From: Candidatus Microgenomatus sp.
GTDB taxonomy: Bacteria > Patescibacteriota > Microgenomatia > UBA1400 > PJMF01
Reading direction: 5' to 3'
Assembly (NCBI GenBank): GCA_020724725.1
Contig: DYGL01000002.1
Coordinates: 1 to 57,020, forward strand
DNA length: 57,020 nt
Part shown: one piece after another, positions 1 through 57,020 of the stretch
Layout of the letters: each line of letters begins with the position of its first letter
Position numbering within the stretch: the stretch's first letter is position 1
The notes under the pieces: model-generated
What the model was told of the DNA's origin: nothing
The model's database searches: none
The model's input: only the letters and a program-made list of their open reading frames with translations
Position numbers and translations under genes: made by a program

Positions 1-588
1 GACAAAAAACGCCTCCTCTACACTGCTACCGCTGCTGCCACCCTCAGCGATGATCTGATTCCTCCCGTCCCCGCCGCCAACACCCAGCCAGAGGAACGCG
101 AACTAATGATTGGCGGCATCTACATTTATGACCGCGAAGAAGACCGCAACTTCCGCCTCGCTACTGCTAGACCAGCGACTGAAGAAGATGAAGAAGAAAC
201 GGATGTGACCAAGACCTTGACCGCTGCCCTGACCCAAAAAGCTCTGCTACACTATGAACCCATCGCCAGCCTCGAAGCCTCACTGGCTGCCTTTACCCGC
301 TTGCAAGCGACCAACAGCGCCGAGACGGCGCGCAATTTCGCCAACTACTACTCCAGTTTGCACTACAACAGCTTACAATGGTTTCCCAATTCCAAACACA
401 TCCTTTTCATCAACGAAGGCAAAATTCAAATCATGGAATATGATGGCTACAATGTCACCACCGTCTACTCCGGCCCCTTTGCCAACAACTTTGTCTACCC
501 CTGGCCAGACGGCAGCAAACTCATCATTCAAACTTCCTTCAGCCCTGATTCCCCGCCCAACTTGTACGCCATTGATTTACGTAGGTGA
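1..588 (+). CDS. hypothetical protein, C-terminal fragment (gene begins upstream of window)
   Basis: Frame 1 is open from nt 1 to the TGA at 586-588; the track lists it only from the first Met at 106. Codon third positions are C-rich, and the first 60 nt are about 53% GC versus roughly 37-40% in neighbouring genes. The tail (NSKHILFINEGKIQIMEYDGYNVTTVY...WPDGSKLIIQTSF) resembles a beta-propeller blade, but I make no firm family call. Confidence 0.6.
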   Translation, partial: DKKRLLYTATAAATLSDDLIPPVPAANTQPEERELMIGGIYIYDREEDRNFRLATARPATEEDEEETDVTKTLTAALTQKALLHYEPIASLEASLAAFTRLQATNSAETARNFANYYSSLHYNSLQWFPNSKHILFINEGKIQIMEYDGYNVTTVYSGPFANNFVYPWPDGSKLIIQTSFSPDSPPNLYAIDLRR

Positions 589-593
589 TAAAA

Positions 594-667
594 CGGAGTG
601 TAGCGCAGATGGCTAGCGCGCGGTGTTCGGAACGCCGAGGTCGCAGGTTCGAGCCCTGTCACTCCGA
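594..667 (+). tRNA. tRNA-Pro (anticodon CGG)
   Basis: Hand-folded cloverleaf. Acceptor CGGAGTG/CACTCCG, D stem GCGC/GCGC, anticodon stem CGGTG/CGCCG with loop TTCGGAA (anticodon CGG). T stem GCAGG/CCTGT with a TTCGAGC loop, discriminator A. CCA is not encoded. Confidence 0.85.
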
Positions 668-854
668 CATCGGGAAGTGGTTTTGACGACATCAAAAGCA
701 ATTCCTGATATTAATACAGGGCGTCACGTGCCCGATCAAGCGAAATTCATTTGTGAAATTATTGTCTTGAGCCTGACGAGGGTAAGCCTTGTCACTCCTC
801 TTCTTCAAATTTTTAAACTAACAACTATTATATAATAGCTTGTTGAGCCAAATC

Positions 855-926
855 GCTCCCATAGTTTAACGGATAGAACGGAGGTTTCCTAAACCTTAAA
901 TCCAAGTTCGATTCTTGGTGGGGGCA
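855..926 (+). tRNA. tRNA-Arg (anticodon CCU)
   Basis: Hand-folded cloverleaf. Acceptor GCTCCCA/TGGGGGC with one G-U pair, D stem GTTT/GAAC, anticodon stem GAGGT/ACCTT with loop TTCCTAA (anticodon CCT). T stem CCAAG/CTTGG with a TTCGATT loop. Total length 72 nt. Confidence 0.85.
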
Positions 927-953
927 CATTTATTATTTGAAAACAGCAATAGA

Positions 954-1178
954 TTACTTTTCTTTTTTTGTAATACCTGCCTGAGCACCTATTGATTCTG
1001 CCGATGCAACTACCTTGAGAACTGACTCTAAAGTTTCTGGAGACAAATCTTCTACAGAAAAACCACTTTTTTTTATTATTTCTATGGCTTGCTGAATGTC
1101 TGAGCATCCAGACTTAGAAATAATACTGGCCATTTCTTGTTTGGACATTTCTTCGTTTGGCATATTTATATTAAACAA
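954..1178 (-). CDS. hypothetical small protein (74 aa), UBA/EF-Ts-N-like helical pattern
   Basis: ORF lies 2 nt downstream of the 84-aa ORF on the same strand. The segment SKSGCSDIQQAIEIIKKSGFS loosely resembles a UBA/TS-N helix pair. No family recognised. Confidence 0.4.
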   Translation of the reverse strand: MFNINMPNEEMSKQEMASIISKSGCSDIQQAIEIIKKSGFSVEDLSPETLESVLKVVASAESIGAQAGITKKEK

Positions 1179-1180
1179 TT

Positions 1181-1435
1181 CTAATAAAACTCAATATTGC
1201 TTTCTGCACTAGCAATTAATTGATCGACCTCATCCGCTGAAACATCCATGCCAACTAAAATACTTTTAGTTTCACTTGTAAAATGCTCCCAATTTGCTCT
1301 TGTCCAATAATTGCCACCAGAACCATATTCTCTACCAGGTCCCAAAGCCCCTCCAGTCAAAGACTGAGTGCGAATTGAATTCTTAAGAGTCTTAATATAT
1401 TGGTTTCTTCCTTCAGGATTGCTCAAAAAATCCAT
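1181..1435 (-). CDS. hypothetical small protein (84 aa)
   Basis: ORF only. It shares a short ASAES motif with the downstream 74-aa ORF. No family recognised. Confidence 0.4.
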   Translation of the reverse strand: MDFLSNPEGRNQYIKTLKNSIRTQSLTGGALGPGREYGSGGNYWTRANWEHFTSETKSILVGMDVSADEVDQLIASAESNIEFY

Positions 1436-1473
1436 ATTTCCCTTTTTATATTTACAAATTAATAGTCTACGAT

Positions 1474-1809
1474 TTAAAACAACCTCCCACCCACTACCGC
1501 CTTCTCATTTTCCGGCTCAAGCAAAACCACTTCCCCATTCTCATCCGGCACACCCAAGGTTAACACTTCAGACATAAAGGGACCGATCTGGCGCGGGGGA
1601 AAATTAACCACTCCCAACACTAAGCGCCCAACTAACTCCTCTTTACTATAATGGGCAGTAATCTGAGCCGAAGACCATTTCACACCGATCTCCGGCCCAA
1701 AATCTATTTCCAACTTATAAGCTCTTTTACGAGCTTCAGGAAAATCCAGCACTTTGAGTACTCGACCCACACGAATGTCTAATTTCAAAAAATCCTCAAA
1801 AGTCGCCAT
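1474..1809 (-). CDS. csaA: tRNA-binding protein CsaA (tRNA_bind/OB fold)
   Basis: The 111-aa product is collinear with my recollection of B. subtilis CsaA: FxKLDIRVG, FPEARK, IDFGxEIGxKxSSAQIT, VVNFPPRxI, SEVLxLG. Confidence 0.85.
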   Translation of the reverse strand: MATFEDFLKLDIRVGRVLKVLDFPEARKRAYKLEIDFGPEIGVKWSSAQITAHYSKEELVGRLVLGVVNFPPRQIGPFMSEVLTLGVPDENGEVVLLEPENEKAVVGGRLF

Positions 1810-1826
1810 CTTTTCCTCTAATTAAG

Positions 1827-2306
1827 TTAAAGTATTTCTTCTACTTCACCCTCAGCGTAAACTACGGCCTCAACCACGCTGTGGTAAGCAAAAATTTCAT
1901 CAGCATTAAAAACAATGCCAATTTCTCGCTCCGCATCAACATTGTTGGAAGAAGCGTGAATGAGATTCATTTGCTGACTCATACCAAAATCACCTCTGAT
2001 AGAGCCACCCTCGGCTTCTCTACCCAAAGTGGTACCAACCAGCTTGCGCACTACTGGCACCGCGTCAATACCTTCCCAAACCATTGCCACAATTGGCATC
2101 GAGGACATAAAACTCTTCAAGTTCTTGAAGAAACCCTTATCGCGATGCTCCATGTACCACTGATCGAGCATTTCCTCGGTCATACGGACCATTTTAAGAC
2201 CCACTAATTTGAGGCCTTTACGCTCAAAACGAGCGATAATTTCGCCGATCAAACCTCTTTGCAAACCGTCGGGTTTGACGAGGACGGCGGTTCTGGTCAA
2301 TTTCAT
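1827..2306 (-). CDS. ndk: nucleoside diphosphate kinase
   Basis: Has TAVLVKPDGLQRGLIGEIIARFERKGLKLVGLKM, and an active-site His context NLIHASS (canonical NxxH[GA]SD). Confidence 0.9.
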   Translation of the reverse strand: MKLTRTAVLVKPDGLQRGLIGEIIARFERKGLKLVGLKMVRMTEEMLDQWYMEHRDKGFFKNLKSFMSSMPIVAMVWEGIDAVPVVRKLVGTTLGREAEGGSIRGDFGMSQQMNLIHASSNNVDAEREIGIVFNADEIFAYHSVVEAVVYAEGEVEEIL

Positions 2307-2465
2307 AAAATTGCCTTTCTTTTTAATTTTTACTAATTTTTAAACCTATCTTAAATATATATTAATGTTCGAAAATGTATCAAATATCCCCTATTTTAGC
2401 TTTATTTCTCTGCTCAGCGCTGATTTAAATATAATTTAATATAAATTAATATATCAAAACATAAA

Positions 2466-3806
2466 TCAAGACATCGCTAAACGTAGTTTTTCAGCACTTT
2501 TAAAGTTGCCAATAATTGCCAAACGCAACTCATCTTCGCGAATTACGGCCTGTGCCACACGCTCTAAATCAGCAATTGTCACTGCGCTCAAACGCTCTAA
2601 AACAGTTTCCACAGAAAGAATTTCATCACGAAGCAATTTACGCAGTCCAAAAAATTGAGCCACGCTATTATTGCCCTCCAAACTCAGAAGAGTTTTACCA
2701 CGCAAGTATTCCTTGGCTCTTAGAAGCTCCTGTGGCTTAATTTTTGCCTTTTTACTCAGCAAGTCGGTAAAAACTGCCTTACTGACCTTAATCGCCTCTT
2801 CTGCACGGCTTAGATCAACTCCAGCACTACAACCAAAAATTCCGGTGTCATGAAAAAGATCTAAGTCTGAGTGCACGTAGTAAGCCAAGCCCAATTCCTC
2901 TCTCACCTTACTAAACAAGCGTGAACTCATGTTGCCACCCACCAAAGCAGACAAAACCTGCAAAGCATAGCGATCTTCATGATTGGCATGTAGAGCCGGC
3001 CAAGCCATGATTAAATGGGCTTGCTCAGTGGGTCGCTCGACCAATTTAAATTTCTCCAAAGAGAGGGTTTTTTGACCAATTTCAGCTGGCTGGTCAGCCA
3101 AAGCTTTTGGAAATGGGTTGCGCTGATCAAAACGGTCATCTTGCATTTTGCCCAGAGTCTGCTGAATCATCTCCAACAATTCGCCCTGACCTTTGGCCAA
3201 ATTTTGCAAATCACCAGCCACCACCAATAAAAGATTTTCTGGACCATAGAACTTCTGCAGAAATCTTTGAAAATCAGCAGTTTTGAAAGAATTAATCGTC
3301 TCTTCCCGACCAATGATGGGATGAGCCAAGGCCTGATCGGCAAAAATCATTTTTTCAAAAACATCGGCAATATGACTGGAAGGGTTGTCTTTATACATCT
3401 TGAGTTCTTCAACAATCACGCCCTTCTCGCGGTCGATGTCAGTCTGCCTTAGCTTCGGAGCAAAAAGCATATCTGAAAGCACATCCAAAGCCAAAGCAAA
3501 ATTAGCCGCCGCGCTGCGCACATAGTAACCGGTGTATTCCTTACTGGTAAAAGCATTGAAGTCTGCGCCCACGCTGTCCAAAGTTTCAGAAATATTTTTG
3601 GCCAAAGGAAAACGTTTGGTTCCTTTGAAAACCATGTGTTCAAAAAAGTGCGCTAAACCTTCTTCACTTACCTGCTCGTAACGAGAACCAGTGTTTGCCA
3701 AAAACATGGTCGTGACTGAGGGGCTAGTTTTGATGTCAATGAAAATTACAGGTAGCTTGCGTGAGCTTTTGAGGCTCAAAATTTCTTGGTAGGAGACTTG
3801 AAACAT
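2466..3806 (-). CDS. M16 family (insulinase/pitrilysin-like) zinc peptidase
   Basis: Inverted zinc motif HxxEH in HFFEHMVFKGT near the N-terminus. The 446-aa length is typical of a two-domain M16 protein. Confidence 0.85.
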   Translation of the reverse strand: MFQVSYQEILSLKSSRKLPVIFIDIKTSPSVTTMFLANTGSRYEQVSEEGLAHFFEHMVFKGTKRFPLAKNISETLDSVGADFNAFTSKEYTGYYVRSAAANFALALDVLSDMLFAPKLRQTDIDREKGVIVEELKMYKDNPSSHIADVFEKMIFADQALAHPIIGREETINSFKTADFQRFLQKFYGPENLLLVVAGDLQNLAKGQGELLEMIQQTLGKMQDDRFDQRNPFPKALADQPAEIGQKTLSLEKFKLVERPTEQAHLIMAWPALHANHEDRYALQVLSALVGGNMSSRLFSKVREELGLAYYVHSDLDLFHDTGIFGCSAGVDLSRAEEAIKVSKAVFTDLLSKKAKIKPQELLRAKEYLRGKTLLSLEGNNSVAQFFGLRKLLRDEILSVETVLERLSAVTIADLERVAQAVIREDELRLAIIGNFKSAEKLRLAMS

Positions 3807-4312
3807 GAGTTCATTTTAGCATCTGCTCAAAAAAAATCACCACTAAAAAAAGACGAAAATAAGACGAATAAAATAGAATACTTTTTTTACTCTCTGCTCA
3901 TTGTGGTTTCGTACAAAAACATGGTGTTTTATGGCAAAAATTTTGTACTCTTTTTGGCAATAAAGATCAAAACAGATGTAAAAGAGGTTTGCAATCGCTT
4001 AGAACCGAAGCTTTGTTCGGAAAATAAAAGGAGGTAGCTACTTTCACAAAAGCAAAAGCACCAAAGTCTTTGTTTTTGCAGAACATTTTCTTGTAAAAAT
4101 AATTCATTATGAATGTCTTTTTCGAACAATTTTTTTAAAAAAACCACCCTCCAAAACTACTCTTTTGAACAGCTTTTGACTCGATCTAAGTGCAGTAAAT
4201 TTATAAAAGATGCTAAAAAAGATTTGCAAAAAAACAGAAACTTTGACATACTTTAAACGTAAATTGGAAGCCAAAATCTGCCCGCTTTCTTTTACCAGTC
4301 ACTTAATTTTCT

Positions 4313-5299
4313 TTAGAAAATATTTGTTTTTTGTTCTTTAAACCAAAAATTGACTCCGTCACTGATGATCTCGATGTCGCCCAGCTGATCGGTGCGCAAT
4401 ACTTGACTAGAAATAACTTGCAAGTTGATTAAAACCTCTTGGTGAGGGTGCTCAAACTTGTTATTTAGACCACAACTAATCAGGCTAATTTCGGGTCTAC
4501 TCTTCAACAAAAAATCCAAGCTAGATGATGTTTTGGAGCCATGGTGCCCTATTTTTTGTATATCTATGTCTGCTATCAGACCTAGGTCAGTGATTGCTAC
4601 TTCTCTGGGTGACTCGAGGTCGCCAAGCAAGAGAAGTTTCAGCTGACCAAATACAGCTAAAAGAGCGATTGATCCGTTATTATCATTGATTTGACTAGCC
4701 ATTTTTTGCCAAGCTTCGTCCGATAAGTAATTTTCGGGTTTTTGCCACAAAAACAGTTCCTTTTCCTCTAAAAACAAATATTCTGCCTCTGAAAGCTCAA
4801 AAGGCGTCAAGAAACTTAAAGTTAGGTCCGGCATACTATTATAGTTAGTCTGGTTTCCAGAGGAAATTTTAGAAAAAGCAATCTGTTGGCCCAAAAACGG
4901 CTGTTTGAGCTTCGTTCCAGCCTCCTGCATGGTCAAAGCTTGTGCTTGCAACTCGAGGAAAAGTTGACTATCTTTCTTTTCTGTCAGAGATAAAAACAAG
5001 TAAGCAATCTCATAAATTTGCGTTATTTGCTGGAAACCGCCGATATGATCGGCATCAAAATGGGTTATAACCAATACATCAATCTTTTTATCCCAAAATG
5101 GCATGTGCTTGTCTAAGCAAGCAAGGACTTTTTCATCTGGACCAGTGTCAATTAGAACCTGAGTCTTGGCAAGACTCAGTAGAATTGCGTCACCTTGCCC
5201 CACATCGCACAAAACGATATGTAAATATTGGTCGGGCCATTTCACCAACAATTCCCATAACAAAAGCCCACTGATAAAAATTGGCAAAAGTATTTTCAT
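4313..5299 (-). CDS. comEC: ComEC/Rec2 C-terminal metallo-beta-lactamase domain protein (distal half of a split comEC)
   Basis: MBL motifs VGQGDAILL, HFDADHIGG and GHHGS. The start ATG overlaps the TGA stop of the upstream ORF in an ATGA. Confidence 0.8.
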   Translation of the reverse strand: MKILLPIFISGLLLWELLVKWPDQYLHIVLCDVGQGDAILLSLAKTQVLIDTGPDEKVLACLDKHMPFWDKKIDVLVITHFDADHIGGFQQITQIYEIAYLFLSLTEKKDSQLFLELQAQALTMQEAGTKLKQPFLGQQIAFSKISSGNQTNYNSMPDLTLSFLTPFELSEAEYLFLEEKELFLWQKPENYLSDEAWQKMASQINDNNGSIALLAVFGQLKLLLLGDLESPREVAITDLGLIADIDIQKIGHHGSKTSSSLDFLLKSRPEISLISCGLNNKFEHPHQEVLINLQVISSQVLRTDQLGDIEIISDGVNFWFKEQKTNIF

Positions 5300-6639
5300 C
5301 TAAAAATCCTATATTGATTTTTTGAGTATTTTTTGGCTTTTAGATGGGAAATCCAAACAATTGTCAGAAGATTTATTAGGACAAATACAATGGTATATAG
5401 CACTTTATTATCAATAAATACAAAGCTTTTCCAGGGAATTTTTTCTAAAATATCAATAATAATAAACAATATATCTGTAGTTTTGATAATCAAAAAAGAT
5501 AAAAGTCTCTCAAAAACAAACAGCTTAAAAGTCTCAAATAAAAATAGGCTGATAAATGAAGCTAAAAATGATAAGGTTAGCAGCTCTACCAGAGGAAGAA
5601 CTAAAAAATTGGCCAAAATGGCTAAATAATTAAGCTCAGCAAAGTTGAAAATTAAAATTGGTGACAAAAAAAATTGGGCACAAAAAGTTAGTAGTATACT
5701 TTTTAAAAAGTAATTTTGACTGATAATTGGCTCTTTTTCAAGATAATTATATAAAAAAACAATGCCAAAACTAGCCAAAAAAGAAAGCTGAAAACCCAAA
5801 GAACTTAAGTAAAAAGGATTGATAAATAGCATAAAAAATCCAGCTAAAAATAGATTGAAAAGCGATAAATTGGTTCTTTGAAGCACAAAAGTGGCGTAGA
5901 AGGTCGCGCTTAGAGTCAAAAAAGCCCGTGTTGTCGAAGCTGCGGGCCCCACCAGAGTAAAGTATGTAAAAATCAAGATAAAATGAAGACAAAAGTTTTG
6001 CTTTTTACTCAAGTATGGCCTCAATGGACTAAGCCAAAACAAGACAAATTGCAAAATTAAAGTGAAATTGGCAGAAGAAGCTGATAAAATATGAAGTATC
6101 CCAATAACTCTAAAAGAGTGATATGTCTCTCGATCAATGCCAGATATGTCACCAAAGAGCAAACCTTCGGCTAGAGGTCTACCTCGAGGACCAATTAGCC
6201 CTTCAAGTCTCTCGAGGAAAAGATCGCGCATTTTGGAGAGTGAATTTTGACTAGACAAATAACGATCTTTAACCGAATCTAAGCTGTATTCAAAAAAGCA
6301 AATAGATCTATCAATCAAGCTTTTTGACCACAAAATACCCTTATCAGTCATCGAACTTTGATTGCTAAATGATTTACTCTGTTTATCTTTGATATATTGC
6401 CCCAAATGGGCATCTAAACCCCCACTACTAGGCTTTAAACAAGCAAATTTAGCAGTTAGTTTCGGATTTGCTTCGTTTTCTGCTCTTTTGACCAGTAAAA
6501 ATAAATCTTGAGGCTTTTTTTGAGCTAGTTCAGTTATATTTCGGGTCTTAAATATTAAATGAAAATTTTTATTGAATATAAATAATGCTATAGATATCAA
6601 TATATAAATTTGTATTTTTCTAAAATTACTATAAGTCAT
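5296..6639 (-). CDS. comEC: ComEC/Rec2 membrane 'Competence' domain protein (proximal half of a split comEC)
   Basis: Polytopic membrane protein with the Competence-domain signature LAEGLLFGDISGIDRETYHSFRVIGILHILSASSANF. Confidence 0.75.
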   Translation of the reverse strand: MTYSNFRKIQIYILISIALFIFNKNFHLIFKTRNITELAQKKPQDLFLLVKRAENEANPKLTAKFACLKPSSGGLDAHLGQYIKDKQSKSFSNQSSMTDKGILWSKSLIDRSICFFEYSLDSVKDRYLSSQNSLSKMRDLFLERLEGLIGPRGRPLAEGLLFGDISGIDRETYHSFRVIGILHILSASSANFTLILQFVLFWLSPLRPYLSKKQNFCLHFILIFTYFTLVGPAASTTRAFLTLSATFYATFVLQRTNLSLFNLFLAGFFMLFINPFYLSSLGFQLSFLASFGIVFLYNYLEKEPIISQNYFLKSILLTFCAQFFLSPILIFNFAELNYLAILANFLVLPLVELLTLSFLASFISLFLFETFKLFVFERLLSFLIIKTTDILFIIIDILEKIPWKSFVFIDNKVLYTIVFVLINLLTIVWISHLKAKKYSKNQYRIFR

Positions 6640-6787
6640 ACTGTCTTTTGATACGAAAGTAAGTAGTCACCCACCCTGAGCCAGCAAAATCAGTAAAAAT
6701 CATTCCCAACTCATTTTTAGAGCCATTTTTGGCAGTCAAAATTGACTTTTGCTAAGCACTTTTTAGCCAAGCTAAAGGCCTATAATT

Positions 6788-7396
6788 TCACAAAGTCATT
6801 TGTGCCCGCAAATCACTAAGTAAATTTTCGGAAATGACTTTTTTACTCACCAAGTCCTCCAAAGAACTATAAGGTCTATTACTAATTATTCCCTGCGCCT
6901 TAGCGTCACCGATTCCTGGCAAAGTTTTGAGCTGATTGAGATCAGCCTGATTGATAGAAACCAGATTAGTGTTAGTTGCTGAAGATTCAGCTTGATCGCT
7001 AGTTGCAACTGTTGAATTCTCTTCACCAAGAAAAGGAATATAAACTTTATCCTGATCTTTCAGTTCGGTGGCAAGATTGAGAGTTTTGGCCACATAAAAC
7101 TGGTCAGCATCTTCCAAAAAACCACCAGCTAGAGACAAAAGATCAGCGACTCGCTGACCAATGGTCAAACGGTAAACGCCGGGTTTTTTAACTGCCCCCT
7201 GAATATCAACCCTGATCAGACCAAGACCATCTGCCCCTTTCTCTGCAAAAGCCAAAGCTTCGCAAGAAGGACAAAAACATTCAAGAGTATTGGTGCTAGA
7301 AAATAATTTATTGAGGGCAATAATTGCCAGGAAAGCGCCAAAAATAGCTAGTGAAATCGGTAAGAAAAAACTCAAAAAAGATAAAAACTTACTCAT
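6788..7396 (-). CDS. comEA: ComEA-like DNA receptor (TM anchor, SLBB domain, helix-hairpin-helix)
   Basis: N-terminal TM helix, SLBB-like segment GAVKKPGVYRL, and C-terminal HhH segment LNQLKTLPGIGDAKAQGIISNRPYSSLEDL. Confidence 0.8.
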   Translation of the reverse strand: MSKFLSFLSFFLPISLAIFGAFLAIIALNKLFSSTNTLECFCPSCEALAFAEKGADGLGLIRVDIQGAVKKPGVYRLTIGQRVADLLSLAGGFLEDADQFYVAKTLNLATELKDQDKVYIPFLGEENSTVATSDQAESSATNTNLVSINQADLNQLKTLPGIGDAKAQGIISNRPYSSLEDLVSKKVISENLLSDLRAQMTL

Positions 7397-7452
7397 GCGA
7401 CTGATTATCCAATCAGTCGGCTACAAAAAGCGTGACTAGAAACAAACTGAAG

Positions 7453-9969
7453 CTAAACCACCACTAAATTAACAACCTTGCCAAGGACGTAAATTTCTTT
7501 TTTGATGGATTTGTCAGCCAACCACTTTTGCATACTCGCTAAGCCTCTGACATGACTTAAAATGGCTTCTTTGTCAGCTAAAGCTTCAGTTGGCCAAGAA
7601 AGCTGTTCCCTCACCTTGCCGTTGACTTGAATGATCAGGTTGGTATTGGCCTCTAATAAGAATGCTTGGTCAAATTTTGGCCAGGATTCCAAATGAACTG
7701 ATTTCTGCGCGGCCAAGCCCAAAACCCGACTTTGTTCGTAAAGTTCTTCAGCCATAAAAGGTGCTAGTGGCGCCAATAATTTGATGTAATCTACTATCTC
7801 AGTCTTATCAAGCAAGTGAACCTGCTCGCTAGACATTTTTTCAAAAACATTGCTCAATTCCATTAAGGCTGCAATGGCCGTGTTGTATTTAAGCTCTGGC
7901 AAGTCGACAGTTAACTTCTGGATGGCCCAGTGAAGCTTCTGCAGCAGCTCCTGTCTATTTTCAGCCATTTTAAGAGAACCAGCCTGATATTTGGCGATCT
8001 CCAGAGTCAACAGGCGATAAGTCTTGCGCAAAAAGCGCGCTACCCCAGCCACTGCGCGAGGGTTCCAAGGTTTATCTGCCTCTAGCGGTCCCATAAACAT
8101 CTCATAAACACGCAAAGTATCAGCTCCATATTCCTTGATAATTTCGTCTGGATTGATGACATTGCCTTTGCTCTTACTCATCTTGCGTCCGTCTGGACCA
8201 AGAATCATGCCTTGATGACGCATCTTGGCAAAAGGCTCGCCCGATGGCAGATCCAAATAACCCTCATCACGCAAAAACTTGGTAAAAAATCTCGAGTAAA
8301 GTAAGTGTAAAACGATGTGCTCTGGGCCGATCAGATAAAGATTGACCGGCATCCAAGTCGCTAAGACTTTTTTGTCAGCAAATTGCTCATGATCTCTAGC
8401 TGCGCAGTAGCGCAAATAATACCAACTACTGTCTACAAAAGTGTCCATGGTGTCATACTCTGGCGTCCAACCTTTGCCATAAAGGCGTTCGACGCGCTCA
8501 TGGAATTCTTTGGAAGAACGAAGGGGTGATTCGCCAGTAGGCTTGAAATCAACATCCTCTGGTAAAAGCCAAGGCAAATGCTCTTCCTTGACCAAATGAG
8601 CCTGACCTTCTGGATCATAGACAACAGGAATAGGTGCTCCCCAATAACGTTGGCGAGAAATTAGCCAGTCTCTGAGCTTGTAAGTGGTTTGCCACTTGGC
8701 GAAACCGGCTTCAATCATCCACTCGGCCATGGCCTTTTTACCCTCGCCCCAAGCATCCAAGCCATCAAATTGAGCTGAATTGACCAGAACACCCTCGCCT
8801 TCAAAAGGCTTCTCTCCTTTGGCTACCGCGTCATTTAAAGCCTGATCGGCGTAACTAACCACTTGCTTGATCCCTAAGCCATATTTTTTGGCGAAAGCAA
8901 AGTCACGCTCATCATGAGCTGGCACACCCATCACAATTCCAGTGCCAACATTCATCAAGACATAATCAGCAATGTACAAAGGAACTCTTTGCCCATTAAC
9001 TGGATTGATGACCAGCAAACCGGTGTCGACTCCAGTCTTGTCCTTTTCACCGATCTTGCGCTCTTCTTCAGTTTTTTTGAATGCTTGATCTAAATAAGCC
9101 TGCACTGTGCTTTTTCTATCAGTAGGAACCTGTTCTTCAAGCTGCATCTCCAAAAATTTCTCTGGAGCAATGACTAGAAAGGTTGTGCCGAAAACAGTCT
9201 CGTGGAATTTAGTCCAAACGGTTAGTTTTTGCTTGGTTTCTGCCAGATTAAAATCGATACTTAAGCCCTTGGAGCGACCGATCCAGTTGATCTGCTGTTG
9301 CTTGGTGGGATTTGGCCAGTCCACTTGCTCCAAACCATCAATAAGCTCATCTTGATAAGAGGTAATCTTGAAATACCACTGCTTGAGATCTTTTTGAATG
9401 ACCTGACTATCACAGCGCTCACAAAGACCGTTGACAACCTGCTCGTTGGCCAAGACGGTTTGACAGGATGGACACCAGTTGACCTTGCCTTCGCCCTGAT
9501 AAGCCAAACCTTTCTGATAAAGTTTTTGAAAAATCCACTGCGTCCAGCGGTAATACTCTGGATGATTGGTGGCAATTTCTTTGCTCCAATCATAAGAAAT
9601 AGCCAAGCGTTTGACTTGACCACGAAAAGTGTCGATAGCAGTCTTAGTGGTCTGCTTGGGGTGAATACCAGTCTTAATCGCATAATTCTCAGCTGGCAAA
9701 CCAAAAGCATCCCAACCAACTGGAAAAAAGACTTTTTTGCCTAACATGCGTTTGAATCTAGCTTGGATATCCAAAGCCGTTTTTGGCTCGACGTGACCGA
9801 CGTGCAAGCCAGAACCTGAAGGGTAAGCAAAGGCGTAAAGCAAATATTCTTTGTCTTTGGCTTCTGCCTCGCTCAAGGATAAATCTCCGCCACAAAACAA
9901 TTGACTCGCTTCCCATTTTTGGAGCCACTTCTCTTCAACAGCTAAATGATCATATTTTTGATCTGGCAT
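7453..9969 (-). CDS. leuS: leucyl-tRNA synthetase
   Basis: 838 aa. HIGH-type motif HVGH, KMSKS motif in RKMSKSKGN, and a zinc-knuckle/CP1 editing region. Confidence 0.95.
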   Translation of the reverse strand: MPDQKYDHLAVEEKWLQKWEASQLFCGGDLSLSEAEAKDKEYLLYAFAYPSGSGLHVGHVEPKTALDIQARFKRMLGKKVFFPVGWDAFGLPAENYAIKTGIHPKQTTKTAIDTFRGQVKRLAISYDWSKEIATNHPEYYRWTQWIFQKLYQKGLAYQGEGKVNWCPSCQTVLANEQVVNGLCERCDSQVIQKDLKQWYFKITSYQDELIDGLEQVDWPNPTKQQQINWIGRSKGLSIDFNLAETKQKLTVWTKFHETVFGTTFLVIAPEKFLEMQLEEQVPTDRKSTVQAYLDQAFKKTEEERKIGEKDKTGVDTGLLVINPVNGQRVPLYIADYVLMNVGTGIVMGVPAHDERDFAFAKKYGLGIKQVVSYADQALNDAVAKGEKPFEGEGVLVNSAQFDGLDAWGEGKKAMAEWMIEAGFAKWQTTYKLRDWLISRQRYWGAPIPVVYDPEGQAHLVKEEHLPWLLPEDVDFKPTGESPLRSSKEFHERVERLYGKGWTPEYDTMDTFVDSSWYYLRYCAARDHEQFADKKVLATWMPVNLYLIGPEHIVLHLLYSRFFTKFLRDEGYLDLPSGEPFAKMRHQGMILGPDGRKMSKSKGNVINPDEIIKEYGADTLRVYEMFMGPLEADKPWNPRAVAGVARFLRKTYRLLTLEIAKYQAGSLKMAENRQELLQKLHWAIQKLTVDLPELKYNTAIAALMELSNVFEKMSSEQVHLLDKTEIVDYIKLLAPLAPFMAEELYEQSRVLGLAAQKSVHLESWPKFDQAFLLEANTNLIIQVNGKVREQLSWPTEALADKEAILSHVRGLASMQKWLADKSIKKEIYVLGKVVNLVVV

Positions 9970-10515
9970 AAGAGTTTTCCTTTCTTGGGGATTGTACCGC
10001 TATTTTAAATCTAAGGCAATTTAGACTTTCAAATTAACCGATAACAACCCATAACTCATCAAAAGAGCAACTCCAAAAATAGGAAAAGTTATAGCCAATG
10101 ATTCCAAAGATAAACCAAAAGGTGTTTTTGTGTCTTACAAGCATTGAGCAAGAATTTCGGTTTCACTGATAGCTGCCAATCTGGAAATTTACCCAAAACT
10201 TAACCAAAGTACAATAATTAGAGACCAAAGATTTTTTCTTGCAAATTTAACGCTTTATTGTTGCAATATCTGGTGAGTTTATTAACGAAAATTAAGAAAA
10301 GTGGTTATAAATATATCCTTCTGTTATTTAATGCTTTGGGTTTTATAAAATTAAAGTCTACCCAAAAGTCTAAACTTTACGGATTATTAAACCAAAATAA
10401 AGACGAAAGCTTGTGAATAAGTCAAGTAAAAATAGTCAATTAAGGTCAATTTATAAGTTTTTTGCCATATCACCAGACTAAAATTTCAGAAAATAACAAA
10501 GAAAAGACGAAAATC

Positions 10516-11259
10516 CTATATTCTAAGCAAGTTTTGTAGCTTGGCGAGGATCTTTTTTGGACTCTCTACTTCTGGAAAATAATAGGTCAAAAGCGAGGTG
10601 TCTATTTCTAAAACCCCTAAAAATCGATTCAAAGCCGAAAAAAAACTAGATTTTTCCTGCTTCATAAATGATTTTTCATTTTCCTTTATACTTATCAGTC
10701 GATCAAGTTCTTTGCTAATACTTGAGTAGAGCTCAAAAAGGTCATGCAAGCCAGCCTTCTGTCCTATAACTTTGAAGTCGTCCCCAAAGAGCCAGTCAGT
10801 CGCTTTTAACACTAAAACTGCATTTTTATAAGATTTTTGTAGCTCTTCTTTGATACGAAGACTAATCTCTCCAGGATAGAGGTAGACTGCTCTAGTCAAG
10901 GCAACAGCTTTATTTTGAGTCAAGTAAGAGCGCAGATAGCGAAAATTGGCGTCTGTCTTAGGTGCCTGCAAAAAGACAAGGATTGACCAATCTCCCCTCC
11001 ATTGCTCGTGATTGGCAGAAAGAGCCGGAAAAAGCTCTTCTAATTGGCTCTGACCATAAGAACTAAGGCTGTATTTCCATTGACTTTGAGTTTTGTCGAT
11101 ACGAAGCAAATCTTTCTTATCCAACAGAAATAAAGATGACTGCAGGCCAGCCGGACTCAAATGAGGTAGAAGTTCCTGCAATCTAGCCAAATCAAGCCAA
11201 ATTGGCTTGTCATTAGAGGGATAAAGGAATAATAAAATCTTTTTACTATTTTCTTTCAT
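10516..11259 (-). CDS. PaaX-like putative transcriptional regulator
   Basis: The C-terminal half begins with WRGDWSILVF and continues with FRYLRSYL...AVYLYP, as in PaaX_C domains. The N-terminal 80 aa is plausibly a winged helix. Pattern-level call only. Confidence 0.45.
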   Translation of the reverse strand: MKENSKKILLFLYPSNDKPIWLDLARLQELLPHLSPAGLQSSLFLLDKKDLLRIDKTQSQWKYSLSSYGQSQLEELFPALSANHEQWRGDWSILVFLQAPKTDANFRYLRSYLTQNKAVALTRAVYLYPGEISLRIKEELQKSYKNAVLVLKATDWLFGDDFKVIGQKAGLHDLFELYSSISKELDRLISIKENEKSFMKQEKSSFFSALNRFLGVLEIDTSLLTYYFPEVESPKKILAKLQNLLRI

Positions 11260-11807
11260 AAATCAATCTTTTTTAACAAAAGACGCAAAATTTTAGTTAA
11301 TATTAAGCTAGCAAAGCCAAAAAACTCCAACAGTTTTCCACATTGGTTGATACCCAAAGCAGCTTTTTTGCCGTTCTACTAAGCAGTGAAGAAAAAGACT
11401 AAATTCTAATTCTCCAGATTAAAATTGCTTTTTTACTGTGTCAGAAAGGACAGCCAAAACCCGTATTTTTAGTTTTCACTTCACATAATACACAAAAACT
11501 AAGTGAATTCACAAGTGCAAATGTTGTGGAAAAAGTAATAAATAAAAAAAGGCCAATTTCGAGATAAAAACAATTCTGATCTCTTTTGTCAGTCTTTGAT
11601 CCTTATGAAAACCCGTGAAAACTATGCAGGATTAAAATAGACATTTACTCGAGTGTGGATTTCTGAAAGTAAAAGAAAAAACCCGAAAATATCTTCCCTC
11701 TTGCCTCTTTATCTGCTGTTATCTAGACTGGTAGAAGTTAAGAAAAAGGGGCCCAAAAAACATGTCTAATGATCTGGATTAGACAAGAAAAAAAAGACTA
11801 GTCGAGC

Positions 11808-14800
11808 ATGCCTGCCAAAATACCCAAACCTACTATCTTCGCAAAGGCTACTGAAGCTAAAAACGGCTTTTTGCAGACTGTGAGTGATTTGGCCAAGCAA
11901 AATGAGGTCAAAAATGACACCGCCAAAACCCAAAAAGCAGCTCCCCATCAGCTAAATAGATCAAATAATGTCCAAGAACATCTAAAAGACTACCTTTTGG
12001 CAGTCAAACAGACCGGCTGCTCAAACTCCACAATTCGCAATTACAAGAGTGATATCAATCAATTTTTCGAATTTTGTGAAAATGAGAGCCTTGAAGAATT
12101 GAGAAGCAAACCCAAACTACTTGCTTTTGCTCACTACCAGAGGGACAAGGGCCTCAAAGAAAGTAGCATTAAACGCAAATTGGTCAGCTTGACTCAATTC
12201 AAAATTTGGCTCAAAGACCAAGGTCTACTCAATTCTGAGATCCCACTTAGTCCTTTGACCAAAAATGCACAAAAAGAACTAAATGACGAGGCTGAAAGAA
12301 AAATTATCGACAATTACTCTGCTAAGGCACTTGTTAATGAGGCGAAAGAAACACCAAATCCAGAGGAAAAAAAGACGAAAGAAAGACAAAAGCCTCGCAG
12401 TCGCTTATTTATCTTGCTTAACATCCTAGCTCTCTTCCTTTTCTTGGGAGGCTTGGCTTATTTCGCTTATCAGCAATTTGGACAAGCTATTATCTCGATG
12501 GCTTATCCTAGTACCCCTGTCGAGCCAAATCGCATCTTGTCTTATCAAGGTCGCTTGACTGACACCGCCCAAAACCCAATCTCTATCCCCACCCAGATGA
12601 CCTATTCGCTCTATGATGCCGATACTGGAGGCACCTTGCTCTGGGCTTCAAACACTTGTACCGTTGACCCAGATCAAGATGGTATTTTTAATGCCAATCT
12701 GGGAGCTGGTAGTGGCACCGGAGCTGACAATGAGAATTGTGGCGGCGCCATTGATGAGAGCGTCTTTACTGAAAATGCCAATGTTTGGCTGGAAGTAGCT
12801 GTAGGAGCGGAAACCCTTACTCCTCGCCAACCCCTACGTACCGTTGCTTATGCTGTTAATTCTTCAACCTTGCAAGGCTTACCGCCAGCTGAAATCGCCA
12901 CCAACAGCACTATCTTGATGATGAATGCTGCCGGCGAAGTTGTTCTTGGCACTGACAACCCAGTGATCAAAGCAGCGACCACCAGCTCTGGCCTGACCAT
13001 CGAAGCCAACCAAATCTTGATTCAAACCTATGCAGGATCTAATGGTGACATCATCCTCGACCCAGATGGTAGCGGCATTGTTGACATCCAAAGTGACGCT
13101 AGCGTCTCTGGAGACACCACCTTGATTGGCAACGTCTATATCTCCAGTCCTAATAGCCTAATTTTTGGTGGCACAACTGCACTAGGAGAAATTACTTCCC
13201 CAACTGACTCTGGTGCCTATCTGATTGGCGTAAATGATCAATTTACTTACTCTAATTCGACCAACGTCCAAGGTGTACTTTTTGACCTGGATGATTCAAT
13301 CAATGATCTGGTCACAGGCGCCATAGGCGTTTGGACTGACTCCGGCACTCTCACCTATCTGACTTCAACTAGTGATGATTTTGCCGTAGGTGGCAATTCT
13401 CTAGCTGGAGCTTTTTCTGTTGATGTCTCAGATAACGCAGTCAGAATTGGCTCTGGTGCCACTACTAATGCCAGCCTCAATCTTTACGCTTCTGATGGCG
13501 ACACTGGCGCCTTGACCTACACTACTGACGACGCTTTTGTCTTTAGCGGTGGCGATCTGGCTCTGGCTGCTTCTAGTTATTTGAATTGGGGCTCAACCAT
13601 CGGCTCAACTGGCTATGGCTTGCGCGACAATGCTGGCACTTTGCAATTCAAAAACTCTAGTGGCACTTGGGAAAACATTGGTTCTGGTTCTGGCAGTGGC
13701 GATTCTTTCTGGTTAGAAACAGCTGGAGCACTATATGCAGCCAACCCCACTCTGGATCTGTTGATCGGAGGGAGCGCCACAAATTCGGCTAAATTTGCTT
13801 TTACCAATATTGCTTCTGGCACACCCACCTTCTCGATGGCCAATCAAGCTTCTGCTCTAGATCTAATAGACAGCACAGTTAATGCTTTGAATATCGAGGG
13901 TGGCTTAATGTCCTTTGACACCAGTAATTCTCGAGTTGGCATTGGTACTACTACTCCAGGCGCCTTGCTCTCGCTTGCTGCTGCGACCACCAGCAATGCT
14001 CAGCTTAATTTAGCTTCATCAGGAGGAACTGATCCTAGTAGTCTGGTAACTGGTGACTTGTGGTGGGATGGTACTAGTCTGAATTTCTACGATGGTAGCA
14101 GCACCAATGACTTATTGGCTGGTGGCAGTTCCCTCTGGGTTGACGCTGGCACTTACATCTATCCAGCTGGTGGCTTACCTATAGGCAATCCCACATCTGG
14201 AGGAACTAATAAAATCAGCGGTCTCTACATGGCTGATTCTGGCCCGCTTTATTTTGGCACTGATAATGACGTTAACTTCTCTTTTACAGGTTCTACTCTT
14301 AGCACTACTCTTGGCACCAACGCTTGGAATATCGCCAATGATTTACTTTTCCTAGATGGCAGTGGCAATCGCATTGGTGTGGGCACCAATTCTCCACTGG
14401 CTACTCTAGACGTAAGAGCTCTAGATACTGATGTGGCGGTGGCCTCATTCTCTGGCTCAACCAACCTTGCAACTCTAATTATTGACCAGACAGGCTCAGG
14501 CGACCTTTTTACAGCTTCTGCTTCTGGAGTGACTCAATTCGTCATCACCAACGGTGGTAATGTTGGTATTGGCGTAGCTGATCCAACCAGCAAATTGCAG
14601 ATTGGAGGAGCTTCTTCGACCATTTCCAACAGTAGCGGTGATATCACTATAGATGCCGCCTCCAACAACATCTCTCTAGCTGGTGATAACCTGATTAACG
14701 TCGGCAATGGTCTTTTTGCTGGTTCAGTGGGCATCAATACCACTACTCCAGACAGAAGATTAGAAATTGTTGATGCTAGCAGCCCACAGTTACGTCTCAC

Positions 14801-17800
14801 ACAGACTGAAGGATCGATTTATGCAGACTTTAACATGAATTCTAATGGCGATTTGGTCATGAATGTGGATGGTATCACCAATCAATTTGTCCTTGATAAC
14901 GGTGGTAATGTTGGTATTGGCCTAAGTAATCCAGATGAAAAACTAACCGTTAATGGCTCGATTAATGCCGAAAAATACTACGACTTCACCAACAAAAACT
15001 ATTTCTTAGACCCTGCAGCTGTCTCCACTTCACTCAAAACTGCCGGTGATGCTCATGTGGGCGGCGATGTTTACGTCGAAGGTGGTGAAATTTTCTTCAC
15101 TCCAATGTCTTTCTCCACCTCAACTACTGAAGGCACTCTTTATTATGATGACGACGTTGACCATTTATACCTTTATGACGGCAATAGCACTTGGCACCGC
15201 GTGGCCCTCGACATGACTAAATACTCGACTGACGGCACCATTTCCAACCAAGATTACCTACAAATCGCTCACAATCAAAATAGTAATGACTTAACCTTTA
15301 CCGTCTGGGTGAGAGATAAAATCACCAACCTCTGGAGAAAAATCGACCCTACTAGCTCAAGTGTCGACCATGACCTGAGTAATGAATTCAATCCAGAATT
15401 TACCCAAAAAGAAAAGGTTTCAGAAATTAAACTCCAGTACAAGGAAAATAACTTAGGTACCGGCGCTGATGGCTCCATCACTATCTCTGGAACGACTAAC
15501 TTAAATACTCAATTCCCCAGTGGCAGATCTTGTGCTGATGCAGTGATGTATAGCGTCTCAAGTTTAACTAGTACCACTGCCGTACTCACTTCTTCTCCTG
15601 CTACTCCTTCATGTTTAGCTCCCAATGATGAAGTCTTACTAATTAACTTGGCTGGAGATAACACTTCGGTCACTAATGTGGGTAATTATGAAACCTTAAG
15701 AGTGGAATCTGTGGTGGGTAGTACCGTAACCTTTAAGACTGCCAAGACTAGATGGTATGGAAGAGGAGCAAGTGATGACACCGGTATCGGTACAACTGAA
15801 GGCACGCAAAGAGTAATGCTACAAAGAGTGCCTAACTACGTCAATGTAACTGTTAATAACGGTGGCTACTTGGTTCCTTCTGCTTGGAATGGTGCTACTG
15901 GAGGTGTAATGTTCTTTAGAGCCACTGGGACTGTATCTGTGGCTGGTGGTGGATATATTCACACCAATGGTATGGGATACCGAGGTGGCGGTTACTTTGG
16001 AGCTTGGTATGGTGGCGTAGGCGGTGAATCAATGTGGGCAGACAACGTCTATGGTGGTGATGGTGTTGAAGGTGGTGGCATGGGTGGCTATTACAATGCT
16101 GGAGGTGGATACACTCCATACGGTGGTGGTGGAGGTGGTGGTGGTGCCAGAGGTCATGATTCACCTGCAATTGGAGCTGGTTCTGCTGGTACTACTACAA
16201 GAGGTGGTGCCGGAGGTGGTGGAGGTGGAACACATTCTACTAACAATTCTTATCACGCTCGTGGAGGAGGTGGAGGTGGTGGAGGTGGTGGAGGTGGAGC
16301 TGGTGGAGGTGGTGTAGCTTGGGGAAACAACGGTGCTGCTGGAGGTGTGGATGCTAGTGGTAATGGTGGTAATGGTTACGCTCCAGATCATGCAGGAGGT
16401 GGTGGAGGTGGTGGTGGTGGAAGAATTACTACTCCAAATAATCTTACTCAGCTCAGATTTGGCTCTGGTGGTGGAGGTGGTGGAAACGGTGAAGTTTATC
16501 AAGTCCAATACACTGGAGGAGCTGGAGGAAGTGGTGGTGGTGTTGTGTATATTGCTGCCAACACCATTAGTAATAGCGGATATATATTAAGCAACGGAGG
16601 TGCTGGTGCAGCAGAATCTTGTCATAGTAGCAATTGGTGTGGAGGTGGTGGAGGTGGTGGAGCTGGTGGCTCAGTAAAACTTGTTGCCAACACCATGACT
16701 ATTGGAGCTAGTTTGGTACAAGCTGCTGGAGCTGGTGGTGGTGGAACCTACTGGGTTGGAGGAGCTGGAGGAAGTGGGAAGATTGCGATCTACTCTGCTG
16801 GAGCTGTTAGTGGAACAAGTTCACCCACCTATTCTCCATTAAGCTTGGAATACGCTAATTACGCCATTTTCACCTCCAAAGAAATCGCTACTCCAGATGC
16901 TACTGCTTACAACACCATTGCTTGGTCTGAAGATTTAGATACCAATGGCGAGATTCAGATTCAAACCAGATCTGGAGCAAGCTCTAATTCTACAGATGGG
17001 ACTTGGGAAGCTTGGAAGCCAGTGGTGAATGGGACGAATGAAATATCTCTAGAGAGTGCTAACAATCATGCTTCTTGGACAACTAGTACCGCTACTACTT
17101 ACGAAGGCGACATTTTACGTTATGTCAAAACTTTTGAAGATGAAAATGAAACCAATAGTGCTAATCTGACCAAAGTGGCTTTTGCTGGTAGTGGCAATGC
17201 CTACATCGAATCAACTTTCTCCAGTCAAAATCTAACAAATTACGACTATATCACTGTCTGGGTTAGAGGTAGTGCTAGTGGAGAAACCCTTAAACTTGGT
17301 ATTGGCGAAGCAGCTGGCAATGAGCAGGAAGAAACTGTTTTCATTGATCAAGCTAATGTCTGGCAAAAAGTGTACTGGGATATCACCGACATCTCCAGCG
17401 GTAGTAAAGATGCTATTACCAAACTTAGAGTTACCGGCACTACTCCAGGCACAACTTTCTATGTCGATAACGCCAAAGCAGCTCGCTATCTGACCACCAA
17501 CACTGGTTCGACAGTTTACTCTACAGCCGACGAATATTTCCAATACCGAGTCATTCTCAGTACCACCAATGTACTCAATAGTCCCAGTATTTCTCAAATC
17601 AGACTAAACCTCACTACTTCAACTAATGGCACCTTTAATATGGATGTCGACCAAGTGGGCTTGATCGATCAACAAGATAATACTGATAGTTCAATTCGCA
17701 ATAAAGAACCCATTACCCTCGACCGTCGACTCTATGACACTGGTACCGGCGCTGATGGCTCCATCACTATCTCTGGAACGACTAACTTAAATACTCAATT

Positions 17801-20800
17801 CCCCAGTGGCAGATCTTGTGCTGATGCAGTGATGTATAGCGTCTCAAGTTTAACTAGTACCACTGCCGTACTCACTTCTTCTCCTGCTACTCCTTCATGT
17901 TTAGCTCCCAATGATGAAGTCTTACTAATTAACTTGGCTGGAGATAACACTTCGGTCACTAATGTGGGTAATTATGAAACCTTAAGAGTGGAATCTGTGG
18001 TGGGTAGTACCGTAACCTTTAAGACTGCCAAGACTAGATGGTATGGAAGAGGAGCAAGTGATGACACCGGTATCGGTACAACTGAAGGCACGCAAAGAGT
18101 AATGCTACAAAGAGTGCCTAACTACGTCAATGTAACTGTTAATAACGGTGGCTACTTGGTTCCTTCTGCTTGGAATGGTGCTACTGGAGGTGTAATGTTC
18201 TTTAGAGCCACTGGGACTGTATCTGTGGCTGGTGGTGGATATATTCACACCAATGGTATGGGATACCGAGGTGGCGGTTACTTTGGAGCTTGGTATGGTG
18301 GCGTAGGCGGTGAATCAATGTGGGCAGACAACGTCTATGGTGGTGATGGTGTTGAAGGTGGTGGCATGGGTGGCTATTACAATGCTGGAGGTGGATACAC
18401 TCCATACGGTGGTGGTGGAGGTGGTGGTGGTGCCAGAGGTCATGATTCACCTGCAATTGGAGCTGGTTCTGCTGGTACTACTACAAGAGGTGGTGCCGGA
18501 GGTGGTGGAGGTGGAACACATTCTACTAACAATTCTTATCACGCTCGTGGAGGAGGTGGAGGTGGTGGAGGTGGTGGAGGTGGAGCTGGTGGAGGTGGTG
18601 TAGCTTGGGGAAACAACGGTGCTGCTGGAGGTGTGGATGCTAGTGGTAATGGTGGTAATGGTTACGCTCCAGATCATGCAGGAGGTGGTGGAGGTGGTGG
18701 TGGTGGAAGAATTACTACTCCAAATAATCTTACTCAGCTCAGATTTGGCTCTGGTGGTGGAGGTGGTGGAAACGGTGAAGTTTATCAAGTCCAATACACT
18801 GGAGGAGCTGGAGGAAGTGGTGGTGGTGTTGTGTATATTGCTGCCAACACCATTAGTAATAGCGGATATATATTAAGCAACGGAGGTGCTGGTGCAGCAG
18901 AATCTTGTCATAGTAGCAATTGGTGTGGAGGTGGTGGAGGTGGTGGAGCTGGTGGCTCAGTAAAACTTGTTGCCAACACCATGACTATTGGAGCTAGTTT
19001 GGTACAAGCTGCTGGAGCTGGTGGTGGTGGAACCTACTGGGTTGGAGGAGCTGGAGGAAGTGGGAAGATTGCGATCTACTCTGCTGGAGCTGTTAGTGGA
19101 ACAAGTTCACCCACCTATTCTCCATTAAGCTTGGAATACGCTAATTACGCCATTTTCACCTCCAAAGAAATCGCTACTCCAGATGCTACTGCTTACAACA
19201 CCATTGCTTGGTCTGAAGATTTAGATACCAATGGCGAGATTCAGATTCAAACCAGATCTGGAGCAAGCTCTAATTCTACAGATGGAACTTGGGAGGCTTG
19301 GAAACCAGTGGTGAATGGGACGAATGAACTCTTAGTTGATTCCTTAGACGACCATACTAGTTGGACTGGCGCCAATGTGACCATGGCTGAAGGAGATGTT
19401 GCGCGTAATGTCGATTACTATGAAGATGAAGATGAAGCAACTGTTGGCAACACTGCCAAAGGTACAGCTACAGCAGCTAACGGCACCATTACCAAAGCCA
19501 TTACTAGTACCAACCTTTCTAGCTACAGATACCTTTCCTTCTGGGTACGTTCTTCTGTGGCTGGTGAAAGTATTAAGCTAAGATTTACCAATAACGTCAC
19601 TAATAATGAGAAGGCCTTCTACATCGAAACTGCCAACGTCTGGCAGAAAGTTTACTGGGACATCTCTGGATACACTAGAAATGATGTCAATAATTTGAGA
19701 TTTACCGTCGTGCCTAATGGAGCGATTGTGCGCTTGGATAACATTGAGGCTGGTAACTACCTGAGCACCAACTCTGGCTCAACCATTACTTCCACCGCCA
19801 ATGAATATATTCAATATCGCGCCATCTTGACTACCACTAGTGAACTTAATTCACCTACTCTTGGAGAAGTGACTATTAATATTACTGATCTAAGTGGTAG
19901 TAGAAACATTTTGGACAATGTAGCCAACCAAAACACCGTCGATATTTACAACCAAAACAGTCGCGTTAATTTAACCACCAAAGAATTGGATAATATCAAA
20001 TCAAGTCAGATTCTTAAAAAATTTGACAGTGTTACTCAGTCTGGTGGAATTGACTCAGGCACTGGCGCTGATGGCTCTATCACCATTACTGGTTCAATCA
20101 ACTACAACACTCAAGAAGCTATTAGCGGTCGAGATTGTCTGGAGGGAGGCGATGCGCCAAATTATAATGTTTTAAGTTTAACCACCAACACCGCCACTCT
20201 TAATTATGCTCCTTCTACCCCCTCATGTTTGGCTCCTGGAGATGAAATCCTTCTCATCAACCTAATGGGAGACAACACTTCAGTCGAAAACGTTGGCAAT
20301 TATGAGACTCTTAGAATTGAATCTGTAAATGGCACCACTGTGACCTTCAAAACTGCTAAGACTAGATGGTACGGCCGTGGTGCTAACGATGACTCGGGAC
20401 TCGGAACTACTGAAGGCACGCAAAGAGTAATGCTACAAAGAGTGCCTAACTACGAGAATGTAACAGTTAATAACGGTGGCTACTTGGTTCCTTCTGCTTG
20501 GAATGGGGTTCGTAATGGCGTGATGTTCTTTAGAGCAACCGGCATAGTCTCTGTAGCTGGTGGCGGATACATTCATGCTGGAGGATTGGGATATCGCGGA
20601 GGTGGTTATTATTCATCTTGGTATGGCGGTGTGGGTGGTGAATCAATGTGGGCAGACAGCACCTACGATGGCGTTAACTTTACCGGTGGAGGTATGGGCG
20701 GCTACTACAACGGAGGTGGTGGTTACACTGCACGTGGTGGTGGAGGTGGTGGTGGTGGCGCCAGAGGTCATGATTCACCTTCTGCTGGAGGCGGTTCTGC

Positions 20801-23800
20801 TGGTACTACTACAAGAGGTGGTGCTGGTGGAGGTGGCGGTGGAACGCACTCTACAAATAACACCTACCATTCTCGCGGTGGAGGTGGTGGCGGTGGAGGC
20901 TATGGTAGTGCTGGCGCTGGTGGAGGTGCCTGGGGCTACAATGGCGGAAATGGAAGCTTAGATGCTAGCGGCAATGGTGGAAGTGGTTATGTTCCAGATC
21001 ATGCAGGAGGTGGTGGCGGTGGTGGAGGTGGAGCAATTACTACTCCAGATGATTTGTCTAAATTAAGGTTTGGCTCAGGTGGAGGTGGTGGCGGCAATGG
21101 TGAAGTTTATCAGGTGGAATATGCTGGTGGAGCTGGAGGAAGTGGTGGTGGAATTGTTTATATCGCAGCTAACAACATCAGTAACGGTGGCAGTATAAAT
21201 GCAAATGGAGCCAGTGGTGCAGCAGAATCTTGTCATAGTAGTAATTGGTGTGGAGGTGGTGGAGGTGGCGGAGCTGGTGGCTCAGTAAAACTTGTTGCCA
21301 ACTCCATGACTATTGGAGCTAGTTTAGTAAGAGCTGGAGGAGGATCTGGTGGCGGTTCATACTGGATTGGAGGCACAGGCGGTGTCGGTAAAGTCGCTAT
21401 CCACTACTCTGACTCTGTTTCCGGTACTACCTACCCCACTTATCAAGCAGCTGAAGTGCCCAGCTATCACTACTCCATGATGATTTCTGATGAAATTCCA
21501 ACTGCCAACGCTGTCAGTTATGACAAGTTGCGCTGGACTGCTGATCTAGATGACTTTGGTCTGATTACCTTCCAAACTCGCTCCGGACCAACGGACAACT
21601 CTACTGACAATTCTTGGGAGGCTTGGAAACCAGCTGTGGCTAGCACTAATTATTTGACACTAGATAATGCCAATACTCACACTAGCTGGACCAGCACTGC
21701 TGCCACTCTTACTGTTAATGATGGTGATGTGACTAGAGATGTCGATTTCTTTGAAGATGAGGATGAAAGCACTGCTGGCAACGCCACCAAATTGATAATT
21801 AGCTCCAATAATGTCGGTGTTGCGGAGCGCAACATTGGCTCTGCCAACCTGACCAACTACGATTACATCACTTTCTGGGTCTACTCTAGTCGTAGTGGCG
21901 ATAGCATCACCTTGGGTTTTGGTGAAGATCAGGCAGATGAACACGAACAGATGTTCTACATCGAATCGGTTAACACTTGGCAAAAGGTTTACTTTGACAT
22001 CAGCAAAGTACCTAGCCACGAAAAAGATGGGGTGAAGTATTTGCGCATTACACCAACCTACAGCACCAGTTCTTACAACCTCTATTTTGACAACATACAA
22101 GCGGAAAAACTGATGACTGATCCGGCTGGCTCAACCATCGCCTCCAAGCCAAATGAGTATGTTCAATACCGCGCCATCTTAACCAGCACCAAAGATGGTC
22201 ACCACCCCACCCTCTACAACGTCAATCTAGACTGGAACAATGGCTTTAAAGTTGAACAAACCGACTCCAACACCGTTCGCCTCTACAACTACACTGGCGA
22301 CGAACAAAACATGCGCCTTGATGTGATTGTCTTTGGTGCTGACTTGGCTGAGTGGTACACAGTCGAAGATGCCAGCATTGGCCCAGCTGACCTAGTTGCT
22401 ATCACTGGTGAGATGGATGAGTACGGCGTGCCAATTCTGCGCAAGGCAGTTAAGAGCAATGATCCAATGTTAGTCGGTGTCATTTCTACTCAAGCTGGCC
22501 AAGAACTTGGCATTAAAGCAGACAACCGTCGCCTCCTTGCTCTAGATGGTCGTGTGCCGGTCAAAATTGATCCAAGCAGTCCTGCTTTTGAAAAAGGCGA
22601 CCATCTCACTTCTTCTGGTAAACCAGGTTTAGCACGCAAAGCAAAAACCGGAGAACTCAGCATTGGTCGTTCTTTTGAAGCTTGGAAGCCAAATGTTGGT
22701 CAAGAAAAAGTTTTGGTCTTGGTCAACGATGCCATGTCTACTCCATCCTTCAGCGAACAATTAGTTGATGGCGTAGTTGAAATTTCCGATTTGCTCAACC
22801 TCAAGATTCAAGATGGCTGGGAAGTCGTCAATTATGGCACTGGCGAAAGTGTTAAGTCTGCTGCAGCTCTGGCTCAGGCCATTATTGGTCGACTCAAAGC
22901 TGGTCAAATCGAAGTTCAAGAAATCAAAGCTCCAGAAGGAGAAAAGCTAAGTCTGGAAGGTAGCAACATCGCTATCCAGCTTAATGATCAGGAAGCCTCT
23001 GGCAGCACTTCTCTGGGTAAATTGATTATTCAAAATCAAGATGGCCAAACCGTAGCCAGTTTCGATAGTGAAGGCAACGCTTTCATTAGCGGCGATCTGG
23101 ACGTAGAAGGTATTAGTCGCCTTGGTCAACTTCTCAGTAATGAAGCAAGTGTTTCTAGTCTCTTGGCTGAAAACGCTACCGTCTCTGGAGAATTAATTGC
23201 CGGTCGCGTCGAAGCTGAATCAGCTCGCCTTGATTTCATCGAAGGCAAATTAGCTGAACTCGAAAACGCCACCGTCTCTGGCACTCTCTACGCCAACAAT
23301 ATCGAGGCCAATAACATTAATGCTAATGTCATCAGCGGTCTCCAAGAACGACTGACCGGTCAGATTGAAAAAACCCTCAGTGAACCAAGCTTACTAGCCA
23401 GTCTCTTTGGCGAATCTACTCGTCAAACTGAAGAATACTTAGAGCAACTGATGGCAGAAATCAACCAAAATACAAATTCAGCAGATTCGACGACTACTGA
23501 GTTGTCAGACTTAGAAGAAGAAACTCAAGATCTGACTTTAATCGCCGAAAGTGCCTACGTAAATGACTACTTTGAGGTCAACGGCAACGCCATGATCGCC
23601 AATTCTCTCAAGTTAGGTCAAAATTTAATGGTTGGCGAAGGCTTGGTCTTGAGTGAAAACTTCATCAGCTATCAGCCAGACTTTAGTCAAGATTTGGAAC
23701 GCGATCCAAATGATTTCACTTTCTCTATTCAACCAACTGGCATGGGCAAGCTCTCCTTGATGGCTGACTTAATGCAACTTGATGGCCAAGGCTTTGTCAG

Positions 23801-24368
23801 TATCAATGGCGACCTGAGAGTGGCTGGTGTGCTTGATGTTGAAGATGACTTAAAAGTCAAAGATACTCTTTTGACCAACCTCATCAGTAGCAATAAGCCA
23901 GGAGAAAATATTAAGGTTCAATTAGCCTCTCTCGAGACCAATGAAGACTCACTTGAGGGTGGAGATTTGATGGTGGCTCGCAGTAATTTCGAGTTTATTG
24001 ATGAAAACCAAACTCCAGTGGCTAGTTTCTCAGCCACTGGAGACCTATCTCTAATTGGTTCCTTACGTCTAGGTCAGGCTCTAGAGATAGCCAGCGATTC
24101 TGGCGAACTAGTTAACAACCGTAGCGCTGGTCAAGCGATGATGCCAGCTGGTAGCACTGAGATAACGATCAGTAGTGATAGAGTTGAAGCAGGCAGCATG
24201 ATTTACATCACCCCTCTCAACTCTACCAATAACCAAGTTTTGTACGTCAAAAACAAGATGACCGACAGTCCTTTTACTCCTGAAAATGAAGCTCAATTCA
24301 CAGTAGCAATCGATTACGCGCTCGGTCATAATGTAACTTTCAACTGGTGGATTATTCAGCTTAACTAA
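11808..24368 (+). CDS. giant membrane-anchored surface fibre-like protein (4,186 aa): N-terminal integrase SAM-like domain, TM helix, tail-fibre-like repeats, three glycine-rich/beta-sandwich modules, peptidase-G2-like segment
   Basis: Uninterrupted 12.6-kb ORF. Domains by position:
- 11973-12230: XerC/D-type core-binding pattern.
- 12405-12470: TM helix LFILLNILALFLFLGGLAYFAY.
- Further in: repeats of the form GNVGIGxxxPxxKLxV.
- 15456-22240: three ~760-aa modules.
- 22338-22690: segment ADLAEWY...LVGVIS...LDGRVPVKI. Confidence 0.9.
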   Translation: MPAKIPKPTIFAKATEAKNGFLQTVSDLAKQNEVKNDTAKTQKAAPHQLNRSNNVQEHLKDYLLAVKQTGCSNSTIRNYKSDINQFFEFCENESLEELRSKPKLLAFAHYQRDKGLKESSIKRKLVSLTQFKIWLKDQGLLNSEIPLSPLTKNAQKELNDEAERKIIDNYSAKALVNEAKETPNPEEKKTKERQKPRSRLFILLNILALFLFLGGLAYFAYQQFGQAIISMAYPSTPVEPNRILSYQGRLTDTAQNPISIPTQMTYSLYDADTGGTLLWASNTCTVDPDQDGIFNANLGAGSGTGADNENCGGAIDESVFTENANVWLEVAVGAETLTPRQPLRTVAYAVNSSTLQGLPPAEIATNSTILMMNAAGEVVLGTDNPVIKAATTSSGLTIEANQILIQTYAGSNGDIILDPDGSGIVDIQSDASVSGDTTLIGNVYISSPNSLIFGGTTALGEITSPTDSGAYLIGVNDQFTYSNSTNVQGVLFDLDDSINDLVTGAIGVWTDSGTLTYLTSTSDDFAVGGNSLAGAFSVDVSDNAVRIGSGATTNASLNLYASDGDTGALTYTTDDAFVFSGGDLALAASSYLNWGSTIGSTGYGLRDNAGTLQFKNSSGTWENIGSGSGSGDSFWLETAGALYAANPTLDLLIGGSATNSAKFAFTNIASGTPTFSMANQASALDLIDSTVNALNIEGGLMSFDTSNSRVGIGTTTPGALLSLAAATTSNAQLNLASSGGTDPSSLVTGDLWWDGTSLNFYDGSSTNDLLAGGSSLWVDAGTYIYPAGGLPIGNPTSGGTNKISGLYMADSGPLYFGTDNDVNFSFTGSTLSTTLGTNAWNIANDLLFLDGSGNRIGVGTNSPLATLDVRALDTDVAVASFSGSTNLATLIIDQTGSGDLFTASASGVTQFVITNGGNVGIGVADPTSKLQIGGASSTISNSSGDITIDAASNNISLAGDNLINVGNGLFAGSVGINTTTPDRRLEIVDASSPQLRLTQTEGSIYADFNMNSNGDLVMNVDGITNQFVLDNGGNVGIGLSNPDEKLTVNGSINAEKYYDFTNKNYFLDPAAVSTSLKTAGDAHVGGDVYVEGGEIFFTPMSFSTSTTEGTLYYDDDVDHLYLYDGNSTWHRVALDMTKYSTDGTISNQDYLQIAHNQNSNDLTFTVWVRDKITNLWRKIDPTSSSVDHDLSNEFNPEFTQKEKVSEIKLQYKENNLGTGADGSITISGTTNLNTQFPSGRSCADAVMYSVSSLTSTTAVLTSSPATPSCLAPNDEVLLINLAGDNTSVTNVGNYETLRVESVVGSTVTFKTAKTRWYGRGASDDTGIGTTEGTQRVMLQRVPNYVNVTVNNGGYLVPSAWNGATGGVMFFRATGTVSVAGGGYIHTNGMGYRGGGYFGAWYGGVGGESMWADNVYGGDGVEGGGMGGYYNAGGGYTPYGGGGGGGGARGHDSPAIGAGSAGTTTRGGAGGGGGGTHSTNNSYHARGGGGGGGGGGGGAGGGGVAWGNNGAAGGVDASGNGGNGYAPDHAGGGGGGGGGRITTPNNLTQLRFGSGGGGGGNGEVYQVQYTGGAGGSGGGVVYIAANTISNSGYILSNGGAGAAESCHSSNWCGGGGGGGAGGSVKLVANTMTIGASLVQAAGAGGGGTYWVGGAGGSGKIAIYSAGAVSGTSSPTYSPLSLEYANYAIFTSKEIATPDATAYNTIAWSEDLDTNGEIQIQTRSGASSNSTDGTWEAWKPVVNGTNEISLESANNHASWTTSTATTYEGDILRYVKTFEDENETNSANLTKVAFAGSGNAYIESTFSSQNLTNYDYITVWVRGSASGETLKLGIGEAAGNEQEETVFIDQANVWQKVYWDITDISSGSKDAITKLRVTGTTPGTTFYVDNAKAARYLTTNTGSTVYSTADEYFQYRVILSTTNVLNSPSISQIRLNLTTSTNGTFNMDVDQVGLIDQQDNTDSSIRNKEPITLDRRLYDTGTGADGSITISGTTNLNTQFPSGRSCADAVMYSVSSLTSTTAVLTSSPATPSCLAPNDEVLLINLAGDNTSVTNVGNYETLRVESVVGSTVTFKTAKTRWYGRGASDDTGIGTTEGTQRVMLQRVPNYVNVTVNNGGYLVPSAWNGATGGVMFFRATGTVSVAGGGYIHTNGMGYRGGGYFGAWYGGVGGESMWADNVYGGDGVEGGGMGGYYNAGGGYTPYGGGGGGGGARGHDSPAIGAGSAGTTTRGGAGGGGGGTHSTNNSYHARGGGGGGGGGGGGAGGGGVAWGNNGAAGGVDASGNGGNGYAPDHAGGGGGGGGGRITTPNNLTQLRFGSGGGGGGNGEVYQVQYTGGAGGSGGGVVYIAANTISNSGYILSNGGAGAAESCHSSNWCGGGGGGGAGGSVKLVANTMTIGASLVQAAGAGGGGTYWVGGAGGSGKIAIYSAGAVSGTSSPTYSPLSLEYANYAIFTSKEIATPDATAYNTIAWSEDLDTNGEIQIQTRSGASSNSTDGTWEAWKPVVNGTNELLVDSLDDHTSWTGANVTMAEGDVARNVDYYEDEDEATVGNTAKGTATAANGTITKAITSTNLSSYRYLSFWVRSSVAGESIKLRFTNNVTNNEKAFYIETANVWQKVYWDISGYTRNDVNNLRFTVVPNGAIVRLDNIEAGNYLSTNSGSTITSTANEYIQYRAILTTTSELNSPTLGEVTINITDLSGSRNILDNVANQNTVDIYNQNSRVNLTTKELDNIKSSQILKKFDSVTQSGGIDSGTGADGSITITGSINYNTQEAISGRDCLEGGDAPNYNVLSLTTNTATLNYAPSTPSCLAPGDEILLINLMGDNTSVENVGNYETLRIESVNGTTVTFKTAKTRWYGRGANDDSGLGTTEGTQRVMLQRVPNYENVTVNNGGYLVPSAWNGVRNGVMFFRATGIVSVAGGGYIHAGGLGYRGGGYYSSWYGGVGGESMWADSTYDGVNFTGGGMGGYYNGGGGYTARGGGGGGGGARGHDSPSAGGGSAGTTTRGGAGGGGGGTHSTNNTYHSRGGGGGGGGYGSAGAGGGAWGYNGGNGSLDASGNGGSGYVPDHAGGGGGGGGGAITTPDDLSKLRFGSGGGGGGNGEVYQVEYAGGAGGSGGGIVYIAANNISNGGSINANGASGAAESCHSSNWCGGGGGGGAGGSVKLVANSMTIGASLVRAGGGSGGGSYWIGGTGGVGKVAIHYSDSVSGTTYPTYQAAEVPSYHYSMMISDEIPTANAVSYDKLRWTADLDDFGLITFQTRSGPTDNSTDNSWEAWKPAVASTNYLTLDNANTHTSWTSTAATLTVNDGDVTRDVDFFEDEDESTAGNATKLIISSNNVGVAERNIGSANLTNYDYITFWVYSSRSGDSITLGFGEDQADEHEQMFYIESVNTWQKVYFDISKVPSHEKDGVKYLRITPTYSTSSYNLYFDNIQAEKLMTDPAGSTIASKPNEYVQYRAILTSTKDGHHPTLYNVNLDWNNGFKVEQTDSNTVRLYNYTGDEQNMRLDVIVFGADLAEWYTVEDASIGPADLVAITGEMDEYGVPILRKAVKSNDPMLVGVISTQAGQELGIKADNRRLLALDGRVPVKIDPSSPAFEKGDHLTSSGKPGLARKAKTGELSIGRSFEAWKPNVGQEKVLVLVNDAMSTPSFSEQLVDGVVEISDLLNLKIQDGWEVVNYGTGESVKSAAALAQAIIGRLKAGQIEVQEIKAPEGEKLSLEGSNIAIQLNDQEASGSTSLGKLIIQNQDGQTVASFDSEGNAFISGDLDVEGISRLGQLLSNEASVSSLLAENATVSGELIAGRVEAESARLDFIEGKLAELENATVSGTLYANNIEANNINANVISGLQERLTGQIEKTLSEPSLLASLFGESTRQTEEYLEQLMAEINQNTNSADSTTTELSDLEEETQDLTLIAESAYVNDYFEVNGNAMIANSLKLGQNLMVGEGLVLSENFISYQPDFSQDLERDPNDFTFSIQPTGMGKLSLMADLMQLDGQGFVSINGDLRVAGVLDVEDDLKVKDTLLTNLISSNKPGENIKVQLASLETNEDSLEGGDLMVARSNFEFIDENQTPVASFSATGDLSLIGSLRLGQALEIASDSGELVNNRSAGQAMMPAGSTEITISSDRVEAGSMIYITPLNSTNNQVLYVKNKMTDSPFTPENEAQFTVAIDYALGHNVTFNWWIIQLN
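15456..22240 (+). repeat. three tandem ~2.3-kb coding modules inside giant gene 1 (R1 15456-17741, R2 17742-20058, R3 20059-~22240)
   Basis: R1 and R2 appear nucleotide-identical over 15456-16999 = 17742-19285 (offset 2286), spot-checked in several 60-nt blocks. The track also shows identical alternate-frame ORFs at this offset. R3 is a diverged copy with the same protein architecture. Confidence 0.9.
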
Positions 24369-27300
24369 TGAGAAAAAAGTGGATCAAACTGCCCCGCCAG
24401 CTGCTCGCTCAAGCCAAAAAAATTGACTTAGTGGCGTGGCGTCCATATTTGTTAGGCTTAGTTGCCGTGACCTTGTTGGCCATTTTGATTGCTTGGATTC
24501 GCCAACTACCTCCCAAAGCTCCCAAATTTAAGGCTCTAGATAATGAGACTTATCAATTTCAAGCCAAAAACAAGCTTTTTAGTAGCAAACTAGGCATTAG
24601 AGAAGAAAAACCGATTGTCTCTTTTAATCTACCAAGTGGCGAAAATCTAGTTTTTTCCTATGCCGAAGCGACTGAAAACCCCAGCTTACAAAATCAGGGT
24701 GATAAAAGCTTGGTTTTCTCTCAAGTCGAAGCTGGAGTCGATTTGCGCTACGAAACACTAGCCAATGGCCTCAAGGAAGAAATCATTCTTCACCAGCCTC
24801 GCCAAAAAGATGAAGATGCTCATGTCTTTACTTTCGACAGCACTTTTCAGGGAGCTTACCCAAAGGAAATAATCGAGGGTTTCTCTGGCAGAGCTTTTTA
24901 TAATCAACAAGGTGAATATCTTTTTCACTTCGAAAAACCATTTGCTATTGATGCATCAGGCAATCGCACTGAGTCCGTAGTCTTACAAATTGAGGAAAAA
25001 AGTAGCTCAAAAATCCCAGACTTGAAGAAAAATGCACAAAATGAACTTGCCTACACTATTCGCCTAACTGTTGATGAAGCTTGGCTTAGCGATCCCGCTC
25101 GCGTCTACCCAATCATCATTGATCCAACCATCGTTCATGATGAAAGTAGTGAATTTGCAACTGGTAGTTTTGGTCGCAGCAAAGACACTGGCTCTGGCTC
25201 TTCACCAAGAATTGAAAGCTATTATCAGGAACTAACTGCCGATCCTCACACCATCGGACTTTGGCATTTCAATGAAACTAGCGGCACTCAGGCTCTAGAT
25301 AAATCAGGTAACAACAATCACGGTATTGCTAGTGGTACTACCATTGTTGATGGTTTGATAAACAAAGCTAGAAGTTTTAATGGTAGCAGTGACTATGTTG
25401 AAGTTGGCGACCTAGATATTATTGATAACACCAAAACCCTTAGCACTTGTGCCTGGGTTTATCACGACAGTGACAGCGCTGACCAAGAAATTATTGCCAA
25501 AGCTGGCACCGGCAATGATGGCTTTCTATTTTTTAGAGACGAAGTTGCTTTCATTAGTGCCAGAACTGATGTTTACACCGCCTTTGTTAGTGATTCTGCT
25601 GACGCAGACAGTACGAGAGTTGAAAGTGTCACTAACGCTGGCTTAGCTAATAGCTGGAATCACCTTTGCATGACTTTTGAAGCTGGCAAAGAACAGGGTC
25701 TAAGACTTTATATCAATGGTCAAGAAGATCCCAATAGTCCAGTGAGCACCACTACTATAGGGGCCATCGATGCTGGCAGTTATCCATTGCGCATTGGAGC
25801 TCATTCGGGAGGCGGATCAATTTTTCATGGAGAAATCGATGAGGTTATAATTTCCAATCGAGTTTTCACCGCCGAAGAAATTAAATCCATGGCCACTCGC
25901 AGTCCTTACTCTACCTACACCTCTCCGGTCATAGATCTGACCGGTGTTAATGCTTGGAACTCTTTTGCTTGGACAGAACTAGGCATCAACACTGGCAATG
26001 GCGAAACACTCAAAGACAACACCAGCTTAGTCGCTCAATGGAATCTCAATGAAACCAGTGGTACCACCGCTACCAACAACGCTGGCTCTTGCGGAGCAAG
26101 TTGCAATGGAACTTTGACTGGTTTTGACAGCACAGCTTCTCAAGATGCTGATCCAGATTCTAGCTGGACTGCCAATAATCGTCGCTGGGGTGCTGGCGCA
26201 CTAACTTTTGATGGAGTTGACACTTATGTCACTATTCCAGATCATAACTCTCTTTCTTTTGGGAGTGGCGGCACCGACTCTCCTTTTAGTATTAGCATGT
26301 GGATCAATCCACGCTCAATAGCCACAACCACTGGAGATTGGCTGATCAATAAAAGAAACGCCGATGCTTCTGATGAGTACCAGATGGTTTTAACTACTGA
26401 TGGCGGCATTTCATTTATTGTTATGTCTGGAAATGCTAATTACATCGGAAGACGTGCCTATAATTTGATTAATCCTGGCGGTTGGTATCACATCGTTGCG
26501 ACCTATGATGGCTCCAAAACAAATGCCGGAATAAAAATCTACATCAATGGCAAAAGAGCTGATTCACTGGATAACAACGTCGGTACCTACACTGGCATGT
26601 CCAATGGACCTCACCCGATTACCCTCGGCAAGCCCGGCTGGACCAGTTCGCTTTATTTTGACGGCACCATGGACGCTGTCTCAATATTTGGCCGCGAGCT
26701 CACTGCCGCCGAAATCCTCTCCAACTACCAAACAGGCAACATTGAACTGCAAACTAGAGTTGGTAGTAGCGCCAATGCTGATGATGGTACTTGGGATGCT
26801 TGGGTGCCTCTGACTAGTGAAGCTCTGCTCAAAAGCTTTGACTTAGACAGAAGTGATAACTGGCTCTACCGTCGCCAAATTCCTATCACTCACACAGGCA
26901 GTGCAGTTACCCAGTATCAAGTCTTGGTTGAGAATTTAGACACAGCAACCTTGATTAGCGCTGGCAAAATGCAAAGTGACTGCGATGATATGAGATTCAC
27001 CAACACTAGTGGCGAGCTACTTAATTACTCAATTATTGGCAACACCTGCAACACCAGCAACACTCAAGTTTGGGTACAAACTGATTCCATTCCTAGCAGT
27101 GGTGGCAACACCATCTATTTATTCTATGGCAATCCTAGCGCTCAAAAGTACTCTGACGAAAACAAGACTTTCAGTTATGCAAGCGAAAAACCTGTTGCCT
27201 ATATTCTGGACAACAGCGTTGATCAGCTAGAATTAATTTCCCTTGCCAATAACAATACCATCACTCACAACTCTGTCACTAGGTCGCTCAATAAATATGC

Positions 27301-30300
27301 TACCAGCAATTTCACTTCCATCAGTCAATTCGGAGTAATTTCTGCTAAAAAACCATTTAATGCCGATGATGCTTCTGATGATACTGATGGCATTGTGCCA
27401 ATTTCAGCTGCTGGCACTGAATTTCTTTTTACAGCTCGCAGCACTGCCACTTATACCTTCTATGCTGTTGCTCCTTGGGGCAATGCTACGGTTGATATCT
27501 ATAATGCTGGAGGCAATTGTACTGGTAATAATGTCACTAGTGCCGGTGCCACTATAAACTGCGCTACTATTGCTGCAGGCGCAGTCAGAATTACTAGTAC
27601 CGTGCCTGTGCTGATTTTTGCTGAAACCACTACCACTGATCCAATGATTCTAAGGCCGGCCTCAATGCAAAAATGGATTGGCACTGGAAATAGAATTACT
27701 TCTGGTGCAAGTGGTGCCGATTACCGTTATTACAGCTCAACTATAGCAACGGAAAACGATCCTGCTGATCTCGGTGCTAACAGCAATGCTACTTTAGCTG
27801 AAAATTCCTACGGTCATGGACCGGCATTTCTGGTTAGAAGCACAAACAACCCAATCGGCTTTAATCAATATGGCGATGGAGATGGAAGCGACGGCATTAT
27901 GCATATGACTTTGCCAGAAATGAGCTCCACTTACGGCTCAGCTGTAGGCAATACCGACTACATTTCTATTGCCTCTGACCAAGCAGCCAACTGTACTCTC
28001 TACAATGCTTCAACTAAAGCAGCGGTCAGTGCCGGTACAGCCACTTCAGCTAACAGTGCAGTTTATTTCTTGGGTTTTGGCACCGGCTCATCAAGCTCAG
28101 TTGTCGCCGCACCATGGTTTATGGAATGCTCTGCTCCAGTGGCGGCCTACTATCAAAAAGGGGCTGACTCAGAATCGGGTCTTTTTGGACCAAGCATGAT
28201 GCGCCAATTCACTTACCCTACCCCAAGCTTGGGAGCGATTGGTAGTGAAGAAAGCATTAGCTCTTATAGTGGCAATTGGATCGAAGTTGCAGCAGAAAAT
28301 CAAAAAAATCTTCAATTCACTAGCGACACTCAAATCAAGATGGAAGGCAGCGCCAGTCAAAAAATAGAACTAGGCTCAACCGCCGTTGATGAACACACCG
28401 TCGGTCTCTGGCATTTTGAAGAGACTGGTGGTAGTGGGGCTTACCTAAAAGACGCTACTGGAAACGCTAATCATGGCACTCCAACTGGAACTAGTCTGGC
28501 AAAAGGAAAAATTGGTAAAAGCAGAAGTTTTAACGGAAGCAGTGATTATGTGGTAGTACCGGCCGGATCAGGGTCAAGCTTAGACATAGATAATAATCCC
28601 GTTACAATTGAGGCATGGGTTAAACCCAACACGCTTAGTGGTGAACAACATATTGTTAGCAGAGGTCAAAGAGGAACAGCTGGTTGGGGCATAGCCATCA
28701 ACTATTCAGCTGGCTTAGCCAATGTTGGACTGCACGGAGGCAGTAATTTTAATGGAACAAGCACCTTAGTTGCTGACAACTGGTATCACATAGCTGGAGT
28801 CATTAATGGCGACAATTCAGCTCTTTATGTAAACGGCAAACTAGAAGCAACAGGGACTGTAAATGTGGTTGCTTCAGACTTAGATTTGCACATCGGCTCA
28901 TCTTGGGATGGATCTACAGAAGCATATTTTTTCGACGGCGAAATCGATGAAGTCCGCATTTCCAACATTGCTCGCTCTGCTGAAGAAATTGCCGAAAGTT
29001 ATCGTTTAGGTAGAGATCAATATTTAAATCAAACAATCTCCTCCACCAACCTTTCGGCACAAAAAACTCTTCCCTTCTATATAGCCGCCGACAAGCCGGG
29101 CTCATATCTACAAGCTACACTTGGTGAGTCAGCTTTTGCCACAGGATTACCAGATAGTAACACTGTTGGCTATTGGAAGATGGATGATGAAAATAGCTCT
29201 AGTGCCACTGGCGGAACTATCACTTATGCCAGTGGCTACACTATTCACACTTTCACTAGTTCTGGATCTTTTGTTACCAACACTCCTGTCAATGCTGAAG
29301 TTTTGGTAGTTGGAGGTGGAGGTGGTGGTGCCAACACTGGCTCTGGAGGAGGTGCAGGCGGCTATGTCTACAAACAAAGTTTTCATGTTCCAAAAGGTGG
29401 TTATCCTATCACAATTGGTGCAGGTGGTGCGGGTGGAGCTTCAACTGGAGCAGCGGGAGCCAAAGGCGGAGATTCAGTTTTTTCCTCCATAACCGCTGAG
29501 GGTGGTGGAGGTGGTGTTACTCACGGAGGCACCGCTGGTGGCAATGGTGGCTCTGGAGGTGGTGGTCCAATTAGAACTGCTGCTCCAACCGCAACCGGAG
29601 GTACTGCTTCTCAGGGCAACGTGGGTGGTGCTGGTTTTGTGCAAGCCAGTTGGACTGGTAATAGCGGCGGTGGTGGTGGTGCGGGTGGTGCAGGAGTTGC
29701 TGGCGGAAATACTGCTGGCACAGGTAATGGTGGTGTTGGTTTGGCTAATTCAATTAGTGGCGCTAGTGTCTACTATGCCGGCGGTGGAGGTGGTGGTGAG
29801 GTTAATGGTAGTTATGTTGGTGCAGGAGGAAATGGAGGTGGTGGCAGTGCAGTTTTAAATGCGGCTGGTGGTAACGGCACCGCTAATACTGGAGGTGGAG
29901 GTGCAGGAGGAAGTTATACCGGCACCTATTTTAATGGTGGCAATGGTGGTTCTGGCATTGTCATAGTCAGATATCCGACTAATACTGCTAGTTATGTAAA
30001 AGATAGTTCTGGCAATAATTTGGATGCCGCTGATAATGGATCGATTTCTAGTACTGGAAAAATAGGCAAAGGCAAATACCTCAATGGCACAAACAATACC
30101 ATTAGTGTTAAAAACAATTCTAAAATCAACATCAATGGTTCTGGCAGTGCTGCCACCATTGAAATGTGGGTTAAGCCAAACACTTTGGTGCCGAGTTGGC
30201 AAAGCATTGTATATAAAAATAGTGGTGGAAATGATGGAAGCGAAACCACTTATAGCGACCGTCAATATGCGATGTGGCTTAATAGCACAGGCTATATACA

Positions 30301-32629
30301 CTTCAATTCAACGTCAGTTAATAATATTGGCGTAGGTCAAACTACATTGAATAGTCCTGCTGGCTTGATAACTGTGGGTAAGTGGCACCACATAGTTGGA
30401 GTCATAGATAGCCCAAATAGCGTAATGAAAATTTACCTTAATGGTCAAGAAGTGGCCAGTGGCGCTTATAGTAACACTGGTATTAGATCAGGCAATGGAG
30501 ATTTGTTTTTTGGTTCTGCTCAAGCAGCTTCAAGCTTCTTCCAAGGCACCATCGACGAAGTCCGCATCTCCAACATCGCCCGTTCAGCTGATGACATTCG
30601 CCAAGCTTATGAATATGGTATGGGCTTGCGTTCTCAACCAATCAGCATCGATTTTGCAGCCAAGCTAGACAGCGCCAATCTGATTGTTGATAGCAATGAT
30701 CTTAGTTTCACCGTTGATGCTACTTATCATGGCCTGAATCAAAAAGGCAGTCAGCTCTTTACCGGTGACAAAATTATTATCAAAGAAAACTACAACGGTA
30801 CAGAATATTTAGCTCAAGGCACCGTTGCTAGTGTAAGTCAAAGCACTGGCGCTACTACAGTCAACGCTTGGGATGCTGGCGCTACTTTCCCACCCAGTGG
30901 TTTCGGTGAAAATGCTAGTGTTTTCAAATGGCAAAGAGTCTACTGGCCCATTGATAATCGCGTTTTAGACTCTCACCTAGACGCAGTCACCAAATTAAAT
31001 CTGCGCGTCACCGATGGTGCTCAGGGAAGAACCATCTGGCTTGATGAACTCAAAAGCGCAGGAGACTACATGAGCAACCCCGCTGGCACCAGCTTGACCA
31101 GCGATACTGGCAACCGCTACTTCCAATACCGCGCCATCATTAACTCTAGTGACGAATCAGTTTCACCATCTCTCAGTAGCACCACTCTCGACTACGTAGC
31201 CAATTCTATCCCCAACACCCCCACTCTCAATAGTCCAGCTGACACTGCCACCAATCAGGGTCCTACCCCTACCCTCCAAACCACAGGAACCGATGATGAT
31301 AGTGATTATCTGCGTTACAAGATTGAACTTTGTACCAATTTAGCTATGACTACTTCATGTCAAACTTTTGACCAAACAAGTAATCAGACTGGTTGGAGTG
31401 GACAAAATACACAGACAAATACTGCTTACACTAGTGGGACTCAAGCTACTTACACTCTGCAAAGTGATTTGTTACCAAATACAACATATTATTGGAGAAG
31501 TTATGCGATGGATCCAGGAGCAACCGGCATTTGGTCTAGCACCCAAGTTAACCCGCGCAGTTTCACTACTTCAGCTGCTCCCAGTTCTCCTTCTGATCTG
31601 CAAACCGAAGGCGCCACCAATCCAACTTCAGTTGGCGATCTCACCCCTGAGTTCTCTGCTATTCACAATGACAGTAATGCTGATGCAGCCACCAGCTACG
31701 AAATTGAGGTCAACACCTCCAGCGATTTTTCTGGCACCGTGATGTGGGACTCTGGTAAACAAAGCATGACTAGCACTGCCAATGGCGCTCGCTCGCCTCA
31801 AATTAGCTATGCTGGCACAGGACTTGCTTTTGATGGTTCGACTTATTATTGGAGAATCAAGTTCTGGGATAGTTTTAACTTTGAAGGTGATTGGTCGGCC
31901 ATCAACAATTTCACTATGAACACTCCTCCGGATGTTCCTGTCTTAGATTCTCCTGCCAATGCTAGTACCGGCGTCACCTTCAAACCCACCCTCCAAACCA
32001 CAGGAACCGATGATGATAGTGATTATCTGCGTTACAAGATTGAACTTTGTACCAATTTAGCTATGACTACTTCATGTCAAACTTTTGACCAAACAAGTAA
32101 TCAGACTGGTTGGAGTGGACAAAATACACAGACAAATACTGCTTACACTAGTGGGACTCAAGCTACTTACACTCTGCAAAGTGATTTGTTACCAAATACA
32201 ACATATTATTGGAGAAGTTATGCGATGGATCCAGCTGGCAGTAATACTTGGTCGGCCACACAAGGCACTCCTAGAAGCTTTACTACCCTCGCTGCCCCTC
32301 TACCTGCCAGCGCTTGCTATCTGCAAAAAAGCATCACCAACGATCAGATTTTAATTAGCTGGACCGACAACGCTAGCAATGAGGATTATTATGAAGTCCA
32401 ACGCAGTGTCAATGGCGGAGCTTGGACCACTCTGCAAAATGGTCTCTCCCCAAACACCACTAGTCTACTGGATACTGGAGTTAGTCCAGACAATACCTAT
32501 CAGTATCGCGTTGCTCCTTATTTCAATGGACCAATGTACGCTTCTTGGTGCGTAGCTAGTCAACTCAACCTTGGAGTGGGTTTATTTAGTCTAGAAGGCA
32601 TCAATGCTAGTGGTCTGCACTTCAACTAA
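24368..32629 (+). CDS. giant membrane-anchored lectin-rich surface protein (2,753 aa): four LamG domains, DUF2341, glycine-rich domain, FN3-like repeats
   Basis: The ATG overlaps the giant-1 stop (TAATG at 24366-24370), and the product has an N-terminal TM helix LLGLVAVTLLAILIAWI. Domains by position:
- LamG_3-type signatures (LWHFNETSG...GxIDEVxISN) at ~25260-25880, 26033-26720, 28408-28990 and 29995-30600.
- 26861-27150: DUF2341 pattern WLYRRQIPIT...DMRFT...VWVQ...LFYGNPSA.
- 29240-29970: glycine-rich domain.
- ~31200-32560: FN3-like repeats. Confidence 0.9.
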   Translation: MRKKWIKLPRQLLAQAKKIDLVAWRPYLLGLVAVTLLAILIAWIRQLPPKAPKFKALDNETYQFQAKNKLFSSKLGIREEKPIVSFNLPSGENLVFSYAEATENPSLQNQGDKSLVFSQVEAGVDLRYETLANGLKEEIILHQPRQKDEDAHVFTFDSTFQGAYPKEIIEGFSGRAFYNQQGEYLFHFEKPFAIDASGNRTESVVLQIEEKSSSKIPDLKKNAQNELAYTIRLTVDEAWLSDPARVYPIIIDPTIVHDESSEFATGSFGRSKDTGSGSSPRIESYYQELTADPHTIGLWHFNETSGTQALDKSGNNNHGIASGTTIVDGLINKARSFNGSSDYVEVGDLDIIDNTKTLSTCAWVYHDSDSADQEIIAKAGTGNDGFLFFRDEVAFISARTDVYTAFVSDSADADSTRVESVTNAGLANSWNHLCMTFEAGKEQGLRLYINGQEDPNSPVSTTTIGAIDAGSYPLRIGAHSGGGSIFHGEIDEVIISNRVFTAEEIKSMATRSPYSTYTSPVIDLTGVNAWNSFAWTELGINTGNGETLKDNTSLVAQWNLNETSGTTATNNAGSCGASCNGTLTGFDSTASQDADPDSSWTANNRRWGAGALTFDGVDTYVTIPDHNSLSFGSGGTDSPFSISMWINPRSIATTTGDWLINKRNADASDEYQMVLTTDGGISFIVMSGNANYIGRRAYNLINPGGWYHIVATYDGSKTNAGIKIYINGKRADSLDNNVGTYTGMSNGPHPITLGKPGWTSSLYFDGTMDAVSIFGRELTAAEILSNYQTGNIELQTRVGSSANADDGTWDAWVPLTSEALLKSFDLDRSDNWLYRRQIPITHTGSAVTQYQVLVENLDTATLISAGKMQSDCDDMRFTNTSGELLNYSIIGNTCNTSNTQVWVQTDSIPSSGGNTIYLFYGNPSAQKYSDENKTFSYASEKPVAYILDNSVDQLELISLANNNTITHNSVTRSLNKYATSNFTSISQFGVISAKKPFNADDASDDTDGIVPISAAGTEFLFTARSTATYTFYAVAPWGNATVDIYNAGGNCTGNNVTSAGATINCATIAAGAVRITSTVPVLIFAETTTTDPMILRPASMQKWIGTGNRITSGASGADYRYYSSTIATENDPADLGANSNATLAENSYGHGPAFLVRSTNNPIGFNQYGDGDGSDGIMHMTLPEMSSTYGSAVGNTDYISIASDQAANCTLYNASTKAAVSAGTATSANSAVYFLGFGTGSSSSVVAAPWFMECSAPVAAYYQKGADSESGLFGPSMMRQFTYPTPSLGAIGSEESISSYSGNWIEVAAENQKNLQFTSDTQIKMEGSASQKIELGSTAVDEHTVGLWHFEETGGSGAYLKDATGNANHGTPTGTSLAKGKIGKSRSFNGSSDYVVVPAGSGSSLDIDNNPVTIEAWVKPNTLSGEQHIVSRGQRGTAGWGIAINYSAGLANVGLHGGSNFNGTSTLVADNWYHIAGVINGDNSALYVNGKLEATGTVNVVASDLDLHIGSSWDGSTEAYFFDGEIDEVRISNIARSAEEIAESYRLGRDQYLNQTISSTNLSAQKTLPFYIAADKPGSYLQATLGESAFATGLPDSNTVGYWKMDDENSSSATGGTITYASGYTIHTFTSSGSFVTNTPVNAEVLVVGGGGGGANTGSGGGAGGYVYKQSFHVPKGGYPITIGAGGAGGASTGAAGAKGGDSVFSSITAEGGGGGVTHGGTAGGNGGSGGGGPIRTAAPTATGGTASQGNVGGAGFVQASWTGNSGGGGGAGGAGVAGGNTAGTGNGGVGLANSISGASVYYAGGGGGGEVNGSYVGAGGNGGGGSAVLNAAGGNGTANTGGGGAGGSYTGTYFNGGNGGSGIVIVRYPTNTASYVKDSSGNNLDAADNGSISSTGKIGKGKYLNGTNNTISVKNNSKININGSGSAATIEMWVKPNTLVPSWQSIVYKNSGGNDGSETTYSDRQYAMWLNSTGYIHFNSTSVNNIGVGQTTLNSPAGLITVGKWHHIVGVIDSPNSVMKIYLNGQEVASGAYSNTGIRSGNGDLFFGSAQAASSFFQGTIDEVRISNIARSADDIRQAYEYGMGLRSQPISIDFAAKLDSANLIVDSNDLSFTVDATYHGLNQKGSQLFTGDKIIIKENYNGTEYLAQGTVASVSQSTGATTVNAWDAGATFPPSGFGENASVFKWQRVYWPIDNRVLDSHLDAVTKLNLRVTDGAQGRTIWLDELKSAGDYMSNPAGTSLTSDTGNRYFQYRAIINSSDESVSPSLSSTTLDYVANSIPNTPTLNSPADTATNQGPTPTLQTTGTDDDSDYLRYKIELCTNLAMTTSCQTFDQTSNQTGWSGQNTQTNTAYTSGTQATYTLQSDLLPNTTYYWRSYAMDPGATGIWSSTQVNPRSFTTSAAPSSPSDLQTEGATNPTSVGDLTPEFSAIHNDSNADAATSYEIEVNTSSDFSGTVMWDSGKQSMTSTANGARSPQISYAGTGLAFDGSTYYWRIKFWDSFNFEGDWSAINNFTMNTPPDVPVLDSPANASTGVTFKPTLQTTGTDDDSDYLRYKIELCTNLAMTTSCQTFDQTSNQTGWSGQNTQTNTAYTSGTQATYTLQSDLLPNTTYYWRSYAMDPAGSNTWSATQGTPRSFTTLAAPLPASACYLQKSITNDQILISWTDNASNEDYYEVQRSVNGGAWTTLQNGLSPNTTSLLDTGVSPDNTYQYRVAPYFNGPMYASWCVASQLNLGVGLFSLEGINASGLHFN
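31271..32234 (+). repeat. 247-bp perfect direct repeat within FN3-like region of giant gene 2
   Basis: 31271-31517 equals 31988-32234 (offset 717, in frame). Both copies encode TLQTTGTDDDSDYLRYKIELCTNLAMTTSCQTFDQTSNQTGWSGQ...NTTYYWRSYAMDP. Alternate-frame track ORFs at 31368 and 32085 start identically. Confidence 0.9.
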
Positions 32630-32645
32630 TGGTCTCTTTTGAAAT

Positions 32646-33113
32646 TTAATCTGCGCAAATGTAATAGGTAGATGCCACAGGAGTGGTCACCTGACAAGTG
32701 TTGACGCTTTCTGTGATGTCAGCATCAGAGGCATTTTCCAGCTGAGTAGCAAGCAGGAAATCGTCACCAAAGTCAAGTTGAGCATATTCAAACTGAGTGA
32801 CATCAATCATTTTCTTCATGTAAACATCGTTGCCAACAGCAAAACTACCGTCATCGTTGGGACAATTCAAAGTTCCATCTGTTCCACAACCAACAATGTT
32901 GCCATTATCATCATCAGCTGGATAGGCTTGAAAGTCGTTGTAATACATGCGCAAGGCCACTTTGAGCTGGCGCAAGTCGTTTTTTTTGGCGCTATCACGA
33001 GCACGAGCACGCACGCCGATTAAGTTGGGAAGTAAAACCGCCACCAATACTCCTAGGACAGAAATCACCACCAACAATTCGATTAGAGTAAAAGCGTTTT
33101 TCTTTTTAGCCAT
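32646..33113 (-). CDS. type IV pilin / GspG-like pseudopilin (prepilin N-terminal methylation motif)
   Basis: Leader MAKKKNA followed by FTLIELLVVISVLGVLVAV, then the GspG-like pattern DSAKKNDLRQLKVALRMYYNDFQAYP. Confidence 0.8.
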   Translation of the reverse strand: MAKKKNAFTLIELLVVISVLGVLVAVLLPNLIGVRARARDSAKKNDLRQLKVALRMYYNDFQAYPADDDNGNIVGCGTDGTLNCPNDDGSFAVGNDVYMKKMIDVTQFEYAQLDFGDDFLLATQLENASDADITESVNTCQVTTPVASTYYICAD

Positions 33114-33120
33114 AATTTTC

Positions 33121-33669
33121 TTAATAACTATCTACTATATCTGGTGTGCTGGTCAAATTACTACTCATTACCACATAGTTACAGGTGTTGACCGATAAAA
33201 CAGTATCGATGATTCGGCAATAAGTACCCATGTAGTAGGCTGGCTCCTCATCTAAGTTGCGGGCAATATCCTCATCTTCAGTATTTTCTAAATAGGCAAA
33301 AATACGGTAAGTTGTCCCCTGGGAATCAGAAAGATAAAAATACTGAGATCCACCAGGATCTTGGGGAATTTTACTCATATAAAGTGTAGAGTTTTCAGTA
33401 TTTTGCCAGACATCTCCCCAATTACACTCTTCTGCAGCGTTCTCTCCACAACCCAAAATTTTGCCTGCCGATCCATAAGGATAATGACCATAGTCATTGT
33501 AGTAAAGTTCTAGAGTTTTACTGATGCTTTGCAAATCTTGCTTACGCTTGTTATCTCTGGATTTTTGCTGCACACTGCCAAAAGTCCTCAAGCCCAAACC
33601 TACTAGCAGGGCCATAATCGCCATCACCACCAAAAGTTCAAGTAAAGTAAAGCCGCGTTGTTTTTTCAT
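33121..33669 (-). CDS. type IV pilin / GspG-like pseudopilin
   Basis: Leader MKKQRG followed by FTLLELLVVMAIMALLVGL, then NKRKQDLQSISKTLELYYNDYGHYP. Confidence 0.8.
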   Translation of the reverse strand: MKKQRGFTLLELLVVMAIMALLVGLGLRTFGSVQQKSRDNKRKQDLQSISKTLELYYNDYGHYPYGSAGKILGCGENAAEECNWGDVWQNTENSTLYMSKIPQDPGGSQYFYLSDSQGTTYRIFAYLENTEDEDIARNLDEEPAYYMGTYCRIIDTVLSVNTCNYVVMSSNLTSTPDIVDSY

Positions 33670-33681
33670 AAATAAATAATT

Positions 33682-34392
33682 TTACTGAGGAGCACATGGC
33701 GTCTCACTGTAACACTGACCTACGGAAGTGTAGGGGCCCATATCACAGTTGTTGCCTTGTACCCAGACGTTACAGTCTTGATCGGTTGTGTAAGCAGAAT
33801 TAGCACAGCAGAAGCACAAATGAGTGTCGCAATATTCAGGCACAGCAGTTGGGATGGGCGTGGCAGTGTTGGTTGGTAATGGCGTATTGGTGGGAAAAAC
33901 CGCCCCCTCCAAAACCAAAGGCACGCCTTCAGCAATGCCATAAACATAATTAAGAGTGTTAGGAAACTCAGGGTTGTCTTCTGGTATGCCACAACCCCAC
34001 TGGCAACCAAACTTCTCAATGATTGGATCAGATTTATCATCTAAAATACTCAGCACTCTATACCCCAAGCTATTGTCACCACTACCAGGGAAAGGCATGT
34101 AGAGGTAGGGCTTACCAGTAACTGGGTCGCAAGGCACTTCCTTGAGGTATGGTTGTAGTGATGGACCGTTGCAATCTGCCAAGTATTCTTCAGGAGGATA
34201 AGCACCACGATCATTATAATAATCTTCGAAAGCCAATTTAATGTCGCGCAGATCACTCTTGCGTTGGGCATCATGGGCTCGATTGGTGTCTGTGGTAAAA
34301 ACTCTAAATAAAGCAATTAAAGCCACCATCAAAATCGCCACTACGATCAAGATTTCTATTAGGGTAATGCCTTTTTGCTGCTTCACTTTCAT
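33682..34392 (-). CDS. type IV pilin-like protein with Pro/Thr linker and C-terminal Cys-rich domain
   Basis: Leader MKVKQQKG followed by ITLIEILIVVAILMVALIAL, then QRKSDLRDIKLAFEDYYNDRGAYP. The track ORF extends to 34449. I prefer the internal ATG at 34392 because it gives a canonical short leader; the ATG at 34416 is an alternative. Confidence 0.75.
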   Translation of the reverse strand: MKVKQQKGITLIEILIVVAILMVALIALFRVFTTDTNRAHDAQRKSDLRDIKLAFEDYYNDRGAYPPEEYLADCNGPSLQPYLKEVPCDPVTGKPYLYMPFPGSGDNSLGYRVLSILDDKSDPIIEKFGCQWGCGIPEDNPEFPNTLNYVYGIAEGVPLVLEGAVFPTNTPLPTNTATPIPTAVPEYCDTHLCFCCANSAYTTDQDCNVWVQGNNCDMGPYTSVGQCYSETPCAPQ

Positions 34393-34419
34393 CTTGTTAT
34401 CATTTAATCTTAACATAGG

Positions 34420-34583
34420 CTTACGAGTTTCGCACTTTAAAACAGTCACGCTACACTAAAACTCCTGCTTTACTGAACTAATCTCTTCTTTTCGCTCAGA
34501 GAAGTCGCTGTTAATCACCTAAAGCAAGTTTAAGTTTTTTGTCAGCTCCTTCTATGGACTGTTTGAAGTGCAAAACTCGTAAG
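34420..34583. promoter_or_regulatory. structured intergenic element, copy A (27-bp closing helix plus conserved ~109-nt interior)
   Basis: Arm 34420-34447 (CTTACGAGTTTCGCACTTTAAAACAGTC) pairs with arm 34557-34583 (GACTGTTTGAAGTGCAAAACTCGTAAG), with one mismatch, one G-U pair and one bulge. The interior shares the blocks GAAGTCGCTGT and GTCAGCTCCTTC(T/A)ATGGACT with copy B. Confidence 0.4.
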
Positions 34584-34612
34584 ACAAATATTTGGAAGTG
34601 GAGTGAACAAAA

Positions 34613-36655
34613 ATGAAAGAAAATAGATTAAACACTTTTTTGACTTGGTCTTTGGTAGCAGCGGTGTTTCTCTTGCCCACTTTCTTTGCACCTTATTTCA
34701 TCAATCCACTTATCAATAGTAAACTCCTTTTAGTTCTAGTTATCACTTTGCTGACCAGTGCTGTTTTTATCATCAGCAGTCTCCAAAAAAAGTCATGGGA
34801 ATTAATCAAAACTCCTTTCACTTTGCCTTTGCTGGCTTTCGCTGTGCTGGTTGTGGTCTCTAGCTTGATTAGCCATCAATATCCAAGCAAACAATTTCTG
34901 GGTTTGGGTGGCGCTTATTTAGGCTTTGCTCTGGTGGTTTTATTGGCGCCCAGTTTACTTGAGGGAAGATTTAAGAAGTGGCTAGTTTACGCTTTTAACT
35001 CTGCCGCTATACTTCTTAGCACTCTTTCTATTTTGCAATTGTTCGGTCTAGGTCTAGCTCCGCTTATCAATCGCTTGAGCGTTTTGGACCTACCCAACAG
35101 TTTAGCTTTTTCTCTCAGTGGAGCTACTTTTGTCGGCATTCAATTTTTGTCAGTGGTTTTAATAGCCAATGTTTTTGACCAAAAGGCTTGGAAGGCTTCT
35201 GTTTTTAACAAAGTTACTACGGTTATGATTGCCATTGCTTTGGGGATCAATATCTGGTCCATTTTGCCAGGAGGCGAAGCCCGTTTTCAAAGCCTATCTC
35301 TTTCAGGTAGCGCTGCGATTGCCAAGGACAGTCTGACCTTCACCAAAAATGCCCTCTTTGGCTATGGTCCAGATTCTTATGGCAATGCCTACAATATTCT
35401 CAAGCCAATCTGGATTAATGGTTTTAACTATTGGAAATTCACCTTCGATTCAGCTTTCAACTTCCCTTTGACTGTAATTGTCAGTTTGGGTCTAATTGCC
35501 TTTATTGTCTATCTCTTCTTCTTGTGGCAAGTAGTCAAGACTGTCAAGCAAAGTGATGAGGAAAATATTTTCCTCAAAACTTTGATTTTTGCTGGACTAG
35601 TGTGGCAATTTTTGGCTCCGGTCAACCTAGTCATGTTGGCTATTTTAGGAATCGCTTTGGCTTTCTTTATTAGAGACAACCAAGAACACTACCAGAAGCT
35701 TAACTTCAGTGTTCATCACCTGTCTGATTTCTTCAATCGTGGCAAAGCTCAAGCTAGAAATTACGTCTTTTTAATCAGCAATGGCCTCTTATTGGCTGGT
35801 TTAGTTTTGGTGCTTTATTTCACTGGCAAAACCTTCGTAGCCTATCATCTACTCTATAAGAGCAATGCTAGTGTCAGCAAAAACGAAATTGCTATGGCTT
35901 ATGACTATCACAAGCAAGCCAAGAATCTGGCTCCAGAGCTCGATTTTGTCAGACGCAGCTATTCACTCATCAACTTACAGATTGCCATTGCCTTATCCAA
36001 CAAAGCCGACATTACTCCAGCCGAACAAGAACAAGTCCTACAACTAGTCAATCAAGCCATTCGCGAAGCCAAAGCTGCTACTGTTCTAGATCCAGCCAAT
36101 TACCAAAATTGGTCAGTGCTGGCTCAAATTTACGTCCAACTATCTGGCACGACTGAACAAGCCAAACAAGAAGCTTTCAATGCCTTGGCTCGCGCTGCTA
36201 CTTACAATCCTAATGATCCTGAGATTAGACTGGCTCTAGGTCAACTTTTCTTTAACAGTGAGAAATATTCTGAGGCCATCACTTTCTTCGACCAAGCGAT
36301 TGAGAGAAAACCAGATTTGTTTGTCGCTCACTATTATATGGCTAGAGCCTTTTTGGCCAACAAACAGCTGACAGAGGCCAGAAGTTCACTCATCAACAGT
36401 CTCAACCTCGCTCCTAAAGACAGCGAAGAATACAAAGCCATTGAGAAAGAACTCAACGCTCTTGTAACTGAGATTGAGAGTTTAAATAAAGCCAAAGAAG
36501 ACGGCGTCTCACTTGATAAGCTACCAGCAGCGATTACTGAACCAGTTAATGAAGCCAGCTCCTCAGGTCTCTCTGAGCTTCTAGACGAAAAAGACACAGA
36601 AGCAGTCATTCAAGATGGTGCTCTCAGCTCCGATCAAAGCCTCGTAGAAAATTAA
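34613..36655 (+). CDS. O-antigen ligase-like (Wzy_C) polytopic membrane protein with C-terminal TPR repeats
   Basis: At least 10 predicted TM helices. Periplasmic loop followed by NALFGYGPDSYGNAY, which fits the G-x-G-x-x-F/Y motif typical after Wzy_C. The C-terminal 250 aa has TPR-like helices (YQNWSVLAQIY, AITFFDQAIERKPD, AHYYMARAF). Confidence 0.6.
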   Translation: MKENRLNTFLTWSLVAAVFLLPTFFAPYFINPLINSKLLLVLVITLLTSAVFIISSLQKKSWELIKTPFTLPLLAFAVLVVVSSLISHQYPSKQFLGLGGAYLGFALVVLLAPSLLEGRFKKWLVYAFNSAAILLSTLSILQLFGLGLAPLINRLSVLDLPNSLAFSLSGATFVGIQFLSVVLIANVFDQKAWKASVFNKVTTVMIAIALGINIWSILPGGEARFQSLSLSGSAAIAKDSLTFTKNALFGYGPDSYGNAYNILKPIWINGFNYWKFTFDSAFNFPLTVIVSLGLIAFIVYLFFLWQVVKTVKQSDEENIFLKTLIFAGLVWQFLAPVNLVMLAILGIALAFFIRDNQEHYQKLNFSVHHLSDFFNRGKAQARNYVFLISNGLLLAGLVLVLYFTGKTFVAYHLLYKSNASVSKNEIAMAYDYHKQAKNLAPELDFVRRSYSLINLQIAIALSNKADITPAEQEQVLQLVNQAIREAKAATVLDPANYQNWSVLAQIYVQLSGTTEQAKQEAFNALARAATYNPNDPEIRLALGQLFFNSEKYSEAITFFDQAIERKPDLFVAHYYMARAFLANKQLTEARSSLINSLNLAPKDSEEYKAIEKELNALVTEIESLNKAKEDGVSLDKLPAAITEPVNEASSSGLSELLDEKDTEAVIQDGALSSDQSLVEN

Positions 36656-36661
36656 TCTCTT

Positions 36662-37825
36662 TTAAAGCGTCGAAGCGACGGCTTTTTTGACTTCTTCCAA
36701 ACCTTCGTTGGTAACTGTGCTAAAAAATATCAAATTCACATCTTTATCTATAAAATATGATCTAAATACATCTAATTGCTCAGAAGTGTATAAATCTATC
36801 TTATTAAGTGTCACAATGACTTGCTTTTGCAGCATTTTCTCATCATAATCAGCTAGTTCGTGGCGCAACTGTTCGTATTGTCGCCACAACATTTTTGCTT
36901 TTTCTAAGTCGCTAACGCCCTCATCAAAAACCACTGCCTCTTCCAAGAAGAGCACAAACATCAAACTTTGGCAGTTTTCAATGTGACGCAAGAAATCCAA
37001 ACCCAAACCCTTGCCCTGACTAGCTCCCTCAATCAAACCAGGAACATCAGCCACCACTAACTCGTCCTTGCCCTGATCAAAACCAAGATGCATAATGCCC
37101 AGATTGGGCTCGATTGTAGTAAATGGATAATTGGCAATTTTGGGGTTGGCCCTAGTAACTTTAGAAAGAAAAGTGCTTTTACCAGCATTAGGAAAACCAA
37201 CCAAGCCTAGGTCAGCTAAGAGTTTGAGCTCTAGTTGAACGAGTTTTTGTTCACCAAAACCACCATACTCTGCTTCCAAAGGAGTTGTTTTAACTGATGA
37301 TTTGAAATGAACGCTGCCCCGTCCCCCCTTACCGCCTTGGCAAACCAAAAACTCTTGATTTGCTTCTTTAAATACAAAAAGCTCGAGTTTTTCCTCAAAA
37401 ACTTCCAGCTGATTATCTGGATCTCTTGGTGGAATACCCTGATTTTCATCTTCTAGATAATATTTGCCACCGCTAATAAATTCTTCAGATAGCAAAGAGT
37501 TGTTTCTTCTCTTCTTGGCAATTTGGTTTTCTGCCAAAAGATAAATTACAGTGCCAATTGGCACCTCTAGAATTTTATCCTCACCTTTTTCACCAAATTT
37601 CTTGCGACGGCCACCATTTTGACCTCTTTGGGCTTTAACCAGTTTGACTCCCGCAAAATCTCGCAGCGTTGTGAGACCAGCCTTACTGCGAATTAGAATT
37701 GAACCACCATCGCCACCATCGCCACCATCAGGACCACCTTTGGTGACAAATTTCTCGCGACGAAAAGAAACTTTTCCGTCTCCTCCATCACCAGCTGCTA
37801 AAGTTAATTTGACTAGATCGATCAT
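36662..37825 (-). CDS. obg: GTPase Obg
   Basis: Obg fold GDGGDGKVSFRREKFVTKGGPDGGDGGDGGSI, G1 motif GFPNAGKST, G3 motif DVPGLIEGA. There is a ~60-aa insertion in the N-terminal domain. Confidence 0.9.
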   Translation of the reverse strand: MIDLVKLTLAAGDGGDGKVSFRREKFVTKGGPDGGDGGDGGSILIRSKAGLTTLRDFAGVKLVKAQRGQNGGRRKKFGEKGEDKILEVPIGTVIYLLAENQIAKKRRNNSLLSEEFISGGKYYLEDENQGIPPRDPDNQLEVFEEKLELFVFKEANQEFLVCQGGKGGRGSVHFKSSVKTTPLEAEYGGFGEQKLVQLELKLLADLGLVGFPNAGKSTFLSKVTRANPKIANYPFTTIEPNLGIMHLGFDQGKDELVVADVPGLIEGASQGKGLGLDFLRHIENCQSLMFVLFLEEAVVFDEGVSDLEKAKMLWRQYEQLRHELADYDEKMLQKQVIVTLNKIDLYTSEQLDVFRSYFIDKDVNLIFFSTVTNEGLEEVKKAVASTL

Positions 37826-37992
37826 TCGTAAACCTTTTTATATTTTCTTAGCCACATTCGACTAAACCCATCACTTCTTTTAGAAACAATCTTTTTCTCA
37901 TTCAGTGAAGTCGCTGTATATTATCCCATACATCCTTTATATTTGTTAGTCAGCTCCTTCAATGGACTAAGAAAATATAAAAAGGTTTACGA
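37826..37992. promoter_or_regulatory. structured intergenic element, copy B (26-bp perfect closing helix directly abutting obg start codon)
   Basis: Arm 37826-37851 (TCGTAAACCTTTTTATATTTTCTTAG) is the exact reverse complement of arm 37967-37992. The interior carries the same conserved blocks as copy A, with similar spacing. Confidence 0.4.
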
Positions 37993-38022
37993 GACTAATA
38001 AAAAAATAAGTTCACTTTAAAC

Positions 38023-39162
38023 CTACTTTAAAAAGCTTAAAGGATTTAATAACGCTCCGCCTTGGCGAATTTCAAAGTGTAAGTGAGTGCCTGTACTACG
38101 ACCAGTGCTACCCATTTGGCCAATCACGTCGCCGCGCTTTACTCTTTGGCCTTCCACCACCTGCACCACTGACATGTGAGCATATAAAGTTACATAACCA
38201 TTGCCGTGATCAAGCACCACACGGTTACCATAACCAGAACTATCTGGCCAACCAGCAGTCGTCACCAAACCTGCATCAGCAGCTAGAATCGGACCGGCGG
38301 CTCGATTGGCAATATCAATAGCCTTATGAAAGAAGCTATAACTCTGAGTGATGCCACCAGAAGCTGGCCAAATGAAAGAGCCAAGTGCTGAAACTGTACC
38401 TGCATCTGGAGTAAGTGTACCAAAGCGAGTGGTGTTGGCCACATTAGCTGGCAAGCGCACCTCGGCTTTAACACCTTCTGGAACCATTAAGTATTGACCG
38501 ACTACCAAACCGAAAGTTTCATCATTGAGAAACTCATTGAAAGGATAGTCAACAATCATCTGCACCTGTGAACCATCTAGACCGTATTTTTTACCCACTG
38601 AGTAAATGGTTTCGCCACGGGCCACTTTATGACGCACACCATCTACTGGCAGAATACTCAACTCTTGTCCAGGCTTGATAGTGGACTTTTCAGTTAGATT
38701 GTTTTCCCAAAAAATTGTGCTTGGTTTCAAGCCATAACGTTCAGCAATGCTTGAAATGGTTTCGCCATCAGCCACAATGTGAGTAATTATTTCTCCACCT
38801 CTATACTGACGCACCTCTTCTGCCTGCGAAGTGTAAAAGTCTGGCGCAGCAGCGGTTGCGGTGGAAAGCACTGGGCTAGCCATAACTCTTTGCTGCTCGT
38901 TCTCATCTGGCTTGGACAATAAACTTGGCCCCAGAGTGACCATCAAAAAGGTCAAGCCAATCGTGCCAAAATGCAAAAAAGGCTTAGTGTACTTGCCTCT
39001 TTGCATATAGAGCACATCAACCAACTTGTCTTTAAAACTTTCAAACCAAGCAAAAATTCCATAAAAACGATTTTTAACGTAAGTTCGAACAAAACTGCCA
39101 AAAGCACGCAGGTCAACAAACAGTTGACGAGTCGAGCTGATAAATTTGGCAGTTTGCTTCAT
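38023..39162 (-). CDS. LysM-domain M23 family metallopeptidase
   Basis: N-terminal TM helix, two LysM-like segments (HIVADGETISSIAERYG and HKVARGETIYSVGKKYG), and M23 motifs HKAIDI and GTHLHFEI. Confidence 0.85.
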   Translation of the reverse strand: MKQTAKFISSTRQLFVDLRAFGSFVRTYVKNRFYGIFAWFESFKDKLVDVLYMQRGKYTKPFLHFGTIGLTFLMVTLGPSLLSKPDENEQQRVMASPVLSTATAAAPDFYTSQAEEVRQYRGGEIITHIVADGETISSIAERYGLKPSTIFWENNLTEKSTIKPGQELSILPVDGVRHKVARGETIYSVGKKYGLDGSQVQMIVDYPFNEFLNDETFGLVVGQYLMVPEGVKAEVRLPANVANTTRFGTLTPDAGTVSALGSFIWPASGGITQSYSFFHKAIDIANRAAGPILAADAGLVTTAGWPDSSGYGNRVVLDHGNGYVTLYAHMSVVQVVEGQRVKRGDVIGQMGSTGRSTGTHLHFEIRQGGALLNPLSFLK

Positions 39163-39167
39163 GAATT

Positions 39168-40484
39168 TTAACCTTTAAGTGAGGCTAGGAAATCTTTATT
39201 GCTGTCAGTTCTCTTGAGTTTTTCAATCAAAGTTATAGTTCGCTCATCTTTACCCAACATATCCAACATACGATGCAAAGTAATAATTGACTGATAAGTA
39301 ACTGGATCAATTAAGAGATCATCGCGACGAGTGCCAGATTTCTGAATATCAATTGCAGGATGAATTCTTCTCTCTGCCAAACCTCGATCTAAGTGAATTT
39401 CTTGATTACCAGTGCCTTTGAATTCTTCATAAACTAAGTCGTCCATTCTAGAACCAGTGTCGACCAAAGCTGTACCAACAATGGTTAAAGAGCCTTGCAC
39501 TTCAAAATTGCGGGCAGCACCAAAAAATTTCTTGGGTGGAAAAAGAGCTGCTGGATCAAAGCCTCCAGACAAAGTTCTGCCTGAAGTTGGCATGGCTAAA
39601 TTGTAAGCTCTGGCTAGACGCGTAATTGAGTCAAGCAAAATCACCACATCTCGACCAGCTTCGACCAAGCGCTTAGCTCTCTCTAGAGCTAATTCGGCTA
39701 CGCGACACTGATCGGTGGCTGGCTCATCAAAATTACTAGCTGCCACCTCACCTCGACCTTTGGTTAAATGCTCGATATGACGACGAATATCAGTCACTTC
39801 TTCTGGACGTTCGCCCACCAAAACAGCCATCAAATGAATGTCTGGATTATTGGCAGCCACACCAGTAGCAATATCTTTGAGCAAGGTTGTCTTACCAGCC
39901 TTGGGAGGAGAAACTATTAAACTTCTCTGACCTTTACCAATTGGAGCAATCATGTCAACAATGCGCAGCGACAACGGCTCTTTGCTTGTTTCCAATTTGA
40001 TCTGTGAATCTGGGTAAACAGGAGTGAGAGCTTTAAATTTGACTCGCTCTTTTCTCATAAATTCTTCAACAGTTAGGCCATTTACCTTATCAACTTTAAG
40101 CAAACCCCAAAAGCGCTCATTATCCTTTGGTCTTCGGGCTGGGCCAGTTACCACATCGCCTGGACGAAGCTGAAGGCGACGAATTTGTGAAGTGGAAATG
40201 TAAGCATCGCGCTCTGATTCAGCAAAGCCAACACGCAAAATACCGTGCCCATCTCTGGACATATCCAAAATACCCTCAATAACTTCAGAAGAGCTATTGT
40301 CTTCTTGAAAATTGGTGCGGGAAACTTTGTGACGAATAATTCTTGGAGTAAAACCGCTACTGACAGGAGTTGTTGGCTCAACTGGAGGATTCGCTGGAGC
40401 CACTTCTGCTATTAATTTTTCTTCGACTGGGGCTGGAGCTTCTTTGGGCTCTGCGACAGTGGTGCTAGTTTTTTTAACTGGCAT
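39168..40484 (-). CDS. rho: transcription termination factor Rho
   Basis: RNA-binding OB region (GHGILRVGF), Walker A PPKAGKTTLL, and the Rho-typical SGGFDPAAL...ALVDTGSRMDD. An N-terminal Pro/Ala/Glu-rich extension takes the place of the usual helix bundle. Confidence 0.95.
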   Translation of the reverse strand: MPVKKTSTTVAEPKEAPAPVEEKLIAEVAPANPPVEPTTPVSSGFTPRIIRHKVSRTNFQEDNSSSEVIEGILDMSRDGHGILRVGFAESERDAYISTSQIRRLQLRPGDVVTGPARRPKDNERFWGLLKVDKVNGLTVEEFMRKERVKFKALTPVYPDSQIKLETSKEPLSLRIVDMIAPIGKGQRSLIVSPPKAGKTTLLKDIATGVAANNPDIHLMAVLVGERPEEVTDIRRHIEHLTKGRGEVAASNFDEPATDQCRVAELALERAKRLVEAGRDVVILLDSITRLARAYNLAMPTSGRTLSGGFDPAALFPPKKFFGAARNFEVQGSLTIVGTALVDTGSRMDDLVYEEFKGTGNQEIHLDRGLAERRIHPAIDIQKSGTRRDDLLIDPVTYQSIITLHRMLDMLGKDERTITLIEKLKRTDSNKDFLASLKG

Positions 40485-40650
40485 AAAATATAAAACCTTT
40501 CTTAAGTTCTAAATTTCTAAATTTTTGATCGTGAATCATGTTTTTTATTTAACTATATGGCTCTAAGGGTGACTCGTAAGGAGAAAACAAAATGCGAAAT
40601 AAGCATTAGATTTATCAACTTATTATGTCAAAAAAGCTAAAAAATACAAG

Positions 40651-40959
40651 CTAATGAGTTTCTTGCCACAATGATTTGCTCAAGTCCACCTTCTCTCCTT
40701 TAAAAATTACTCCCTCTTTGAGCAACATCTCTTTCTTCTTCGGAAGTTTTTGTAAACCAAAGTAACCGTTGAGACTACCGTCAGCAGCCACCACTCGATG
40801 ACAAGGTACCTCCGGAGCAAAAGGATTGGCCCTCATAAAAACTCCAACTGCGCGAGCAGCTTTGGGTTTTTTGGCTAATCTGGCTATTTGGCCATAAGTA
40901 GCCACCTTACCTTTGGGAATTCTTCTGGTTTGTTGATAAACCAAGTCTCTAAAAGTCAT
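40651..40959 (-). CDS. ogt: methylated-DNA--protein-cysteine methyltransferase, short single-domain form
   Basis: Active-site motif VPCHRVV with the Cys present. At 102 aa it has only the DNA-binding/active-site domain. Confidence 0.85.
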   Translation of the reverse strand: MTFRDLVYQQTRRIPKGKVATYGQIARLAKKPKAARAVGVFMRANPFAPEVPCHRVVAADGSLNGYFGLQKLPKKKEMLLKEGVIFKGEKVDLSKSLWQETH

Positions 40960-41046
40960 GACACAATCATTTTAACACGAAAACCCTTGGCGGAGGCTCG
41001 GTTGCCTGCCCAACTACCGAGCATCCGCCAAAGATTCCTATCTATT

Positions 41047-41076
41047 TTGATATGAATAGATATACTTAATTATAAT
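41047..41076 (+). promoter_or_regulatory. near-consensus sigma70-type promoter (TTGATA, 18-nt spacer, TATAAT)
   Basis: TTGATA at 41047-41052 and TATAAT at 41071-41076, with no CDS following on the + strand for ~490 nt. Sequence pattern only. Confidence 0.35.
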
Positions 41077-41082
41077 TTACTA

Positions 41083-41254
41083 TTTGTGAGGGTGGTGATA
41101 ACCTATAAGCAATCGTATGTCTCTTATGAGACAAACAAAACAAGCTACATTGTTATTCGTGATTCATCAGCGGTAATAATGTTCGCTACGATCCATCTTG
41201 TTTAGGTTCTTGACTGCCTTAAAGAACAAGACTTAAACGGGATGGATTTTTTTT
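41083..41254 (+). ncRNA. candidate small RNA (~170 nt), family unknown
   Basis: Bounded by the promoter above and by a + strand intrinsic terminator. Ends are estimates. Confidence 0.3.
41191..41254 (+). terminator. Rho-independent terminator (long imperfect hairpin plus T8)
   Basis: ATCCATC (41191-41197) pairs with GATGGAT (41241-41247), with further inner pairing (GTTTA/TAAAC, GTTCTT/AAGAAC). The hairpin runs straight into TTTTTTTT (41247-41254). The opposite strand has no T-tract after the hairpin. Confidence 0.5.
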
Positions 41255-41563
41255 ACCCCCATTTTTAAACCCTCTGCTCTCTCCTTATTCATCATCCAGA
41301 AAAAGCTTCAACGGGCTTAAATTTCCTCGCAAACAATGACTTAAAGAACTAAGGTTTATTATAGTGCTTTTCTATAATTTTTACAAGAATCAATTATGTC
41401 CTATAGTTTTTTAAAGAGACTATTTAAATAGTCCTATATCTTTTTATTTAAGCAATTTATTGATGGATATCATCAAGTTTTCAACAAAGATTTTTCCAAA
41501 TGGAAAATTGTGCAAAACAAAAGCCCTCTCCACCTTGGATAACGATTTGCTATACTTATAGAC

Positions 41564-43708
41564 GTGCTAAAAAACCACGTTCTCCTTGAGATCCGCACCA
41601 GCAAAGACAGTGAAGAAACAGAAGAAACAGCAGTTCAACTTTTCTCTACTCTGCCCAAGTTACACAACAATTTATTTGACAAGTTGATTGGCAAAAACGA
41701 AAGCTTGAGCTTTGAGATCATGGTGCGCGAGCAAAGCATTCACTTTTTGGCCCATGTGCCACTACGCTTGCTCGAGTATTTTAAAGGAGCTATTCATGCT
41801 AGCTACCCAGAAGCTGTCATTGAAGAATTGCAATTTGATCCAGTAGCTTGGTTTTTTGATCAAAATAAAAAAATCAAAGCAGCCAGCTTCAAACTCAAAA
41901 ACCACAGCTATCTGCCACTTAAAACCTATCAAGAATTTAAAGACATCGATCCTCTTTCTACCCTGATGTCCACTCTTTCCAAAAATGAGGGGCAAGACAC
42001 CATCCTAATCCAGATGGTTTTGGACAATGAAAGTGAATTTTTCCCACAAAGAGGACATATTTCTAGTGAAAAACTAGAAAGTCACCCACAAAAAGCCCTC
42101 ATCGCAGCCAAAATGGACAAAAGGTCTCTTCAAGCAGCTTTTAAACTCGCTGTCTCGACTGATAATAGTAAAAAGAGCAAACTACTTTTGGAAAACATTG
42201 CCGCTGCTTATCAAGCTATTACTCAGAGTGAAAGTAATTCTCTACAACTGCACAACAGATATTTTTGCAAAAAAGCTTTTCTTAGAAAAATGAATGAGAG
42301 AAGTTTTCAAGCTTCTCCCCGCCTCCATTTAAGCTTGGAAGAGACCGCCACCCTCTTTCACTTGCCCAGCAAGAAACTAGGCAACATTAGCAACATTTCT
42401 TGGGGTAAGAAGCTCCTTGGTGAAGCTCCAGAAAATTTGCCGATTGTGACTCAAGACACTCCTGACGAAATCAAACAAAACATTAATGTTTTGGCCGAAA
42501 CTGTTTTCAAGAATCGCAACACCAAATATGGCTTGCTTCGCAACGACCGTCGTCGCCATGTCTATGTTATTGGTAAAACTGGCACTGGTAAGTCTACTCT
42601 CCTTGCCAACATGGCCATCAACGACCTCAAACACAACGAGGGCTTATGTATTATCGATCCGCACGGCGATCTAGTAGAAACCTTGCTTGATTTTATTCCC
42701 AAGCATCGCATTAACGATGTTATTTACTTCGATCCAGCCGATCAAGAGCGCACTGTACAAATCAACCTATTTGAAGGTGAAAACGTAGTTCATCGCGAGC
42801 TAATTGCTTCAGGCATTATTTCCGTTTTTCAAAAACTCTACAGCTATTCTTGGGGCCCCAGACTTGAATATATTTTGCGCAATTGTCTACTTACCCTGCT
42901 CAAAAGCAAGGAAGCCAAGCTTTCTGATGTTTTAGACCTGCTCACCAATCAAAAATTTCGTGACAGCGTCGTCGAGAAACTTGACGACCCCATTCTCAAG
43001 AGCTTCTGGATCAACGAGTACAACAAAATGCAAGATCGTCAACGCCAAGAATCAATTGCTTCTATTCTTAATAAGGTTGGTCAATTTGTCTCTTCACCGA
43101 TTGTGCGTAATGTGGTCAACACCACTCAATCCTCCTTTAGCATTGAGGAATTGATGGATCAGGGCAAAATTCTCTTGGTTAACCTTTCTCAAGGTCGTTT
43201 GGGTGAGGATAATGCCACTCTACTCGGAGCGATGATGATCACCAAAATCCAGTTGGCAGCTATGGGTCGCGTTAATATTCCAGAAGAAAAACGCCGTGAT
43301 TTTTATCTCTATGTCGACGAGTTCCAAAACTTTGCTACCGATTCTTTTGTCAAAATCCTGTCTGAAGCACGCAAATATCGCCTCAACCTCACTCTCGCCA
43401 ATCAATACATTGACCAGATTCCTGAAGAAGTGCGTCAAGCTATCTTTGGCAACTGTGGCAACATTATTAGTTTTGTGATGGGTGCTGGCGATGCCACCTA
43501 TTTCCAAGCCGAATATGGCAACCTTTACAGCCAAGATGACTTAGTTAATCTCGATAAACATCAAATCATTAATAAAATCTCTATCGACAACGTCCTCTCT
43601 CGCCCCTTCCCTGCTTACACCTTGGCTCTCGCCAAAAGCAGCAATCAAAACCGCGAAAAAGTCATTCGCAACAGTCGTGAGAGATACGCAAAGAAGAGAA
43701 TTTTGTGA
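41564..43708 (+). CDS. VirD4/TraD/TrwB-family (type IV coupling protein-like) P-loop ATPase with unknown ~330-aa N-terminal domain and no TM helices
   Basis: GTG start. Walker A VIGKTGTGKSTLL, then CIIDPHGDL (compare TrwB IVDPNGD), Walker B-like RRDFYLYVDEFQNF, and LSEARKYRLNLTLANQ. Confidence 0.7.
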   Translation: MLKNHVLLEIRTSKDSEETEETAVQLFSTLPKLHNNLFDKLIGKNESLSFEIMVREQSIHFLAHVPLRLLEYFKGAIHASYPEAVIEELQFDPVAWFFDQNKKIKAASFKLKNHSYLPLKTYQEFKDIDPLSTLMSTLSKNEGQDTILIQMVLDNESEFFPQRGHISSEKLESHPQKALIAAKMDKRSLQAAFKLAVSTDNSKKSKLLLENIAAAYQAITQSESNSLQLHNRYFCKKAFLRKMNERSFQASPRLHLSLEETATLFHLPSKKLGNISNISWGKKLLGEAPENLPIVTQDTPDEIKQNINVLAETVFKNRNTKYGLLRNDRRRHVYVIGKTGTGKSTLLANMAINDLKHNEGLCIIDPHGDLVETLLDFIPKHRINDVIYFDPADQERTVQINLFEGENVVHRELIASGIISVFQKLYSYSWGPRLEYILRNCLLTLLKSKEAKLSDVLDLLTNQKFRDSVVEKLDDPILKSFWINEYNKMQDRQRQESIASILNKVGQFVSSPIVRNVVNTTQSSFSIEELMDQGKILLVNLSQGRLGEDNATLLGAMMITKIQLAAMGRVNIPEEKRRDFYLYVDEFQNFATDSFVKILSEARKYRLNLTLANQYIDQIPEEVRQAIFGNCGNIISFVMGAGDATYFQAEYGNLYSQDDLVNLDKHQIINKISIDNVLSRPFPAYTLALAKSSNQNREKVIRNSRERYAKKRIL

Positions 43709-43717
43709 GAATTTTAG

Positions 43718-45136
43718 TTAATCTTCTTTTTTACCAAGCAACCCCAACTCCTTTAGCAACTCTTTGATGTTGCTGTGGGTTTGGCGTGAAATGATTTTCT
43801 TAAAACCTAACCTTCGGGCTTCTTTAGCGCGTCGTTCAAAATATGGGCTTTTTCTGATCTCTCCAAGTAAGCCTATCTCACCGATAAAAACTATATTTTG
43901 ATCAATTTTTTTACCCGAAAGAGAGCTTGCTATCGCTACCGCCAAACCCAAATCTACACTCGCCTCTTTGATCTTAAAACCACCCGCTACGCTTAGAAAA
44001 ACATCATAAAAAGCTAGAGGCAGCTGAGCATGCTTCTGCAAAACTGCGGTTAAGACTTGAATACGAGCCAAATCTACCCCTCGCCCCACCCTACGTGGCA
44101 TAGCGAGTTGTGATTTGACCACTAGTGCCTGCACTTCAGCCAAAAGTGGCCTCGTGCCTTCCATTAAACAGACGGTAGACGCTCCAGTCACCAGTTGATT
44201 GCTGTTTTCCAAAAACAATTCGCTAGGGTTGCTAATTTCGCGCAAACCATAGTCTTCACTCTGGAAAAGCCCTACTTCATCAGTGGCTCCAAAACGATTT
44301 TTAAGTGACCTCAACATGCGTAATTGGTCTGATCTTTCGCCCTCCAATAGCAATACTGTGTCAACCATGTGTTCAAAAATCTTAGGCCCTGCAATGACAC
44401 CGTCTTTGGTGATGTGACCAATCAGAAAGGTTGGAATACCCAAAGCTTTCACGGTATCAATAATGCGATCGGCCACTTCACGAATTTGACCCACGCTACC
44501 ACTGGCTCCAGTCAAGAAACTAGTCGAGAGCGATTGAATACTATCAACAATCAGGAGGTCTGGGCGGTCTTTTTTGACCAAGAAATTTAACTCATCAACA
44601 TCAGTAGTAGTGATAAAAATCAGGCTAGAAGCAAGCTTTTCTTTTGAGTAATTATCTTGCTCGTTATCTAAAAATCTATCTATTCTTAGAGATATTTGAG
44701 ATGGACTTTCTTCACCAGCCACGTAGAAGATTTTAAGAGACTTTAAATCTTTGGCCGACTGAGCACGCAAAGACAAAATTTGCAAAATCATTTGTGTTAG
44801 TAAGGTAGATTTGCCGATGCCCGGCTCCCCACCCAACAAAACCACCATGCCAGCCACCAAACCACCGCCCAAAACCCGATCCAACTCTCCAATGCTAGTA
44901 GAAAAACGGTTTTTTGTGCCACTGACGCGCTTGACTTGAGAAAATTCAATTCTTTTTTGGGCAATTTCTGTCTCACTTAGAGTATTTTTTCCCTGAGCCT
45001 GCCTGCCTGTTGGAGCAGCCTGTTCCACTTCCTCCACCAAAGTATTCCAAGCCTGACATTCGCTGCACTGCCCCATCCACTTAGGAAAACTAGCGCTACA
45101 GTTCTGACAAACAAAATGTGATTTGGATTTAGCCAT
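43718..45136 (-). CDS. radA: DNA repair protein RadA/Sms
   Basis: Zinc finger CQNC...CSEC, Walker A GGEPGIGKSTLL, KNRFG motif, and a Lon-like C-terminal domain. Confidence 0.95.
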   Translation of the reverse strand: MAKSKSHFVCQNCSASFPKWMGQCSECQAWNTLVEEVEQAAPTGRQAQGKNTLSETEIAQKRIEFSQVKRVSGTKNRFSTSIGELDRVLGGGLVAGMVVLLGGEPGIGKSTLLTQMILQILSLRAQSAKDLKSLKIFYVAGEESPSQISLRIDRFLDNEQDNYSKEKLASSLIFITTTDVDELNFLVKKDRPDLLIVDSIQSLSTSFLTGASGSVGQIREVADRIIDTVKALGIPTFLIGHITKDGVIAGPKIFEHMVDTVLLLEGERSDQLRMLRSLKNRFGATDEVGLFQSEDYGLREISNPSELFLENSNQLVTGASTVCLMEGTRPLLAEVQALVVKSQLAMPRRVGRGVDLARIQVLTAVLQKHAQLPLAFYDVFLSVAGGFKIKEASVDLGLAVAIASSLSGKKIDQNIVFIGEIGLLGEIRKSPYFERRAKEARRLGFKKIISRQTHSNIKELLKELGLLGKKED

Positions 45137-45144
45137 TTAAAAAC

Positions 45145-45444
45145 CTACTCCACACTGCCTACAAAAAGAGTGTCGCCACTATACTGACCACTAACCGTCA
45201 CATTCTCTCCAACGTAAGCATCTAATTCGACAGTGTAGCTGTCAATTTCTTTGGGAGTTTGACCCATTTCTTGTAGATAAAATCTGCCGCCAGTTTTAGA
45301 AACAGTGCCAGTTTTGGTGGTGGTGCCAACTTTTTCTTTGACTGTTGGGCTTGCTTGCTCTTGCTTTTTGGCTTGATTGAGCCACCAATAAGCTCCTCCA
45401 CCCAAAATTAATAAAGTAACAATGATAATTAAAAGTTGCTTCAT
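45145..45444 (-). CDS. small membrane-anchored hypothetical protein (99 aa)
   Basis: N-terminal TM helix LLIIIVTLLILGGGAYWW. There is a 4-nt start/stop overlap with the upstream gene, and the ORF ends 8 nt before radA. Confidence 0.5.
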   Translation of the reverse strand: MKQLLIIIVTLLILGGGAYWWLNQAKKQEQASPTVKEKVGTTTKTGTVSKTGGRFYLQEMGQTPKEIDSYTVELDAYVGENVTVSGQYSGDTLFVGSVE

Positions 45445-45917
45445 AGCGAACCTTTCTGCTTGAGTTTGTTAATAATTTTGGTCGAAGAAAATTCTGGATT
45501 AAACTCGTGCACTACCACTAGCTTAGCACCAAATTGTGCCAAAATCATTTCTTTCTCTTTTTTGAAAGCCGTATTGGAAGAGACTGCCATAAAATTTGGC
45601 CTGATCTGCTCGATTAAGCGCTGATGATCAGCGGGCTTAGAAAACTCTTCAGGCAAAATAAAAACCTGATCAGCAATCTGCAATTTTTGTAAATTGGTCA
45701 AGCGTTTTGCCTGATTATTGATTGGTCTACCCTCACCTTTCATTTTTTTGACTCGCACATCCGACTCCAAACCAACCAACAATAAATCAGCAACAGCTTT
45801 GGCTTTGCGTAAAAAATTTAAGTGTTCTTGGTGCAACAAATCAAAAACCCCAGTCACCAAAACCAAGGATTGATGCTTAGCTTGTCTCTTGGCTAAAAAG
45901 TCTGTTAGGTTTTGCAT
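45441..45917 (-). CDS. cytidylyltransferase-like nucleotidyltransferase (HxGH superfamily)
   Basis: LVTGVFDLLHQEHLNFLRKAK fits the GxFDxxHxxH motif of the TagD/RfaE-II/FAD-synthetase-like fold. Confidence 0.7.
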   Translation of the reverse strand: MQNLTDFLAKRQAKHQSLVLVTGVFDLLHQEHLNFLRKAKAVADLLLVGLESDVRVKKMKGEGRPINNQAKRLTNLQKLQIADQVFILPEEFSKPADHQRLIEQIRPNFMAVSSNTAFKKEKEMILAQFGAKLVVVHEFNPEFSSTKIINKLKQKGSL

Positions 45918-45990
45918 GGTCAGCGAAAGTCAAGTTTAACATGTCAAGACTTTGAAGTACACGCAAACATGCTAGAATCTATAATCAATC

Positions 45991-46980
45991 ATGAAAAAAA
46001 TTGTCGTCATTGGTGGAGGAACTGGTAGCGCTGTCGTTCTTTCCGGACTCAAAAACTTTCCAGACGTTGAACTGAGTGCTGTAGTAGTGGTCTCCGACAA
46101 TGGTGGCTCGACTGGCAGACTCAGAGATGAATTTGGTTTTCTGCCAGTTGGTGATTTGCGCCAATGCATTGCTGCTCTAGCTACTGGAGAAAATGAAAAA
46201 GAAATTCGCCAGCTATTGCTTTACCGCTTCGACCAAAATTCTAGCCTTAAGGGACATAATCTCGGCAATCTTATTCTAACTTCCCTAGAGAATCTCACTG
46301 GTTCTGCCAGCAAAGCTGTGGAAATTGCTTCCAGAATTTTTCGTACTAGTGGTACTGTTTTACCCATTAGCGAAGATAGTGTTAATTTGGTCATTCACTA
46401 CGGCGATGGCACCATCATGGTGGGTGAAAAAAACCTAGATGATTCAAGTCTTGGTGGTAAAAAAATCAAACAAATCACTTTGGATAAAAAAGCCAAAATC
46501 TATGATAAAGCTTATGAGGCGATTGTGGCAGCTGACCTAGTTGTCTTTGGCCCTGGAGATCTTTATGGCAGCTTGATTCCTAACACTTTGGTGGAAGGGT
46601 TTACTAGTGCCCTAGAGGCCAATAGGCAAAATGGTGGTAAATTTGTCTATGTCAGCAACCTAATGACTCATTATTCTCAAACTCACCTGATGACTGCAAG
46701 ACAGCATTTAGACGAAGTGCATAAGTATTGCCAAAGACAAACCGACTTTGTTTTGATCAACAACGCAGAAATTCCTCCAGAAATTTTAGAGGTTTACAAA
46801 AAAGCCAATGATTTTCCTGTGCTTGATGATTTACAAAGTGTTGAGGGCGGACCCACTTTTGTTCGTCAAGATTTGCTTAGCAACACCATGGTTAAAGCAG
46901 ATAAAAACGACGCCCTCCAAAGAAGCCTGATTCGCCATCACAAACAAAAATTGGCCACTAGCTTGCACCAACTGATTTAA
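45991..46980 (+). CDS. YvcK/CofD family protein (UPF0052, gluconeogenesis factor-like)
   Basis: VVIGGGTGSAVVLSGLK, VVSDNGGSTGRLRDEFG and PVGDLRQC are all typical of the family. Confidence 0.85.
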   Translation: MKKIVVIGGGTGSAVVLSGLKNFPDVELSAVVVVSDNGGSTGRLRDEFGFLPVGDLRQCIAALATGENEKEIRQLLLYRFDQNSSLKGHNLGNLILTSLENLTGSASKAVEIASRIFRTSGTVLPISEDSVNLVIHYGDGTIMVGEKNLDDSSLGGKKIKQITLDKKAKIYDKAYEAIVAADLVVFGPGDLYGSLIPNTLVEGFTSALEANRQNGGKFVYVSNLMTHYSQTHLMTARQHLDEVHKYCQRQTDFVLINNAEIPPEILEVYKKANDFPVLDDLQSVEGGPTFVRQDLLSNTMVKADKNDALQRSLIRHHKQKLATSLHQLI

Positions 46981-46982
46981 AT

Positions 46983-48938
46983 TTATTTAGAGAAATTATA
47001 TTTGCCAAGCACACTAGTAATGCCTAGTGCCGCTGGCTCCAAAGCTTTTTCAACACTAGAACCAGCCAAGACAGAATTAACAGCGTCTTCATAGTATTTA
47101 ATAACTTGATCATTTAGACCATTATCATGAGTGAAACTAGCCATATACCAAGATTTGGCAATTGGCGCATCCTCAGTGTAAGCTCCAACTAATTCATTGC
47201 CTTGCAATTCAGTGGCCATATCAATACGAGGATAGATTTCTCCAAAAGCTCGATATTGACTAGCGTCATTATAAAACTTGCGCAAAACATCCTGAGAAGA
47301 CAAGTGTTTCAAGAAAAGCCAAGCAGCATCTTTGCTTTTGCTCTTGTTGTTGACACCCTCTGCCCAAAAAGTCGCCCAAGCAATGGGATTCTCGCTATCT
47401 AATTGTGGCAGCCTGGCTACCGCAAAATCCAGATTGGGATTGAGGTTTTTGATGTCATGAACTCTCCAAGAAGGTGCAAAAATCATCGCCACATCTCCTT
47501 TTGCGAAAGCAGTGGTGGAGTTAGCCAAACGATCAGACCAAATTTTATCTTGCCTAATAAAATTAGTGTAAAAAGTAATTGCATCCTTTACATATTGGCT
47601 GCTTACCTCAGAAGGATTACCTCCGTTTTGGATAATTAATAAGCCCAAAATGTCAGAAAAATGATCAACATTACCAGCATTGCCAATTGCTAAACCTGCT
47701 CTAGTGATATTGCCACTTTGGCGATCTGATAGATTGGCAGGCACAGTTAGCTTGTTGGCGGCAGTGCGCAACTCAGCCCAAGTGGTAGGCACACTTAGAT
47801 TGGCGGTCTTAAGCATTTCTTTGTTATAAAAGAGAGCTAAGCCGTCATACATGAGAGGAATGCCAACGATTTGCCCACCAACTTGTAAGTTATTTGTTGC
47901 AGTTGGATAAAAAGTTTGTTTGTACTCAGCTGCGCTCATCACTGTGGCTGGAAGTGGTGCCAAATCCAAACTAAGCATGGGCACCCAAGTCATATGGTAA
48001 CGAAAAATATCTGGACCATTACCAGAAGCAATGGCTTGCTGAAGTCTCTCTCGGTAGTCTCGATGGGATTGTTTGCGATAATCTATCTTAATGCTGGGAT
48101 TTTTGGCCTCAAAATCAGCAATCACTTCTTTGAGAATCTGACTATCTTCCCATAAGCCCCAGTAAGTCAAAGTAGTGACTTCAGTGGGAGCGGTTTTATT
48201 TGCTACGTTGGTATTTTGGTTGGTACTGCTTGTTTTGGCGGGAGTGCTTGTTTTGGGCTTAAACAAACTAAACAACAAAAAAGCCAAAGCTAAAACCAAG
48301 AGCACTGCTCCACCAATCAAAAGTGGTTTGGGCAAATTTAGTTTAAATTTTGATAGAGGATTTTTGGCAGATTTAGCTGGCTCTGCCTGATTTGTTGGGG
48401 CTGAGTTAGCTTGAGCACTAGGAGCTTGAGCAACTTCTGGCTTATCTAGCTTAGGCATTGGTCCTGGAGAAGCTTGGCTTGACTGAATTGGTTGAGAGTT
48501 TTGAGTTGGTTGGGCTGGCTGAACTAGAGTTGGACTGGAAGTCGGAGCTGCAGAGACCATAGGAGTGGCAACTGGCTCAGTTTTTCCAGCACCTTGGCTG
48601 GTATTTAGAGAAATTTGATCAAGAGGTCCAGCTGGTCGACTGGGTACGGGAGGAAGCTGGGTAGGTGAACTAGCAGGCTTGGCTGAATTAATTGTTGGCT
48701 GCGGATTAGGCGCGCTAACTTTCATGTTAGGTGGTGTTCCACCAGGATTTTCTCTAGAAAGACCACCGGGAACCACTTGAGGTTGAGGTTGAGGTTGAGG
48801 TTGAGGTTGAACTGGAGTTGGACTAGAAGCAGGAGTGGCTGGAGCTATAGGAGCAGTAGTTGGCACAGAATTAATTGCCGGCTGACCTGGCAAATTGGGT
48901 TTTGGTAAGTTCTGGCTTGGCATAGACGCAAATTGCAC
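46983..48938 (-). CDS. extracellular solute-binding protein (ABC sugar-type SBP family 1) with ~215-aa Pro/Gln/Ala-rich N-terminal region and TM anchor
   Basis: After the TM helix (LLIGGAVLLVLALAFLLFSLF) comes TLTYWGLWEDSQILKEVIADFEAKNPSIKIDY...GNGPDIF, typical of SBP_bac_1. No permease or ATPase genes are adjacent. Confidence 0.75.
   Translation of the reverse strand: MQFASMPSQNLPKPNLPGQPAINSVPTTAPIAPATPASSPTPVQPQPQPQPQPQVVPGGLSRENPGGTPPNMKVSAPNPQPTINSAKPASSPTQLPPVPSRPAGPLDQISLNTSQGAGKTEPVATPMVSAAPTSSPTLVQPAQPTQNSQPIQSSQASPGPMPKLDKPEVAQAPSAQANSAPTNQAEPAKSAKNPLSKFKLNLPKPLLIGGAVLLVLALAFLLFSLFKPKTSTPAKTSSTNQNTNVANKTAPTEVTTLTYWGLWEDSQILKEVIADFEAKNPSIKIDYRKQSHRDYRERLQQAIASGNGPDIFRYHMTWVPMLSLDLAPLPATVMSAAEYKQTFYPTATNNLQVGGQIVGIPLMYDGLALFYNKEMLKTANLSVPTTWAELRTAANKLTVPANLSDRQSGNITRAGLAIGNAGNVDHFSDILGLLIIQNGGNPSEVSSQYVKDAITFYTNFIRQDKIWSDRLANSTTAFAKGDVAMIFAPSWRVHDIKNLNPNLDFAVARLPQLDSENPIAWATFWAEGVNNKSKSKDAAWLFLKHLSSQDVLRKFYNDASQYRAFGEIYPRIDMATELQGNELVGAYTEDAPIAKSWYMASFTHDNGLNDQVIKYYEDAVNSVLAGSSVEKALEPAALGITSVLGKYNFSK
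48781..48810. repeat. hexanucleotide microsatellite (GGTTGA)x5 encoding (PQ)n on the minus strand
   Basis: Read directly: five perfect GGTTGA units, in frame within the SBP gene. Confidence 0.9.
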
Positions 48939-48963
48939 GATACAATGGAGTGCACCCTCTATT

Positions 48964-50772
48964 ATGGATAAAATTTACGAAGCAATCAAGCGTAGCTTCA
49001 ATCAAAAAACTCAGAACCAATTTTTACTTGGTTTAGGCATTTTGCTTTTATTTCTAAGCGCTTGGCTAGTATTGGTTTACTTACAATACTACAATGACAA
49101 GTTTTTGCCCAAAACTTACATTGATGATGTCAATGTCTCTGGTCTCAAAATTGAAGAAGCTCGAGAAAAAATTCTCCAACAATTAAATAGCAAAATTGAT
49201 TTCAAACAACAAAAACTAACATTAAGTTACGAAGAGCATTTTGTAGAAGCAGAGCTAGAACAACTCGATGTTCATGACAATTTAGACGAAGTTTTGACAG
49301 AAGCTTTTGCCAAAAATCGCGATCAAAGTCTCGTGTCCATAATTAAAAGCCATTTCAATCCTCAAAGATACAATGTTGGATTAAATTTTGCTCCTGAAAA
49401 AGTGGATGTTTTAATTCAAGAATTAAAGAAAAAAGTCGATGTTGTCGGTCAAGAACCACAGGCGAAATTGATTGGCCAAACAATAACAATCGACAGAGGC
49501 TCAAATGGCACAGAATTACTAGTTGAAGAAACTTGGCAAGCCTTGCATCAGCAAATTTTAGAGAGAAATTTGCGAGATCTAGAGGCTCAAGATTTTATGC
49601 TCAAAGCTGTAGTCAATCAGCCAATTGTGGCTTTAAGTGAAGAGCAAATAGAAGTAAGTCAAAAAAGGCTTGAAAAATTTATCGGACAAAGCTTTGAATT
49701 TCATTACGATTACCGCAAAACCACCCTAAAGGGACAAGAGCTAATTGATTTGCTAAAAATTCCAGAAGGTCTAAATCAAGAAAAAATCAATGAATTTATT
49801 CAAACATTAAAAACTCAAGTTGATCGTCCTAGTAGCGATGCTGTTTTTAAATATAATCCTGAAACCTTAGTCGTTGAAGAATTTAAACCTGATCAAGATG
49901 GCTTGGAAGTTGATGCGCTAGCAAGCCAAGAAATTATTGAAAATTTCTTACAACAAGTTGAGAATCGAGCCGATGAAAACCAAAAAATTGAAAGCTCATT
50001 TGACTTGCCCATGGCCAAAGTTAAAGCTGACCTGACTTTAGAAGAAAGCAATGATTTGGGGATTAAAGAAGTGATTGGTTTTGGCGAAAGCTGGTATGAC
50101 CACTCCATCCCCAACCGTATTTTTAATGTGGATTTGGCCACCAGTCGCATCACCAATCACATCGTCAAGCCAAACGCAGAGTTTTCCTTCAACAAAGCTC
50201 TCGGTGACGTGTCGGATCGATCTGGCTATCGCAATGCCTACATCATCGAAGCTGGTCAAACTAAATTATCTCCAGGTGGCGGGGTTTGCCAAGTTAGTAG
50301 TACGCTTTTCCGTTCCCTGCTTGATGCTGGAGTCAAAATTAGCAAGCGCTTGCCTCATGCCTACCGTGTCTCTTATTACGAGATTGGCAACGAACCTGGT
50401 TTTGATGCTACTGTCTACGCTGGTGAGGTTGATTTACGCTTCATCAATGACACTCCTGGCCATATTTTGATCAGTTGTCAAAGTGATAATAAAAATCTTT
50501 ACATGTCTTGCAAACTTTACGGCACCAGTGATGGTCGTTCCAACGAAATTGTGAACTACAAAAAATGGGGCGCTTCTCCTCCTCTACCCACTGTTTACAT
50601 TGATACTCCAGAGCTTCCAAGTGGCAAGCTGGAACAAATTGACTGGTCAGCTAGTGGCATTAAAGCTGAATTTACCAATGTCATTCGCGACCGCGATGGT
50701 CAAGTCATTCGTGAAGATTACTACCACAGCAGCTATCGACCTTGGGCAGCTAAGTATTTGAGGGGTATTTAG
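48964..50772 (+). CDS. VanW family protein with N-terminal TM anchor
   Basis: VanW core GGGVCQVSSTLFRSLLDAGVKISKRLPHAYRVSYY. I chose the start at ATG 48964 (MDKIYEAIKR) rather than the track start at 48895, which would overlap the divergent SBP gene by 44 nt. Confidence 0.8.
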   Translation: MDKIYEAIKRSFNQKTQNQFLLGLGILLLFLSAWLVLVYLQYYNDKFLPKTYIDDVNVSGLKIEEAREKILQQLNSKIDFKQQKLTLSYEEHFVEAELEQLDVHDNLDEVLTEAFAKNRDQSLVSIIKSHFNPQRYNVGLNFAPEKVDVLIQELKKKVDVVGQEPQAKLIGQTITIDRGSNGTELLVEETWQALHQQILERNLRDLEAQDFMLKAVVNQPIVALSEEQIEVSQKRLEKFIGQSFEFHYDYRKTTLKGQELIDLLKIPEGLNQEKINEFIQTLKTQVDRPSSDAVFKYNPETLVVEEFKPDQDGLEVDALASQEIIENFLQQVENRADENQKIESSFDLPMAKVKADLTLEESNDLGIKEVIGFGESWYDHSIPNRIFNVDLATSRITNHIVKPNAEFSFNKALGDVSDRSGYRNAYIIEAGQTKLSPGGGVCQVSSTLFRSLLDAGVKISKRLPHAYRVSYYEIGNEPGFDATVYAGEVDLRFINDTPGHILISCQSDNKNLYMSCKLYGTSDGRSNEIVNYKKWGASPPLPTVYIDTPELPSGKLEQIDWSASGIKAEFTNVIRDRDGQVIREDYYHSSYRPWAAKYLRGI

Positions 50773-50847
50773 GTAACAATCTTCTACATTTTCAAAATCA
50801 AATGAATTGCACTTTTTGCAATATTGCTCTGGCAAAATATAAGTTAT

Positions 50848-51053
50848 GGGCCGGAGCGCTGGTGCGCAATTTTGTCCACGAAAAACAATTAAAAGTGGGG
50901 TTCTGCCTCCAAGAGCGAAGCTCGTGGATAATACCCGAAGGGTGAATTCCCCCTCCGGTCCACAACTCTTTAAAAATAAAATTAAAAGATCTTTTGAGCT
51001 TGAAAAATTCAATTATTTTTGTATACTAAACCATAGTTTCGTGGACAAAATTG
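50848..51053. other. GC-rich structured island with crossing inverted repeats (unknown element)
   Basis: GGGCCGGAG (50848-50856) pairs with CTCCGGTCC (50953-50961). CAATTTTGTCCACGAAA (50867-50883) is the exact reverse complement of 51037-51053. Two small CGAAG-loop hairpins lie inside. Confidence 0.25.
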
Positions 51054-51067
51054 GGGAATACCCGAAT

Positions 51068-51104
51068 TAAAAAATCACTCACAAAGGGTGATTTTTTTGT
51101 TTTT
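51068..51104. terminator. bidirectional Rho-independent terminator between convergent genes
   Basis: Stem ATCACTC/GGGTGAT with loop ACAAA, flanked by an A-run on the left and TTTTTTTGTTTTT on the right. It sits 3 nt beyond the stop of the minus-strand SpoIID-like gene. Confidence 0.6.
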
Positions 51105-51107
51105 AGG

Positions 51108-52859
51108 CTACTTTTTTTCGATGTTGAAAAGGCCAGACTTAACAGATATTCTGGCTGGAGCACGCAAATTAAAAACCTTATAAAATTCACTTCCTTTAAT
51201 TTTCAGCTCTCCCTTGTTGGTCTGAAAAGTCACTTCTGCAGTCACCCCACCATCTGAGTAACTAACATTCACCCCAGTAACGCTAGTGTATCCTCCAATA
51301 TTTGCCAATTCATTTTTACTATATGGGTTTCCATCAAAACATGAAGACTCTGGCGTAACACGACCACTATCTCCTCCACCCTTATACATAACTACCCAAG
51401 CATTAAGTATGTCAGCCATTTCTTCACTAGTAAGCCATGGATGATTCCGACCACAACTATCTCCAGATCTTGTTTTATACCAAGCCTTGTAGAACCAATA
51501 AGAACCAGCAATGTTTTCATATGCTTGTGATGTCCAACCACTTCTTCCACCTTGTGCATCCCAAAAAGATGGAGTTTGATACCCAGAATTATAGCTTGAT
51601 GAATATGATTCCTGATATCCTCCAGAGGAAGCCGCGTATTGAGCCCACAAAGGATTGCCGTTAGCAGTCATCACCCAGCCAGAAACAGCGTTGACAGCTG
51701 TTTCCCAATTACCACCTTTATTAGATGGTTTGTAGACCTGACAATCTTCAGTCATGCAAATACAACCTCTATTTTTAACAGTTGCTAAAGCATAACTTTT
51801 AGCTGCTACAGCTTGAGCTTTAAGTGCCTCCATGCCTCCATTATCACCCCAACCATTAGGAACCTCATATATTCTCTTGGCATAGGTTTCCAAATCAACT
51901 GACCCCTGATCACAAATCAACTTTCCATTTTCATATCGACCCAAAACAATTGTTTCGTTAGGATAGTCTTTTTTTATCTCAACTCCTCCATAATAAGCTT
52001 TGAGTATTTCTTCTGCAGACTGACCACTCTTAGCTCTTCCGTAAGCACCATACTGACTCAAGCCTTTAAAGTGTGGAGCACCAAAACTAAAAACAGCAAA
52101 AGCTGGAGAAAAACCAGGATCATAATTTGGACGACTGGCCGGATCATCAGCCATCGGAACATCACCAACAGATGTTTGAAAAGTTGCAGATTTTCCGGCT
52201 AAAATTGATTGCTGCTTAGCACTTAACTCAGCAATTTTTCCACTAAGATCTTTTTGATAATTTTTTGCTTTGGAAATTTCACCTTTCAAAAAATCTGCCT
52301 GCTCATCTAATTGTTTAGAAAGACTAGCTAGGCGTTCTTGATCATGTTCTAGCTTCTTTTTATCTTCATTTAATTTGCTAATTTCCTCAGATATTGATCT
52401 AATTAAACGATCATCTTGAGCCTTGGCTGATTCTTGGTAAGCCAATTCTTTGGTTAATTGAGAAGCGTTTTGACTGGATAATAAAAAACTCAATTGGTTT
52501 GATGTGCGCGCTCTTTTGTAAGACTCAGCAACACGGTTGGAAAAAATTTTATAGTGGTGGACTAAATCAGCCTCTCTTTTTTTAATATCAGAAGCCAAAT
52601 CTTCAGCTTGCTTTTTTGCCTTAGCAATGCCAAGTCTTGCCGAGTCAATACGTGCTTCAAAATTTTCGACTTGTTTCTCAAGTGGAGTTGTTGCATTTGT
52701 TGAAGCCTCAAGATCTTTTTTAAGTTTTTCTATTTCTATTGCGCAAGATTCTTCAGAGTCACAATCTACAGCTTTCACAAAAAAAGGGAGGTTTAAAAAC
52801 ACAATTCCAATCCCCAACAACAGCAAACAAACAAAGTTAAAACGACGGGAAAAGGACAT
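51108..52859 (-). CDS. SpoIID/LytB-domain protein with N-terminal signal anchor and coiled coil
   Basis: ~230-aa coiled coil, then the SpoIID-type signature MEALKAQAVAAKSYALATV plus CQVY. Confidence 0.75.
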   Translation of the reverse strand: MSFSRRFNFVCLLLLGIGIVFLNLPFFVKAVDCDSEESCAIEIEKLKKDLEASTNATTPLEKQVENFEARIDSARLGIAKAKKQAEDLASDIKKREADLVHHYKIFSNRVAESYKRARTSNQLSFLLSSQNASQLTKELAYQESAKAQDDRLIRSISEEISKLNEDKKKLEHDQERLASLSKQLDEQADFLKGEISKAKNYQKDLSGKIAELSAKQQSILAGKSATFQTSVGDVPMADDPASRPNYDPGFSPAFAVFSFGAPHFKGLSQYGAYGRAKSGQSAEEILKAYYGGVEIKKDYPNETIVLGRYENGKLICDQGSVDLETYAKRIYEVPNGWGDNGGMEALKAQAVAAKSYALATVKNRGCICMTEDCQVYKPSNKGGNWETAVNAVSGWVMTANGNPLWAQYAASSGGYQESYSSSYNSGYQTPSFWDAQGGRSGWTSQAYENIAGSYWFYKAWYKTRSGDSCGRNHPWLTSEEMADILNAWVVMYKGGGDSGRVTPESSCFDGNPYSKNELANIGGYTSVTGVNVSYSDGGVTAEVTFQTNKGELKIKGSEFYKVFNLRAPARISVKSGLFNIEKK

Positions 52860-52918
52860 AGCTTCATCATACTAAATAAAAGCTTGGTTTTGAAGCTCTT
52901 TAATGGTTTAATATACTC

Positions 52919-53800
52919 ATGGATAAAATGAGAAAATTAGCTCTGGCGGTGCTTTTCTCTTTTGTTGCCTTTTTTTCTCATTCAGAGTTTAGTTATGCTG
53001 CTGACCCCACTCCCAACGTGCCGGGTAAAGAAATCTGGCAAGATCGAGATGATGGCAGTGGTGGCTCCCAAAGCTGTGGTTTTTTTACAGGCTGCACAGT
53101 AGCCGGCACCGATGTCAATATCAGACTAACTGGCATTGCTTATAACAATGGCAGAATTGTTCCAGATGATGTTTATACTCAAGTTGACTTAATTGGTGAA
53201 GGCATGGGTTGTCCTGACTACAAACTAGTTGGCTACTCTAAAGGTGGCACTTGGGAGAGTGTAGTTCCAGGAGACAAGATTAAAACCAACTGTCGATATT
53301 CTCTGCGTGTTACTTTGCCAAGTGGAACATTTAATGACGGCACAGAGGTTGAAGCTCAAACCTATGAAACTCCTTATGCTCCAGAAGTACAAGCCGCCTG
53401 CGGTGAAGATGAATGTGATTCAGACCTAGGAGTTTTGCAAAGTTCTCTTTATGAACTTTGTTCGCAAATTAAAAAAGGCACTGATCAATACGATGCCTGT
53501 ATGACTTGTTTCACCAACAATGGTGTTTGGACTGCCGTAGGCTGTATTCCAAGTCAACCAGAAAGCATTATCAAAACTATCATTACTATTGGCCTAGCAA
53601 TTGGTGGCGGTGTGGTACTAGTGATGATCATGGTAGGCTCATTTATGCTCTCTGTCTCTCAAGGAGATCCCAATAAAACCAAAGAGGCTAGAGAAATCAT
53701 CACTTCGGCTATTATTGGACTACTCTTTGTCATTTTCTCGGTCACAATTTTGCAATTTATTGGCGTCTCGATTTTACATATTCCAGGTTTTGGAGAATAA
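52919..53800 (+). CDS. T4SS-pilin-domain (TrbC/VirB2-like) protein with ~200-aa Cys-rich ectodomain
   Basis: Signal peptide and 12 Cys. The C-terminal two-helix module IGLAIGGGVVLVMIMVGSFMLSVSQGDPNKTKEAREIITSAIIGLLFVIFSV matches the GDP-x-K...A...I..A.IGL pattern of CPR T4SS pilins. Confidence 0.6.
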   Translation: MDKMRKLALAVLFSFVAFFSHSEFSYAADPTPNVPGKEIWQDRDDGSGGSQSCGFFTGCTVAGTDVNIRLTGIAYNNGRIVPDDVYTQVDLIGEGMGCPDYKLVGYSKGGTWESVVPGDKIKTNCRYSLRVTLPSGTFNDGTEVEAQTYETPYAPEVQAACGEDECDSDLGVLQSSLYELCSQIKKGTDQYDACMTCFTNNGVWTAVGCIPSQPESIIKTIITIGLAIGGGVVLVMIMVGSFMLSVSQGDPNKTKEAREIITSAIIGLLFVIFSVTILQFIGVSILHIPGFGE

Positions 53801-53802
53801 AA

Positions 53803-54714
53803 ATGAAAAAAATATTTTTTGCCATTATCGTCCAAATCATCCTCAGCCTTAATTTCACCACTCAAGCTCAAGCCTACTCTTGTGGCCAAACTTTTCCAGT
53901 GATGGATGGTGACTCTACAGCCGGACTTTGCCAATGCGCTAGTTCTGGAAACCAAGCTGCTTTTTTGGAATATGCAGCAGTAAGTAGTAGTCCTTTTGTA
54001 CCTAGTGTTGCCACCTATTGTTGTGGTTTCAATGTTAACGGCGACTGTAAAGCTAACAGTGATCCCCTCGTCTATACTTGTGGGGAAAGTAGCTCTGACG
54101 CTAGTGTCCCCACGGGAGCAACTTGTAATTGTGAAGGCGGTGGCTGGGAAGGATACTTTGAAGGTTGGTTTTGGAATAGAGCCACTTGTTGTGGCTTCGT
54201 CAAAGACGACCAATGTCTAAGTGCCAATCCAGAAGAACAGGCCGATGATGTGGCTATTTGTGGCCAAAGCTATCCAAGTGGTGCTAAAAGTTGTATTTGT
54301 GGTGGTGGCGGTGGCGAAGCTGGCATGGAAGATGGCAGTATTTGTTGTGGCTGGGTGATTAATGGCAAATGCAACTCAACTGATGTGGCGATCAGCGATA
54401 CTGAAGTAAGCGGAGAAACACTCAGTGGGCTTAATCCTCTCGCCATTGGTGGTAGCAGTCTTGACCTAAGTACTCCTGGTAAAATTATTAGTCGTGCCTT
54501 GGGCAGTTTTGTCTTCCCTATTGCTGGGATTATTCTTTTTGTAGTTTTGGTTCTAGGAGGCTTCCAGATGCTTACTGGCGCAGCCAGCTCCAAAGGCATG
54601 GAAGAAGGCAAACAAAAAATTACCAGCGCCATCCTAGGTTTTATCATTCTTTTTGCTGCCTACTGGATTGCTCAACTTCTAGAGCTAATTTTTGGCATTA
54701 GTATCCTTTCTTAG
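53803..54714 (+). CDS. T4SS-pilin-domain (TrbC/VirB2-like) protein with repeated CCG(F/W)V Cys-rich ectodomain
   Basis: Signal peptide. The motif CCG[FW]-(4-5 residues)-C occurs three times. C-terminal two-helix module: FPIAGIILFVVLVLGGFQMLTGAASSKGMEEGKQKITSAILGFIILFAAYW. Confidence 0.6.
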   Translation: MKKIFFAIIVQIILSLNFTTQAQAYSCGQTFPVMDGDSTAGLCQCASSGNQAAFLEYAAVSSSPFVPSVATYCCGFNVNGDCKANSDPLVYTCGESSSDASVPTGATCNCEGGGWEGYFEGWFWNRATCCGFVKDDQCLSANPEEQADDVAICGQSYPSGAKSCICGGGGGEAGMEDGSICCGWVINGKCNSTDVAISDTEVSGETLSGLNPLAIGGSSLDLSTPGKIISRALGSFVFPIAGIILFVVLVLGGFQMLTGAASSKGMEEGKQKITSAILGFIILFAAYWIAQLLELIFGISILS

Positions 54715-54741
54715 AATCAGCATTCTTAGTATAATGAGGCT

Positions 54742-57020
54742 GTGTTACAGAGTTTTATCAAGAAAACACTATCTTTGTTTTTGTTCTCTTTTGTCTTTTT
54801 AGCCTTAGGCGTTCCTGCTCGTGCTCAAAAACCAGCCGAAGAGCGAGACATGGCCATCTACCACACCTTGATGCCCATGTTCGTGCCCAATAAAGACGAT
54901 GGTCTAAACTATGAAGATTTACTCTACACCATGATTCGCGACCAAGGCTACGAAGCTCATTGCGGTGGTGTTGAATGGTGGTTGGATAAAGATTTGTTTG
55001 GCGACATTGGCAAGTTTTTTAGTCAAGATGTTCCCCCTGAAGAAAGTTTTTATAACGGCCTCAACCCTACTGAATTTGGCGGCGTCGACAATTACGTCGT
55101 GGATTACTCCAAAGCTCGTATTCCGATGATGCGCGGCCTCCAATCCAGATACGACATCGTCAAAAACAGCTCACTTGAAGGTATGTTTGGTGCTGGTCAA
55201 CAAACCGAAGAAGATACTTACAAGCTCAATTCTTCTGGTGTGAGCAAGCGCATGCTTTCAGATTATCAGCAGTGTTTAGCCAAAACTCAAAACATCTTGG
55301 CTTCAGCACAAATTTGTGATGAGCTGGAAGGTGAAGAATGCACGCTCAATAAAGAATACTCTTTTCAAATTGTGGTCGACGAAGAAGGCAATAGTCGCCC
55401 CGCAGTTGCTGGAGAAAATGCCAGCAGTCTAGAACCTGGAGAAAGCATTGAAAAAGTTGCTTTTTATATGAACGCTTTGCGCGGTTGGTTTGCAGAAATT
55501 CGCCCTGATCTTCATGGTAAAGAGTTATATGAACAAGTTTGTTTTGACATTACTGGTGGTGATGCCACCACTGCCTCCACGGATTATGATCCTCCCCCAG
55601 TTGAGCCAGTTAAAATCGCCAAACTAAGAGAGGCTGTCAAGGCCATTTCTATTGATTTGGATAGCCTTTATCGCTTGGCCTTTTTGGTCTTGTCTCCTCA
55701 ACAAAATAAAGGTAAAGAGGAATATCCAGACAATAAATTTTATTGGCTACAAAATGACCCACCTGCTCAAATCGACTCTTGGGCTCATGCTCCTATTTTT
55801 ATCGCTTTCAAAATTCCAGATTTTGGCACCAACAAATCTAGAATTGCTGGCAACATTGATACTTTAGAGTTGACCAAGATGGCTTTACAAACTTATGAAC
55901 AAAATGAAAAAGACAAGCTAGACCAAACCAAAAAAAGAGAGTTTATTTATGAAGCCGCCAAAGCCGCTCCCCTCCTCTTGGACGGTGAGAAAGTCATGAA
56001 CTGTCCATCCTTTTATCCACAATGCAGAAGAAAGCCAGAAAACGCACTCAATAACGTTATTGAAGACATGATTAATGGCATGTCTCTTAAATGTAAGAAC
56101 CAAACTCTTCGCATTATCCAAAAAACTGTCGATGAAAACGGCGAGCCTCTAGACATTGGTGGTTTCACCAAAGTAGAAAAACAAGCTGAGGCCAGTGGTG
56201 TTGAACTGATTTTTAATCAAGAAGATCTGAACTGGGAAAGAGCTGGCGATCTTTTTACTCCAGCCTCCAAAGACTTAAAAGACAATCTTTATAAAAGTCC
56301 AGCCAACACTCAAGTTGCCAATCATTTAGCTTCTAGCGATACTAATCCTTTTGAATGGAAATTAATGATTGATGAGGATCCTCCAGATCTAGAGTCTTAC
56401 ATGATAGTCAATGCCTACTTGGTCTTACCGATTGGCGAAACCATTAAAGATGTCAATAAAGCTTTGGCAATCTTCTGGGACGAAGATCAATTTTTTGATC
56501 TTGTTCGTAACAATGTCATTGAAGACATGGAAAACAAAAAAGGAGTGATTCCTAAATACTACACGGTCAAAGACGCCAATCTGGGTTTTTCAGCAGTTGA
56601 CTCTATCAACCCGCTTAATGAATGTGTCCCTGAGGTCAAAATTGTCAACGGTGTAAAAGAAATTCACATGGTTTGTTCTCATTACACTTTTGGGGTTGGT
56701 TTTAGTGAAACTAGAGATGAAATGCTCATTCCAGATTTTGGTTTGGGCTTTATGGTGCGCAAAATTCAACAAACACTCCGCACAACCTTCCACGACACCT
56801 ATGAATACATTCTCTCCTGTCATCGAATTGAAGATATGTTTCTTGGTCGCTGTAGTGGCAACCCAGAGGGCATAGAAACCAAATCTTTTTGTGATGGCGA
56901 GGCTTTTAAAAACATCAAAGGTTTGCCCCCAGCTGGAGGCATTCCCCAATTTGCCAAAGATCAGTTTGGCACAGACATTTTGCCTTTTATCACTCCAGAA
57001 CACATTGAGGCTTATCAGTA
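54742..57020 (+). CDS. large secreted hypothetical protein, N-terminal fragment (>=759 aa, continues past window end)
   Basis: Hand translation from GTG 54742 is open to nt 57020, with no stop in 759 codons. That is why it is absent from the supplied track. N-terminal signal peptide VLQSFIKKTLSLFLFSFVFLALGVPARAQ, with scattered Cys pairs. It is co-directional with the two pilin-domain genes, 27 nt downstream. Confidence 0.75.
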   Translation, partial: MLQSFIKKTLSLFLFSFVFLALGVPARAQKPAEERDMAIYHTLMPMFVPNKDDGLNYEDLLYTMIRDQGYEAHCGGVEWWLDKDLFGDIGKFFSQDVPPEESFYNGLNPTEFGGVDNYVVDYSKARIPMMRGLQSRYDIVKNSSLEGMFGAGQQTEEDTYKLNSSGVSKRMLSDYQQCLAKTQNILASAQICDELEGEECTLNKEYSFQIVVDEEGNSRPAVAGENASSLEPGESIEKVAFYMNALRGWFAEIRPDLHGKELYEQVCFDITGGDATTASTDYDPPPVEPVKIAKLREAVKAISIDLDSLYRLAFLVLSPQQNKGKEEYPDNKFYWLQNDPPAQIDSWAHAPIFIAFKIPDFGTNKSRIAGNIDTLELTKMALQTYEQNEKDKLDQTKKREFIYEAAKAAPLLLDGEKVMNCPSFYPQCRRKPENALNNVIEDMINGMSLKCKNQTLRIIQKTVDENGEPLDIGGFTKVEKQAEASGVELIFNQEDLNWERAGDLFTPASKDLKDNLYKSPANTQVANHLASSDTNPFEWKLMIDEDPPDLESYMIVNAYLVLPIGETIKDVNKALAIFWDEDQFFDLVRNNVIEDMENKKGVIPKYYTVKDANLGFSAVDSINPLNECVPEVKIVNGVKEIHMVCSHYTFGVGFSETRDEMLIPDFGLGFMVRKIQQTLRTTFHDTYEYILSCHRIEDMFLGRCSGNPEGIETKSFCDGEAFKNIKGLPPAGGIPQFAKDQFGTDILPFITPEHIEAYQ

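What the first reader, a model, noticed from the sequence alone, without database searches (positions are those of the whole stretch)
11808..32629. 20.8-kb two-gene locus encoding 4,186-aa and 2,753-aa membrane-anchored fibre/lectin giants: candidate uncharacterised surface-attachment system
Two ORFs joined by a TAATG overlap take up 36% of the window. Each has a single N-terminal TM anchor followed by a very large extracytoplasmic region.

The two proteins share modules:
- Glycine-rich domains.
- A segment of the form IQIQTRSG...NSTDGTWEAWKP (giant 1) and IELQTRVG...ADDGTWDAWVP (giant 2).
- A module-ending Y.QYRAI(L/I)...SP(S/T)L motif.

Giant 1 combines phage-tail-fibre-like elements (GNVGIGxxxPxxKLxV repeats, a peptidase-G2-like segment) with carbohydrate-binding-like beta-sandwich modules. 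Giant 2 carries four LamG lectin domains, a DUF2341 domain and FN3-like repeats.

The neighbourhood comprises:
- A divergent PaaX-like regulator.
- Three convergent type IV pilin genes only 16 nt beyond the giant-2 stop.
- A Wzy_C/TPR membrane protein.
- comEA and split comEC ~5-7 kb upstream, on the far side of leuS and the PaaX-like gene.

For a small-genome, probably episymbiotic bacterium, this is a plausible host-recognition and attachment apparatus. I know of no characterised system with this composition.
Basis: partly seen in the sequence, partly recalled or inferred. Interest (0 to 1): 0.85.

Follow-up and report, generated by a model that had tools for sequence, protein, structure and literature searches.

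The report
Membrane-anchored tail-fibre-like giant surface proteins
Two real, back-to-back giant genes in an ultra-small (Patescibacteria) bacterium encode a membrane-anchored, phage-tail-fibre-like surface fibre and a multi-lectin partner, at a conserved but hypervariable locus that probably sets what the cell sticks to; the fibre also carries an unexpected DNA-binding-type domain on its cytoplasmic end.

Summary
ORFs 11808-24368 (4,186 aa) and 24368-32629 (2,753 aa) exist, overlap by TAATG, and each has one N-terminal TM helix.

Giant 1 is an expanded member of an uncharacterised Patescibacteria (Microgenomates-type) family. At least 131 species genomes carry it, often misannotated "site-specific integrase". 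Its layout is:
- a cytoplasmic XerC/D-type core-binding (Phage_int_SAM) domain and a TM anchor;
- a tail-fibre-like stalk;
- three cassettes, each an unnamed ~480-aa glycine-rich module (GRM) plus a CBM-like jelly-roll;
- a phi29-gp12/Peptidase_G2-like autochaperone domain and a conserved C-terminus.

Giant 2 carries four LamG domains, DUF2341, Gly_rich_2 and Ig/FN3-like repeats.

Gene order is PaaX-like gene, fibre, 0-2 variable genes, three pilins, polytopic TPR protein, obg/M23/rho. This order recurs in dozens of genomes. The fibre's middle and the second slot are mosaic and vary between species.

Best reading: a trimeric, cell-anchored glycan-binding fibre with a lectin partner. It is analogous to the Bdellovibrio MAT fibres but is not a member of that family.

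Caveats:
- Wzy_C is not supported.
- The giants' glycine-rich domains belong to different families.
- A 1,544-bp exact internal repeat leaves cassette copy number uncertain.
- There is no expression or binding evidence.

The parts
10516..11259 (-). Divergent 247-aa gene (p247), PaaX-like (wHTH plus Cas2-like middle domain)
   Evidence: PaaX_M is sub-threshold in the window copy (E 1.2e-3). It is hit in 10 of 11 orthologues (best E 1e-5). A family profile hits PaaX 8a39 at E 0.0095. The gene is conserved upstream of the fibre gene in 16 loci.
11260..11807 (.). 548-nt intergenic region with conserved non-coding blocks. These include three AAAACCCG(T/A) repeats, CTCGAG, TCTAGACTGG, and the palindrome GTCTAAT-N7-ATTAGAC about 24 nt before the ATG.
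   Evidence: Alignments of orthologous intergenic regions. Motif enrichment: 6 in the window against 0.86 expected, 3 of them here. The only sigma70-like hit is on the minus strand. No Rfam match and no covariation.
11808..24368 (+). Giant 1: 4,186-aa membrane-anchored, tail-fibre-like protein
   Evidence: Orthologues of 3,243-3,404 aa lie complete within their loci, including one in an 853-kb complete genome; others run past 3,500 aa to the locus edge.
11970..12242 (+). Cytoplasmic XerC/D-type core-binding (Phage_int_SAM) domain, aa 55-145. No recombinase catalytic domain follows.
   Evidence: Pfam PF02899 E 4e-9. NCBIfam XerA/XerC/XerD models match through their N-terminal parts only. The domain is 74-77% identical to close orthologues, against 22-42% for the flanking tails. 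A SAM domain followed by a TM is seen in 26 of 29 family members.
12399..12470 (+). Single TM anchor (aa 198-221), N-in by the positive-inside rule
   Evidence: Kyte-Doolittle hydropathy score 2.41. The cytoplasmic part has net charge +10 and the ectodomain -202.
12471..15449 (+). Stalk (aa 222-1214) with five VGIGxxxPxxxLxV motifs. The membrane-proximal part is highly conserved.
15450..17735 (+). Cassette 1 (aa 1215-1976): glycine-rich module (GRM) plus beta-sandwich with an inserted CBM-like jelly-roll
   Evidence: The model of cassette 3 applies by homology.
17736..20054 (+). Cassette 2 (aa 1977-2749). Its GRM is nucleotide-identical to that of cassette 1 (15456-16999 = 17742-19285).
20055..22277 (+). 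Cassette 3 (aa 2750-3490), about 75% nt identity to cassettes 1 and 2 in the GRM
   Evidence: AF2 model with pLDDT 84. Foldseek matches CBM16/11/4/30 for the jelly-roll, and matches the GRM only loosely to tailspike beta-helices. The best BFVD hit is a prasinovirus PA14 protein, E 1e-22.
22278..22907 (+). CtA (aa 3491-3700): phi29 gp12 / Peptidase_G2-like autochaperone domain. Predicted autocleavage at A3511|D3512 (motif D-L-A-E).
   Evidence: pLDDT above 90 for aa 3510-3640. Foldseek hits 3gqh at E 4e-4, prob 1.0. In a profile alignment, gp12 fragment residue 1 (DFAEYF) aligns on DLAEWY, at E 0.12 only. Blast to P0063 overlaps its Pfam G2 hit.
22908..24365 (+). CtB (helical or coiled, low-confidence model) and CtC (conserved terminal beta domain ending FNWWIIQLN)
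   Evidence: CtC retrieved 131 species genomes. Weak K1-lyase_C similarity.
24368..32629 (+). Giant 2: 2,753-aa membrane-anchored multi-lectin protein. TM aa 21-48; LamG x4; DUF2341 aa 871-937; Gly_rich_2 aa 1630-1869; Ig_Rha78A_N/FN3-like repeats aa ~2290-2753 with an exact 247-bp repeat (31271-31517 = 31988-32234).
   Evidence: Positional homologues of 2,739-3,240 aa in L003, L004 and L006. N-terminal homologues in Pacebacteria, Collierbacteria and Lloydbacteria.
32646..34449 (-). Three convergent type IV pilin/pseudopilin genes (32646-33113, 33121-33669, 33682-34449)
   Evidence: N_methyl and T2SSG Pfam hits. GspG/ComG-type NCBIfam hits. Orthologues at 41-68% identity in L001 and L002. Present downstream of the fibre in 43 of 71 informative loci.
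34613..36655 (+). 680-aa polytopic membrane protein (about 10-12 TM segments) with C-terminal TPR repeats. The Wzy_C assignment is not supported.
   Evidence: Present downstream of the fibre in 52 of 71 informative loci.

Best explanation
The locus encodes surface-exposed recognition proteins of a Microgenomates-type Patescibacterium.

Giant 1. It is inserted in the membrane by one N-in signal-anchor helix. About 3,960 acidic residues lie outside the cell and a small, basic XerC/D-type core-binding domain lies inside. By analogy with phage tail fibres and tailspikes, the ectodomain folds as a trimeric fibre:
- a conserved membrane-proximal stalk with VGIG..P..L.V motifs;
- three tandem binding cassettes, each a cysteine-stapled beta domain, a glycine-rich solenoid-like module and a CBM-like jelly-roll;
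- a phi29-gp12/Peptidase_G2-type intramolecular chaperone that nucleates trimerisation.

The chaperone probably cuts itself off at A3511|D3512. That would leave the last cassette as the distal tip.

Giant 2. It is translationally coupled to giant 1 through the TAATG overlap. It is a second anchored protein displaying four LamG lectin domains, DUF2341, a Gly_rich_2 domain and Ig/FN3 spacers.

Function. Together they bind glycans or other envelope polymers on another cell or surface. Specificity evolves by cassette gain, loss and swapping and by gene conversion at a fixed chromosomal site next to pilin genes.

Shown: the ORFs, the topology signals, the domain content, family membership, synteny and mosaicism.

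Inferred: trimerisation, autocleavage, surface display, glycan binding, a role in host attachment, and any cooperation with the pilins.
For: Architecture:
- One TM per protein, a basic cytoplasmic part and an acidic ectodomain.
- The SAM-like domain is detected.
- Tail-fibre-type motifs are far above chance.
- Relatives pass Pfam thresholds for Peptidase_S74 or Peptidase_G2 at the equivalent position.
- Giant 1's own CtA domain matches the phi29 gp12 autochaperone by fold (E 4e-4, prob 1.0). The D-x-x-E motif aligns on the first residue of the released gp12 fragment.
- The CBM-like jelly-roll matches CBM16/11/4/30 (prob 1.0, TM about 0.6).
- LamG x4 (E 2e-97), with a PDB match to an S-layer-associated LamG domain.

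The GRM behaves as a tip or adhesin module:
- It forms the C-terminal part of pilin-headed proteins P0056 and P0075.
- It combines freely with LamG, DUF2341, FN3 and G2 domains.
- It is found in at least 5,294 protein clusters at E<=1e-10, many of them 3-7.7 kaa proteins.

Evolution fits a recognition protein:
- The ends are conserved (65-71% identity).
- The middle cassettes are shuffled (40-47% identity) and differ in number.
- The second slot is variable.
- Flanking housekeeping genes are 77-80% identical.

Conserved neighbourhood with pilins and the TPR protein.

Precedents: MAT fibres on Bdellovibrio (PMC10769870), giant membrane proteins in Vampirococcus (PMC8080830), and essential lectin/FN3 adhesins in Southlakia (PMC10633639).
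Against: - There are no expression, localisation or binding data.
- Giant 1 itself has no Pfam hit for G2 or S74, and the sequence-level match to gp12 is not significant on its own (E 0.12).
- The GRM has no convincing solved structural relative (TM below 0.2 to tailspikes), so its binding role is inferred from context.
- The C-terminal model is poor outside two domains (pLDDT 61), and it was predicted as a monomer.
- The conserved tip-side C-terminus is unusual for an adhesin unless it is removed.
- Synteny extends over housekeeping genes, so adjacency to pilins may be collinearity rather than function.
- The cytoplasmic core-binding domain is not explained by a pure adhesin model.
- The exact 1,544-bp repeat has no equal in relatives (331 bp or less), so the three-cassette count could be an assembly product.
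Confidence: 0.6

Rival explanations
1. Structural coat. The two proteins are components of the cell's own envelope, such as a fibrous coat or an S-layer-associated matrix. They would give spacing, protection or cell-cell cohesion rather than recognise a partner.
For: A giant 2 LamG domain matches an 'S-layer domain-containing protein' (4qvs, E 5e-7). The membrane-proximal stalk and both termini are strongly conserved. A fibrous coat attributed to giant proteins is described in Vampirococcus (PMC8080830).
Against: Middle cassettes and the second slot turn over quickly between close species. That is atypical for a purely structural layer. CBM-like and LamG lectin folds point to ligand binding.
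Confidence: 0.15
2. Enzymatic fibre. The glycine-rich modules are depolymerase or lyase-like beta-helices, as in tailspikes. The CBMs target them to polysaccharide, so the proteins would degrade host capsule or wall polymers for access or feeding.
For: Foldseek hits of the GRM region to tailspike depolymerases: CBA120 TSP4, the Klebsiella K2-2 tailspike (TSP) and KP34 depolymerase. There is a K1-lyase_C-like C-terminal similarity. CBMs are usually appended to enzymes.
Against: TM-scores are 0.1-0.2 with rmsd of 18-20 A. No hydrolase or lyase family was detected by Pfam, NCBIfam or PHROGs. No catalytic residues were identified.
Confidence: 0.1
3. Transmembrane DNA-binding protein. Giant 1 has ToxR-like topology. 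Its ectodomain would sense contact, and the cytoplasmic core-binding domain would bind DNA, either to regulate genes (for example through the conserved upstream blocks) or to tether incoming or chromosomal DNA near the competence and pilus machinery.
For: The N-terminal XerC/D-type core-binding domain is one of the best conserved parts of the protein. Some relatives carry it in tandem. A MerR-HTH head on a related anchored LamG/GRM protein (P0057) suggests a recurring design. The 548-nt upstream region has repeated and palindromic conserved motifs.
Against: No DNA binding has been shown. A core-binding domain without its catalytic partner may serve protein-protein contacts. The conserved blocks may simply be promoters or operators of the PaaX-like regulator. 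No signalling partner or cleavage route on the cytoplasmic side is evident.
Confidence: 0.1
4. Phage or tailocin remnant, or an assembly chimera. The 'giants' would be phage tail-fibre genes in a prophage, or artefacts of repeat mis-assembly.
For: Phage-like domains are present. PHROG hits exist for giant 2. The window has an exact 1,544-bp repeat, and relatives have N-gaps inside the fibre gene.
Against: The locus sits at the same chromosomal site between leuS and obg in many species-level genomes, with no other phage genes. It has a TM anchor and a cytoplasmic domain. Uninterrupted orthologues of 3,243-3,404 aa exist, including in an 853-kb complete genome. The repeat period is 2,286 nt, which is 762 codons, so frame is kept at any copy number.
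Confidence: 0.04

Closest known systems
Bdellovibrio bacteriovorus MAT (mosaic adhesive trimer) fibres (Caulton et al. 2024, PMC10769870)
   Same: Both are cell-encoded, phage-tail-fibre-like surface fibres. Both have a conserved cell-proximal end and swappable binding domains. Members with S74 chaperone/protease domains exist in both. MAT fibres have a proposed role in recognising other bacteria's surface glycans, and that paper raised interplay with type IV pili as an open question. Foldseek lists Bd2439 among the hits, at low probability.
   Different: MAT proteins have a signal peptide and an invariant ~130-aa beta-rich N-terminal domain. This family instead has a TM signal-anchor with a cytoplasmic XerC/D core-binding domain. 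Here the variable cassettes are internal, the C-terminus is conserved, the chaperone is G2-like in this copy, and sizes are 2-4 times larger. No sequence homology to MAT proteins was demonstrated.
Phage tail fibres and tailspikes with intramolecular chaperones (phi29 gp12 / Peptidase_G2, PDB 3gqh; endosialidase-type Peptidase_S74)
   Same: The G2-like fold is present, and the D-x-x-E motif aligns at the gp12 cleavage-site residue. S74 or G2 Pfam hits occur at the same position in relatives. There are beta-helix-like modules and VGIG..P..L.V stalk motifs.
   Different: These proteins are chromosomal, anchored in the cell membrane and not part of a virion. About 550 aa follow the chaperone core. 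The cytoplasmic domain has no phage counterpart.
Giant membrane proteins of CPR/Patescibacteria proposed as host-attachment factors (Vampirococcus, PMC8080830; essential lectin/FN3 adhesins of Southlakia, PMC10633639)
   Same: The same broad biological idea applies: an ultra-small episymbiont devoting a large coding fraction to anchored, lectin-rich giant proteins next to pili.
   Different: Those proteins carry other domains (WD40, PKD, integrin, VCBS, dockerin). None is reported with SAM-like/TM/tail-fibre architecture or with the GRM cassette. They come from different classes (Absconditabacteria, Saccharibacteria).
Tyrosine recombinases XerC/XerD (the source of the 'site-specific integrase' annotation)
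   Same: The N-terminal core-binding (SAM-like) domain matches.
   Different: The catalytic domain is absent. The match ends at model position ~110 of 263-300, and a TM helix follows. The annotation is wrong.
Membrane-tethered DNA-binding proteins (ToxR/CadC type; eukaryotic MYRF, which uses an S74-type domain)
   Same: The topology matches: an N-terminal cytoplasmic DNA-binding-type domain, one TM and a large extracytoplasmic part. As in MYRF, a DNA-binding-type domain co-occurs with a phage intramolecular-chaperone domain in one polypeptide.
   Different: No homology was found. In MYRF the chaperone domain lies on the same side of the membrane as the DNA-binding domain and releases it. Here it is about 3,300 residues away on the other side of the membrane, so it cannot release the cytoplasmic domain.

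Membership tests
Patescibacterial 'SAM-like / TM / tail-fibre' protein family (uncharacterised; defined here) | N-terminal Phage_int_SAM domain followed by a single TM helix | tested here: met
   Giant 1 has the SAM domain at aa 62-139 and the TM at aa 198-221. The same order is seen in 26 of 29 homologues.
Patescibacterial 'SAM-like / TM / tail-fibre' protein family (uncharacterised; defined here) | Conserved stalk start and conserved C-terminal CtB/CtC domains ending FNWWI(I/V) | tested here: met
   phmmer domain map. Identity to L003, L004 and L006 is 65-71% over aa 3159-4186. CtC patterns retrieved 131 species genomes.
Patescibacterial 'SAM-like / TM / tail-fibre' protein family (uncharacterised; defined here) | Position between a divergent PaaX-like gene and a pilin/TPR block | tested here: met
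Peptidase_G2 / phi29 gp12-type intramolecular chaperone | Domain detectable by the family profile | tested here: inconclusive
   No Pfam G2 hit in giant 1, even at E<=5. Relatives P0039 and P0063 pass the threshold or nearly do. Giant 1 aa 3511-3625 aligns to the P0063 G2 region (33% identity, E 3e-8). Foldseek to 3gqh gives E 4e-4, prob 1.0, TM 0.49.
Peptidase_G2 / phi29 gp12-type intramolecular chaperone | Acidic cleavage-site motif (Asp at P1' plus Glu three residues on; the residue roles are recalled from the gp12 literature, not checked here) | tested here: met
   D3512-L-A-E3515 aligns with DFAE at residues 1-4 of the released gp12 fragment. The motif is conserved in the family alignment A4.
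Peptidase_G2 / phi29 gp12-type intramolecular chaperone | Trimer-dependent autoproteolysis | not testable with these tools
   Needs protein expression and mutagenesis.
Bdellovibrio MAT superfamily | Signal peptide followed by the invariant ~130-aa beta-rich N-terminal domain (PMC10769870) | tested here: not met
   Giant 1 starts with a 197-aa cytoplasmic region and a signal-anchor TM. Searches gave no MAT-like N-domain signal.
Bdellovibrio MAT superfamily | Trimeric beta-helix or beta-prism stalk with variable C-terminal tip, or S74 | tested here: inconclusive
   Stalk motifs and S74 in relatives fit. The Foldseek match to Bd2439 has prob 0.3-0.44 only. The tip is conserved here, not variable.
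Tyrosine recombinase (XerC/XerD/integrase) | Catalytic domain with the R-K-H-R-H/W-Y active site | tested here: not met
   Only the core-binding domain matches. A TM helix and ectodomain follow.
LamG / concanavalin A-like lectin domain proteins (giant 2) | Laminin_G_3 profile match above threshold | tested here: met
   324 bits against a cutoff of 27.6, in four stretches.
DUF2341 proteins (giant 2) | PF10102 match above threshold | tested here: met
   50.7 bits against a cutoff of 23.4, at aa 871-937.
Type IV pilins / pseudopilins (three downstream genes) | N-terminal methylation motif plus hydrophobic helix | tested here: met
   N_methyl above threshold in all three. T2SSG in the middle one. 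One TM each.
Wzy_C / O-antigen ligase-like (TPR membrane protein) | Wzy_C profile match | tested here: not met
   No hit at E<=1 on the 480-aa membrane part. Only TPR families matched. A 'FGYGPDSYGNAY' loop is suggestive by eye only.
PaaX family regulator (p247) | wHTH plus PaaX_M (Cas2-like) plus PaaX_C | tested here: inconclusive
   PaaX_M scores 19.4 bits, below the cutoff of 24, in the window copy. It is hit in 10 of 11 orthologues (best E 1e-5). The family profile hits PaaX 8a39 over the wHTH-to-middle junction at E 0.0095. No PaaX_C.

The most novel reading that the evidence does not exclude
The fibre is more than an adhesin: it is a one-polypeptide transmembrane link between the outside surface and DNA. 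Binding at the distal cassettes would be coupled, through the single TM helix, to a conserved cytoplasmic XerC/D-type core-binding domain. That domain would bind specific DNA, for example the repeated AAAACCCG and palindromic blocks conserved upstream of its own gene, or DNA taken up by the neighbouring pilus and competence machinery. This would give ultra-small episymbionts a ToxR-like contact sensor or a DNA tether built on a phage tail fibre. The MerR-headed relative (P0057) would be a second instance of the same design.
Probability: 0.1. Interest if true: 0.85.

Novelty: new variant of a known kind. Interest (0 to 1): 0.6.

Why it matters
How uncultivated Microgenomates-type Patescibacteria recognise partners is unknown. 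Experimental work so far covers Saccharibacteria pili and a few adhesins.

This locus offers several concrete things:
- A conserved chromosomal address in more than 100 species. A fast-evolving, cassette-built fibre and a swappable lectin gene sit there next to pilin genes, making it a handle for predicting and comparing host or ligand specificity from metagenomes.
- A large uncurated domain family, the ~480-aa glycine-rich module, found in thousands of protein clusters. It has no Pfam model and no solved structure.
- A correction to a recurrent misannotation ('site-specific integrase').
- An unexplained, well-conserved DNA-binding-type domain on the cytoplasmic end of a surface fibre.

It also extends the theme of bacteria re-using phage tail-fibre architecture, known from Bdellovibrio, to a monoderm-like ultra-small lineage with a different anchoring solution.

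Tried and rejected
- A whole giant 1 homology search timed out. I split the protein instead.
- PDB sequence search with whole giant 1 gave nothing usable.
- Pfam, PHROGs and NCBIfam on giant 1 segments gave only the SAM domain, weak phrog_6185, a far-sub-threshold AgmC_N hit and weak K1-lyase_C.
- The 13-sequence CtC alignment was too divergent for a locus scan. A 5-sequence subset worked.
- Wzy_C in the TPR protein is rejected.
- 'Same glycine-rich domain in both giants' is rejected. hhalign finds only a 21-column terminal match.
- A polyglycine-II (ALK or gp38-like) fold for the GRM is my own lead and was not supported.
- A MYRF-like release of the DNA-binding domain by the chaperone domain was considered and rejected on topology. 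The two domains lie on opposite sides of the membrane.
- A structured leader RNA or riboswitch upstream of giant 1 was checked. There is no Rfam hit at E<=1 and no compensatory pairs.
- Prophage origin is rejected on conserved non-phage context.
- Eight literature searches found no description of this family.
- The record title of L004 (CP011212.1, 'TM6 ... 28_16') and the 'Pseudomonadales/Gammaproteobacteria' titles of many MAG records conflict with locus GC (41.6% for L004) and gene content. I did not rely on them for taxonomy.

Full report
**1. Observation**

The two ORFs are exactly where stated: 11808..24368 (4,186 aa) and 24368..32629 (2,753 aa), both on the + strand. They are joined by cttaacTAATGaga. 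No other frame holds a comparable ORF.

Hydropathy finds one strong TM segment in each protein. In giant 1 it is aa 198-221, preceded by KKTKERQKPRSR. In giant 2 it is aa 21-48.

- Giant 1 aa 1852-1934, 2612-2691 and 3370-3476 match giant 2 aa 2188-2275, E down to 2e-10.
- Giant 1 aa 1714-1750 and 2476-2514 match giant 2 aa 790-825, 51% identity.

Pfam on giant 2 gives Laminin_G_3 x4 (E 2e-97), DUF2341, Gly_rich_2 and Ig_Rha78A_N plus weak FN3-type hits.

Neighbours are as described (leuS, comEA, split comEC, three N_methyl pilins, a TPR membrane protein), with two exceptions:
- No Wzy_C signal exists.
- 'PaaX-like' is sub-threshold in the window copy. It becomes credible only at family level.

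**2.

- The only Pfam hit is an N-terminal Phage_int_SAM_1 domain (aa 62-139, E 4e-9). NCBIfam XerA, XerC and XerD models match through their N-terminal ~110 positions only. So 197 cytoplasmic residues carry a recombinase core-binding domain without a catalytic domain, and the TM helix follows.
- The protein contains three tandem cassettes of about 760 aa.
- Cassettes 1 and 2 share an exact 1,544-bp stretch, 15456-16999 = 17742-19285. Their second halves are diverged. Cassette 3 is about 75% identical.
- Giant 2 has an exact 247-bp repeat in its Ig/FN3 region.

**3. Family and taxonomy**

The first 1,210 aa retrieve 45 proteins of 680-2,110 aa. Those that carry a source name are, with one Calescibacterium-labelled exception, from Pacebacteria, Woesebacteria, Levybacteria or generic Patescibacteria MAGs. 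Several are named 'site-specific integrase, partial'.

A segment map shows a common scaffold: SAM-like domain, TM, stalk, variable middle, CtA/CtB/CtC. Giant 1 is this scaffold with three cassettes inserted. In 26 of 29 members a TM follows the SAM domain.

Relatives pass Pfam thresholds for Peptidase_S74 or Peptidase_G2 just before CtB/CtC.

A scan of one genome per species with the C-terminal domain found 131 relatives. At least 19 of the 80 retrieved loci carry fibre ORFs longer than 3,200 aa. These include a 3,296-aa orthologue in an 853-kb complete genome. Giant size is therefore normal in part of the family, and the ORFs are not an assembly fantasy.

**4. Synteny**

The gene order is: comEC/comEA/leuS, p247 (-), fibre (+), 0-2 variable genes (+), three pilins (-), TPR (+), obg, LysM-M23, rho (-). 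This order was seen in L001 and L002 and recurs widely.

Of 71 loci with at least 3 kb downstream:
- 52 have the TPR protein.
- 43 have pilins.
- 12 have a LamG-type protein longer than 1,000 aa in the second slot.

These are lower bounds, because detection used single-sequence queries.

Close relatives L003, L004 and L006 have a positional homologue of giant 2 (2,739-3,240 aa). L002 has only a 382-aa protein matching giant 2's C-terminal repeats. L001 has two unrelated small genes.

Identity to L001 is 77-80% for leuS and obg, 59-69% for the pilins and p247, 54% for TPR, and about 47% for the fibre ends with the middle replaced.

Against L003, L004 and L006, the giant 1 ends are 65-71% identical. 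The cassettes match at 40-47%, in different numbers and orders. Giant 2 shows the same mosaic pattern.

Because housekeeping genes are collinear too, linkage is compatible with functional coupling to the pilins but does not prove it.

**5. Structure-based evidence**

Cassette 3 was modelled with a 28-sequence alignment and gave pLDDT 84.
- Against the PDB, the inserted jelly-roll matches CBM16, CBM11, CBM4 and CBM30 (prob 1.0, target TM about 0.5-0.6).
- The glycine-rich module (GRM) aligns only loosely to tailspike beta-helices, with TM below 0.2.
- Against predicted viral structures, the best match is a prasinovirus PA14-domain protein (E 1e-22), followed by giant-virus 'collagen-like' proteins.

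The GRM has invariant Cys, Asp and Arg positions in its N-terminal subdomain and no Pfam model. A profile search finds 9,732, 5,294 and 1,198 cluster representatives at E<=1e-3, 1e-10 and 1e-30. Many are 3,000-7,700-aa multi-copy proteins. The E<=1e-3 count may be inflated by glycine bias.

The GRM occurs at the C-terminal part of pilin-headed proteins (P0056, P0075). It also occurs with DUF2341/FN3 (P0058, P0060, P0061), with G2 (P0063), and behind a MerR-type HTH head (P0057).

The C-terminal 696 aa model is poor overall (pLDDT 61). It is confident for aa 3510-3640 and for the last ~85 residues. Foldseek returns the phi29 gp12 C-terminal fragment (3gqh, E 4e-4, prob 1.0), phage capsid decoration proteins, K1-lyase C-termini and, weakly, the Bdellovibrio Bd2439 fibre.

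A family profile aligns residue 1 of the released gp12 fragment (DFAEYF...IIGVISE) onto D3512-LAEWY...LVGVIST. This match is E 0.12 on its own. Blast links the segment to the Pfam-G2 region of P0063.

Taken together, I accept 'G2-like intramolecular chaperone' as likely and predict cleavage at A3511|D3512.

**6. Mechanism**

I propose an N-in anchored, trimeric, tail-fibre-like protein.
- Its conserved base sits at the membrane.
- Its internal cassettes (GRM plus CBM-like) bind surface polymers.
- Its conserved C-terminal block is an assembly chaperone that is probably removed. That would explain why the 'tip' is conserved while the adjoining cassettes vary.

Giant 2 is translationally coupled and adds LamG lectin valency. 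Specificity would evolve by cassette duplication, conversion and exchange. The identical GRM halves of cassettes 1 and 2, next to diverged CBM halves, look like gene conversion if they are real.

Steps shown are the sequence features, homology, fold similarity, synteny and mosaicism. Steps inferred are trimerisation, cleavage, display, ligand type and a host-attachment role.

**7. The cytoplasmic domain**

The SAM-like domain is 74-77% identical to close orthologues, as conserved as housekeeping proteins. Its flanking tails are only 22-42% identical. Some relatives carry it in tandem. The cytoplasmic part has net charge +10, against -202 for the ectodomain.

A pure adhesin model does not explain this. 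The topology resembles ToxR-type membrane-bound DNA-binding proteins. I rate a signalling or DNA-tethering role at about 10%.

A MYRF-like release mechanism is excluded, because the chaperone domain lies on the other side of the membrane.

**8. Comparison with known systems**

The closest functional analogue is the MAT fibre superfamily of Bdellovibrio (PMC10769870). Those are phage-like trimeric fibres on a predator's surface, with S74 and non-S74 members and swappable glycan-binding tips. This family fails MAT membership at the defining N-terminal domain and signal peptide.

The general idea that CPR bacteria use giant anchored proteins for host attachment is already published (PMC8080830, PMC10633639). 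I found no paper describing this family, the GRM, or the locus. The held library is not exhaustive.

Verdict: this is a new variant of a known kind.

**9. Caveats**

- The 1,544-bp exact repeat far exceeds any in relatives (331 bp or less).
- Relatives show N-gaps inside the gene, so this region is hard to assemble.
- Copy number may be wrong. The frame is preserved because the period is 2,286 nt, which is 762 codons.
- Structure models are monomeric.
- Many MAG record titles are taxonomically unreliable.

**10. Side finding**

The 548-nt region upstream of giant 1 carries blocks that are nearly invariant across species whose proteins are 35-75% identical. They include three AAAACCCG(T/A) repeats, CTCGAG, TCTAGACTGG and a perfect GTCTAAT-N7-ATTAGAC palindrome about 24 nt before the ATG. 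There is no Rfam match and no covariation. These blocks are probably promoter or operator DNA, possibly for the PaaX-like protein. This is unresolved.

Noticed in passing
window 11260-11807: The 548-nt intergenic region between the PaaX-like gene and giant 1 has blocks that are nearly invariant across orthologous loci whose proteins are only 35-75% identical. One is an ~80-nt block around CTTCACATAATACA, which holds the only sigma70-like hit, on the minus strand. Others are three AAAACCCG(T/A) repeats (6 in the window against 0.86 expected), CTCGAG, TCTAGACTGG, and a perfect palindrome GTCTAAT-N7-ATTAGAC at 11764-11784. There is no Rfam hit and no compensatory pairs. This looks like protein-binding DNA, but it is unexplained.
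   Followed up: partly
window 15456-16999 and 17742-19285; 31271-31517 and 31988-32234: Exact internal duplications of 1,544 bp (in giant 1) and 247 bp (in giant 2). The 1,544-bp copy covers only the glycine-rich half of cassettes 1 and 2, and the following CBM-like halves are diverged. This means either recent gene conversion or an assembly or polishing artefact. Relatives show exact repeats of 331 bp or less, and several have N-gaps inside the fibre gene.
   Followed up: partly
window 41564-43708 (+) and 52919-53800 (+): A VirD4/TraG-type type IV secretion coupling protein (TrwB_AAD_bind, TraG-D_C) and a protein with a T4SS_pilin domain. These are components of the Patescibacteria T4SS, in the same window as the fibre locus.
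   Followed up: no
P0057 (homologue, 1,276 aa): A related anchored surface protein has an N-terminal MerR-type HTH instead of the SAM-like domain, followed by a hydrophobic segment and then LamG and the glycine-rich module. This is a second case of a DNA-binding-type head on an extracellular lectin or fibre protein in Patescibacteria.
   Followed up: no
P0056 and P0075 (homologues): These proteins have a prepilin N-terminal methylation motif followed directly by one or two copies of the glycine-rich module. The module may therefore be displayed on type IV pilus-like filaments in some Patescibacteria.
   Followed up: no
L055-L060, L065, L068, L069, L073, L078, L081 (Shapirobacteria/Woesebacteria-type loci): In these lineages the fibre gene is followed, directly or after one intervening gene, by a separate 370-490-aa gene that contains only the conserved C-terminal (CtC) domain. 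This is a stand-alone paralogue of the fibre's terminal domain.
   Followed up: no
L004 = CP011212.1 and many 'uncultured Pseudomonadales/Gammaproteobacteria' MAG records: Record titles conflict with content. L004 is titled 'TM6 ... GWF2_28_16', but the locus has 41.6% GC and Pacebacteria-type synteny. Dozens of MAG records titled Pseudomonadales or Gammaproteobacteria carry the same Patescibacteria locus. These are probably mislabelled records.
   Followed up: no
window 34613-36655: The conserved TPR protein has about 10-12 TM segments and a loop 'LFGYGPDSYGNAY' that recalls O-antigen-ligase or pilin-glycosylase motifs. It gives no Wzy_C profile hit. Its role next to three pilin genes (pilus biogenesis or pilin glycosylation?) is open.
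   Followed up: partly
window 24368-32629: Giant 2 matches two PHROG families of unknown function strongly: phrog_2295 (E 2e-61 over aa 1042-1895) and phrog_3545 (E 3e-54). Similar LamG and glycine-rich architectures are therefore encoded by phages.
   Followed up: no

What the first reader, a model, noticed from the sequence alone, without database searches (positions are those of the whole stretch)
11808..12480. Cytoplasmic tyrosine-recombinase-type SAM-like (core-binding) domain fused by one TM helix to a 4,000-aa extracellular fibre
Residues ~56-141 (nt 11973-12230) read HLKDYLLAVKQTGCSNSTIRNYKSDINQFFEFCENESL...LLAFAHYQRDKGLKESSIKRKLVSLTQFKIWLKDQGLL. This follows the four-helix pattern of the XerC/XerD/phage-integrase N-terminal SAM-like DNA-binding domain, with R/K-x-Y-xx-D-hydrophobic-xx-F and SS/T-hydrophobic-xx-K/R-hydrophobic-S-x-hydrophobic-xx-F spacing. 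No catalytic integrase domain follows. Instead there is a Lys/Glu-rich linker, one TM helix (12405-12470) and then the extracellular giant. A DNA-binding module tethered to the membrane and physically coupled to a surface fibre is unusual. It could act as a ToxR-like membrane-bound regulator, as a DNA tether linked to competence (comEA/comEC lie several kb upstream), or as a repurposed protein-interaction module.
Basis: partly seen in the sequence, partly recalled or inferred. Interest (0 to 1): 0.7.

Follow-up and report, generated by a model that had tools for sequence, protein, structure and literature searches.

The report
Recombinase DNA-binding domain on giant fibre
A 4,186-residue surface protein of an ultra-small (CPR/Patescibacteria) bacterium carries, on its short cytoplasmic tail, the DNA-clamping N-terminal domain of a Xer-type tyrosine recombinase without the enzyme part; this is the conserved hallmark of a large, apparently undescribed family that databases mislabel as "integrases", and it may link a surface fibre to DNA.

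Summary
ORF 11808-24368 (+) encodes, in order:
- a disordered N-terminus (residues 1-53);
- a tyrosine-recombinase core-binding (SAM-like) domain (54-143): Pfam PF02899 E=3e-10, AF2 pLDDT 93, TM 0.78 and rmsd 2.3 A to the lambda Int CB domain;
- a non-conserved Lys/Glu-rich linker;
- one TM helix (200-221) with 7 K/R on the N side and none on the C side;
- about 3,960 Gly/Ser/Thr/Asn-rich residues.

No catalytic domain is present, so it is not a recombinase.

The fusion is not a one-off. A profile search gave 772 cluster representatives, and almost all of the best 150 are giants of 1,500-7,700 aa. In 111 of them one or two SAM-like domains are followed by a single TM. Eighty-three loci were found in GTDB species genomes, mostly titled Microgenomates-type Patescibacteria. 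NCBI names these proteins "site-specific integrase".

The SAM-like domain and the TM/juxtamembrane motif are the best conserved parts (about 48-50% identity, against 22-29% for the ectodomain). The domains are basic (median pI 9.6).

In 78 of 82 loci a PaaX-like gene lies divergently upstream, across a roughly 550-bp spacer that holds near-invariant DNA blocks.

Function is inferred, not shown. The favoured reading is a membrane-tethered DNA-binding tail that works like ToxR or as a nucleoid tether. I found no literature on the fusion.

The parts
11808..24368 (+). Giant ORF (4186 aa plus stop): cytoplasmic tail, one TM, then ectodomain
11808..11966 (+). Residues 1-53: Lys-rich N-terminus, predicted disordered. 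Starts MPAKI, which is conserved in close homologues. Not conserved across the family.
   Evidence: pLDDT <50; alignment A2; BLAST hit in only 2 of 81 relatives
11967..12236 (+). Residues 54-143: tyrosine-recombinase core-binding (SAM-like) domain. Family-invariant residues: T75, N78, Y79, D82, R123, K124, W134.
   Evidence: Pfam PF02899 E=3.2e-10; AF2 pLDDT 93; Foldseek hits to CB domains; alignments A3 and A6
12237..12398 (+). Residues 144-197: Lys/Glu-rich linker, non-conserved, largely low-confidence in the model. Across the family the linker is 24-268 aa, median 79.
12405..12470 (+). Residues 200-221: single TM helix acting as a signal anchor, N-in by the positive-inside rule
   Evidence: Kyte-Doolittle peak 2.41; flanks 7 K/R against 0; family statistics; AF2 helix 199-232
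12471..12593 (+). Residues 222-262: conserved extracellular juxtamembrane motif QQFGQA..S.AYPSTP..PNRILSYQGRLTDTAQNPI..T. Invariant residues: Q223, A232, P234, R242, Q247, R249, L250, P257, T262.
   Evidence: alignment A3; segment conservation about 50%
12594..24365 (+). Ectodomain: Gly 16%, Ser/Thr/Asn-rich, no Pfam domain. Holds three ~2.3-kb repeats, of which the first two share a 1,544-bp stretch of 100% DNA identity (15456-16999 = 17742-19285). Weak match to the Bdellovibrio fibre bd2133.
10516..11259 (-). Divergent upstream gene (247 aa): PaaX-like putative regulator (winged-helix N-terminus plus Cas2-like PaaX_M domain). Adjacent to the giant gene in 78 of 82 loci.
11260..11807 (.). 548-bp divergent intergenic region with DNA blocks that are near-invariant across species. 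These include TTTTCCACA (11334-11342) and its reverse complement TGTGGAAAA (11525-11533); AAAACCCG three times (11456, 11608, 11678); a sigma70-like promoter on the minus strand (11514-11485); a possible giant-gene promoter TTGCCT-17-TAGACT (11701-11729; my reading, below the scan's threshold); and the palindrome/hairpin GTCTAAT-N7-ATTAGAC (11764-11784). It is a candidate cis-regulatory target.

Best explanation
SHOWN. The gene encodes a type-II (N-in, C-out) single-pass giant surface protein. Its only recognisable cytoplasmic module is a Xer-type tyrosine-recombinase core-binding (CB, 'SAM-like') domain with no catalytic domain. It belongs to a large family of giant proteins in Patescibacteria, mostly Microgenomates-type by record title. 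The gene sits in a conserved chromosomal slot. In this family one or two CB domains, the TM helix and a juxtamembrane motif are the most conserved parts.

INFERRED. The CB domain keeps its ancestral activity and binds duplex DNA at the inner face of the membrane. The giant fibre is therefore physically coupled to DNA. Because an isolated CB domain binds weakly (textbook knowledge), binding probably relies on avidity. That could come from tandem CB domains in some subfamilies, or from oligomerisation of the fibre.

FAVOURED OUTPUT. I favour a ToxR-like, membrane-tethered, one-component circuit. In it, the amount or state of the surface fibre (assembly, or contact with a host cell) is reported to transcription. 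The most likely target is the ultra-conserved divergent promoter region shared with the adjacent PaaX-like regulator gene.
For: Domain identity and fold.

No catalytic domain. The cytoplasmic tails of nine diverse relatives also contain only SAM-like domains.

N-in topology: 7 against 0 K/R in the flanks here. In the family the mean is 3.3 against 1.05, and the N side is higher in 88 of 111.

Purifying selection: the CB domain shows 48% median identity and is found in 78 of 81 long relatives, against 22-29% for the ectodomain. The flanking N-terminus and linker are unconserved.

Canonical Xer helix B and helix D motifs are kept: TIRNYKSDINQF and SSIKRKLVSLTQF. R123 aligns with the conserved Arg of the recombinase helix D motif.

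The domains are basic: median pI 9.6, net charge +6, positive in 92% of 98 domains.

Tandem CB domains occur in at least 18 relatives.

Candidate target: a ~550-bp intergenic region is conserved at the DNA level in 37 loci. It has no consensus RNA structure and no Rfam hit, so the conservation looks like DNA-level elements. A PaaX-like gene is adjacent in 78 of 82 loci.
Against: No DNA binding has been measured or modelled.

From general knowledge, isolated CB domains of tyrosine recombinases bind DNA weakly without the catalytic domain.

The conserved residues shared with recombinases (T, Y, D, F, W) are largely structural core, so they do not prove a DNA interface.

The conserved intergenic blocks could equally be promoters plus operators for the PaaX-like protein alone.

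In a distant tandem-CB subfamily the upstream gene is not PaaX-like and the motifs are absent. The proposed local circuit therefore cannot be family-wide.

The chromosomal neighbourhood as a whole is syntenic (LeuS ... giant ... TPR ... M23 ... Rho), so adjacency may reflect synteny rather than function.
Confidence: 0.42

Rival explanations
1. The CB domain has been repurposed as a protein-protein interaction or scaffold module. Possible roles: sequestering the adjacent PaaX-like regulator or a genuine Xer recombinase at the membrane, oligomerising the tail, or docking the giant pre-protein to an export or assembly factor. It would not bind DNA.
For: A PaaX-like gene is adjacent in 78 of 82 loci. 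In recombinases the CB domains also make protomer-protomer contacts; for example the Cre N-terminal domain interface is 1066 A2, as quoted in PMC3646895. There is no catalytic partner domain to complete a DNA clamp.
Against: The strongly basic charge of the domain across the family and the retention of the helix D Arg/Lys pair fit nucleic-acid binding better. The PaaX-like neighbour is absent in the distant subfamily, which nevertheless keeps tandem CB domains.
Confidence: 0.25
2. The protein is a structural chromosome-envelope tether. The CB domains hold the nucleoid, or a particular locus such as the adjacent region or even oriC, at the membrane under the fibre. This would aid chromosome organisation or segregation in an ultra-small cell. 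There would be no regulatory output.
For: The domain is basic and membrane-tethered. The gene sits in a positionally conserved core slot. Two of the window's five perfect DnaA-box matches lie in the adjacent spacer and are conserved. The related complete genome CP011212.1 is linearised exactly at this spacer.
Against: GC skew is negative on both sides of the spacer and gene-strand bias does not flip (ORF strands). No dnaA gene is seen within -11 kb or +45 kb. Only two perfect boxes are present. No motif was found dispersed across the window as a general tether would need: apart from the 3 intergenic copies, AAAACCCG occurs only 4 times in 57 kb.
Confidence: 0.15
3. The tail binds RNA, ribosomes or the nascent chain, or serves co-translational targeting or quality control of an extremely long secreted polypeptide.
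For: The domain is basic. It is the first folded module to emerge, about 60 residues ahead of the signal anchor.
Against: I know of no precedent for RNA binding by CB domains. The 5'UTR palindrome is conserved in sequence rather than by covariation.
Confidence: 0.08
4. The domain is an accidental relic: a truncated integrase gene fused to a surface-protein gene, a misassembly, or a frameshift artefact. It would have no function.
For: Databases label these proteins as integrases. One close homologue (P0001) is interrupted by a frameshift.
Against: The continuous CB-TM-giant reading frame recurs in more than 100 independent assemblies. The CB domain is more conserved than the ectodomain. Invariant residues persist across sequences that are 24-77% identical to the window protein.
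Confidence: 0.02

Closest known systems
Core-binding (N-terminal SAM-like) domain of Xer / lambda-Int-type tyrosine recombinases (Pfam PF02899; XerA, XerC, XerD, lambda Int 75-160)
   Same: Same four/five-helix cruciform fold (TM 0.72-0.78, rmsd 2.2-2.3 A). Same helix B (T..Y..D...F) and helix D (S...R.L......F) motifs. Basic charge.
   Different: No catalytic RHR-Y domain follows. The domain is tethered by a disordered linker to a TM helix and a ~3,960-aa ectodomain. It is sometimes duplicated in tandem. It therefore cannot recombine DNA. Family-specific invariant residues include C71-S72, N78, S81, Q85, K101-P-K103 and K124.
ToxR / CadC / TcpP-type membrane-bound one-component transcription regulators
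   Same: Same logic of architecture: an N-terminal cytoplasmic domain of DNA-binding type, a single TM, N-in topology and an extracytoplasmic domain.
   Different: The DNA-binding fold is a recombinase CB domain, not an OmpR-type winged helix. The ectodomain is 30-60 times larger and fibre-like rather than a small sensor domain. DNA binding and regulation are unproven here.
Giant surface proteins and fibres of episymbiotic or predatory bacteria (Vampirococcus giant membrane proteins, PMC8080830; Bdellovibrio fibre bd2133, PDB 8ond)
   Same: Very long, membrane-associated, repeat-rich, and presumed to act in adhesion or host recognition. Weak sequence match to bd2133 (E=7e-4).
   Different: Neither the Vampirococcus paper nor the giant-gene preprint mentions integrase. 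Homology of the ectodomain is marginal.
Membrane-associated DNA-binding tethers (Noc; ComEA on the outer face)
   Same: The concept of a DNA-binding module held at the membrane. A ComEA gene lies 4.4 kb upstream.
   Different: Unrelated folds. Here the module is cytoplasmic and covalently joined to a surface fibre. No evidence was found for dispersed chromosomal binding sites.

Membership tests
Phage_int_SAM_1 / core-binding domain (PF02899) | Profile score above Pfam's gathering threshold over the full domain | tested here: met
   40.6 bits against GA 22.3, profile positions 4-83 of 83. The domain was also found in nine diverse relatives.
Phage_int_SAM_1 / core-binding domain (PF02899) | Two perpendicular helical hairpins forming a four-helix cruciform bundle | tested here: met
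   AF2 pLDDT 93.3. The top 22 Foldseek hits are CB domains, TM up to 0.78. The fold description comes from PMC3646895.
Phage_int_SAM_1 / core-binding domain (PF02899) | Binds core-type duplex DNA | not testable with these tools
   Only indirect support: pI 9.6 and the conserved helix D Arg/Lys pair.
Tyrosine recombinase / 'site-specific integrase' (the database label) | C-terminal catalytic domain (PF00589) with the R-H-R-Y active site | tested here: not met
   No PF00589 hit in 4186 aa at E<=1. Xer equivalog models match only their first ~100 positions, scoring 37-39 bits against cut-offs of 220-335.
Tyrosine recombinase / 'site-specific integrase' (the database label) | Soluble protein of about 300-400 aa forming a C-shaped clamp | tested here: not met
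   The protein is 4186 aa and membrane-anchored. The CB domain is followed by a disordered linker and a TM helix.
ToxR-like membrane-bound one-component regulators | Cytoplasmic N-terminal DNA-binding domain, single TM and extracytoplasmic C-terminal domain, N-in | tested here: met
   Architecture and positive-inside statistics. Topology was judged by heuristic only.
ToxR-like membrane-bound one-component regulators | OmpR/PhoB-type winged-helix DNA-binding domain | tested here: not met
   No Trans_reg_C or any other wHTH hit. The domain is a recombinase CB fold.
ToxR-like membrane-bound one-component regulators | Binds promoter DNA and controls transcription while membrane-bound | not testable with these tools
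   A candidate target region exists, but no binding data.
PaaX-family regulator (upstream neighbour, 10516-11259) | PaaX central Cas2-like domain plus N-terminal winged helix | tested here: inconclusive
   The window protein scores 19.4 bits against GA 24. Sixteen of 25 orthologues match PaaX_M, best E=5e-7. The profile against PDB gives 3kfw at E=0.029 and PaaX 8a39 at E=0.13.
oriC (for the adjacent intergenic region) | GC-skew sign change, a cluster of DnaA boxes, and usually adjacency to dnaA | tested here: not met
   Skew is negative on both sides. Only 2 perfect boxes are present. No dnaA is found in the window. The only hint is that CP011212.1 starts at this spacer.

The most novel reading that the evidence does not exclude
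A new class of transmembrane signalling or tethering device in CPR bacteria. A multi-thousand-residue surface fibre would be hard-wired through one TM helix to recombinase-derived DNA-binding domain(s). Contact of the fibre with a host cell, or its assembly state, would then be transmitted directly to the chromosome. The result would be either one-component contact-dependent gene control or a physical surface-to-nucleoid link in cells too small for elaborate cascades.
Probability: 0.2. Interest if true: 0.85.

Novelty: new variant of a known kind. Interest (0 to 1): 0.62.

Why it matters
CPR/Patescibacteria are a large share of bacterial diversity and live attached to host cells. How they sense and respond to contact is essentially unknown, and their giant surface proteins are uncharacterised.

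A conserved cytoplasmic DNA-binding-type domain on a positionally conserved giant fibre gives a concrete, testable handle. The tail is small and soluble, so it can be used for EMSA or DAP-seq without cultivating the organism.

It would also be the first reported case, as far as my searches show, of a tyrosine-recombinase core-binding domain used outside a recombinase as a membrane-tethered module.

Practically, hundreds of proteins of 2,000-7,700 aa are annotated as 'site-specific integrase'. This can mislead mobile-element and prophage predictions in CPR genomes.

Tried and rejected
1. oriC hypothesis for the adjacent spacer. It was raised by the conserved DnaA-box-like inverted pair and by CP011212.1 starting exactly there. 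It is not supported: GC skew is negative on both sides, strand bias does not flip, and no dnaA is nearby.

2. Structured ncRNA in the spacer. No Rfam hit at E<=1. RNAalifold consensus energy is about 0 in nearly all windows on both strands. The hairpin at 11764-11784 is conserved in sequence, and its few variants give no clear covariation signal.

3. Competence linkage. comEA/comEC synteny is seen in only 16-20 of 82 loci.

4. Pilin-like anchor. By my reading, the TM segment lacks a prepilin G/F-x-x-x-E motif.

5. The k-mer homologue searches were uninformative: 3 partial hits and only fragments of 170 aa or less with the domain profile. The exhaustive representative search was needed.

6. PDB sequence searches gave only marginal hits: 3nrw and 2key at E~0.5; XerA at E=0.007 and an Xer-like N-terminus in chain 9i5v_14 at E=5e-4.

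7. The idea that the conserved downstream polytopic TPR protein is an O-antigen-ligase-like glycosyltransferase has no Pfam support.

8. The upstream gene of the distant tandem-CB subfamily is not PaaX-like (hhalign probability 0.1) and its spacer lacks the window's motifs.

9. Eight literature searches and three paper look-ups found nothing on this fusion.
Full report
**1. The observation**

The window contains one uninterrupted ORF, 11808-24368 on the + strand, of 4186 codons.

A Pfam scan of the first 240 residues gives Phage_int_SAM_1 (PF02899) over residues 62-139. The match covers essentially the whole profile (4-83 of 83), with E=3.2e-10 and 40.6 bits against a gathering score of 22.3. 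Three sister SAM-like families give weaker hits. Scanning all 4186 residues adds no other significant domain and no Phage_integrase catalytic domain.

NCBIfam's XerA, XerC and XerD equivalog models match only their N-terminal ~100 positions. The scores are 37-39 bits against cut-offs of 220-335. PHROG phrog_1 (integrase) matches residues 50-190 only.

A first AF2 model of residues 1-270 gave a confident helical bundle at 51-137, a TM helix at 199-232, and low confidence elsewhere. A domain-only model built on a 31-sequence family alignment has pLDDT 93.3 and pTM 0.85. Its 22 best Foldseek matches in the PDB are all core-binding domains of tyrosine recombinases:
- lambda Int 1z1g_A, TM 0.78, rmsd 2.3 A over 93 columns;
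- XerA 5hxy_D, 0.72 and 2.2 A;
- Brujita Int 5vfz, 0.75 and 2.2 A;
- also Cre, IntI and several structural-genomics N-domains.

Probabilities are 0.7-1.0, although E-values are weak, as expected for a 95-residue helical domain. The fold matches the published description of two perpendicular helical hairpins (PMC3646895).

The only strong hydropathy peak in the protein is at residues 196-222. The 15 residues before it hold 7 Lys/Arg and the 15 after it hold none. The linker 144-197 has 9 K and 9 E in 54 residues.

The rest of the protein is Gly 16% and Ser/Thr/Asn-rich. It has no further hydrophobic segment of comparable strength (next best 1.23 against 2.41) and only 16 Cys.

**2. It is a family, not a curiosity**

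The k-mer-indexed search found only three partial homologues, all named 'site-specific integrase, partial' from Candidatus Pacebacteria or Woesebacteria.

The exhaustive search of 1.84 billion cluster representatives used a profile of residues 1-270. It returned 772 representatives at E<=1e-3, 171 at E<=1e-10 and 72 at E<=1e-30. Nearly all of the best 150 are 1,500-7,700 aa long.

I re-analysed those 150 with a domain-only HMM and a hydropathy scan:
- 111 have a SAM-like domain (at least 20 bits) followed by a single TM helix 24-268 residues later (median 79).
- 75 of these are at least 1,500 aa and 38 are at least 3,000 aa. Many shorter ones are contig-end fragments.
- At least 18 carry two SAM-like domains in tandem.
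- The positive-inside rule holds: mean K+R is 3.3 on the N flank against 1.05 on the C flank, and the N flank is higher in 88 of 111.

Pfam scans of nine diverse relatives found only SAM-like domains, in one or two copies, in the cytoplasmic tail. This includes three ~300-aa members that might have been real integrases. None has a catalytic domain or any other domain.

NCBI names full-length members of 5,205 and 5,466 aa 'site-specific integrase' or 'phage integrase N-terminal SAM-like domain-containing protein'.

A scan of one genome per GTDB species with a single peptide pattern confirmed 83 stretches as relatives; the best 80 loci were kept. This is a lower bound. Record titles are mostly Pacebacteria/Paceibacterota, Woesebacteria, Gottesmanbacteria, Beckwithbacteria, Microgenomates or 'Patescibacteria group'. 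Some MAG titles say Pseudomonadales, TM6 or Parcubacteria. I take these to be submitter labels, because the loci share 35-70% identity and the same synteny.

**3. What is conserved**

In a 27-sequence family alignment (24-67% identity to the window protein), the invariant positions fall in two places:
- in the CB domain: T75, N78, Y79, D82, R123, K124 and W134 (full-protein numbering);
- in an extracellular juxtamembrane motif: Q223, A232, P234, R242, Q247, R249, L250, P257 and T262, with consensus LAYPSTPTRPNRxLSFQGRLTDTAQNPIT.

I then compared the window protein segment by segment against 81 relatives of at least 2,000 aa:

| Segment | Median identity | Found in |
|---|---|---|
| CB domain | 48% | 78 of 81 |
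| TM plus juxtamembrane | 50% | 79 of 81 |
| Ectodomain segments | 22-29% | variable |
| N-terminal 53 residues | not conserved | 2 of 81 |
| Linker 144-197 | not conserved | 1 of 81 |

The cytoplasmic domain is thus under stronger constraint than the fibre it is attached to. That excludes an accidental fusion.

The CB domains are basic: median pI 9.6, median net charge +6, positive in 92% of 98 instances. The helix B and helix D motifs (TIRNYKSDINQF and SSIKRKLVSLTQF) align with the canonical Xer motifs. R123 aligns with the conserved helix D arginine (alignment).

**4. Genomic context**

Upstream, all on the minus strand, lie an M16 peptidase, a metallo-beta-lactamase-fold protein, ComEC, ComEA, LeuS and a 247-aa protein with no significant Pfam hit.

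Downstream, a second giant ORF of 2,753 aa starts at the stop codon of the first (TAATG). It has its own N-terminal TM, four LamG domains, Gly_rich_2, DUF2341 and Ig/FN3 domains. After it come three type-IV pseudopilin genes, a polytopic membrane protein with a TPR C-terminus, Obg, an M23/LysM peptidase and Rho.

tblastn across 82 loci shows the 247-aa gene divergently upstream in 78 of them, down to about 30% identity. LeuS is seen in 43, ComEA in 20 and ComEC in 16.

The 247-aa protein is PaaX-like. Sixteen of 25 orthologues match the PaaX central Cas2-like domain (best E=5e-7), and the window protein scores 19.4 bits against GA 24. The family profile's best PDB hits are the PaaX-like protein 3kfw and PaaX itself.

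A distant subfamily with tandem CB domains (P0097, P0126) occupies the same chromosomal slot: LeuS ... divergent gene | giant -> TPR membrane protein ... M23/LysM, Rho. Its upstream gene is not PaaX-like, however. The giant gene is thus a positionally conserved core gene of these genomes.

**5. The spacer**

The spacer between the PaaX-like gene and the giant gene is 548 bp here and 450-620 bp in most loci.

Among ten species whose flanking proteins are only 56-88% identical, long blocks of the spacer are invariant. An nhmmer profile detects the spacer in 37 loci, including some whose flanking proteins are only 30-40% identical to the window's.

Conserved elements:
- TTTTCCACA (11334) and its reverse complement TGTGGAAAA (11525);
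- three direct AAAACCCG copies, out of 7 in the whole window where 1.6 are expected;
- a sigma70-like promoter on the minus strand, TTGTGA-18-TATTAT, whose hexamers coincide with the most conserved columns;
- a possible giant-gene promoter, TTGCCT-17-TAGACT (my reading; it is below the scan's threshold);
- a perfect palindrome, GTCTAAT-N7-ATTAGAC, 23 nt before the ATG.

There is no Rfam hit and no consensus RNA structure. These look like DNA-level regulatory elements.

The two 9-mers match the DnaA-box consensus, and the related complete genome CP011212.1 is linearised exactly at this spacer. I therefore tested an oriC reading. GC skew is negative on both sides, strand bias does not flip, and no dnaA lies within -11 or +45 kb. 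I regard oriC as not supported, but not formally excluded.

**6. Mechanism**

Shown:
- an N-in, single-pass giant surface protein whose sole cytoplasmic module is a recombinase CB domain without a catalytic partner;
- the module is conserved, basic and sometimes duplicated.

Inferred:
- the module still binds duplex DNA, probably with avidity supplied by tandem copies or by oligomerisation of the fibre. A weak match of the ectodomain to the Bdellovibrio fibre protein bd2133 hints at a fibre (E=7e-4).

I favour a ToxR-like membrane-tethered regulator acting on the adjacent conserved divergent promoter region, together with or against the PaaX-like protein. I put this at about 0.4.

Rivals:
- a pure protein-interaction module, about 0.25;
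- a structural nucleoid or locus tether, about 0.15;
- an RNA-binding or export-related role, about 0.08;
- an accidental relic, about 0.02, effectively refuted.

The absence of the PaaX-like gene and of the motifs in the distant subfamily argues that any local circuit is clade-specific. Whatever the CB domain does must be more general than that.

**7. Comparison and novelty**

The domain is a member of the CB/SAM-like domain family: the score and fold tests are met. The protein is not a tyrosine recombinase, because the catalytic domain test is not met.

It works like ToxR/CadC-type regulators in architecture only. The defining winged-helix DNA-binding domain is absent, and regulation is untested.

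Eight full-text searches and look-ups in papers on giant genes and CPR giant proteins found no mention of this fusion. The architecture exists in databases only as a mislabel.

I rate it a new variant of a known kind: a membrane-tethered DNA-binding module that uses a recombinase-derived domain on a giant fibre. Interest is about 0.6.

**8. Caveats**

- Topology rests on hydropathy and the positive-inside rule, not on a dedicated predictor.
- Foldseek E-values are weak, although the ranking is unanimous.
- Taxonomic assignment rests on record titles.
- The family counts derive from a profile that also included the TM and juxtamembrane region.
- No binding experiment or protein-DNA modelling was possible.

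Noticed in passing
window 11260-11807: The spacer between the PaaX-like gene and the giant gene contains DNA blocks that are near-invariant across species whose flanking proteins are only 56-88% identical. nhmmer detects the spacer in 37 loci. It has no Rfam hit and no consensus RNA structure, so these are probably promoters and operators.
   Followed up: partly
window 11334-11342 and 11525-11533; L006 (CP011212.1) positions 1-529: Two conserved, inverted, perfect DnaA-box matches (TTTTCCACA) lie 182 nt apart. A related complete genome record is linearised exactly at this spacer. This raised an oriC possibility, but GC skew and strand bias in the window do not support it.
   Followed up: partly
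window 10516-11259 (-): A 247-aa protein with no significant Pfam hit turns out to be PaaX-like (Cas2-like central domain plus a probable winged helix). It lies divergently adjacent to the giant gene in 78 of 82 loci.
   Followed up: yes
window 15456-16999 and 17742-19285 (third, ~75% identical copy near 20163-21176): A 1,544-bp stretch inside the giant gene is repeated with 100% DNA identity at a 2,286-nt offset. It is either a very recent tandem duplication of a ~762-aa unit or an assembly artefact.
   Followed up: partly
window 24368-32629 (+): A second giant ORF (2,753 aa) starts on the last base of the first ORF's stop codon (TAATG). It has its own N-terminal TM (about residues 25-45) and LamG x4, Gly_rich_2, DUF2341 and Ig/FN3-like domains, but no SAM-like domain. 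It is present in only some relatives.
   Followed up: partly
window 32646-34449 (-) and 34613-36655 (+): Three type-IV pseudopilin genes and a polytopic membrane protein with a C-terminal TPR follow the giant genes. The pilin-TPR block recurs downstream wherever the giant gene is short enough for it to be seen. In a distant subfamily the TPR protein is the gene immediately downstream of the SAM-giant (24% identity, E=7e-26). Its membrane half has no Pfam match.
   Followed up: partly
relatives P0018-P0029, P0097, P0126, P0127, P0143 (loci L026, L083-L085): Subfamilies carry two tandem CB domains in the cytoplasmic tail. In some (for example P0024) each CB domain is preceded by a repeated ~75-aa helical segment. 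In another subfamily a conserved pre-TM segment (RPxWYxxYH) replaces the disordered linker.
   Followed up: partly
database records MBT3249409.1, MCB9813502.1, HEV2339978.1; loci L005-L077: Proteins of 2,671-5,466 aa are named 'site-specific integrase' or similar. Many MAGs carrying this CPR-type locus are titled 'uncultured Pseudomonadales bacterium', TM6, Vitreimonas, Methylococcaceae or Limisphaerales, which look like mislabels.
   Followed up: no
window 41564-43708 (+), 52919-54714 (+): A VirD4/TrwB-like coupling ATPase and two proteins with type-IV-secretion pilin domains are present further downstream in the window.
   Followed up: no
PDB 9i5v chain 14: A 401-aa chain deposited as 'Ribosome-associated translation inhibitor RaiA' has an Xer-like SAM-like N-terminus. 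It was the best PDB sequence match to the family profile (E=5e-4). It is probably a fused or mis-delimited gene model.
   Followed up: no

Follow-up and report, generated by a model that had tools for sequence, protein, structure and literature searches.

Two adjacent modules of a giant membrane-anchored protein, encoded in the 57,020-nt stretch of DNA analysed here (the window), have identical N-terminal halves (N-halves) and strongly different C-terminal halves (C-halves), and recurrent intragenic gene conversion is probably the best explanation of the combination. The gene (ORF1, 11808..24368, + strand, 4,186 aa) belongs to an ultrasmall, uncultivated Patescibacteria (CPR) bacterium. Its product begins with a cytoplasmic integrase-type SAM-like domain, which is followed towards the C-terminus by a single transmembrane helix, an extended extracellular region rich in beta structure, three tandem modules of about 760 aa, also extracellular, and a C-terminal region. 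The SAM-like domain resembles the core-binding domain Phage_int_SAM_1 (PF02899; aa 62–139, 11991..12224, + strand; E = 3.9e-9, 37 bits against a cut-off of 22.3), and the single transmembrane helix is predicted from the hydrophobic stretch LFILLNILALFLFLGGLAYFAYQ (12405..12473, + strand), as read by eye from the translation. We rejected ORF1 as a tyrosine recombinase (XerC/D or integrase): only the SAM-like domain matches, a profile scan of ORF1 found no recombinase catalytic domain downstream of it and thus no RHRY catalytic domain, and full recombinase models score 24–34 bits against cut-offs of 220–335. The SAM-like domain is followed by a transmembrane helix and an extracellular region.

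The three modules lie end to end on the + strand. Module 1 comprises the first repeat copy (15456..16999) and a unique C-half, predicted to be a beta-sandwich resembling carbohydrate-binding modules (CBM-like) with a tail (17043..17741), which is also the spacer separating the two copies. Module 2 comprises the second copy (17742..19285) and its own predicted CBM-like beta-sandwich (19329..20057). Both copies cover module codons 1–514, that is, an N-domain, a glycine-rich domain, a linker and a tail. Module 3 (20058..22247) is an older paralogue that is diverged throughout, as the first-pass annotation had it: its N-half is 73–78% identical to the repeat (dS 0.8–1.3), its C-half about 50–57%, and exact stretches common to module 3 and the repeat are only 26–46 nt long. 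Neither the N-domain nor any C-half has a Pfam match (C-halves at E ≤ 1), and for neither of them does the family have a curated domain model. With regard to known glycine-rich proteins, the ORF1 modules fall below the thresholds of both candidate models: the glycine-rich part matches the AgmC N-terminal domain (AgmC_N, NF047640) at 87 bits against a cut-off of 275, and no match to Gly_rich_2 (PF21722) was found in ORF1 at E ≤ 0.01. The second giant open reading frame, ORF2 (24368..32629, + strand, 2,753 aa), does have a true Gly_rich_2 match (79 bits against a curated cut-off of 24.3), and it also carries four LamG domains, DUF2341 and Ig-like domains. ORF1 and ORF2 overlap by one base (TAATG), and ORF2 contains an exact in-frame repeat of its own of 247 nt (31271–31517 and 31988–32234). 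Elsewhere in the window, genes for DNA-uptake machinery form a locus on the minus strand (5296..7396), with ComEC at 5296–6639 and a ComEA-like SLBB/HHH gene at 6788–7396.

The 1,544-bp identity with an in-frame period of 2,286 bp that had been reported from spot checks is exact in the window sequence: 15456–16999 and 17742–19285 match over 1,544 nt with 0 mismatches, and their offset of 2,286 is a multiple of 3. On the left the identity breaks off sharply, with the first mismatch at 15455, and the repeat opens with the initial codon of the module (GTGADGSIT). On the right the tract is extended by 43 nt (17000..17042, paired with 19286–19328) in which the copies differ only at 17000 (G/A), 17009 (A/G) and 17018 (G/A), all of them synonymous third codon positions; divergence begins at 17043/19329, and similarity collapses past 17042/19328, so that the earlier description of three synonymous sites followed by an abrupt drop was accurate. 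Between modules 1 and 2 the N-halves have dS = 0 over 514 codons, whereas the C-halves are saturated (dS > 2) with 43% amino acid identity. Identity thus reaches synonymous sites while the adjoining parts of the unit are anciently diverged. A recent duplication of the whole module is excluded by this contrast between saturated C-halves and N-halves with a dS of 0, and the choice that the first-pass annotation had left between homogenisation and very recent duplication of the N-half is thereby narrowed.

To look at the locus in populations we used Logan k=31 contigs, not reads, of independent metagenome runs (X1/X2, X3, X4, X6, X8 and X14). In X1/X2, X3 and X4 the contig boundaries fall on 15485, 16970, 17771 and 19256, each of them k-1 (30 nt) inward from an end of the repeat. 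The comparison of read depth between repeat and flanks, which had been proposed as a check, supports two real copies: the repeat contig of X1 has a depth of 16 against 7.7–8.6 in the flanks, and the repeat is at twofold depth in X1, X3, X4 and X8, giving a pattern of 1:2:1:2:1 along the locus, although depths from such contigs are noisy (15–35% low in the glycine-rich part), minor variants are dropped and nothing is phased. Moreover, a single-depth contig (16970–17771) leads out of copy 1 and into copy 2, and a genome with this contig must have two copies because it runs from repeat exit to repeat entry. Of the contig breaks within the repeat, all but one are predicted from the k=31 graph of the window itself. 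The duplication is therefore real and not an assembly duplication.

The exception is a bubble with two paths in a linker patch at codons 445–473 (16787..16873, + strand; 19073–19159 in copy 2). Path A, a 147-nt contig, is the window sequence. In path B, a 153-nt contig, the 80 nt at 16787–16866 are replaced by 86 divergent nt and one more mismatch occurs in 16867–16903; it is 6 nt longer and thus in frame. The A:B depths are 6.5:4.5 in X1, 20.4:18.1 in X8 and 6.7:10.4 in X6, approximately single-copy beside double-depth flanks, so that path B is present at about single-copy depth in three lineages, the source and its sisters. Most likely one copy carries B and the assembler threaded both copies through A, in which case exact identity would be confined to two blocks of about 1,331 nt and 126 nt. 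Because of this patch, homogenisation is incomplete, and the claim that the copies are identical holds for the window sequence, while strict identity is doubtful in the source population. The warning that such a repeat invites short-read mis-assembly was likewise apt in part: the duplication itself is real, but one difference between the copies was probably lost. Exact identity in assembled contigs (the window and the homologous genomes L002, L017 and L031) may in part come from assemblers collapsing small bubbles and walking the tandem loop twice, and isolated SNPs between the copies may be compatible with the contig data.

Sister lineages are overall 4–9% diverged from the window outside one exchanged segment (see below), and the housekeeping genes of X8 3.6–5.4%; these divergences are difference counts from search output and not from inspected alignments. 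X8 has both C-halves at single depth (21.9 and 20.1), and its repeat pieces are at double depth (35–40) yet 7–13% diverged from the window repeat, in a graph that is not fully resolved, as a 400-nt contig at depth 42.5 receives the entry of module 3 and may be common to all three modules. X6 has one 1,404-nt repeat contig at depth 12.2, against 6.8 in the flank, that is 5.1% diverged from the window. The sister lineages thus appear to have each their own internally identical repeat, 5–13% diverged from that of the window, so that the paralogous copies of one genome appear to resemble each other more closely than their orthologues in related genomes. The tract ends appear to vary between samples, and the A/B patch interrupts the tract from within. 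The right end is at 16999 in X1, X8 and X14 and at 17042 in X3, where exit contigs begin at 17013/19299 and the copies therefore appear identical up to 17042/19328; the left end, as judged by contig ends and depth doubling, appears to be at about 15507 in X8 and about 15386–15416 in X6, compared with 15456 in the window.

Homologous genes in five other, unrelated Patescibacteria genomes contain exact tracts of about 590–1,380 nt in the same module half. Those of L002 (1,196 nt), L017 (1,200 nt) and L031 (1,382 nt) all start from the first codon of the module, whereas those of L010 (about 920 nt) and L009 (about 590 nt) are interior, with homologous but diverged sequence on both sides. An interior exact tract between homologous diverged flanks is a hallmark of conversion. 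The tracts of L002, L017 and L010 stop at one common structural position, right after the last glycine-rich strand (GxGxVA|), which is also where the A/B patch starts. The family is large: it includes 1,432 or more cluster representatives, a good number of which are 3,000–7,700 aa long with 2–5 modules, and the identity of adjacent modules spans 78% to 100% across genomes. The nearest neighbour is a paralogue from the same genome for 31/45 N-domains and for 8/57 C-halves (Fisher P = 1.4e-8); N-domains cluster by genome and C-halves do not.

These observations bear on the most serious rival, a single recent event in which identity simply reflects youth: either one unequal crossover or partial duplication of the N-half, or a whole-module duplication followed by import of a C-half cassette. 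The left edge of the repeat lies at the limit of module homology, a position that suits duplication and conversion equally, and replacement of a C-half after duplication is conceivable, since that of module 2 looks recently imported (see below). Nevertheless, we consider a single event unlikely. Homogenisation is favoured because sister lineages have retained both C-halves and yet appear to possess internally identical, diverged repeats of their own, which a single-event account could produce only by independent identical events in each of them, because other genomes (L010 and L009) show interior conversion tracts, and because N-domains but not C-halves cluster by genome. Tract ends that appear to differ among samples, and the wide range of adjacent-module identities, also fit repeated episodes better.

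The C-terminal half had been described as a beta-sandwich that is kept different, and both the structure model and the low identity between C-halves bear this out. In the AlphaFold2 model of the module 2 C-half the core has a pLDDT above 90, and Foldseek returned 192 PDB matches at E ≤ 1e-3, the best being CBM11, CBM4, CBM6 and CBM29 (E 2e-6, target TM 0.5–0.65). The confident core of the fold begins at about module residue 526, and module identity ends at residue 528. The C-half is on this model a CBM-like beta-sandwich with the jelly-roll CBM fold, although in the absence of a Pfam match (E ≤ 1) no C-half could be assigned to a CAZy or Pfam CBM family. It may bind glycan or the host surface.

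With regard to exchange, the segment from 19256 to about 20450 is only 0–1.4% diverged between lineages that differ by 4–9% elsewhere, which indicates a recent exchange of the module 2 C-half across lineages. Within it, 19256–19661 has 0/406 differences in X8 and 0/402 in X14, and 19326–19860 has 1/535 in X6; the chance of 0/406 at a baseline of 3.6% is about 3e-7. The cassette exchange suggested in the first-pass annotation gains support from this near-identity. Over larger distances, C-half types are 85–91% identical in amino acids across distant (class-level) Patescibacteria, compared with 53–64% between neighbours within a gene. DNA uptake by ComEC/ComEA would be a plausible route for exchange between lineages.

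A dedicated variation system would go further: the identical 1.5-kb arms would exist so that the 2,286-nt unit is frequently gained and lost in frame (copy-number phase variation) and foreign CBM-like cassettes are captured by transformation. In X3 the repeat depth of 95 corresponds to the sum of flank (36) and spacer (57), as an extra unit in part of the population would produce. The sharing of the module 2 C-half by several lineages, the similarity of C-half types across distant Patescibacteria and the nearby ComEC and ComEA genes point the same way, as does the natural competence of Patescibacteria (PMC10633639). However, X3 is a strain mixture (flank depths 35 to 51) and depth ratios can have other causes, no joint contig of a deleted or expanded array was seen, and a selected mechanism and a passive consequence of homology look alike in these data; we therefore regard such a system as improbable. 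Least credible is an assembly artefact (one copy only, or substantially different copies, rendered as duplicated or consensus sequence), as the repeat, although longer than typical short-read inserts, with a path B absent from the window and with homologous genes often at contig ends in other assemblies, has a pair of different entries and a pair of different exits, all at single depth, the single-depth exit-to-entry contig, twofold depth in four runs and no unexpected break in 1.5 kb besides the A/B bubble.

The repeat copies are the N-halves, with N-domain, glycine-rich domain and linker, of two old paralogous modules in tandem, and they probably stay identical through repeated homologous recombination inside the gene, presumably RecA-type gene conversion and possibly unequal crossing-over too. 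The tract starts where module homology starts and stops at the onset of the CBM-like beta-sandwich, where divergence between the modules would prevent pairing, and each beta-sandwich would therefore keep its distinct sequence. Selection may also act to keep the C-halves different. The conserved halves would supply flanking homology for swapping the variable half between lineages, and the module 2 C-half has recently spread across lineages.

Identical tandem repeats are known from Gram-positive surface proteins such as alpha C and Rib of group B Streptococcus, SasG/Aap, Esp and Bap. As in ORF1, these are long in-frame repeats within one gene, identical even at synonymous sites, maintained by intragenic recombination and prone to copy-number change and assembly collapse; however, whole units are homogenised there, whereas here only the N-terminal two-thirds of the 760-aa module are and the CBM-like domain stays distinct, the unit is much longer (2.3 kb) and the host belongs to the Patescibacteria. 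Exchange or gene-specific sweeps of surface-protein segments between related lineages by homologous recombination are a general phenomenon which the exchanged segment resembles in its low divergence, but here the segment is a single domain cassette between a homogenised repeat and the N-domain of the next module. Segmental gene conversion underlies surface variation in Neisseria pilE/pilS, Borrelia vlsE and Anaplasma msp2. MgPa of Mycoplasma genitalium is another such system (PMC2169797). There too, conserved segments flank variable ones, anchor recombination and give mosaic surface proteins, but in ORF1 all modules are expressed in one ORF, and it is the conserved part that is homogenised rather than the variable part that is replaced in a programmed manner. 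No silent donor cassettes of the pilE/pilS or vlsE type were found in the 57-kb window, where direct repeats with a 40-nt exact seed occur at offsets 717, 2286 and 2328 only, all inside the two giant ORFs. A diversity-generating retroelement target was also rejected, as a repeat with 0 mismatches has no adenine-specific differences; no reverse transcriptase domain was found in the ORFs scanned, which take in part of the small ones.

Homogenisation of the front halves with distinct back halves is a familiar mode of surface-protein evolution, seen here in a new protein family, and the pattern is one of a conserved recombining scaffold bearing distinct putative binding cassettes. Published short-read genomes probably misrepresent such genes, through collapsed differences like the A/B patch and through contigs breaking off within a module. 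The Patescibacteria live attached to the cells of their hosts. If the CBM-like domains bind glycans of the host surface, the gene would offer a concrete route to altered attachment specificity, and one cassette is common, unchanged, to lineages from subsurface, groundwater, aquatic and sludge samples. We tentatively suggest that the N-halves might serve as portable homology arms with which, together with competence, CBM-like host-recognition cassettes are swapped, gained and lost within the gene and between lineages. The linker patch and the C-half would perhaps then travel as one functional cassette, module copy number could conceivably vary, as the X3 depths hint, and the same C-half types might circulate across distant Patescibacteria. 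If this is true, the family would be a recombination-driven switch of host range or attachment in these episymbionts.

Both copies of the repeat lie within one open reading frame, ORF1 (11808–24368), which encodes a protein of 4,186 aa and is directly followed by a second giant frame, ORF2 (24368–32629; 2,753 aa). At its N-terminal end the ORF1 protein has an integrase-type SAM-like domain (PF02899; aa 62–139, E 3.9e-9), followed by a hydrophobic helix (approximately aa 200–222) and a long beta-rich region. A profile search found no recombinase catalytic domain in the protein; the idea that the SAM-like domain belongs to an active recombinase was rejected for that reason. Judged from its sequence, the segment encoded by 11991–12473 (a SAM-like core-binding domain lacking the catalytic domain, plus one transmembrane helix) is predicted to be the cytoplasmic end of a protein that is otherwise giant and extracellular. 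This start is also kept in the orthologue L039 and present in the homologue P0032, and the homologues P0011 and P0036 have MerR-type DNA-binding N-termini in place of the SAM-like domain. Three tandem modules, each starting with GTGADGSIT, begin at aa 1217, 1979 and 2751 (nt 15456, 17742 and 20058) and consist of an N-domain (~135 aa), a glycine-rich domain (~310 aa), a linker and a C-half. Neither the N-domain nor the glycine-rich part nor the C-half of these modules matched a Pfam family. The glycine-rich domain has a sub-threshold match to AgmC_N (NCBIfam). AlphaFold2 models reached a mean pLDDT of 75.7 for the whole module and 72.7 for the module 2 C-half (core above 90). The core of the latter has CBM11, CBM4, CBM6 and CBM29 as Foldseek neighbours (E from 2e-6, target TM 0.5–0.65; 192 matches at E ≤ 1e-3 for this C-half), and a search with the whole module returned these CBMs again and, more weakly, phage tailspike beta-helices. 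The confident fold core begins at about module residue 526, and the identity between modules 1 and 2 stops at residue 528.

The repeat comprises 15456–16999 and 17742–19285, which are identical over 1,544 nt (0 mismatches) at an offset of 2,286 nt, a multiple of three. At this offset, 30-nt blocks have an identity of ~0.3 as far as 15449 but of 1.0 beginning at 15480, with the nearest mismatch to the left at 15455. Beyond 16999 the sole differences are at 17000 (G/A), 17009 (A/G) and 17018 (G/A), all of them synonymous and in third codon positions, until the copies come to differ at most positions from 17043/19329 onward. The first-pass annotation had described two 1,544-nt copies with an in-frame period of 2,286, sharp edges and three synonymous sites, and this description is borne out in the window sequence.

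The same annotation had named assembly duplication as the alternative, and this was checked on Logan k=31 contigs of the metagenome runs X1 and X2 (same data), X3 and X4 aligned to the repeat region; two entries, two exits and a repeat at double depth were found. In X1 the left flank contig stops at 15485, 30 nt inside the repeat, and 15456–15824 is covered by a contig of depth 16, the flanks being at 7.7–8.6. A contig of depth 8.3 covers 16970–17771, that is, from 30 nt before the first copy-specific site to 30 nt into copy 2, and another (depth 7.4) begins at 19256. Since one single-copy contig is both exit and entry, any genome with that contig has two tandem copies. The depth pattern along flank, repeat, spacer (the module 1 C-half, 17043–17741), repeat and flank was 1:2:1:2:1 in X1 and X4. 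Moreover, when k=31 multiplicity was mapped along the window, it predicted all contig breaks inside the repeat except one, the breaks arising because module 3 shares exact stretches of 32–46 nt at four places. The two tandem copies are thus real and not an assembly duplication.

The one break that the window graph does not predict is a bubble at 16787–16873. Path A is a 147-nt contig with the sequence of the window, and path B is a 153-nt contig composed of 30 nt identical to 16757–16786, 86 unaligned nt and 37 nt on 16867–16903 (one mismatch), making it 6 nt longer and in frame. What looked like an 80-nt frameshifting deletion (16786/16867) was rejected, as the 153-nt contig with its 86 unaligned nt is an in-frame substitution path. 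The depths of A and B were 6.5 and 4.5 in X1 (flanking repeat pieces 14.7 and 16.6) and 22.6 and 55 in X3. Sister lineages are represented in runs of other studies, from aquatic (X6), groundwater (X7) and sludge-type (X8 and X14) samples; here A and B had depths of 20.4 and 18.1 in X8 (flanking repeat pieces 37.8 and 39.8) and 6.7 and 10.4 in X6 (repeat contig 12.2), and in X14 only B was seen (10.1), feeding both exits. A B-like path in X7, represented by its last 30 nt only, is in frame and reads ...TTAYYNSYK|VFTSKE as opposed to ...SLEYANYAI|FTSKE for A. In three lineages (X1, X8 and X6) each path is at about single-copy depth. We consider it likely that A and B belong to different copies of the repeat, the window assembly having threaded both through A. 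Strict identity of the copies, as first annotated, therefore holds for the window sequence but is probably an assembly simplification. In X3 the depth of B (55) is close to that of the spacer (57), a weak hint that B is located in copy 1, although k=31 contigs do not assign B to a copy and could also conceal isolated SNPs between the copies.

With regard to the age of the modules, dS between modules 1 and 2 is 0 over codons 1–514 versus more than 2 in the C-half (43% aa identity), and the N-half of module 3 is at dS 0.8–1.3 from the repeat. This contrast indicates that the modules are old and that only the N-half is young. The homogenisation or gene-conversion reading of the first-pass annotation stands. 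Same-species comparison used Logan contigs only, and divergences are counts of differences from the window. X8 differed by 3.6–5.4% in the housekeeping genes (32205–40000) and by 6.5–7.7% in the giant genes (21372–31300). The left flank of the repeat differed by 9.3% in X8, 9.7% in X14 and 2.7% in X6, the module 1 C-half by 6.8–9.0%, 6–9% and 7.7%, respectively, and the repeat pieces by 7.4–13% in X8 and 5.1% in X6. The repeat pieces of X8 had depths of 35–42 versus ~20 for single-copy sequence, and both exits (21.9 and 20.1) leave a double-depth contig, 16890–16999; X6 has a single repeat contig of 1,404 nt at depth 12.2 versus 6.8 in the flank. Because the sister lineages keep both C-halves, the module array is older than their split from the window's lineage, and yet within each of them the repeat copies appear to match one another in a sequence particular to that lineage, i.e. 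concerted evolution. The tract ends appear to vary between samples: the exits branch at 17000/19286 in X1, X8 and X14 and at 17043/19329 in X3, and the entries merge at ~15507 in X8, with depth doubling from ~15386–15416 in X6. The module 3 entry of X8 joins a 400-nt piece (equivalent to 15810–16209) that is probably common to all three modules, its depth of 42.5 being ambiguous. Position 16907 is T in both copies (window and X1) and C in X3, X8 and X14; such a change of the window lineage in both copies is as expected of a one-copy change spread by conversion.

When one genome per GTDB species was scanned with the module 2 C-half, 37 loci were found. None exceeded 54% aa identity, and all are from Patescibacteria lineages, though some records are labelled otherwise. 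Several records carry the labels Gammaproteobacteria, Pseudomonadales or TM6, in a gene family otherwise of Patescibacteria, and those genomes may have been wrongly binned or labelled. The loci often stop at a contig end in or near a module (L003–L008, L014, L015, L018, L021 and others). Self-comparison of the homologous loci revealed exact tracts of 1,196 nt in L002 (offset 2,136) and 1,200 nt in L017 (offset 2,145), a tract of 1,397 nt at 99.86% in L031 (first 1,382 nt exact), and interior exact tracts of ~920 nt in L010 (flanks 65–78% identical) and ~590 nt in L009; the remaining loci showed 78–92% identity. All offsets are in frame, within stop-free frames of 2,295–4,717 codons. As in the window, the tracts of L002, L017 and L031 begin with the first codon of the module, and those of L002, L017 and L010 end directly after the last glycine-rich strand (GLVA|, GVVA| and GII|), a point homologous to 16786, where the A/B patch of the window starts (GKIA|). 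The nearest neighbour was a paralogue from the same genome for 31 of 45 N-domains versus 8 of 57 C-halves (Fisher P = 1.4e-8), and some C-half types are 85–91% identical between distant lineages, within-gene neighbours being at 53–64%. Among 1.84 billion cluster representatives, at least 1,432 belong to the N-domain family (E ≤ 1e-3), and many of these are 3,000–7,700 aa long with 2–5 modules. L039 (1503–8210, GCA_964537665.1), the syntenic orthologue, comes from a genus-level relative (LeuRS 81% identical); it has 2,235 aa and shares the N-terminal ~990 aa and C-terminal ~620 aa of ORF1, with a single, different glycine-rich region in the middle. The absence of the three ORF1-type modules from L039 implies that the array is a lineage-specific insertion.

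The module 2 C-half diverges far less between lineages. No differences from the window were found at 19256–19661 in X8 (0/406) and X14 (0/402), nor at 19924–20285 in X6 (0/362); X6 had 1/535 at 19326–19860 and X8 11/819 at 19635–20453 and 1/110 in the repeat tail (16890–16999). At the lowest baseline of 3.6%, the probability of 0/406 is ~3e-7. These sequence comparisons indicate a recent transfer or sweep of a module 2 C-half cassette, with the repeat tail and the module 3 N-domain as its edges. ComEC and a ComEA-like gene lie 4–6 kb upstream, and since natural competence has been shown for Patescibacteria (PMC10633639), DNA uptake is a plausible route of exchange. Between 6 and 11% of the 31-mers of 19300–21300 were present in five sludge metatranscriptome runs of two studies, suggesting that sludge communities transcribe the cassette region.

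The neighbours of ORF1 are chromosomal genes (LeuRS, ComEC, the ComEA-like gene, Obg, Rho, pilins and type IV secretion parts), and the top named LeuRS relatives are from Patescibacteria and Paceibacteria (65–68% identity). The window sequence occurs in runs from subsurface and rock metagenomes; SRR8750958 is one run of this organism. Rfam and tRNA scans of the region gave no matches, the giant protein and one neighbouring protein had no exact record in public assemblies, JGI metagenome contigs gave 0 matches to the 30-mers 16757–16786 (repeat) and 19329–19358 (exit 2), and protein searches with module 1 and with the module 2 C-half gave no match above 63% identity. The ORF1 stop and ORF2 start share one base (TAATG, 24364–24370), an overlap suggestive of translational coupling. 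Three pilin-like genes (N_methyl motif, T2SSG; 32646–34449, minus strand) lie directly 3' of the giant genes, as in L039. Prepilin N-termini are fused to several module homologues (P0048, P0096, P0105 and P0113), and in some cases the module may be exposed on pili. Parts of the Patescibacteria type IV secretion system are encoded at 41564–43708 and 52919–54714, namely a VirD4/TraG-like coupling protein and two T4SS-pilin-like genes.

A diversity-generating retroelement (DGR) was considered for the repeat and rejected, since the copies have no mismatches and the scanned ORFs, which did not include every small one, contained no reverse transcriptase domain. A silent-cassette system was rejected as well: all direct repeats in the 57-kb window with an exact 40-nt seed have offsets of 717, 2,286 or 2,328 and fall within the two giant ORFs. 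Recurrent homologous recombination within the gene is the best-supported explanation for the identical N-halves. Recombination tracts would stop on the left where module homology begins and on the right where the linker and CBM-like domain become strongly diverged. This stop could be purely mechanical, through heteroduplex rejection, or could also reflect selection, as binding diversity would otherwise be lost. The repeat arms would also permit 2,286-nt units to be gained or lost in frame. The repeat depth of X3 (95) equals that of flank (36) plus spacer (57), which hints that part of the population has an extra unit; X3 is a strain mixture, and mixed strains could produce these depths instead. 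ORF2 contains an exact, in-frame 247-nt repeat with sharp edges that spans two Ig/FN3-like units (31271–31517 and 31988–32234, offset 717 nt), and X8 contigs break near it (ends at 31300 and 32017, start at 32205), indicating that partial homogenisation is not confined to ORF1.

Surface-protein repeats that are identical at the nucleotide level, and mosaics driven by conversion, are well known. The ORF1 modules are a new instance of this pattern, from an uncultivated phylum and a protein family so far uncharacterised, and what they add is the recurrence of the half-module pattern together with a cassette common to several lineages.

Follow-up and report, generated by a model that had tools for sequence, protein, structure and literature searches.

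A dispersed 165-nt intergenic element with a conserved structured core and copy-specific closing helices in a clade of Patescibacteria: a candidate mobile mRNA leader

Two copies of an intergenic element of about 165 nt, located in a 57,020-nt stretch of DNA from Candidatus Microgenomatus sp. (contig DYGL01000002.1, positions 1 to 57,020; hereafter the window), belong to a family of 30 full members, one mini copy, and one truncated remnant, which so far has been found in only one clade of Patescibacteria (CPR). The members share a core that covaries as a folded structure and is closed by a long helix with a different sequence in every copy, they mostly precede genes in one orientation, and they have been gained and lost between relatives. 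We consider it an evenly balanced proposition that the family represents a mobile, MITE-like leader that folds within mRNA into an RNase III-type hairpin. The genomes of Patescibacteria are smaller than 1 Mb and tightly packed, and to our knowledge almost nothing is known about their non-coding RNAs and small mobile elements. The family adds a covariation-supported 165-nt structure that has no Rfam entry and in which the usual MITE layout is reversed, and its insertions appear to land precisely between the promoters and start codons of essential genes, with their own ribosome-binding tail. Processing by RNase III, if it occurs, would make the element a portable signal for mRNA maturation in a reduced genome, and if its core has an activity or partner of its own, it would constitute a new RNA class. 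One dated insertion (copy A, the only site where dating applies) and the graded decay of copy B furthermore provide material on the birth and death of such elements.

Copy A (34420-34583, + strand, 164 nt) begins with a 28-nt 5' arm, CTTACGAGTTTCGCACTTTAAAACAGTC (34420..34447), which pairs with a 27-nt 3' arm (34557..34583) to form the closing helix P1, with 25 Watson-Crick pairs, one A·C, one mismatch, and one bulge; the interior in between (34448-34556) measures 109 nt. Copy B, also given on the + strand, has two arms of 28 nt (37826..37853 and 37965..37992) that form a P1 of 27 Watson-Crick pairs and one A·C, and a core of 111 nt (37854..37964) that contains GAAGTCGCTG (37907-37916) and CAGCTCCTTC (37951-37960) and is degenerate in its P2b region. 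A preliminary description of this DNA had placed two copies here, with interior blocks in a common order, and both points were borne out. The 19-mer GTCAGCTCCTTCWATGGAC matches twice in the window, against 0.01 matches expected, and TCAGWGAAGTCGCTGT has two exact matches. Also in agreement with that description, the arms differ between the copies (38% identity) and yet every arm is complementary to its own partner. Both copies gave folding z-scores of -6.3 to -10 on both strands, with none of 200 shuffles as good, the minus strand folding slightly better (-60 and -54.8 kcal/mol). When the family is ranked by score, the window copies are the lowest-scoring full copies, except for a divergent one adjacent to groEL, and copy B, with 131 bits, is second-lowest.

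An exact-pattern scan of one genome per species yielded 20 copies in about nine metagenome-assembled genomes (MAGs), and further members came from three metagenome contigs, four syntenic loci, and a search with a covariance model (R1), which retrieved the divergent copy located after groEL and the mini copy (L018:3982-4080), a form without the helices P3 and P4. With a loosened pattern on metagenomes, seven real members were present among the 120 matches listed, the others being mostly chance, and real members keep TC/TC. The NCBI labels of the carrier MAGs conflict (TM6, Parcubacteria, Pacebacteria, and 'Pseudomonadales'); the MAGs were treated as one CPR clade because they are syntenic with the window and their homologous proteins are named Patescibacteria or Woesebacteria. 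The element is 153-175 bp long, non-coding, and dispersed over unrelated intergenic sites, with about 5-10 diverged copies per genome (at least five in CP011212 and at least six in MAG MiH-14oct19-109). Core identity between paralogues in one genome is 75-83%, and 73% between copy A and its nearest relative, arm identity is 25-67%, and there were no near-identical paralogues among the aligned copies. The source metagenomes held no other contig at ≥82% that could be the donor of copy A. There was no transposase in the 8-22-kb loci examined, and no autonomous partner element was found in them. All six matches in viral contigs were chance matches in coding DNA, and hence there is no phage link. 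At gathering threshold, Rfam 15 recognized only two tRNAs in the window, thus neither copy matches a family, and at E-values up to 10 the best match over the elements was a miRNA-precursor model with 21 bits versus a threshold of 195. A literature search found no description of the element.

On the + strand, the core of ~110 nt is predicted to fold as a three-way junction of P2, P3, and P4, closed by P1. The preliminary description had argued for a recurring element with a selected secondary structure and a covarying closing helix on the basis of two sequences, and this can now be backed by an alignment of the 30 full copies, which was used for all structure statistics. In this alignment, 93.9% of the cells form standard pairs, compared to 71.7% in column shuffles, none of 500 of which reached that value, and 293 cells carry double changes where 89 are expected. 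As a control, sliding the partner by one to three columns lowered pairing to at most 44%. The P2 domain of copy A (34448..34496, + strand) consists of a 2-bp covarying clamp (G34450-C34495 and C34451-G34494), the conserved ACUAAAA and AAUCU/pyrimidine-rich strands, and a variable loop. In the family, the clamp takes the forms GU/AC, GC/GC, and AU/AU and is paired in 98% of cases, and the loop strands of P2, one A-rich and one pyrimidine-rich, are conserved; the P2b stem is weakly supported (85% paired, U·G on the + strand). P3 is formed in copy A by CA-G-A-GAAG-UC-GCUG (34497..34510) and CAGC-UC-CUUC-U-A-UG (34543..34556), both on the + strand, and has the family consensus CA-W-GAAG-UC-GCUG with CAGC-UC-CUUC-W'-UG. 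The W pair that flanks GAAG/CUUC (A34500-U34553 in copy A) is U-A in 21 copies and A-U in nine. All but one of the 30 copies keep the UC/UC 2x2 internal loop unchanged, and because the remaining member (L086:4870-5027) has swapped it for Watson-Crick pairs, P3 is a real helix in which CUCCUU is dispensable. P4 (34511..34542, + strand) is a hairpin of variable length and sequence. A small open reading frame was rejected for either strand, as the variable loops shift the length out of frame and a start codon is never conserved.

The closing helix evolves differently from the core. P1 comprises 20-31 bp and is 92% Watson-Crick, 24 of its 25 modelled pairs show double changes, and only the four junction-proximal pairs are conserved family-wide, the outer arm ends not being conserved. 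Between the orthologous copies in L086 and L015, 14 of 25 pairs have changed on both sides and none on one side, and between copy B and its orthologue in L034 these numbers are 12 and one; in closer orthologue pairs, one-sided arm changes appear first. The arms thus evolve much faster than adjacent coding DNA yet remain paired, including runs of adjacent changes, and P1 has no preference for G·U on either strand (8 G·U versus 17 A·C in 746 cells). Because of this fast paired change and the lack of a wobble preference, P1 evolution is compatible with two processes, and would fit compensatory change of an RNA helix or arm-to-arm templated correction of a DNA palindrome equally well. Covariation in the short predicted core helices cannot come from such palindrome correction. 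The core helices contain 22 G·U on the + strand versus 11 A·C (G·U if read on the minus strand), four of the latter in the degenerate P2b of copy B. On the minus strand, P3 would have tandem G·A pairs.

Gain of an element is documented at site A, for which nine syntenic loci were retrieved via orthologues of the 680-aa protein encoded downstream (34613..36655, + strand), a membrane/TPR protein whose orthologues keep synteny. In eight of these nine relatives (L148-L155, 55-94% protein identity), the pilin and TPR-protein genes stand back to back and the element is absent, including in a relative that is 94% identical. Their empty site reads ...TTAACATAG(G/A)ATGAAAG..., i.e. AACATAG(G/A)ATG, and ...AACATAAGATG... 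in the two closest relatives. The window has 193 nt (34420-34612) between AACATAGG and ATG 34613, consisting of the 164-nt element and a 29-nt A-rich tail (34584..34612, + strand) with a GGAG at 34600-34603, 9 nt before the ATG. Judged by these alignments, copy A with its tail is an insertion that falls precisely at the junction of the 5' UTR with the ATG of the gene at 34613, and it was gained in the window lineage only. The filled site was confirmed in three independent runs (X1, X2, and X3), and another strain of the same study has the empty form. Upstream of the insertion, TGTTATCAT (34395-34403) and TAACAT (34411-34416) on the + strand, which have the same sequence in the empty sites of relatives, may be the pre-existing promoter-like boxes of the target gene; a consensus scan at 34395..34416 gave no full sigma-70 match. 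Copy A serves the + strand gene at 34613 and not the pilin gene, the side of which, including ATG 34416, is identical in the element-free relatives. Compared to eight empty sites, this filled site, the only filled/empty pair tested, has no target-site duplication beyond a 1-2-nt ambiguity, and none of the arm sequence is present in the empty site. The idea that the arms are a duplicated target was therefore refuted here. The earlier verdict that the element is not a transposon holds insofar as the arms are not common terminal inverted repeats; the element is nevertheless inserted DNA, with presence/absence polymorphism in close relatives.

Site B represents a different stage. Copy B lies antisense to obg (36662..37825, - strand; Pfam GTP1_OBG 5e-44), which encodes the Obg GTPase and whose ATG at 37825 directly adjoins the arm, and the complement of its 5' arm holds the obg Shine-Dalgarno sequence AAAGG. 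The site is filled in this orientation in the window and in L034, L149, L150, L153, and L154, empty in L148 and L151, and reduced to the 3' half of the element in L152 and L155; L156 and L157, which are distant relatives, lack the element, and their obg and M23 peptidase genes are 2 nt apart. Two of the filled copies (L149 and L153) carry mutations at otherwise invariant core positions. This pattern indicates that copy B is an older insertion that is decaying in some relatives; obg itself is retained where the copy is deleted or halved. A consensus scan found a promoter-like CTAACA-N18-(TG)GATAAT (TGGGATAAT box) at 37920..37949 on the minus strand, inside P4 of copy B and facing obg, where it probably serves as the promoter of this gene. 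A 91-nt deletion that removed the 5' half of the element in L155 and L152 puts this box 5 nt before the obg ATG. The host seems to have co-opted the other strand of copy B, with the obg Shine-Dalgarno in the arm and the inward box facing the gene. The outer 5' arm at site B is homologous to the spacer of the obg Shine-Dalgarno in L148, which could suggest arms made from a duplicated target, a candidate that was dropped, since a deletion sparing the Shine-Dalgarno explains it equally.

At about 16 of 23 independent sites in the family at large, a gene co-oriented with the window + strand begins 10-30 nt past the 3' arm, and co-oriented upstream genes terminate at or within the 5' arm. Four independent sites have a perfect TATAAT that ends 3-4 nt ahead of the first paired base, where about 0.04 would be expected from the hexamer frequency in the examined loci, and at three of these four it has the TGnTATAAT form; transcripts would therefore start at the base of P1. 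Together with the G·U bias of the core, this points to the + strand as the sense strand family-wide. Antisense copies within an operon occur at two of about 23 independent sites, at obg and in the mevalonate operon of L038, where the copies are conserved, and some copies are located in 3' UTRs. Copies located after stop codons lack their own promoter, and none of the copies has a terminator. Among the metatranscriptome contigs examined, which are sparse and unstranded, none spans an element. The downstream genes include ddl, tyrS, class I lysS, an ileS-type gene, gyrB, grpE, class II RNR (nrd), and a holA-like gene, and further a sufS-like gene, a tyrosine recombinase, a PduO-type ATR, a TPR protein, and unknowns. 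They are unrelated housekeeping genes without a common pathway, which argues against a ligand-specific riboswitch.

A mobile leader with an RNase III-type hairpin, the reading that we hold with about even confidence, would work as follows. Most copies are sense-oriented and precede a start codon, with a promoter or the stop codon of an upstream gene on their other side, and would therefore be transcribed as a 5' leader or intercistronic spacer. In the RNA, P1 would pair the extreme 5' end of the transcript into a double-stranded helix of at least 20 bp. Bacterial RNase III requires about two turns of double-stranded RNA, which the 20-31 bp of P1 satisfy, and locking the 5' end in a helix is a known protection against 5'-end-dependent decay, so the long stem may act as a signal for RNase III-type processing or for stability. 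The tail and ribosome-binding site would stay single-stranded, such that transcription passes through the element and an unstructured tail with a Shine-Dalgarno sequence is supplied by it. In this way the element could be tolerated in 5' leaders and intercistronic spacers when sense-oriented, and might even be exploited there. Several observations speak against this scheme: the one filled/empty site pair lacks a target-site duplication, terminal sequences are not common to the copies, neither an autonomous partner nor near-identical paralogues turned up in the loci and copies examined, the lack of a G·U preference in P1 fits DNA palindrome correction as well as RNA selection, two independent sites hold conserved antisense copies, and a conserved 110-nt core far exceeds what a simple RNase III hairpin needs.

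Of the known kinds of element, structured bacterial MITEs such as bcr1 come closest and, by mechanism, Correia elements and RNase III processing stems. Bacterial MITEs, including the enterobacterial ERIC/RU repeats, are small, non-coding, dispersed intergenic repeats whose distribution differs between related strains, and bcr1 of Bacillus cereus (~155 bp) is transcribed and folds into a long hairpin with compensatory changes, the definition of a MITE being terminal inverted repeats common to all copies together with flanking direct repeats (PMC3184786). The present family resembles these elements in being small, non-coding, multi-copy, gained and lost between relatives, and in having compensated stems. 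However, the conserved interior and copy-specific long arms are the reverse of the MITE layout, there are no direct repeats at the one dated insertion, and the paralogues are old (75-83% identity). The family is thus not a member of the MITEs, as it lacks common terminal repeats and target duplication, the latter testable at one site. Since there is no target-site duplication, no common terminus, and no partner, and since the paralogues are old, mobility would be rare or ancient, or would proceed through recombination instead of transposition. Functionally, the Correia elements (CREE) of Neisseria come nearest to the proposed mechanism. They are 100-155 bp long, are inserted upstream of many unrelated genes, and are transcribed together with them; the hairpins formed where their ends pair are sensitive to RNase III, and in some cases the element provides a promoter. 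Their terminal repeat of 26 bp is conserved, they duplicate a TA target, and their copies number in the hundreds and are nearly identical, whereas the present family has about 5-10 diverged copies per genome with variable arms and a structured conserved core. The RNase III stems of rRNA operons and phage T7 R sites are long helices that flank a unit, are free to covary, and either separate co-transcribed genes or stand at the start of a transcript. The long flanking helix is similar here and may likewise be cleaved, but rRNA and T7 stems are neither mobile nor multi-copy elements with a 110-nt three-way junction.

Several of the same observations would also suit a host cis-regulatory leader RNA on the + strand, i.e. 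a riboswitch or a protein- or ribosome-binding operator that places growth genes under one signal and was spread by recombination, which we regard as possible but unlikely. A structured covarying core indeed lies in sense orientation 5' of genes, its unpaired nucleotides are conserved, its short helices covary with G·U on the + strand, promoters and start codons lie at a fixed distance, and orthologous copies are kept where proteins are only 55-70% identical; three aminoacyl-tRNA synthetase genes, gyrB, nrd, grpE, and the holA-like gene are core growth genes. However, these downstream genes have no common pathway, a P1 as long as 20-31 bp is probably too stable to switch, and our scan gave no alternative terminator or platform that sequesters the Shine-Dalgarno. 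Moreover, the copies are dispensable, A missing in 94%-identical relatives and B lost without loss of obg, and the antisense copies and those in 3' UTRs do not fit a leader.

The conserved three-way-junction core could alternatively be more than the cargo of a decaying repeat and represent a functional module, of RNA or folded DNA, that is new for CPR bacteria: either a self-processing or protein-recruiting RNA freed by the stem, perhaps a mimic of the 16S 3' end, or the recognition module of an arm-tolerant, structure-specific mobility system, attC-like outside integrons. This idea is speculative, and we judge it rather improbable.

Stated purely at the DNA level, the element would be a folded single strand or cruciform that is the substrate of a structure-specific recombinase or nuclease, with arms kept complementary by intramolecular template switching instead of RNA selection. 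We rate this as decidedly improbable, even though the 92% Watson-Crick P1 without wobble preference on either strand, the arms that outpace neighbouring coding DNA in divergence yet pair across runs of adjacent changes, the structure kept while arm sequence varies, and the lack of a target-site duplication are in line with it, and a tyrosine recombinase gene adjoins the element at two independent sites (L003 and L002/L015/L086). As with integron attC sites and the attP hairpin of CTX phage, the structure is conserved and the stem sequence is not, and no target is duplicated. However, attC sites have conserved outer R''/R' boxes and variable centres and stand in arrays next to intI, the opposite conservation pattern to that of our family, which has no conserved outer RYYYAAC/GTTRRRY ends and occurs as solitary copies among housekeeping genes; no attC-type R'/R'' core sites, arrays, or integrase linkage were seen. 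The strong bias of orientation and spacing toward promoters and start codons furthermore implies a role in, or a filter by, gene expression, and the covariation and + strand G·U of the core are not explicable by palindrome correction. Orientation flips were absent from four orthologue groups and four independent re-assemblies. By the same count an invertible promoter (inverton) was rejected, with the proviso that contigs would hide rare variants.

We consider it very unlikely that the element is a stand-alone small RNA, possibly self-processing or catalytic, that is excised from mRNA by stem cleavage as rRNAs are. This would account for a stem that joins the 5' and 3' ends of a conserved 110-nt three-way junction, and for a multi-copy family with a strongly conserved core, and there is a weak collinear likeness to the 16S rRNA 3' end, GUGAAGUCG ... 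UCA[G/C]CUCCUU with equal spacing. Against it stand the lack of any Rfam ribozyme or sRNA match, the copies after stop codons without their own promoter, the lack of a terminator anywhere, and the dispensability of the copies. The likeness (16S positions 1489-1497 and 1532-1541) was equalled by 8 of 300 shuffles and, in plain local alignment, by the reverse-strand control, therefore mimicry of the 16S 3' end was set aside and kept as a lead only. Two other resemblances, to a hairpin-ribozyme 10-mer, CAGAGAAGUC, and to CIRCE half-sites in the arms of L008, were rejected, as in both cases the pairing does not fit and the motif is not conserved in the family.

The model of the preliminary description, in which the minus strand would provide a 5' leader for obg and the pilin operon and AAGGAG would be a Shine-Dalgarno-like motif, is highly improbable: minus-strand genes do start 0-3 nt from the 5' arm at A, B, L034, and L038, the minus strand folds slightly better with tandem G·A pairs in P3, and at copy B the obg Shine-Dalgarno lies in the arm and the internal box faces obg, but two of about 23 sites are antisense within an operon versus about 16 with a gene on the opposite side on the + strand, the pilin side is unchanged in element-free relatives, the insertion abuts the ATG of the + strand gene, and downstream genes, -10 boxes, and core G·U all favour the + strand. 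The AAGGAG is merely the minus-strand complement of the conserved CUCCUU strand of P3; it is ~130 nt away from both start codons, and it is replaced in one member. The gene downstream of copy A had been taken for Wzy_C; its Pfam matches are to TPR families only, with none to Wzy_C. That ATG 34416 is 3 nt from the arm of copy A is literally true, and this in-frame ATG is already present in relatives without the element; the probable start of the pilin gene is ATG 34392, which would give the prepilin leader MKVKQQKG/ITLIE.

At the copy B site beside obg, the element is reduced to its 3' half in the two closest relatives (L155:5441-5546 and L152:13198-13303), with GGCTT standing in place of the 5' 91 nt of copy B. 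The CTAACA-N18-TGGGATAAT box thereby comes to lie 5 nt upstream of the obg ATG in both relatives, and at this distance the obg mRNA would be leaderless or near-leaderless. The TATAAT box of divergent genes adjoining the element ends ~6-9 nt upstream of their own ATG at three other loci (L012:3822-3850, L020, and L013:2240-2256), a spacing which points to a frequent use of leaderless mRNAs in the clade of the window.

As judged from copy A (window 34543-34556 and 34499-34507) and the family consensus, GUGAAGUCG and UCA(G/C)CUCCUU resemble positions 1489-1497 and 1532-1541 of E. coli 16S rRNA, and the spacing between them is similar. The CUCCUU strand of the element looks like an anti-Shine-Dalgarno sequence, and the match of the core to 16S rRNA is statistically marginal (8/300 shuffles).

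Two copies were atypical. The mini copy L018:3982-4080, located between nrdR and a ribonucleotide reductase gene, consists of the P1 arms and the P2 domain without P3/P4; a full copy is found 18 nt away, and the strand of the mini copy is ambiguous (27.6 versus 22.8 bits). The divergent copy L086:4870-5027 is immediately preceded by the groEL stop codon and followed by 668 nt of apparently non-coding DNA, and in its P3 the internal UC/UC loop is swapped for Watson-Crick pairs. Tyrosine recombinase genes (Phage_integrase family) adjoin the element at 2 of ~23 independent sites, lying downstream of it in L003 and upstream in L002, L015, and L086:7353-8219.

In the window itself, two giant ORFs on the plus strand abut each other (11808-24368, 4186 aa, and 24368-32629, 2753 aa), and their orthologues contain Laminin_G_3, Gly_rich_2, and Ig-like domains. 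Next, at 32646-34392, the minus strand carries three type IV pilin-like genes. The gene at 34613-36655 had been taken for a Wzy_C gene in the preliminary description, but its product matched only C-terminal TPR families in Pfam and residues 1-480 gave no Pfam match; a sub-threshold Wzy_C match was found in another element-associated gene (L004). Rfam and ARAGORN gave no matches in the window beyond the tRNA-Pro(CGG) and tRNA-Arg(CCU) genes (594-668 and 855-927). Finally, the related MAGs carrying both the element and synteny with the window (L001-L020 records) are labeled at NCBI as TM6, Parcubacteria, Pacebacteria, and 'uncultured Pseudomonadales'; at least some of the labels on element-bearing MAGs must be wrong.
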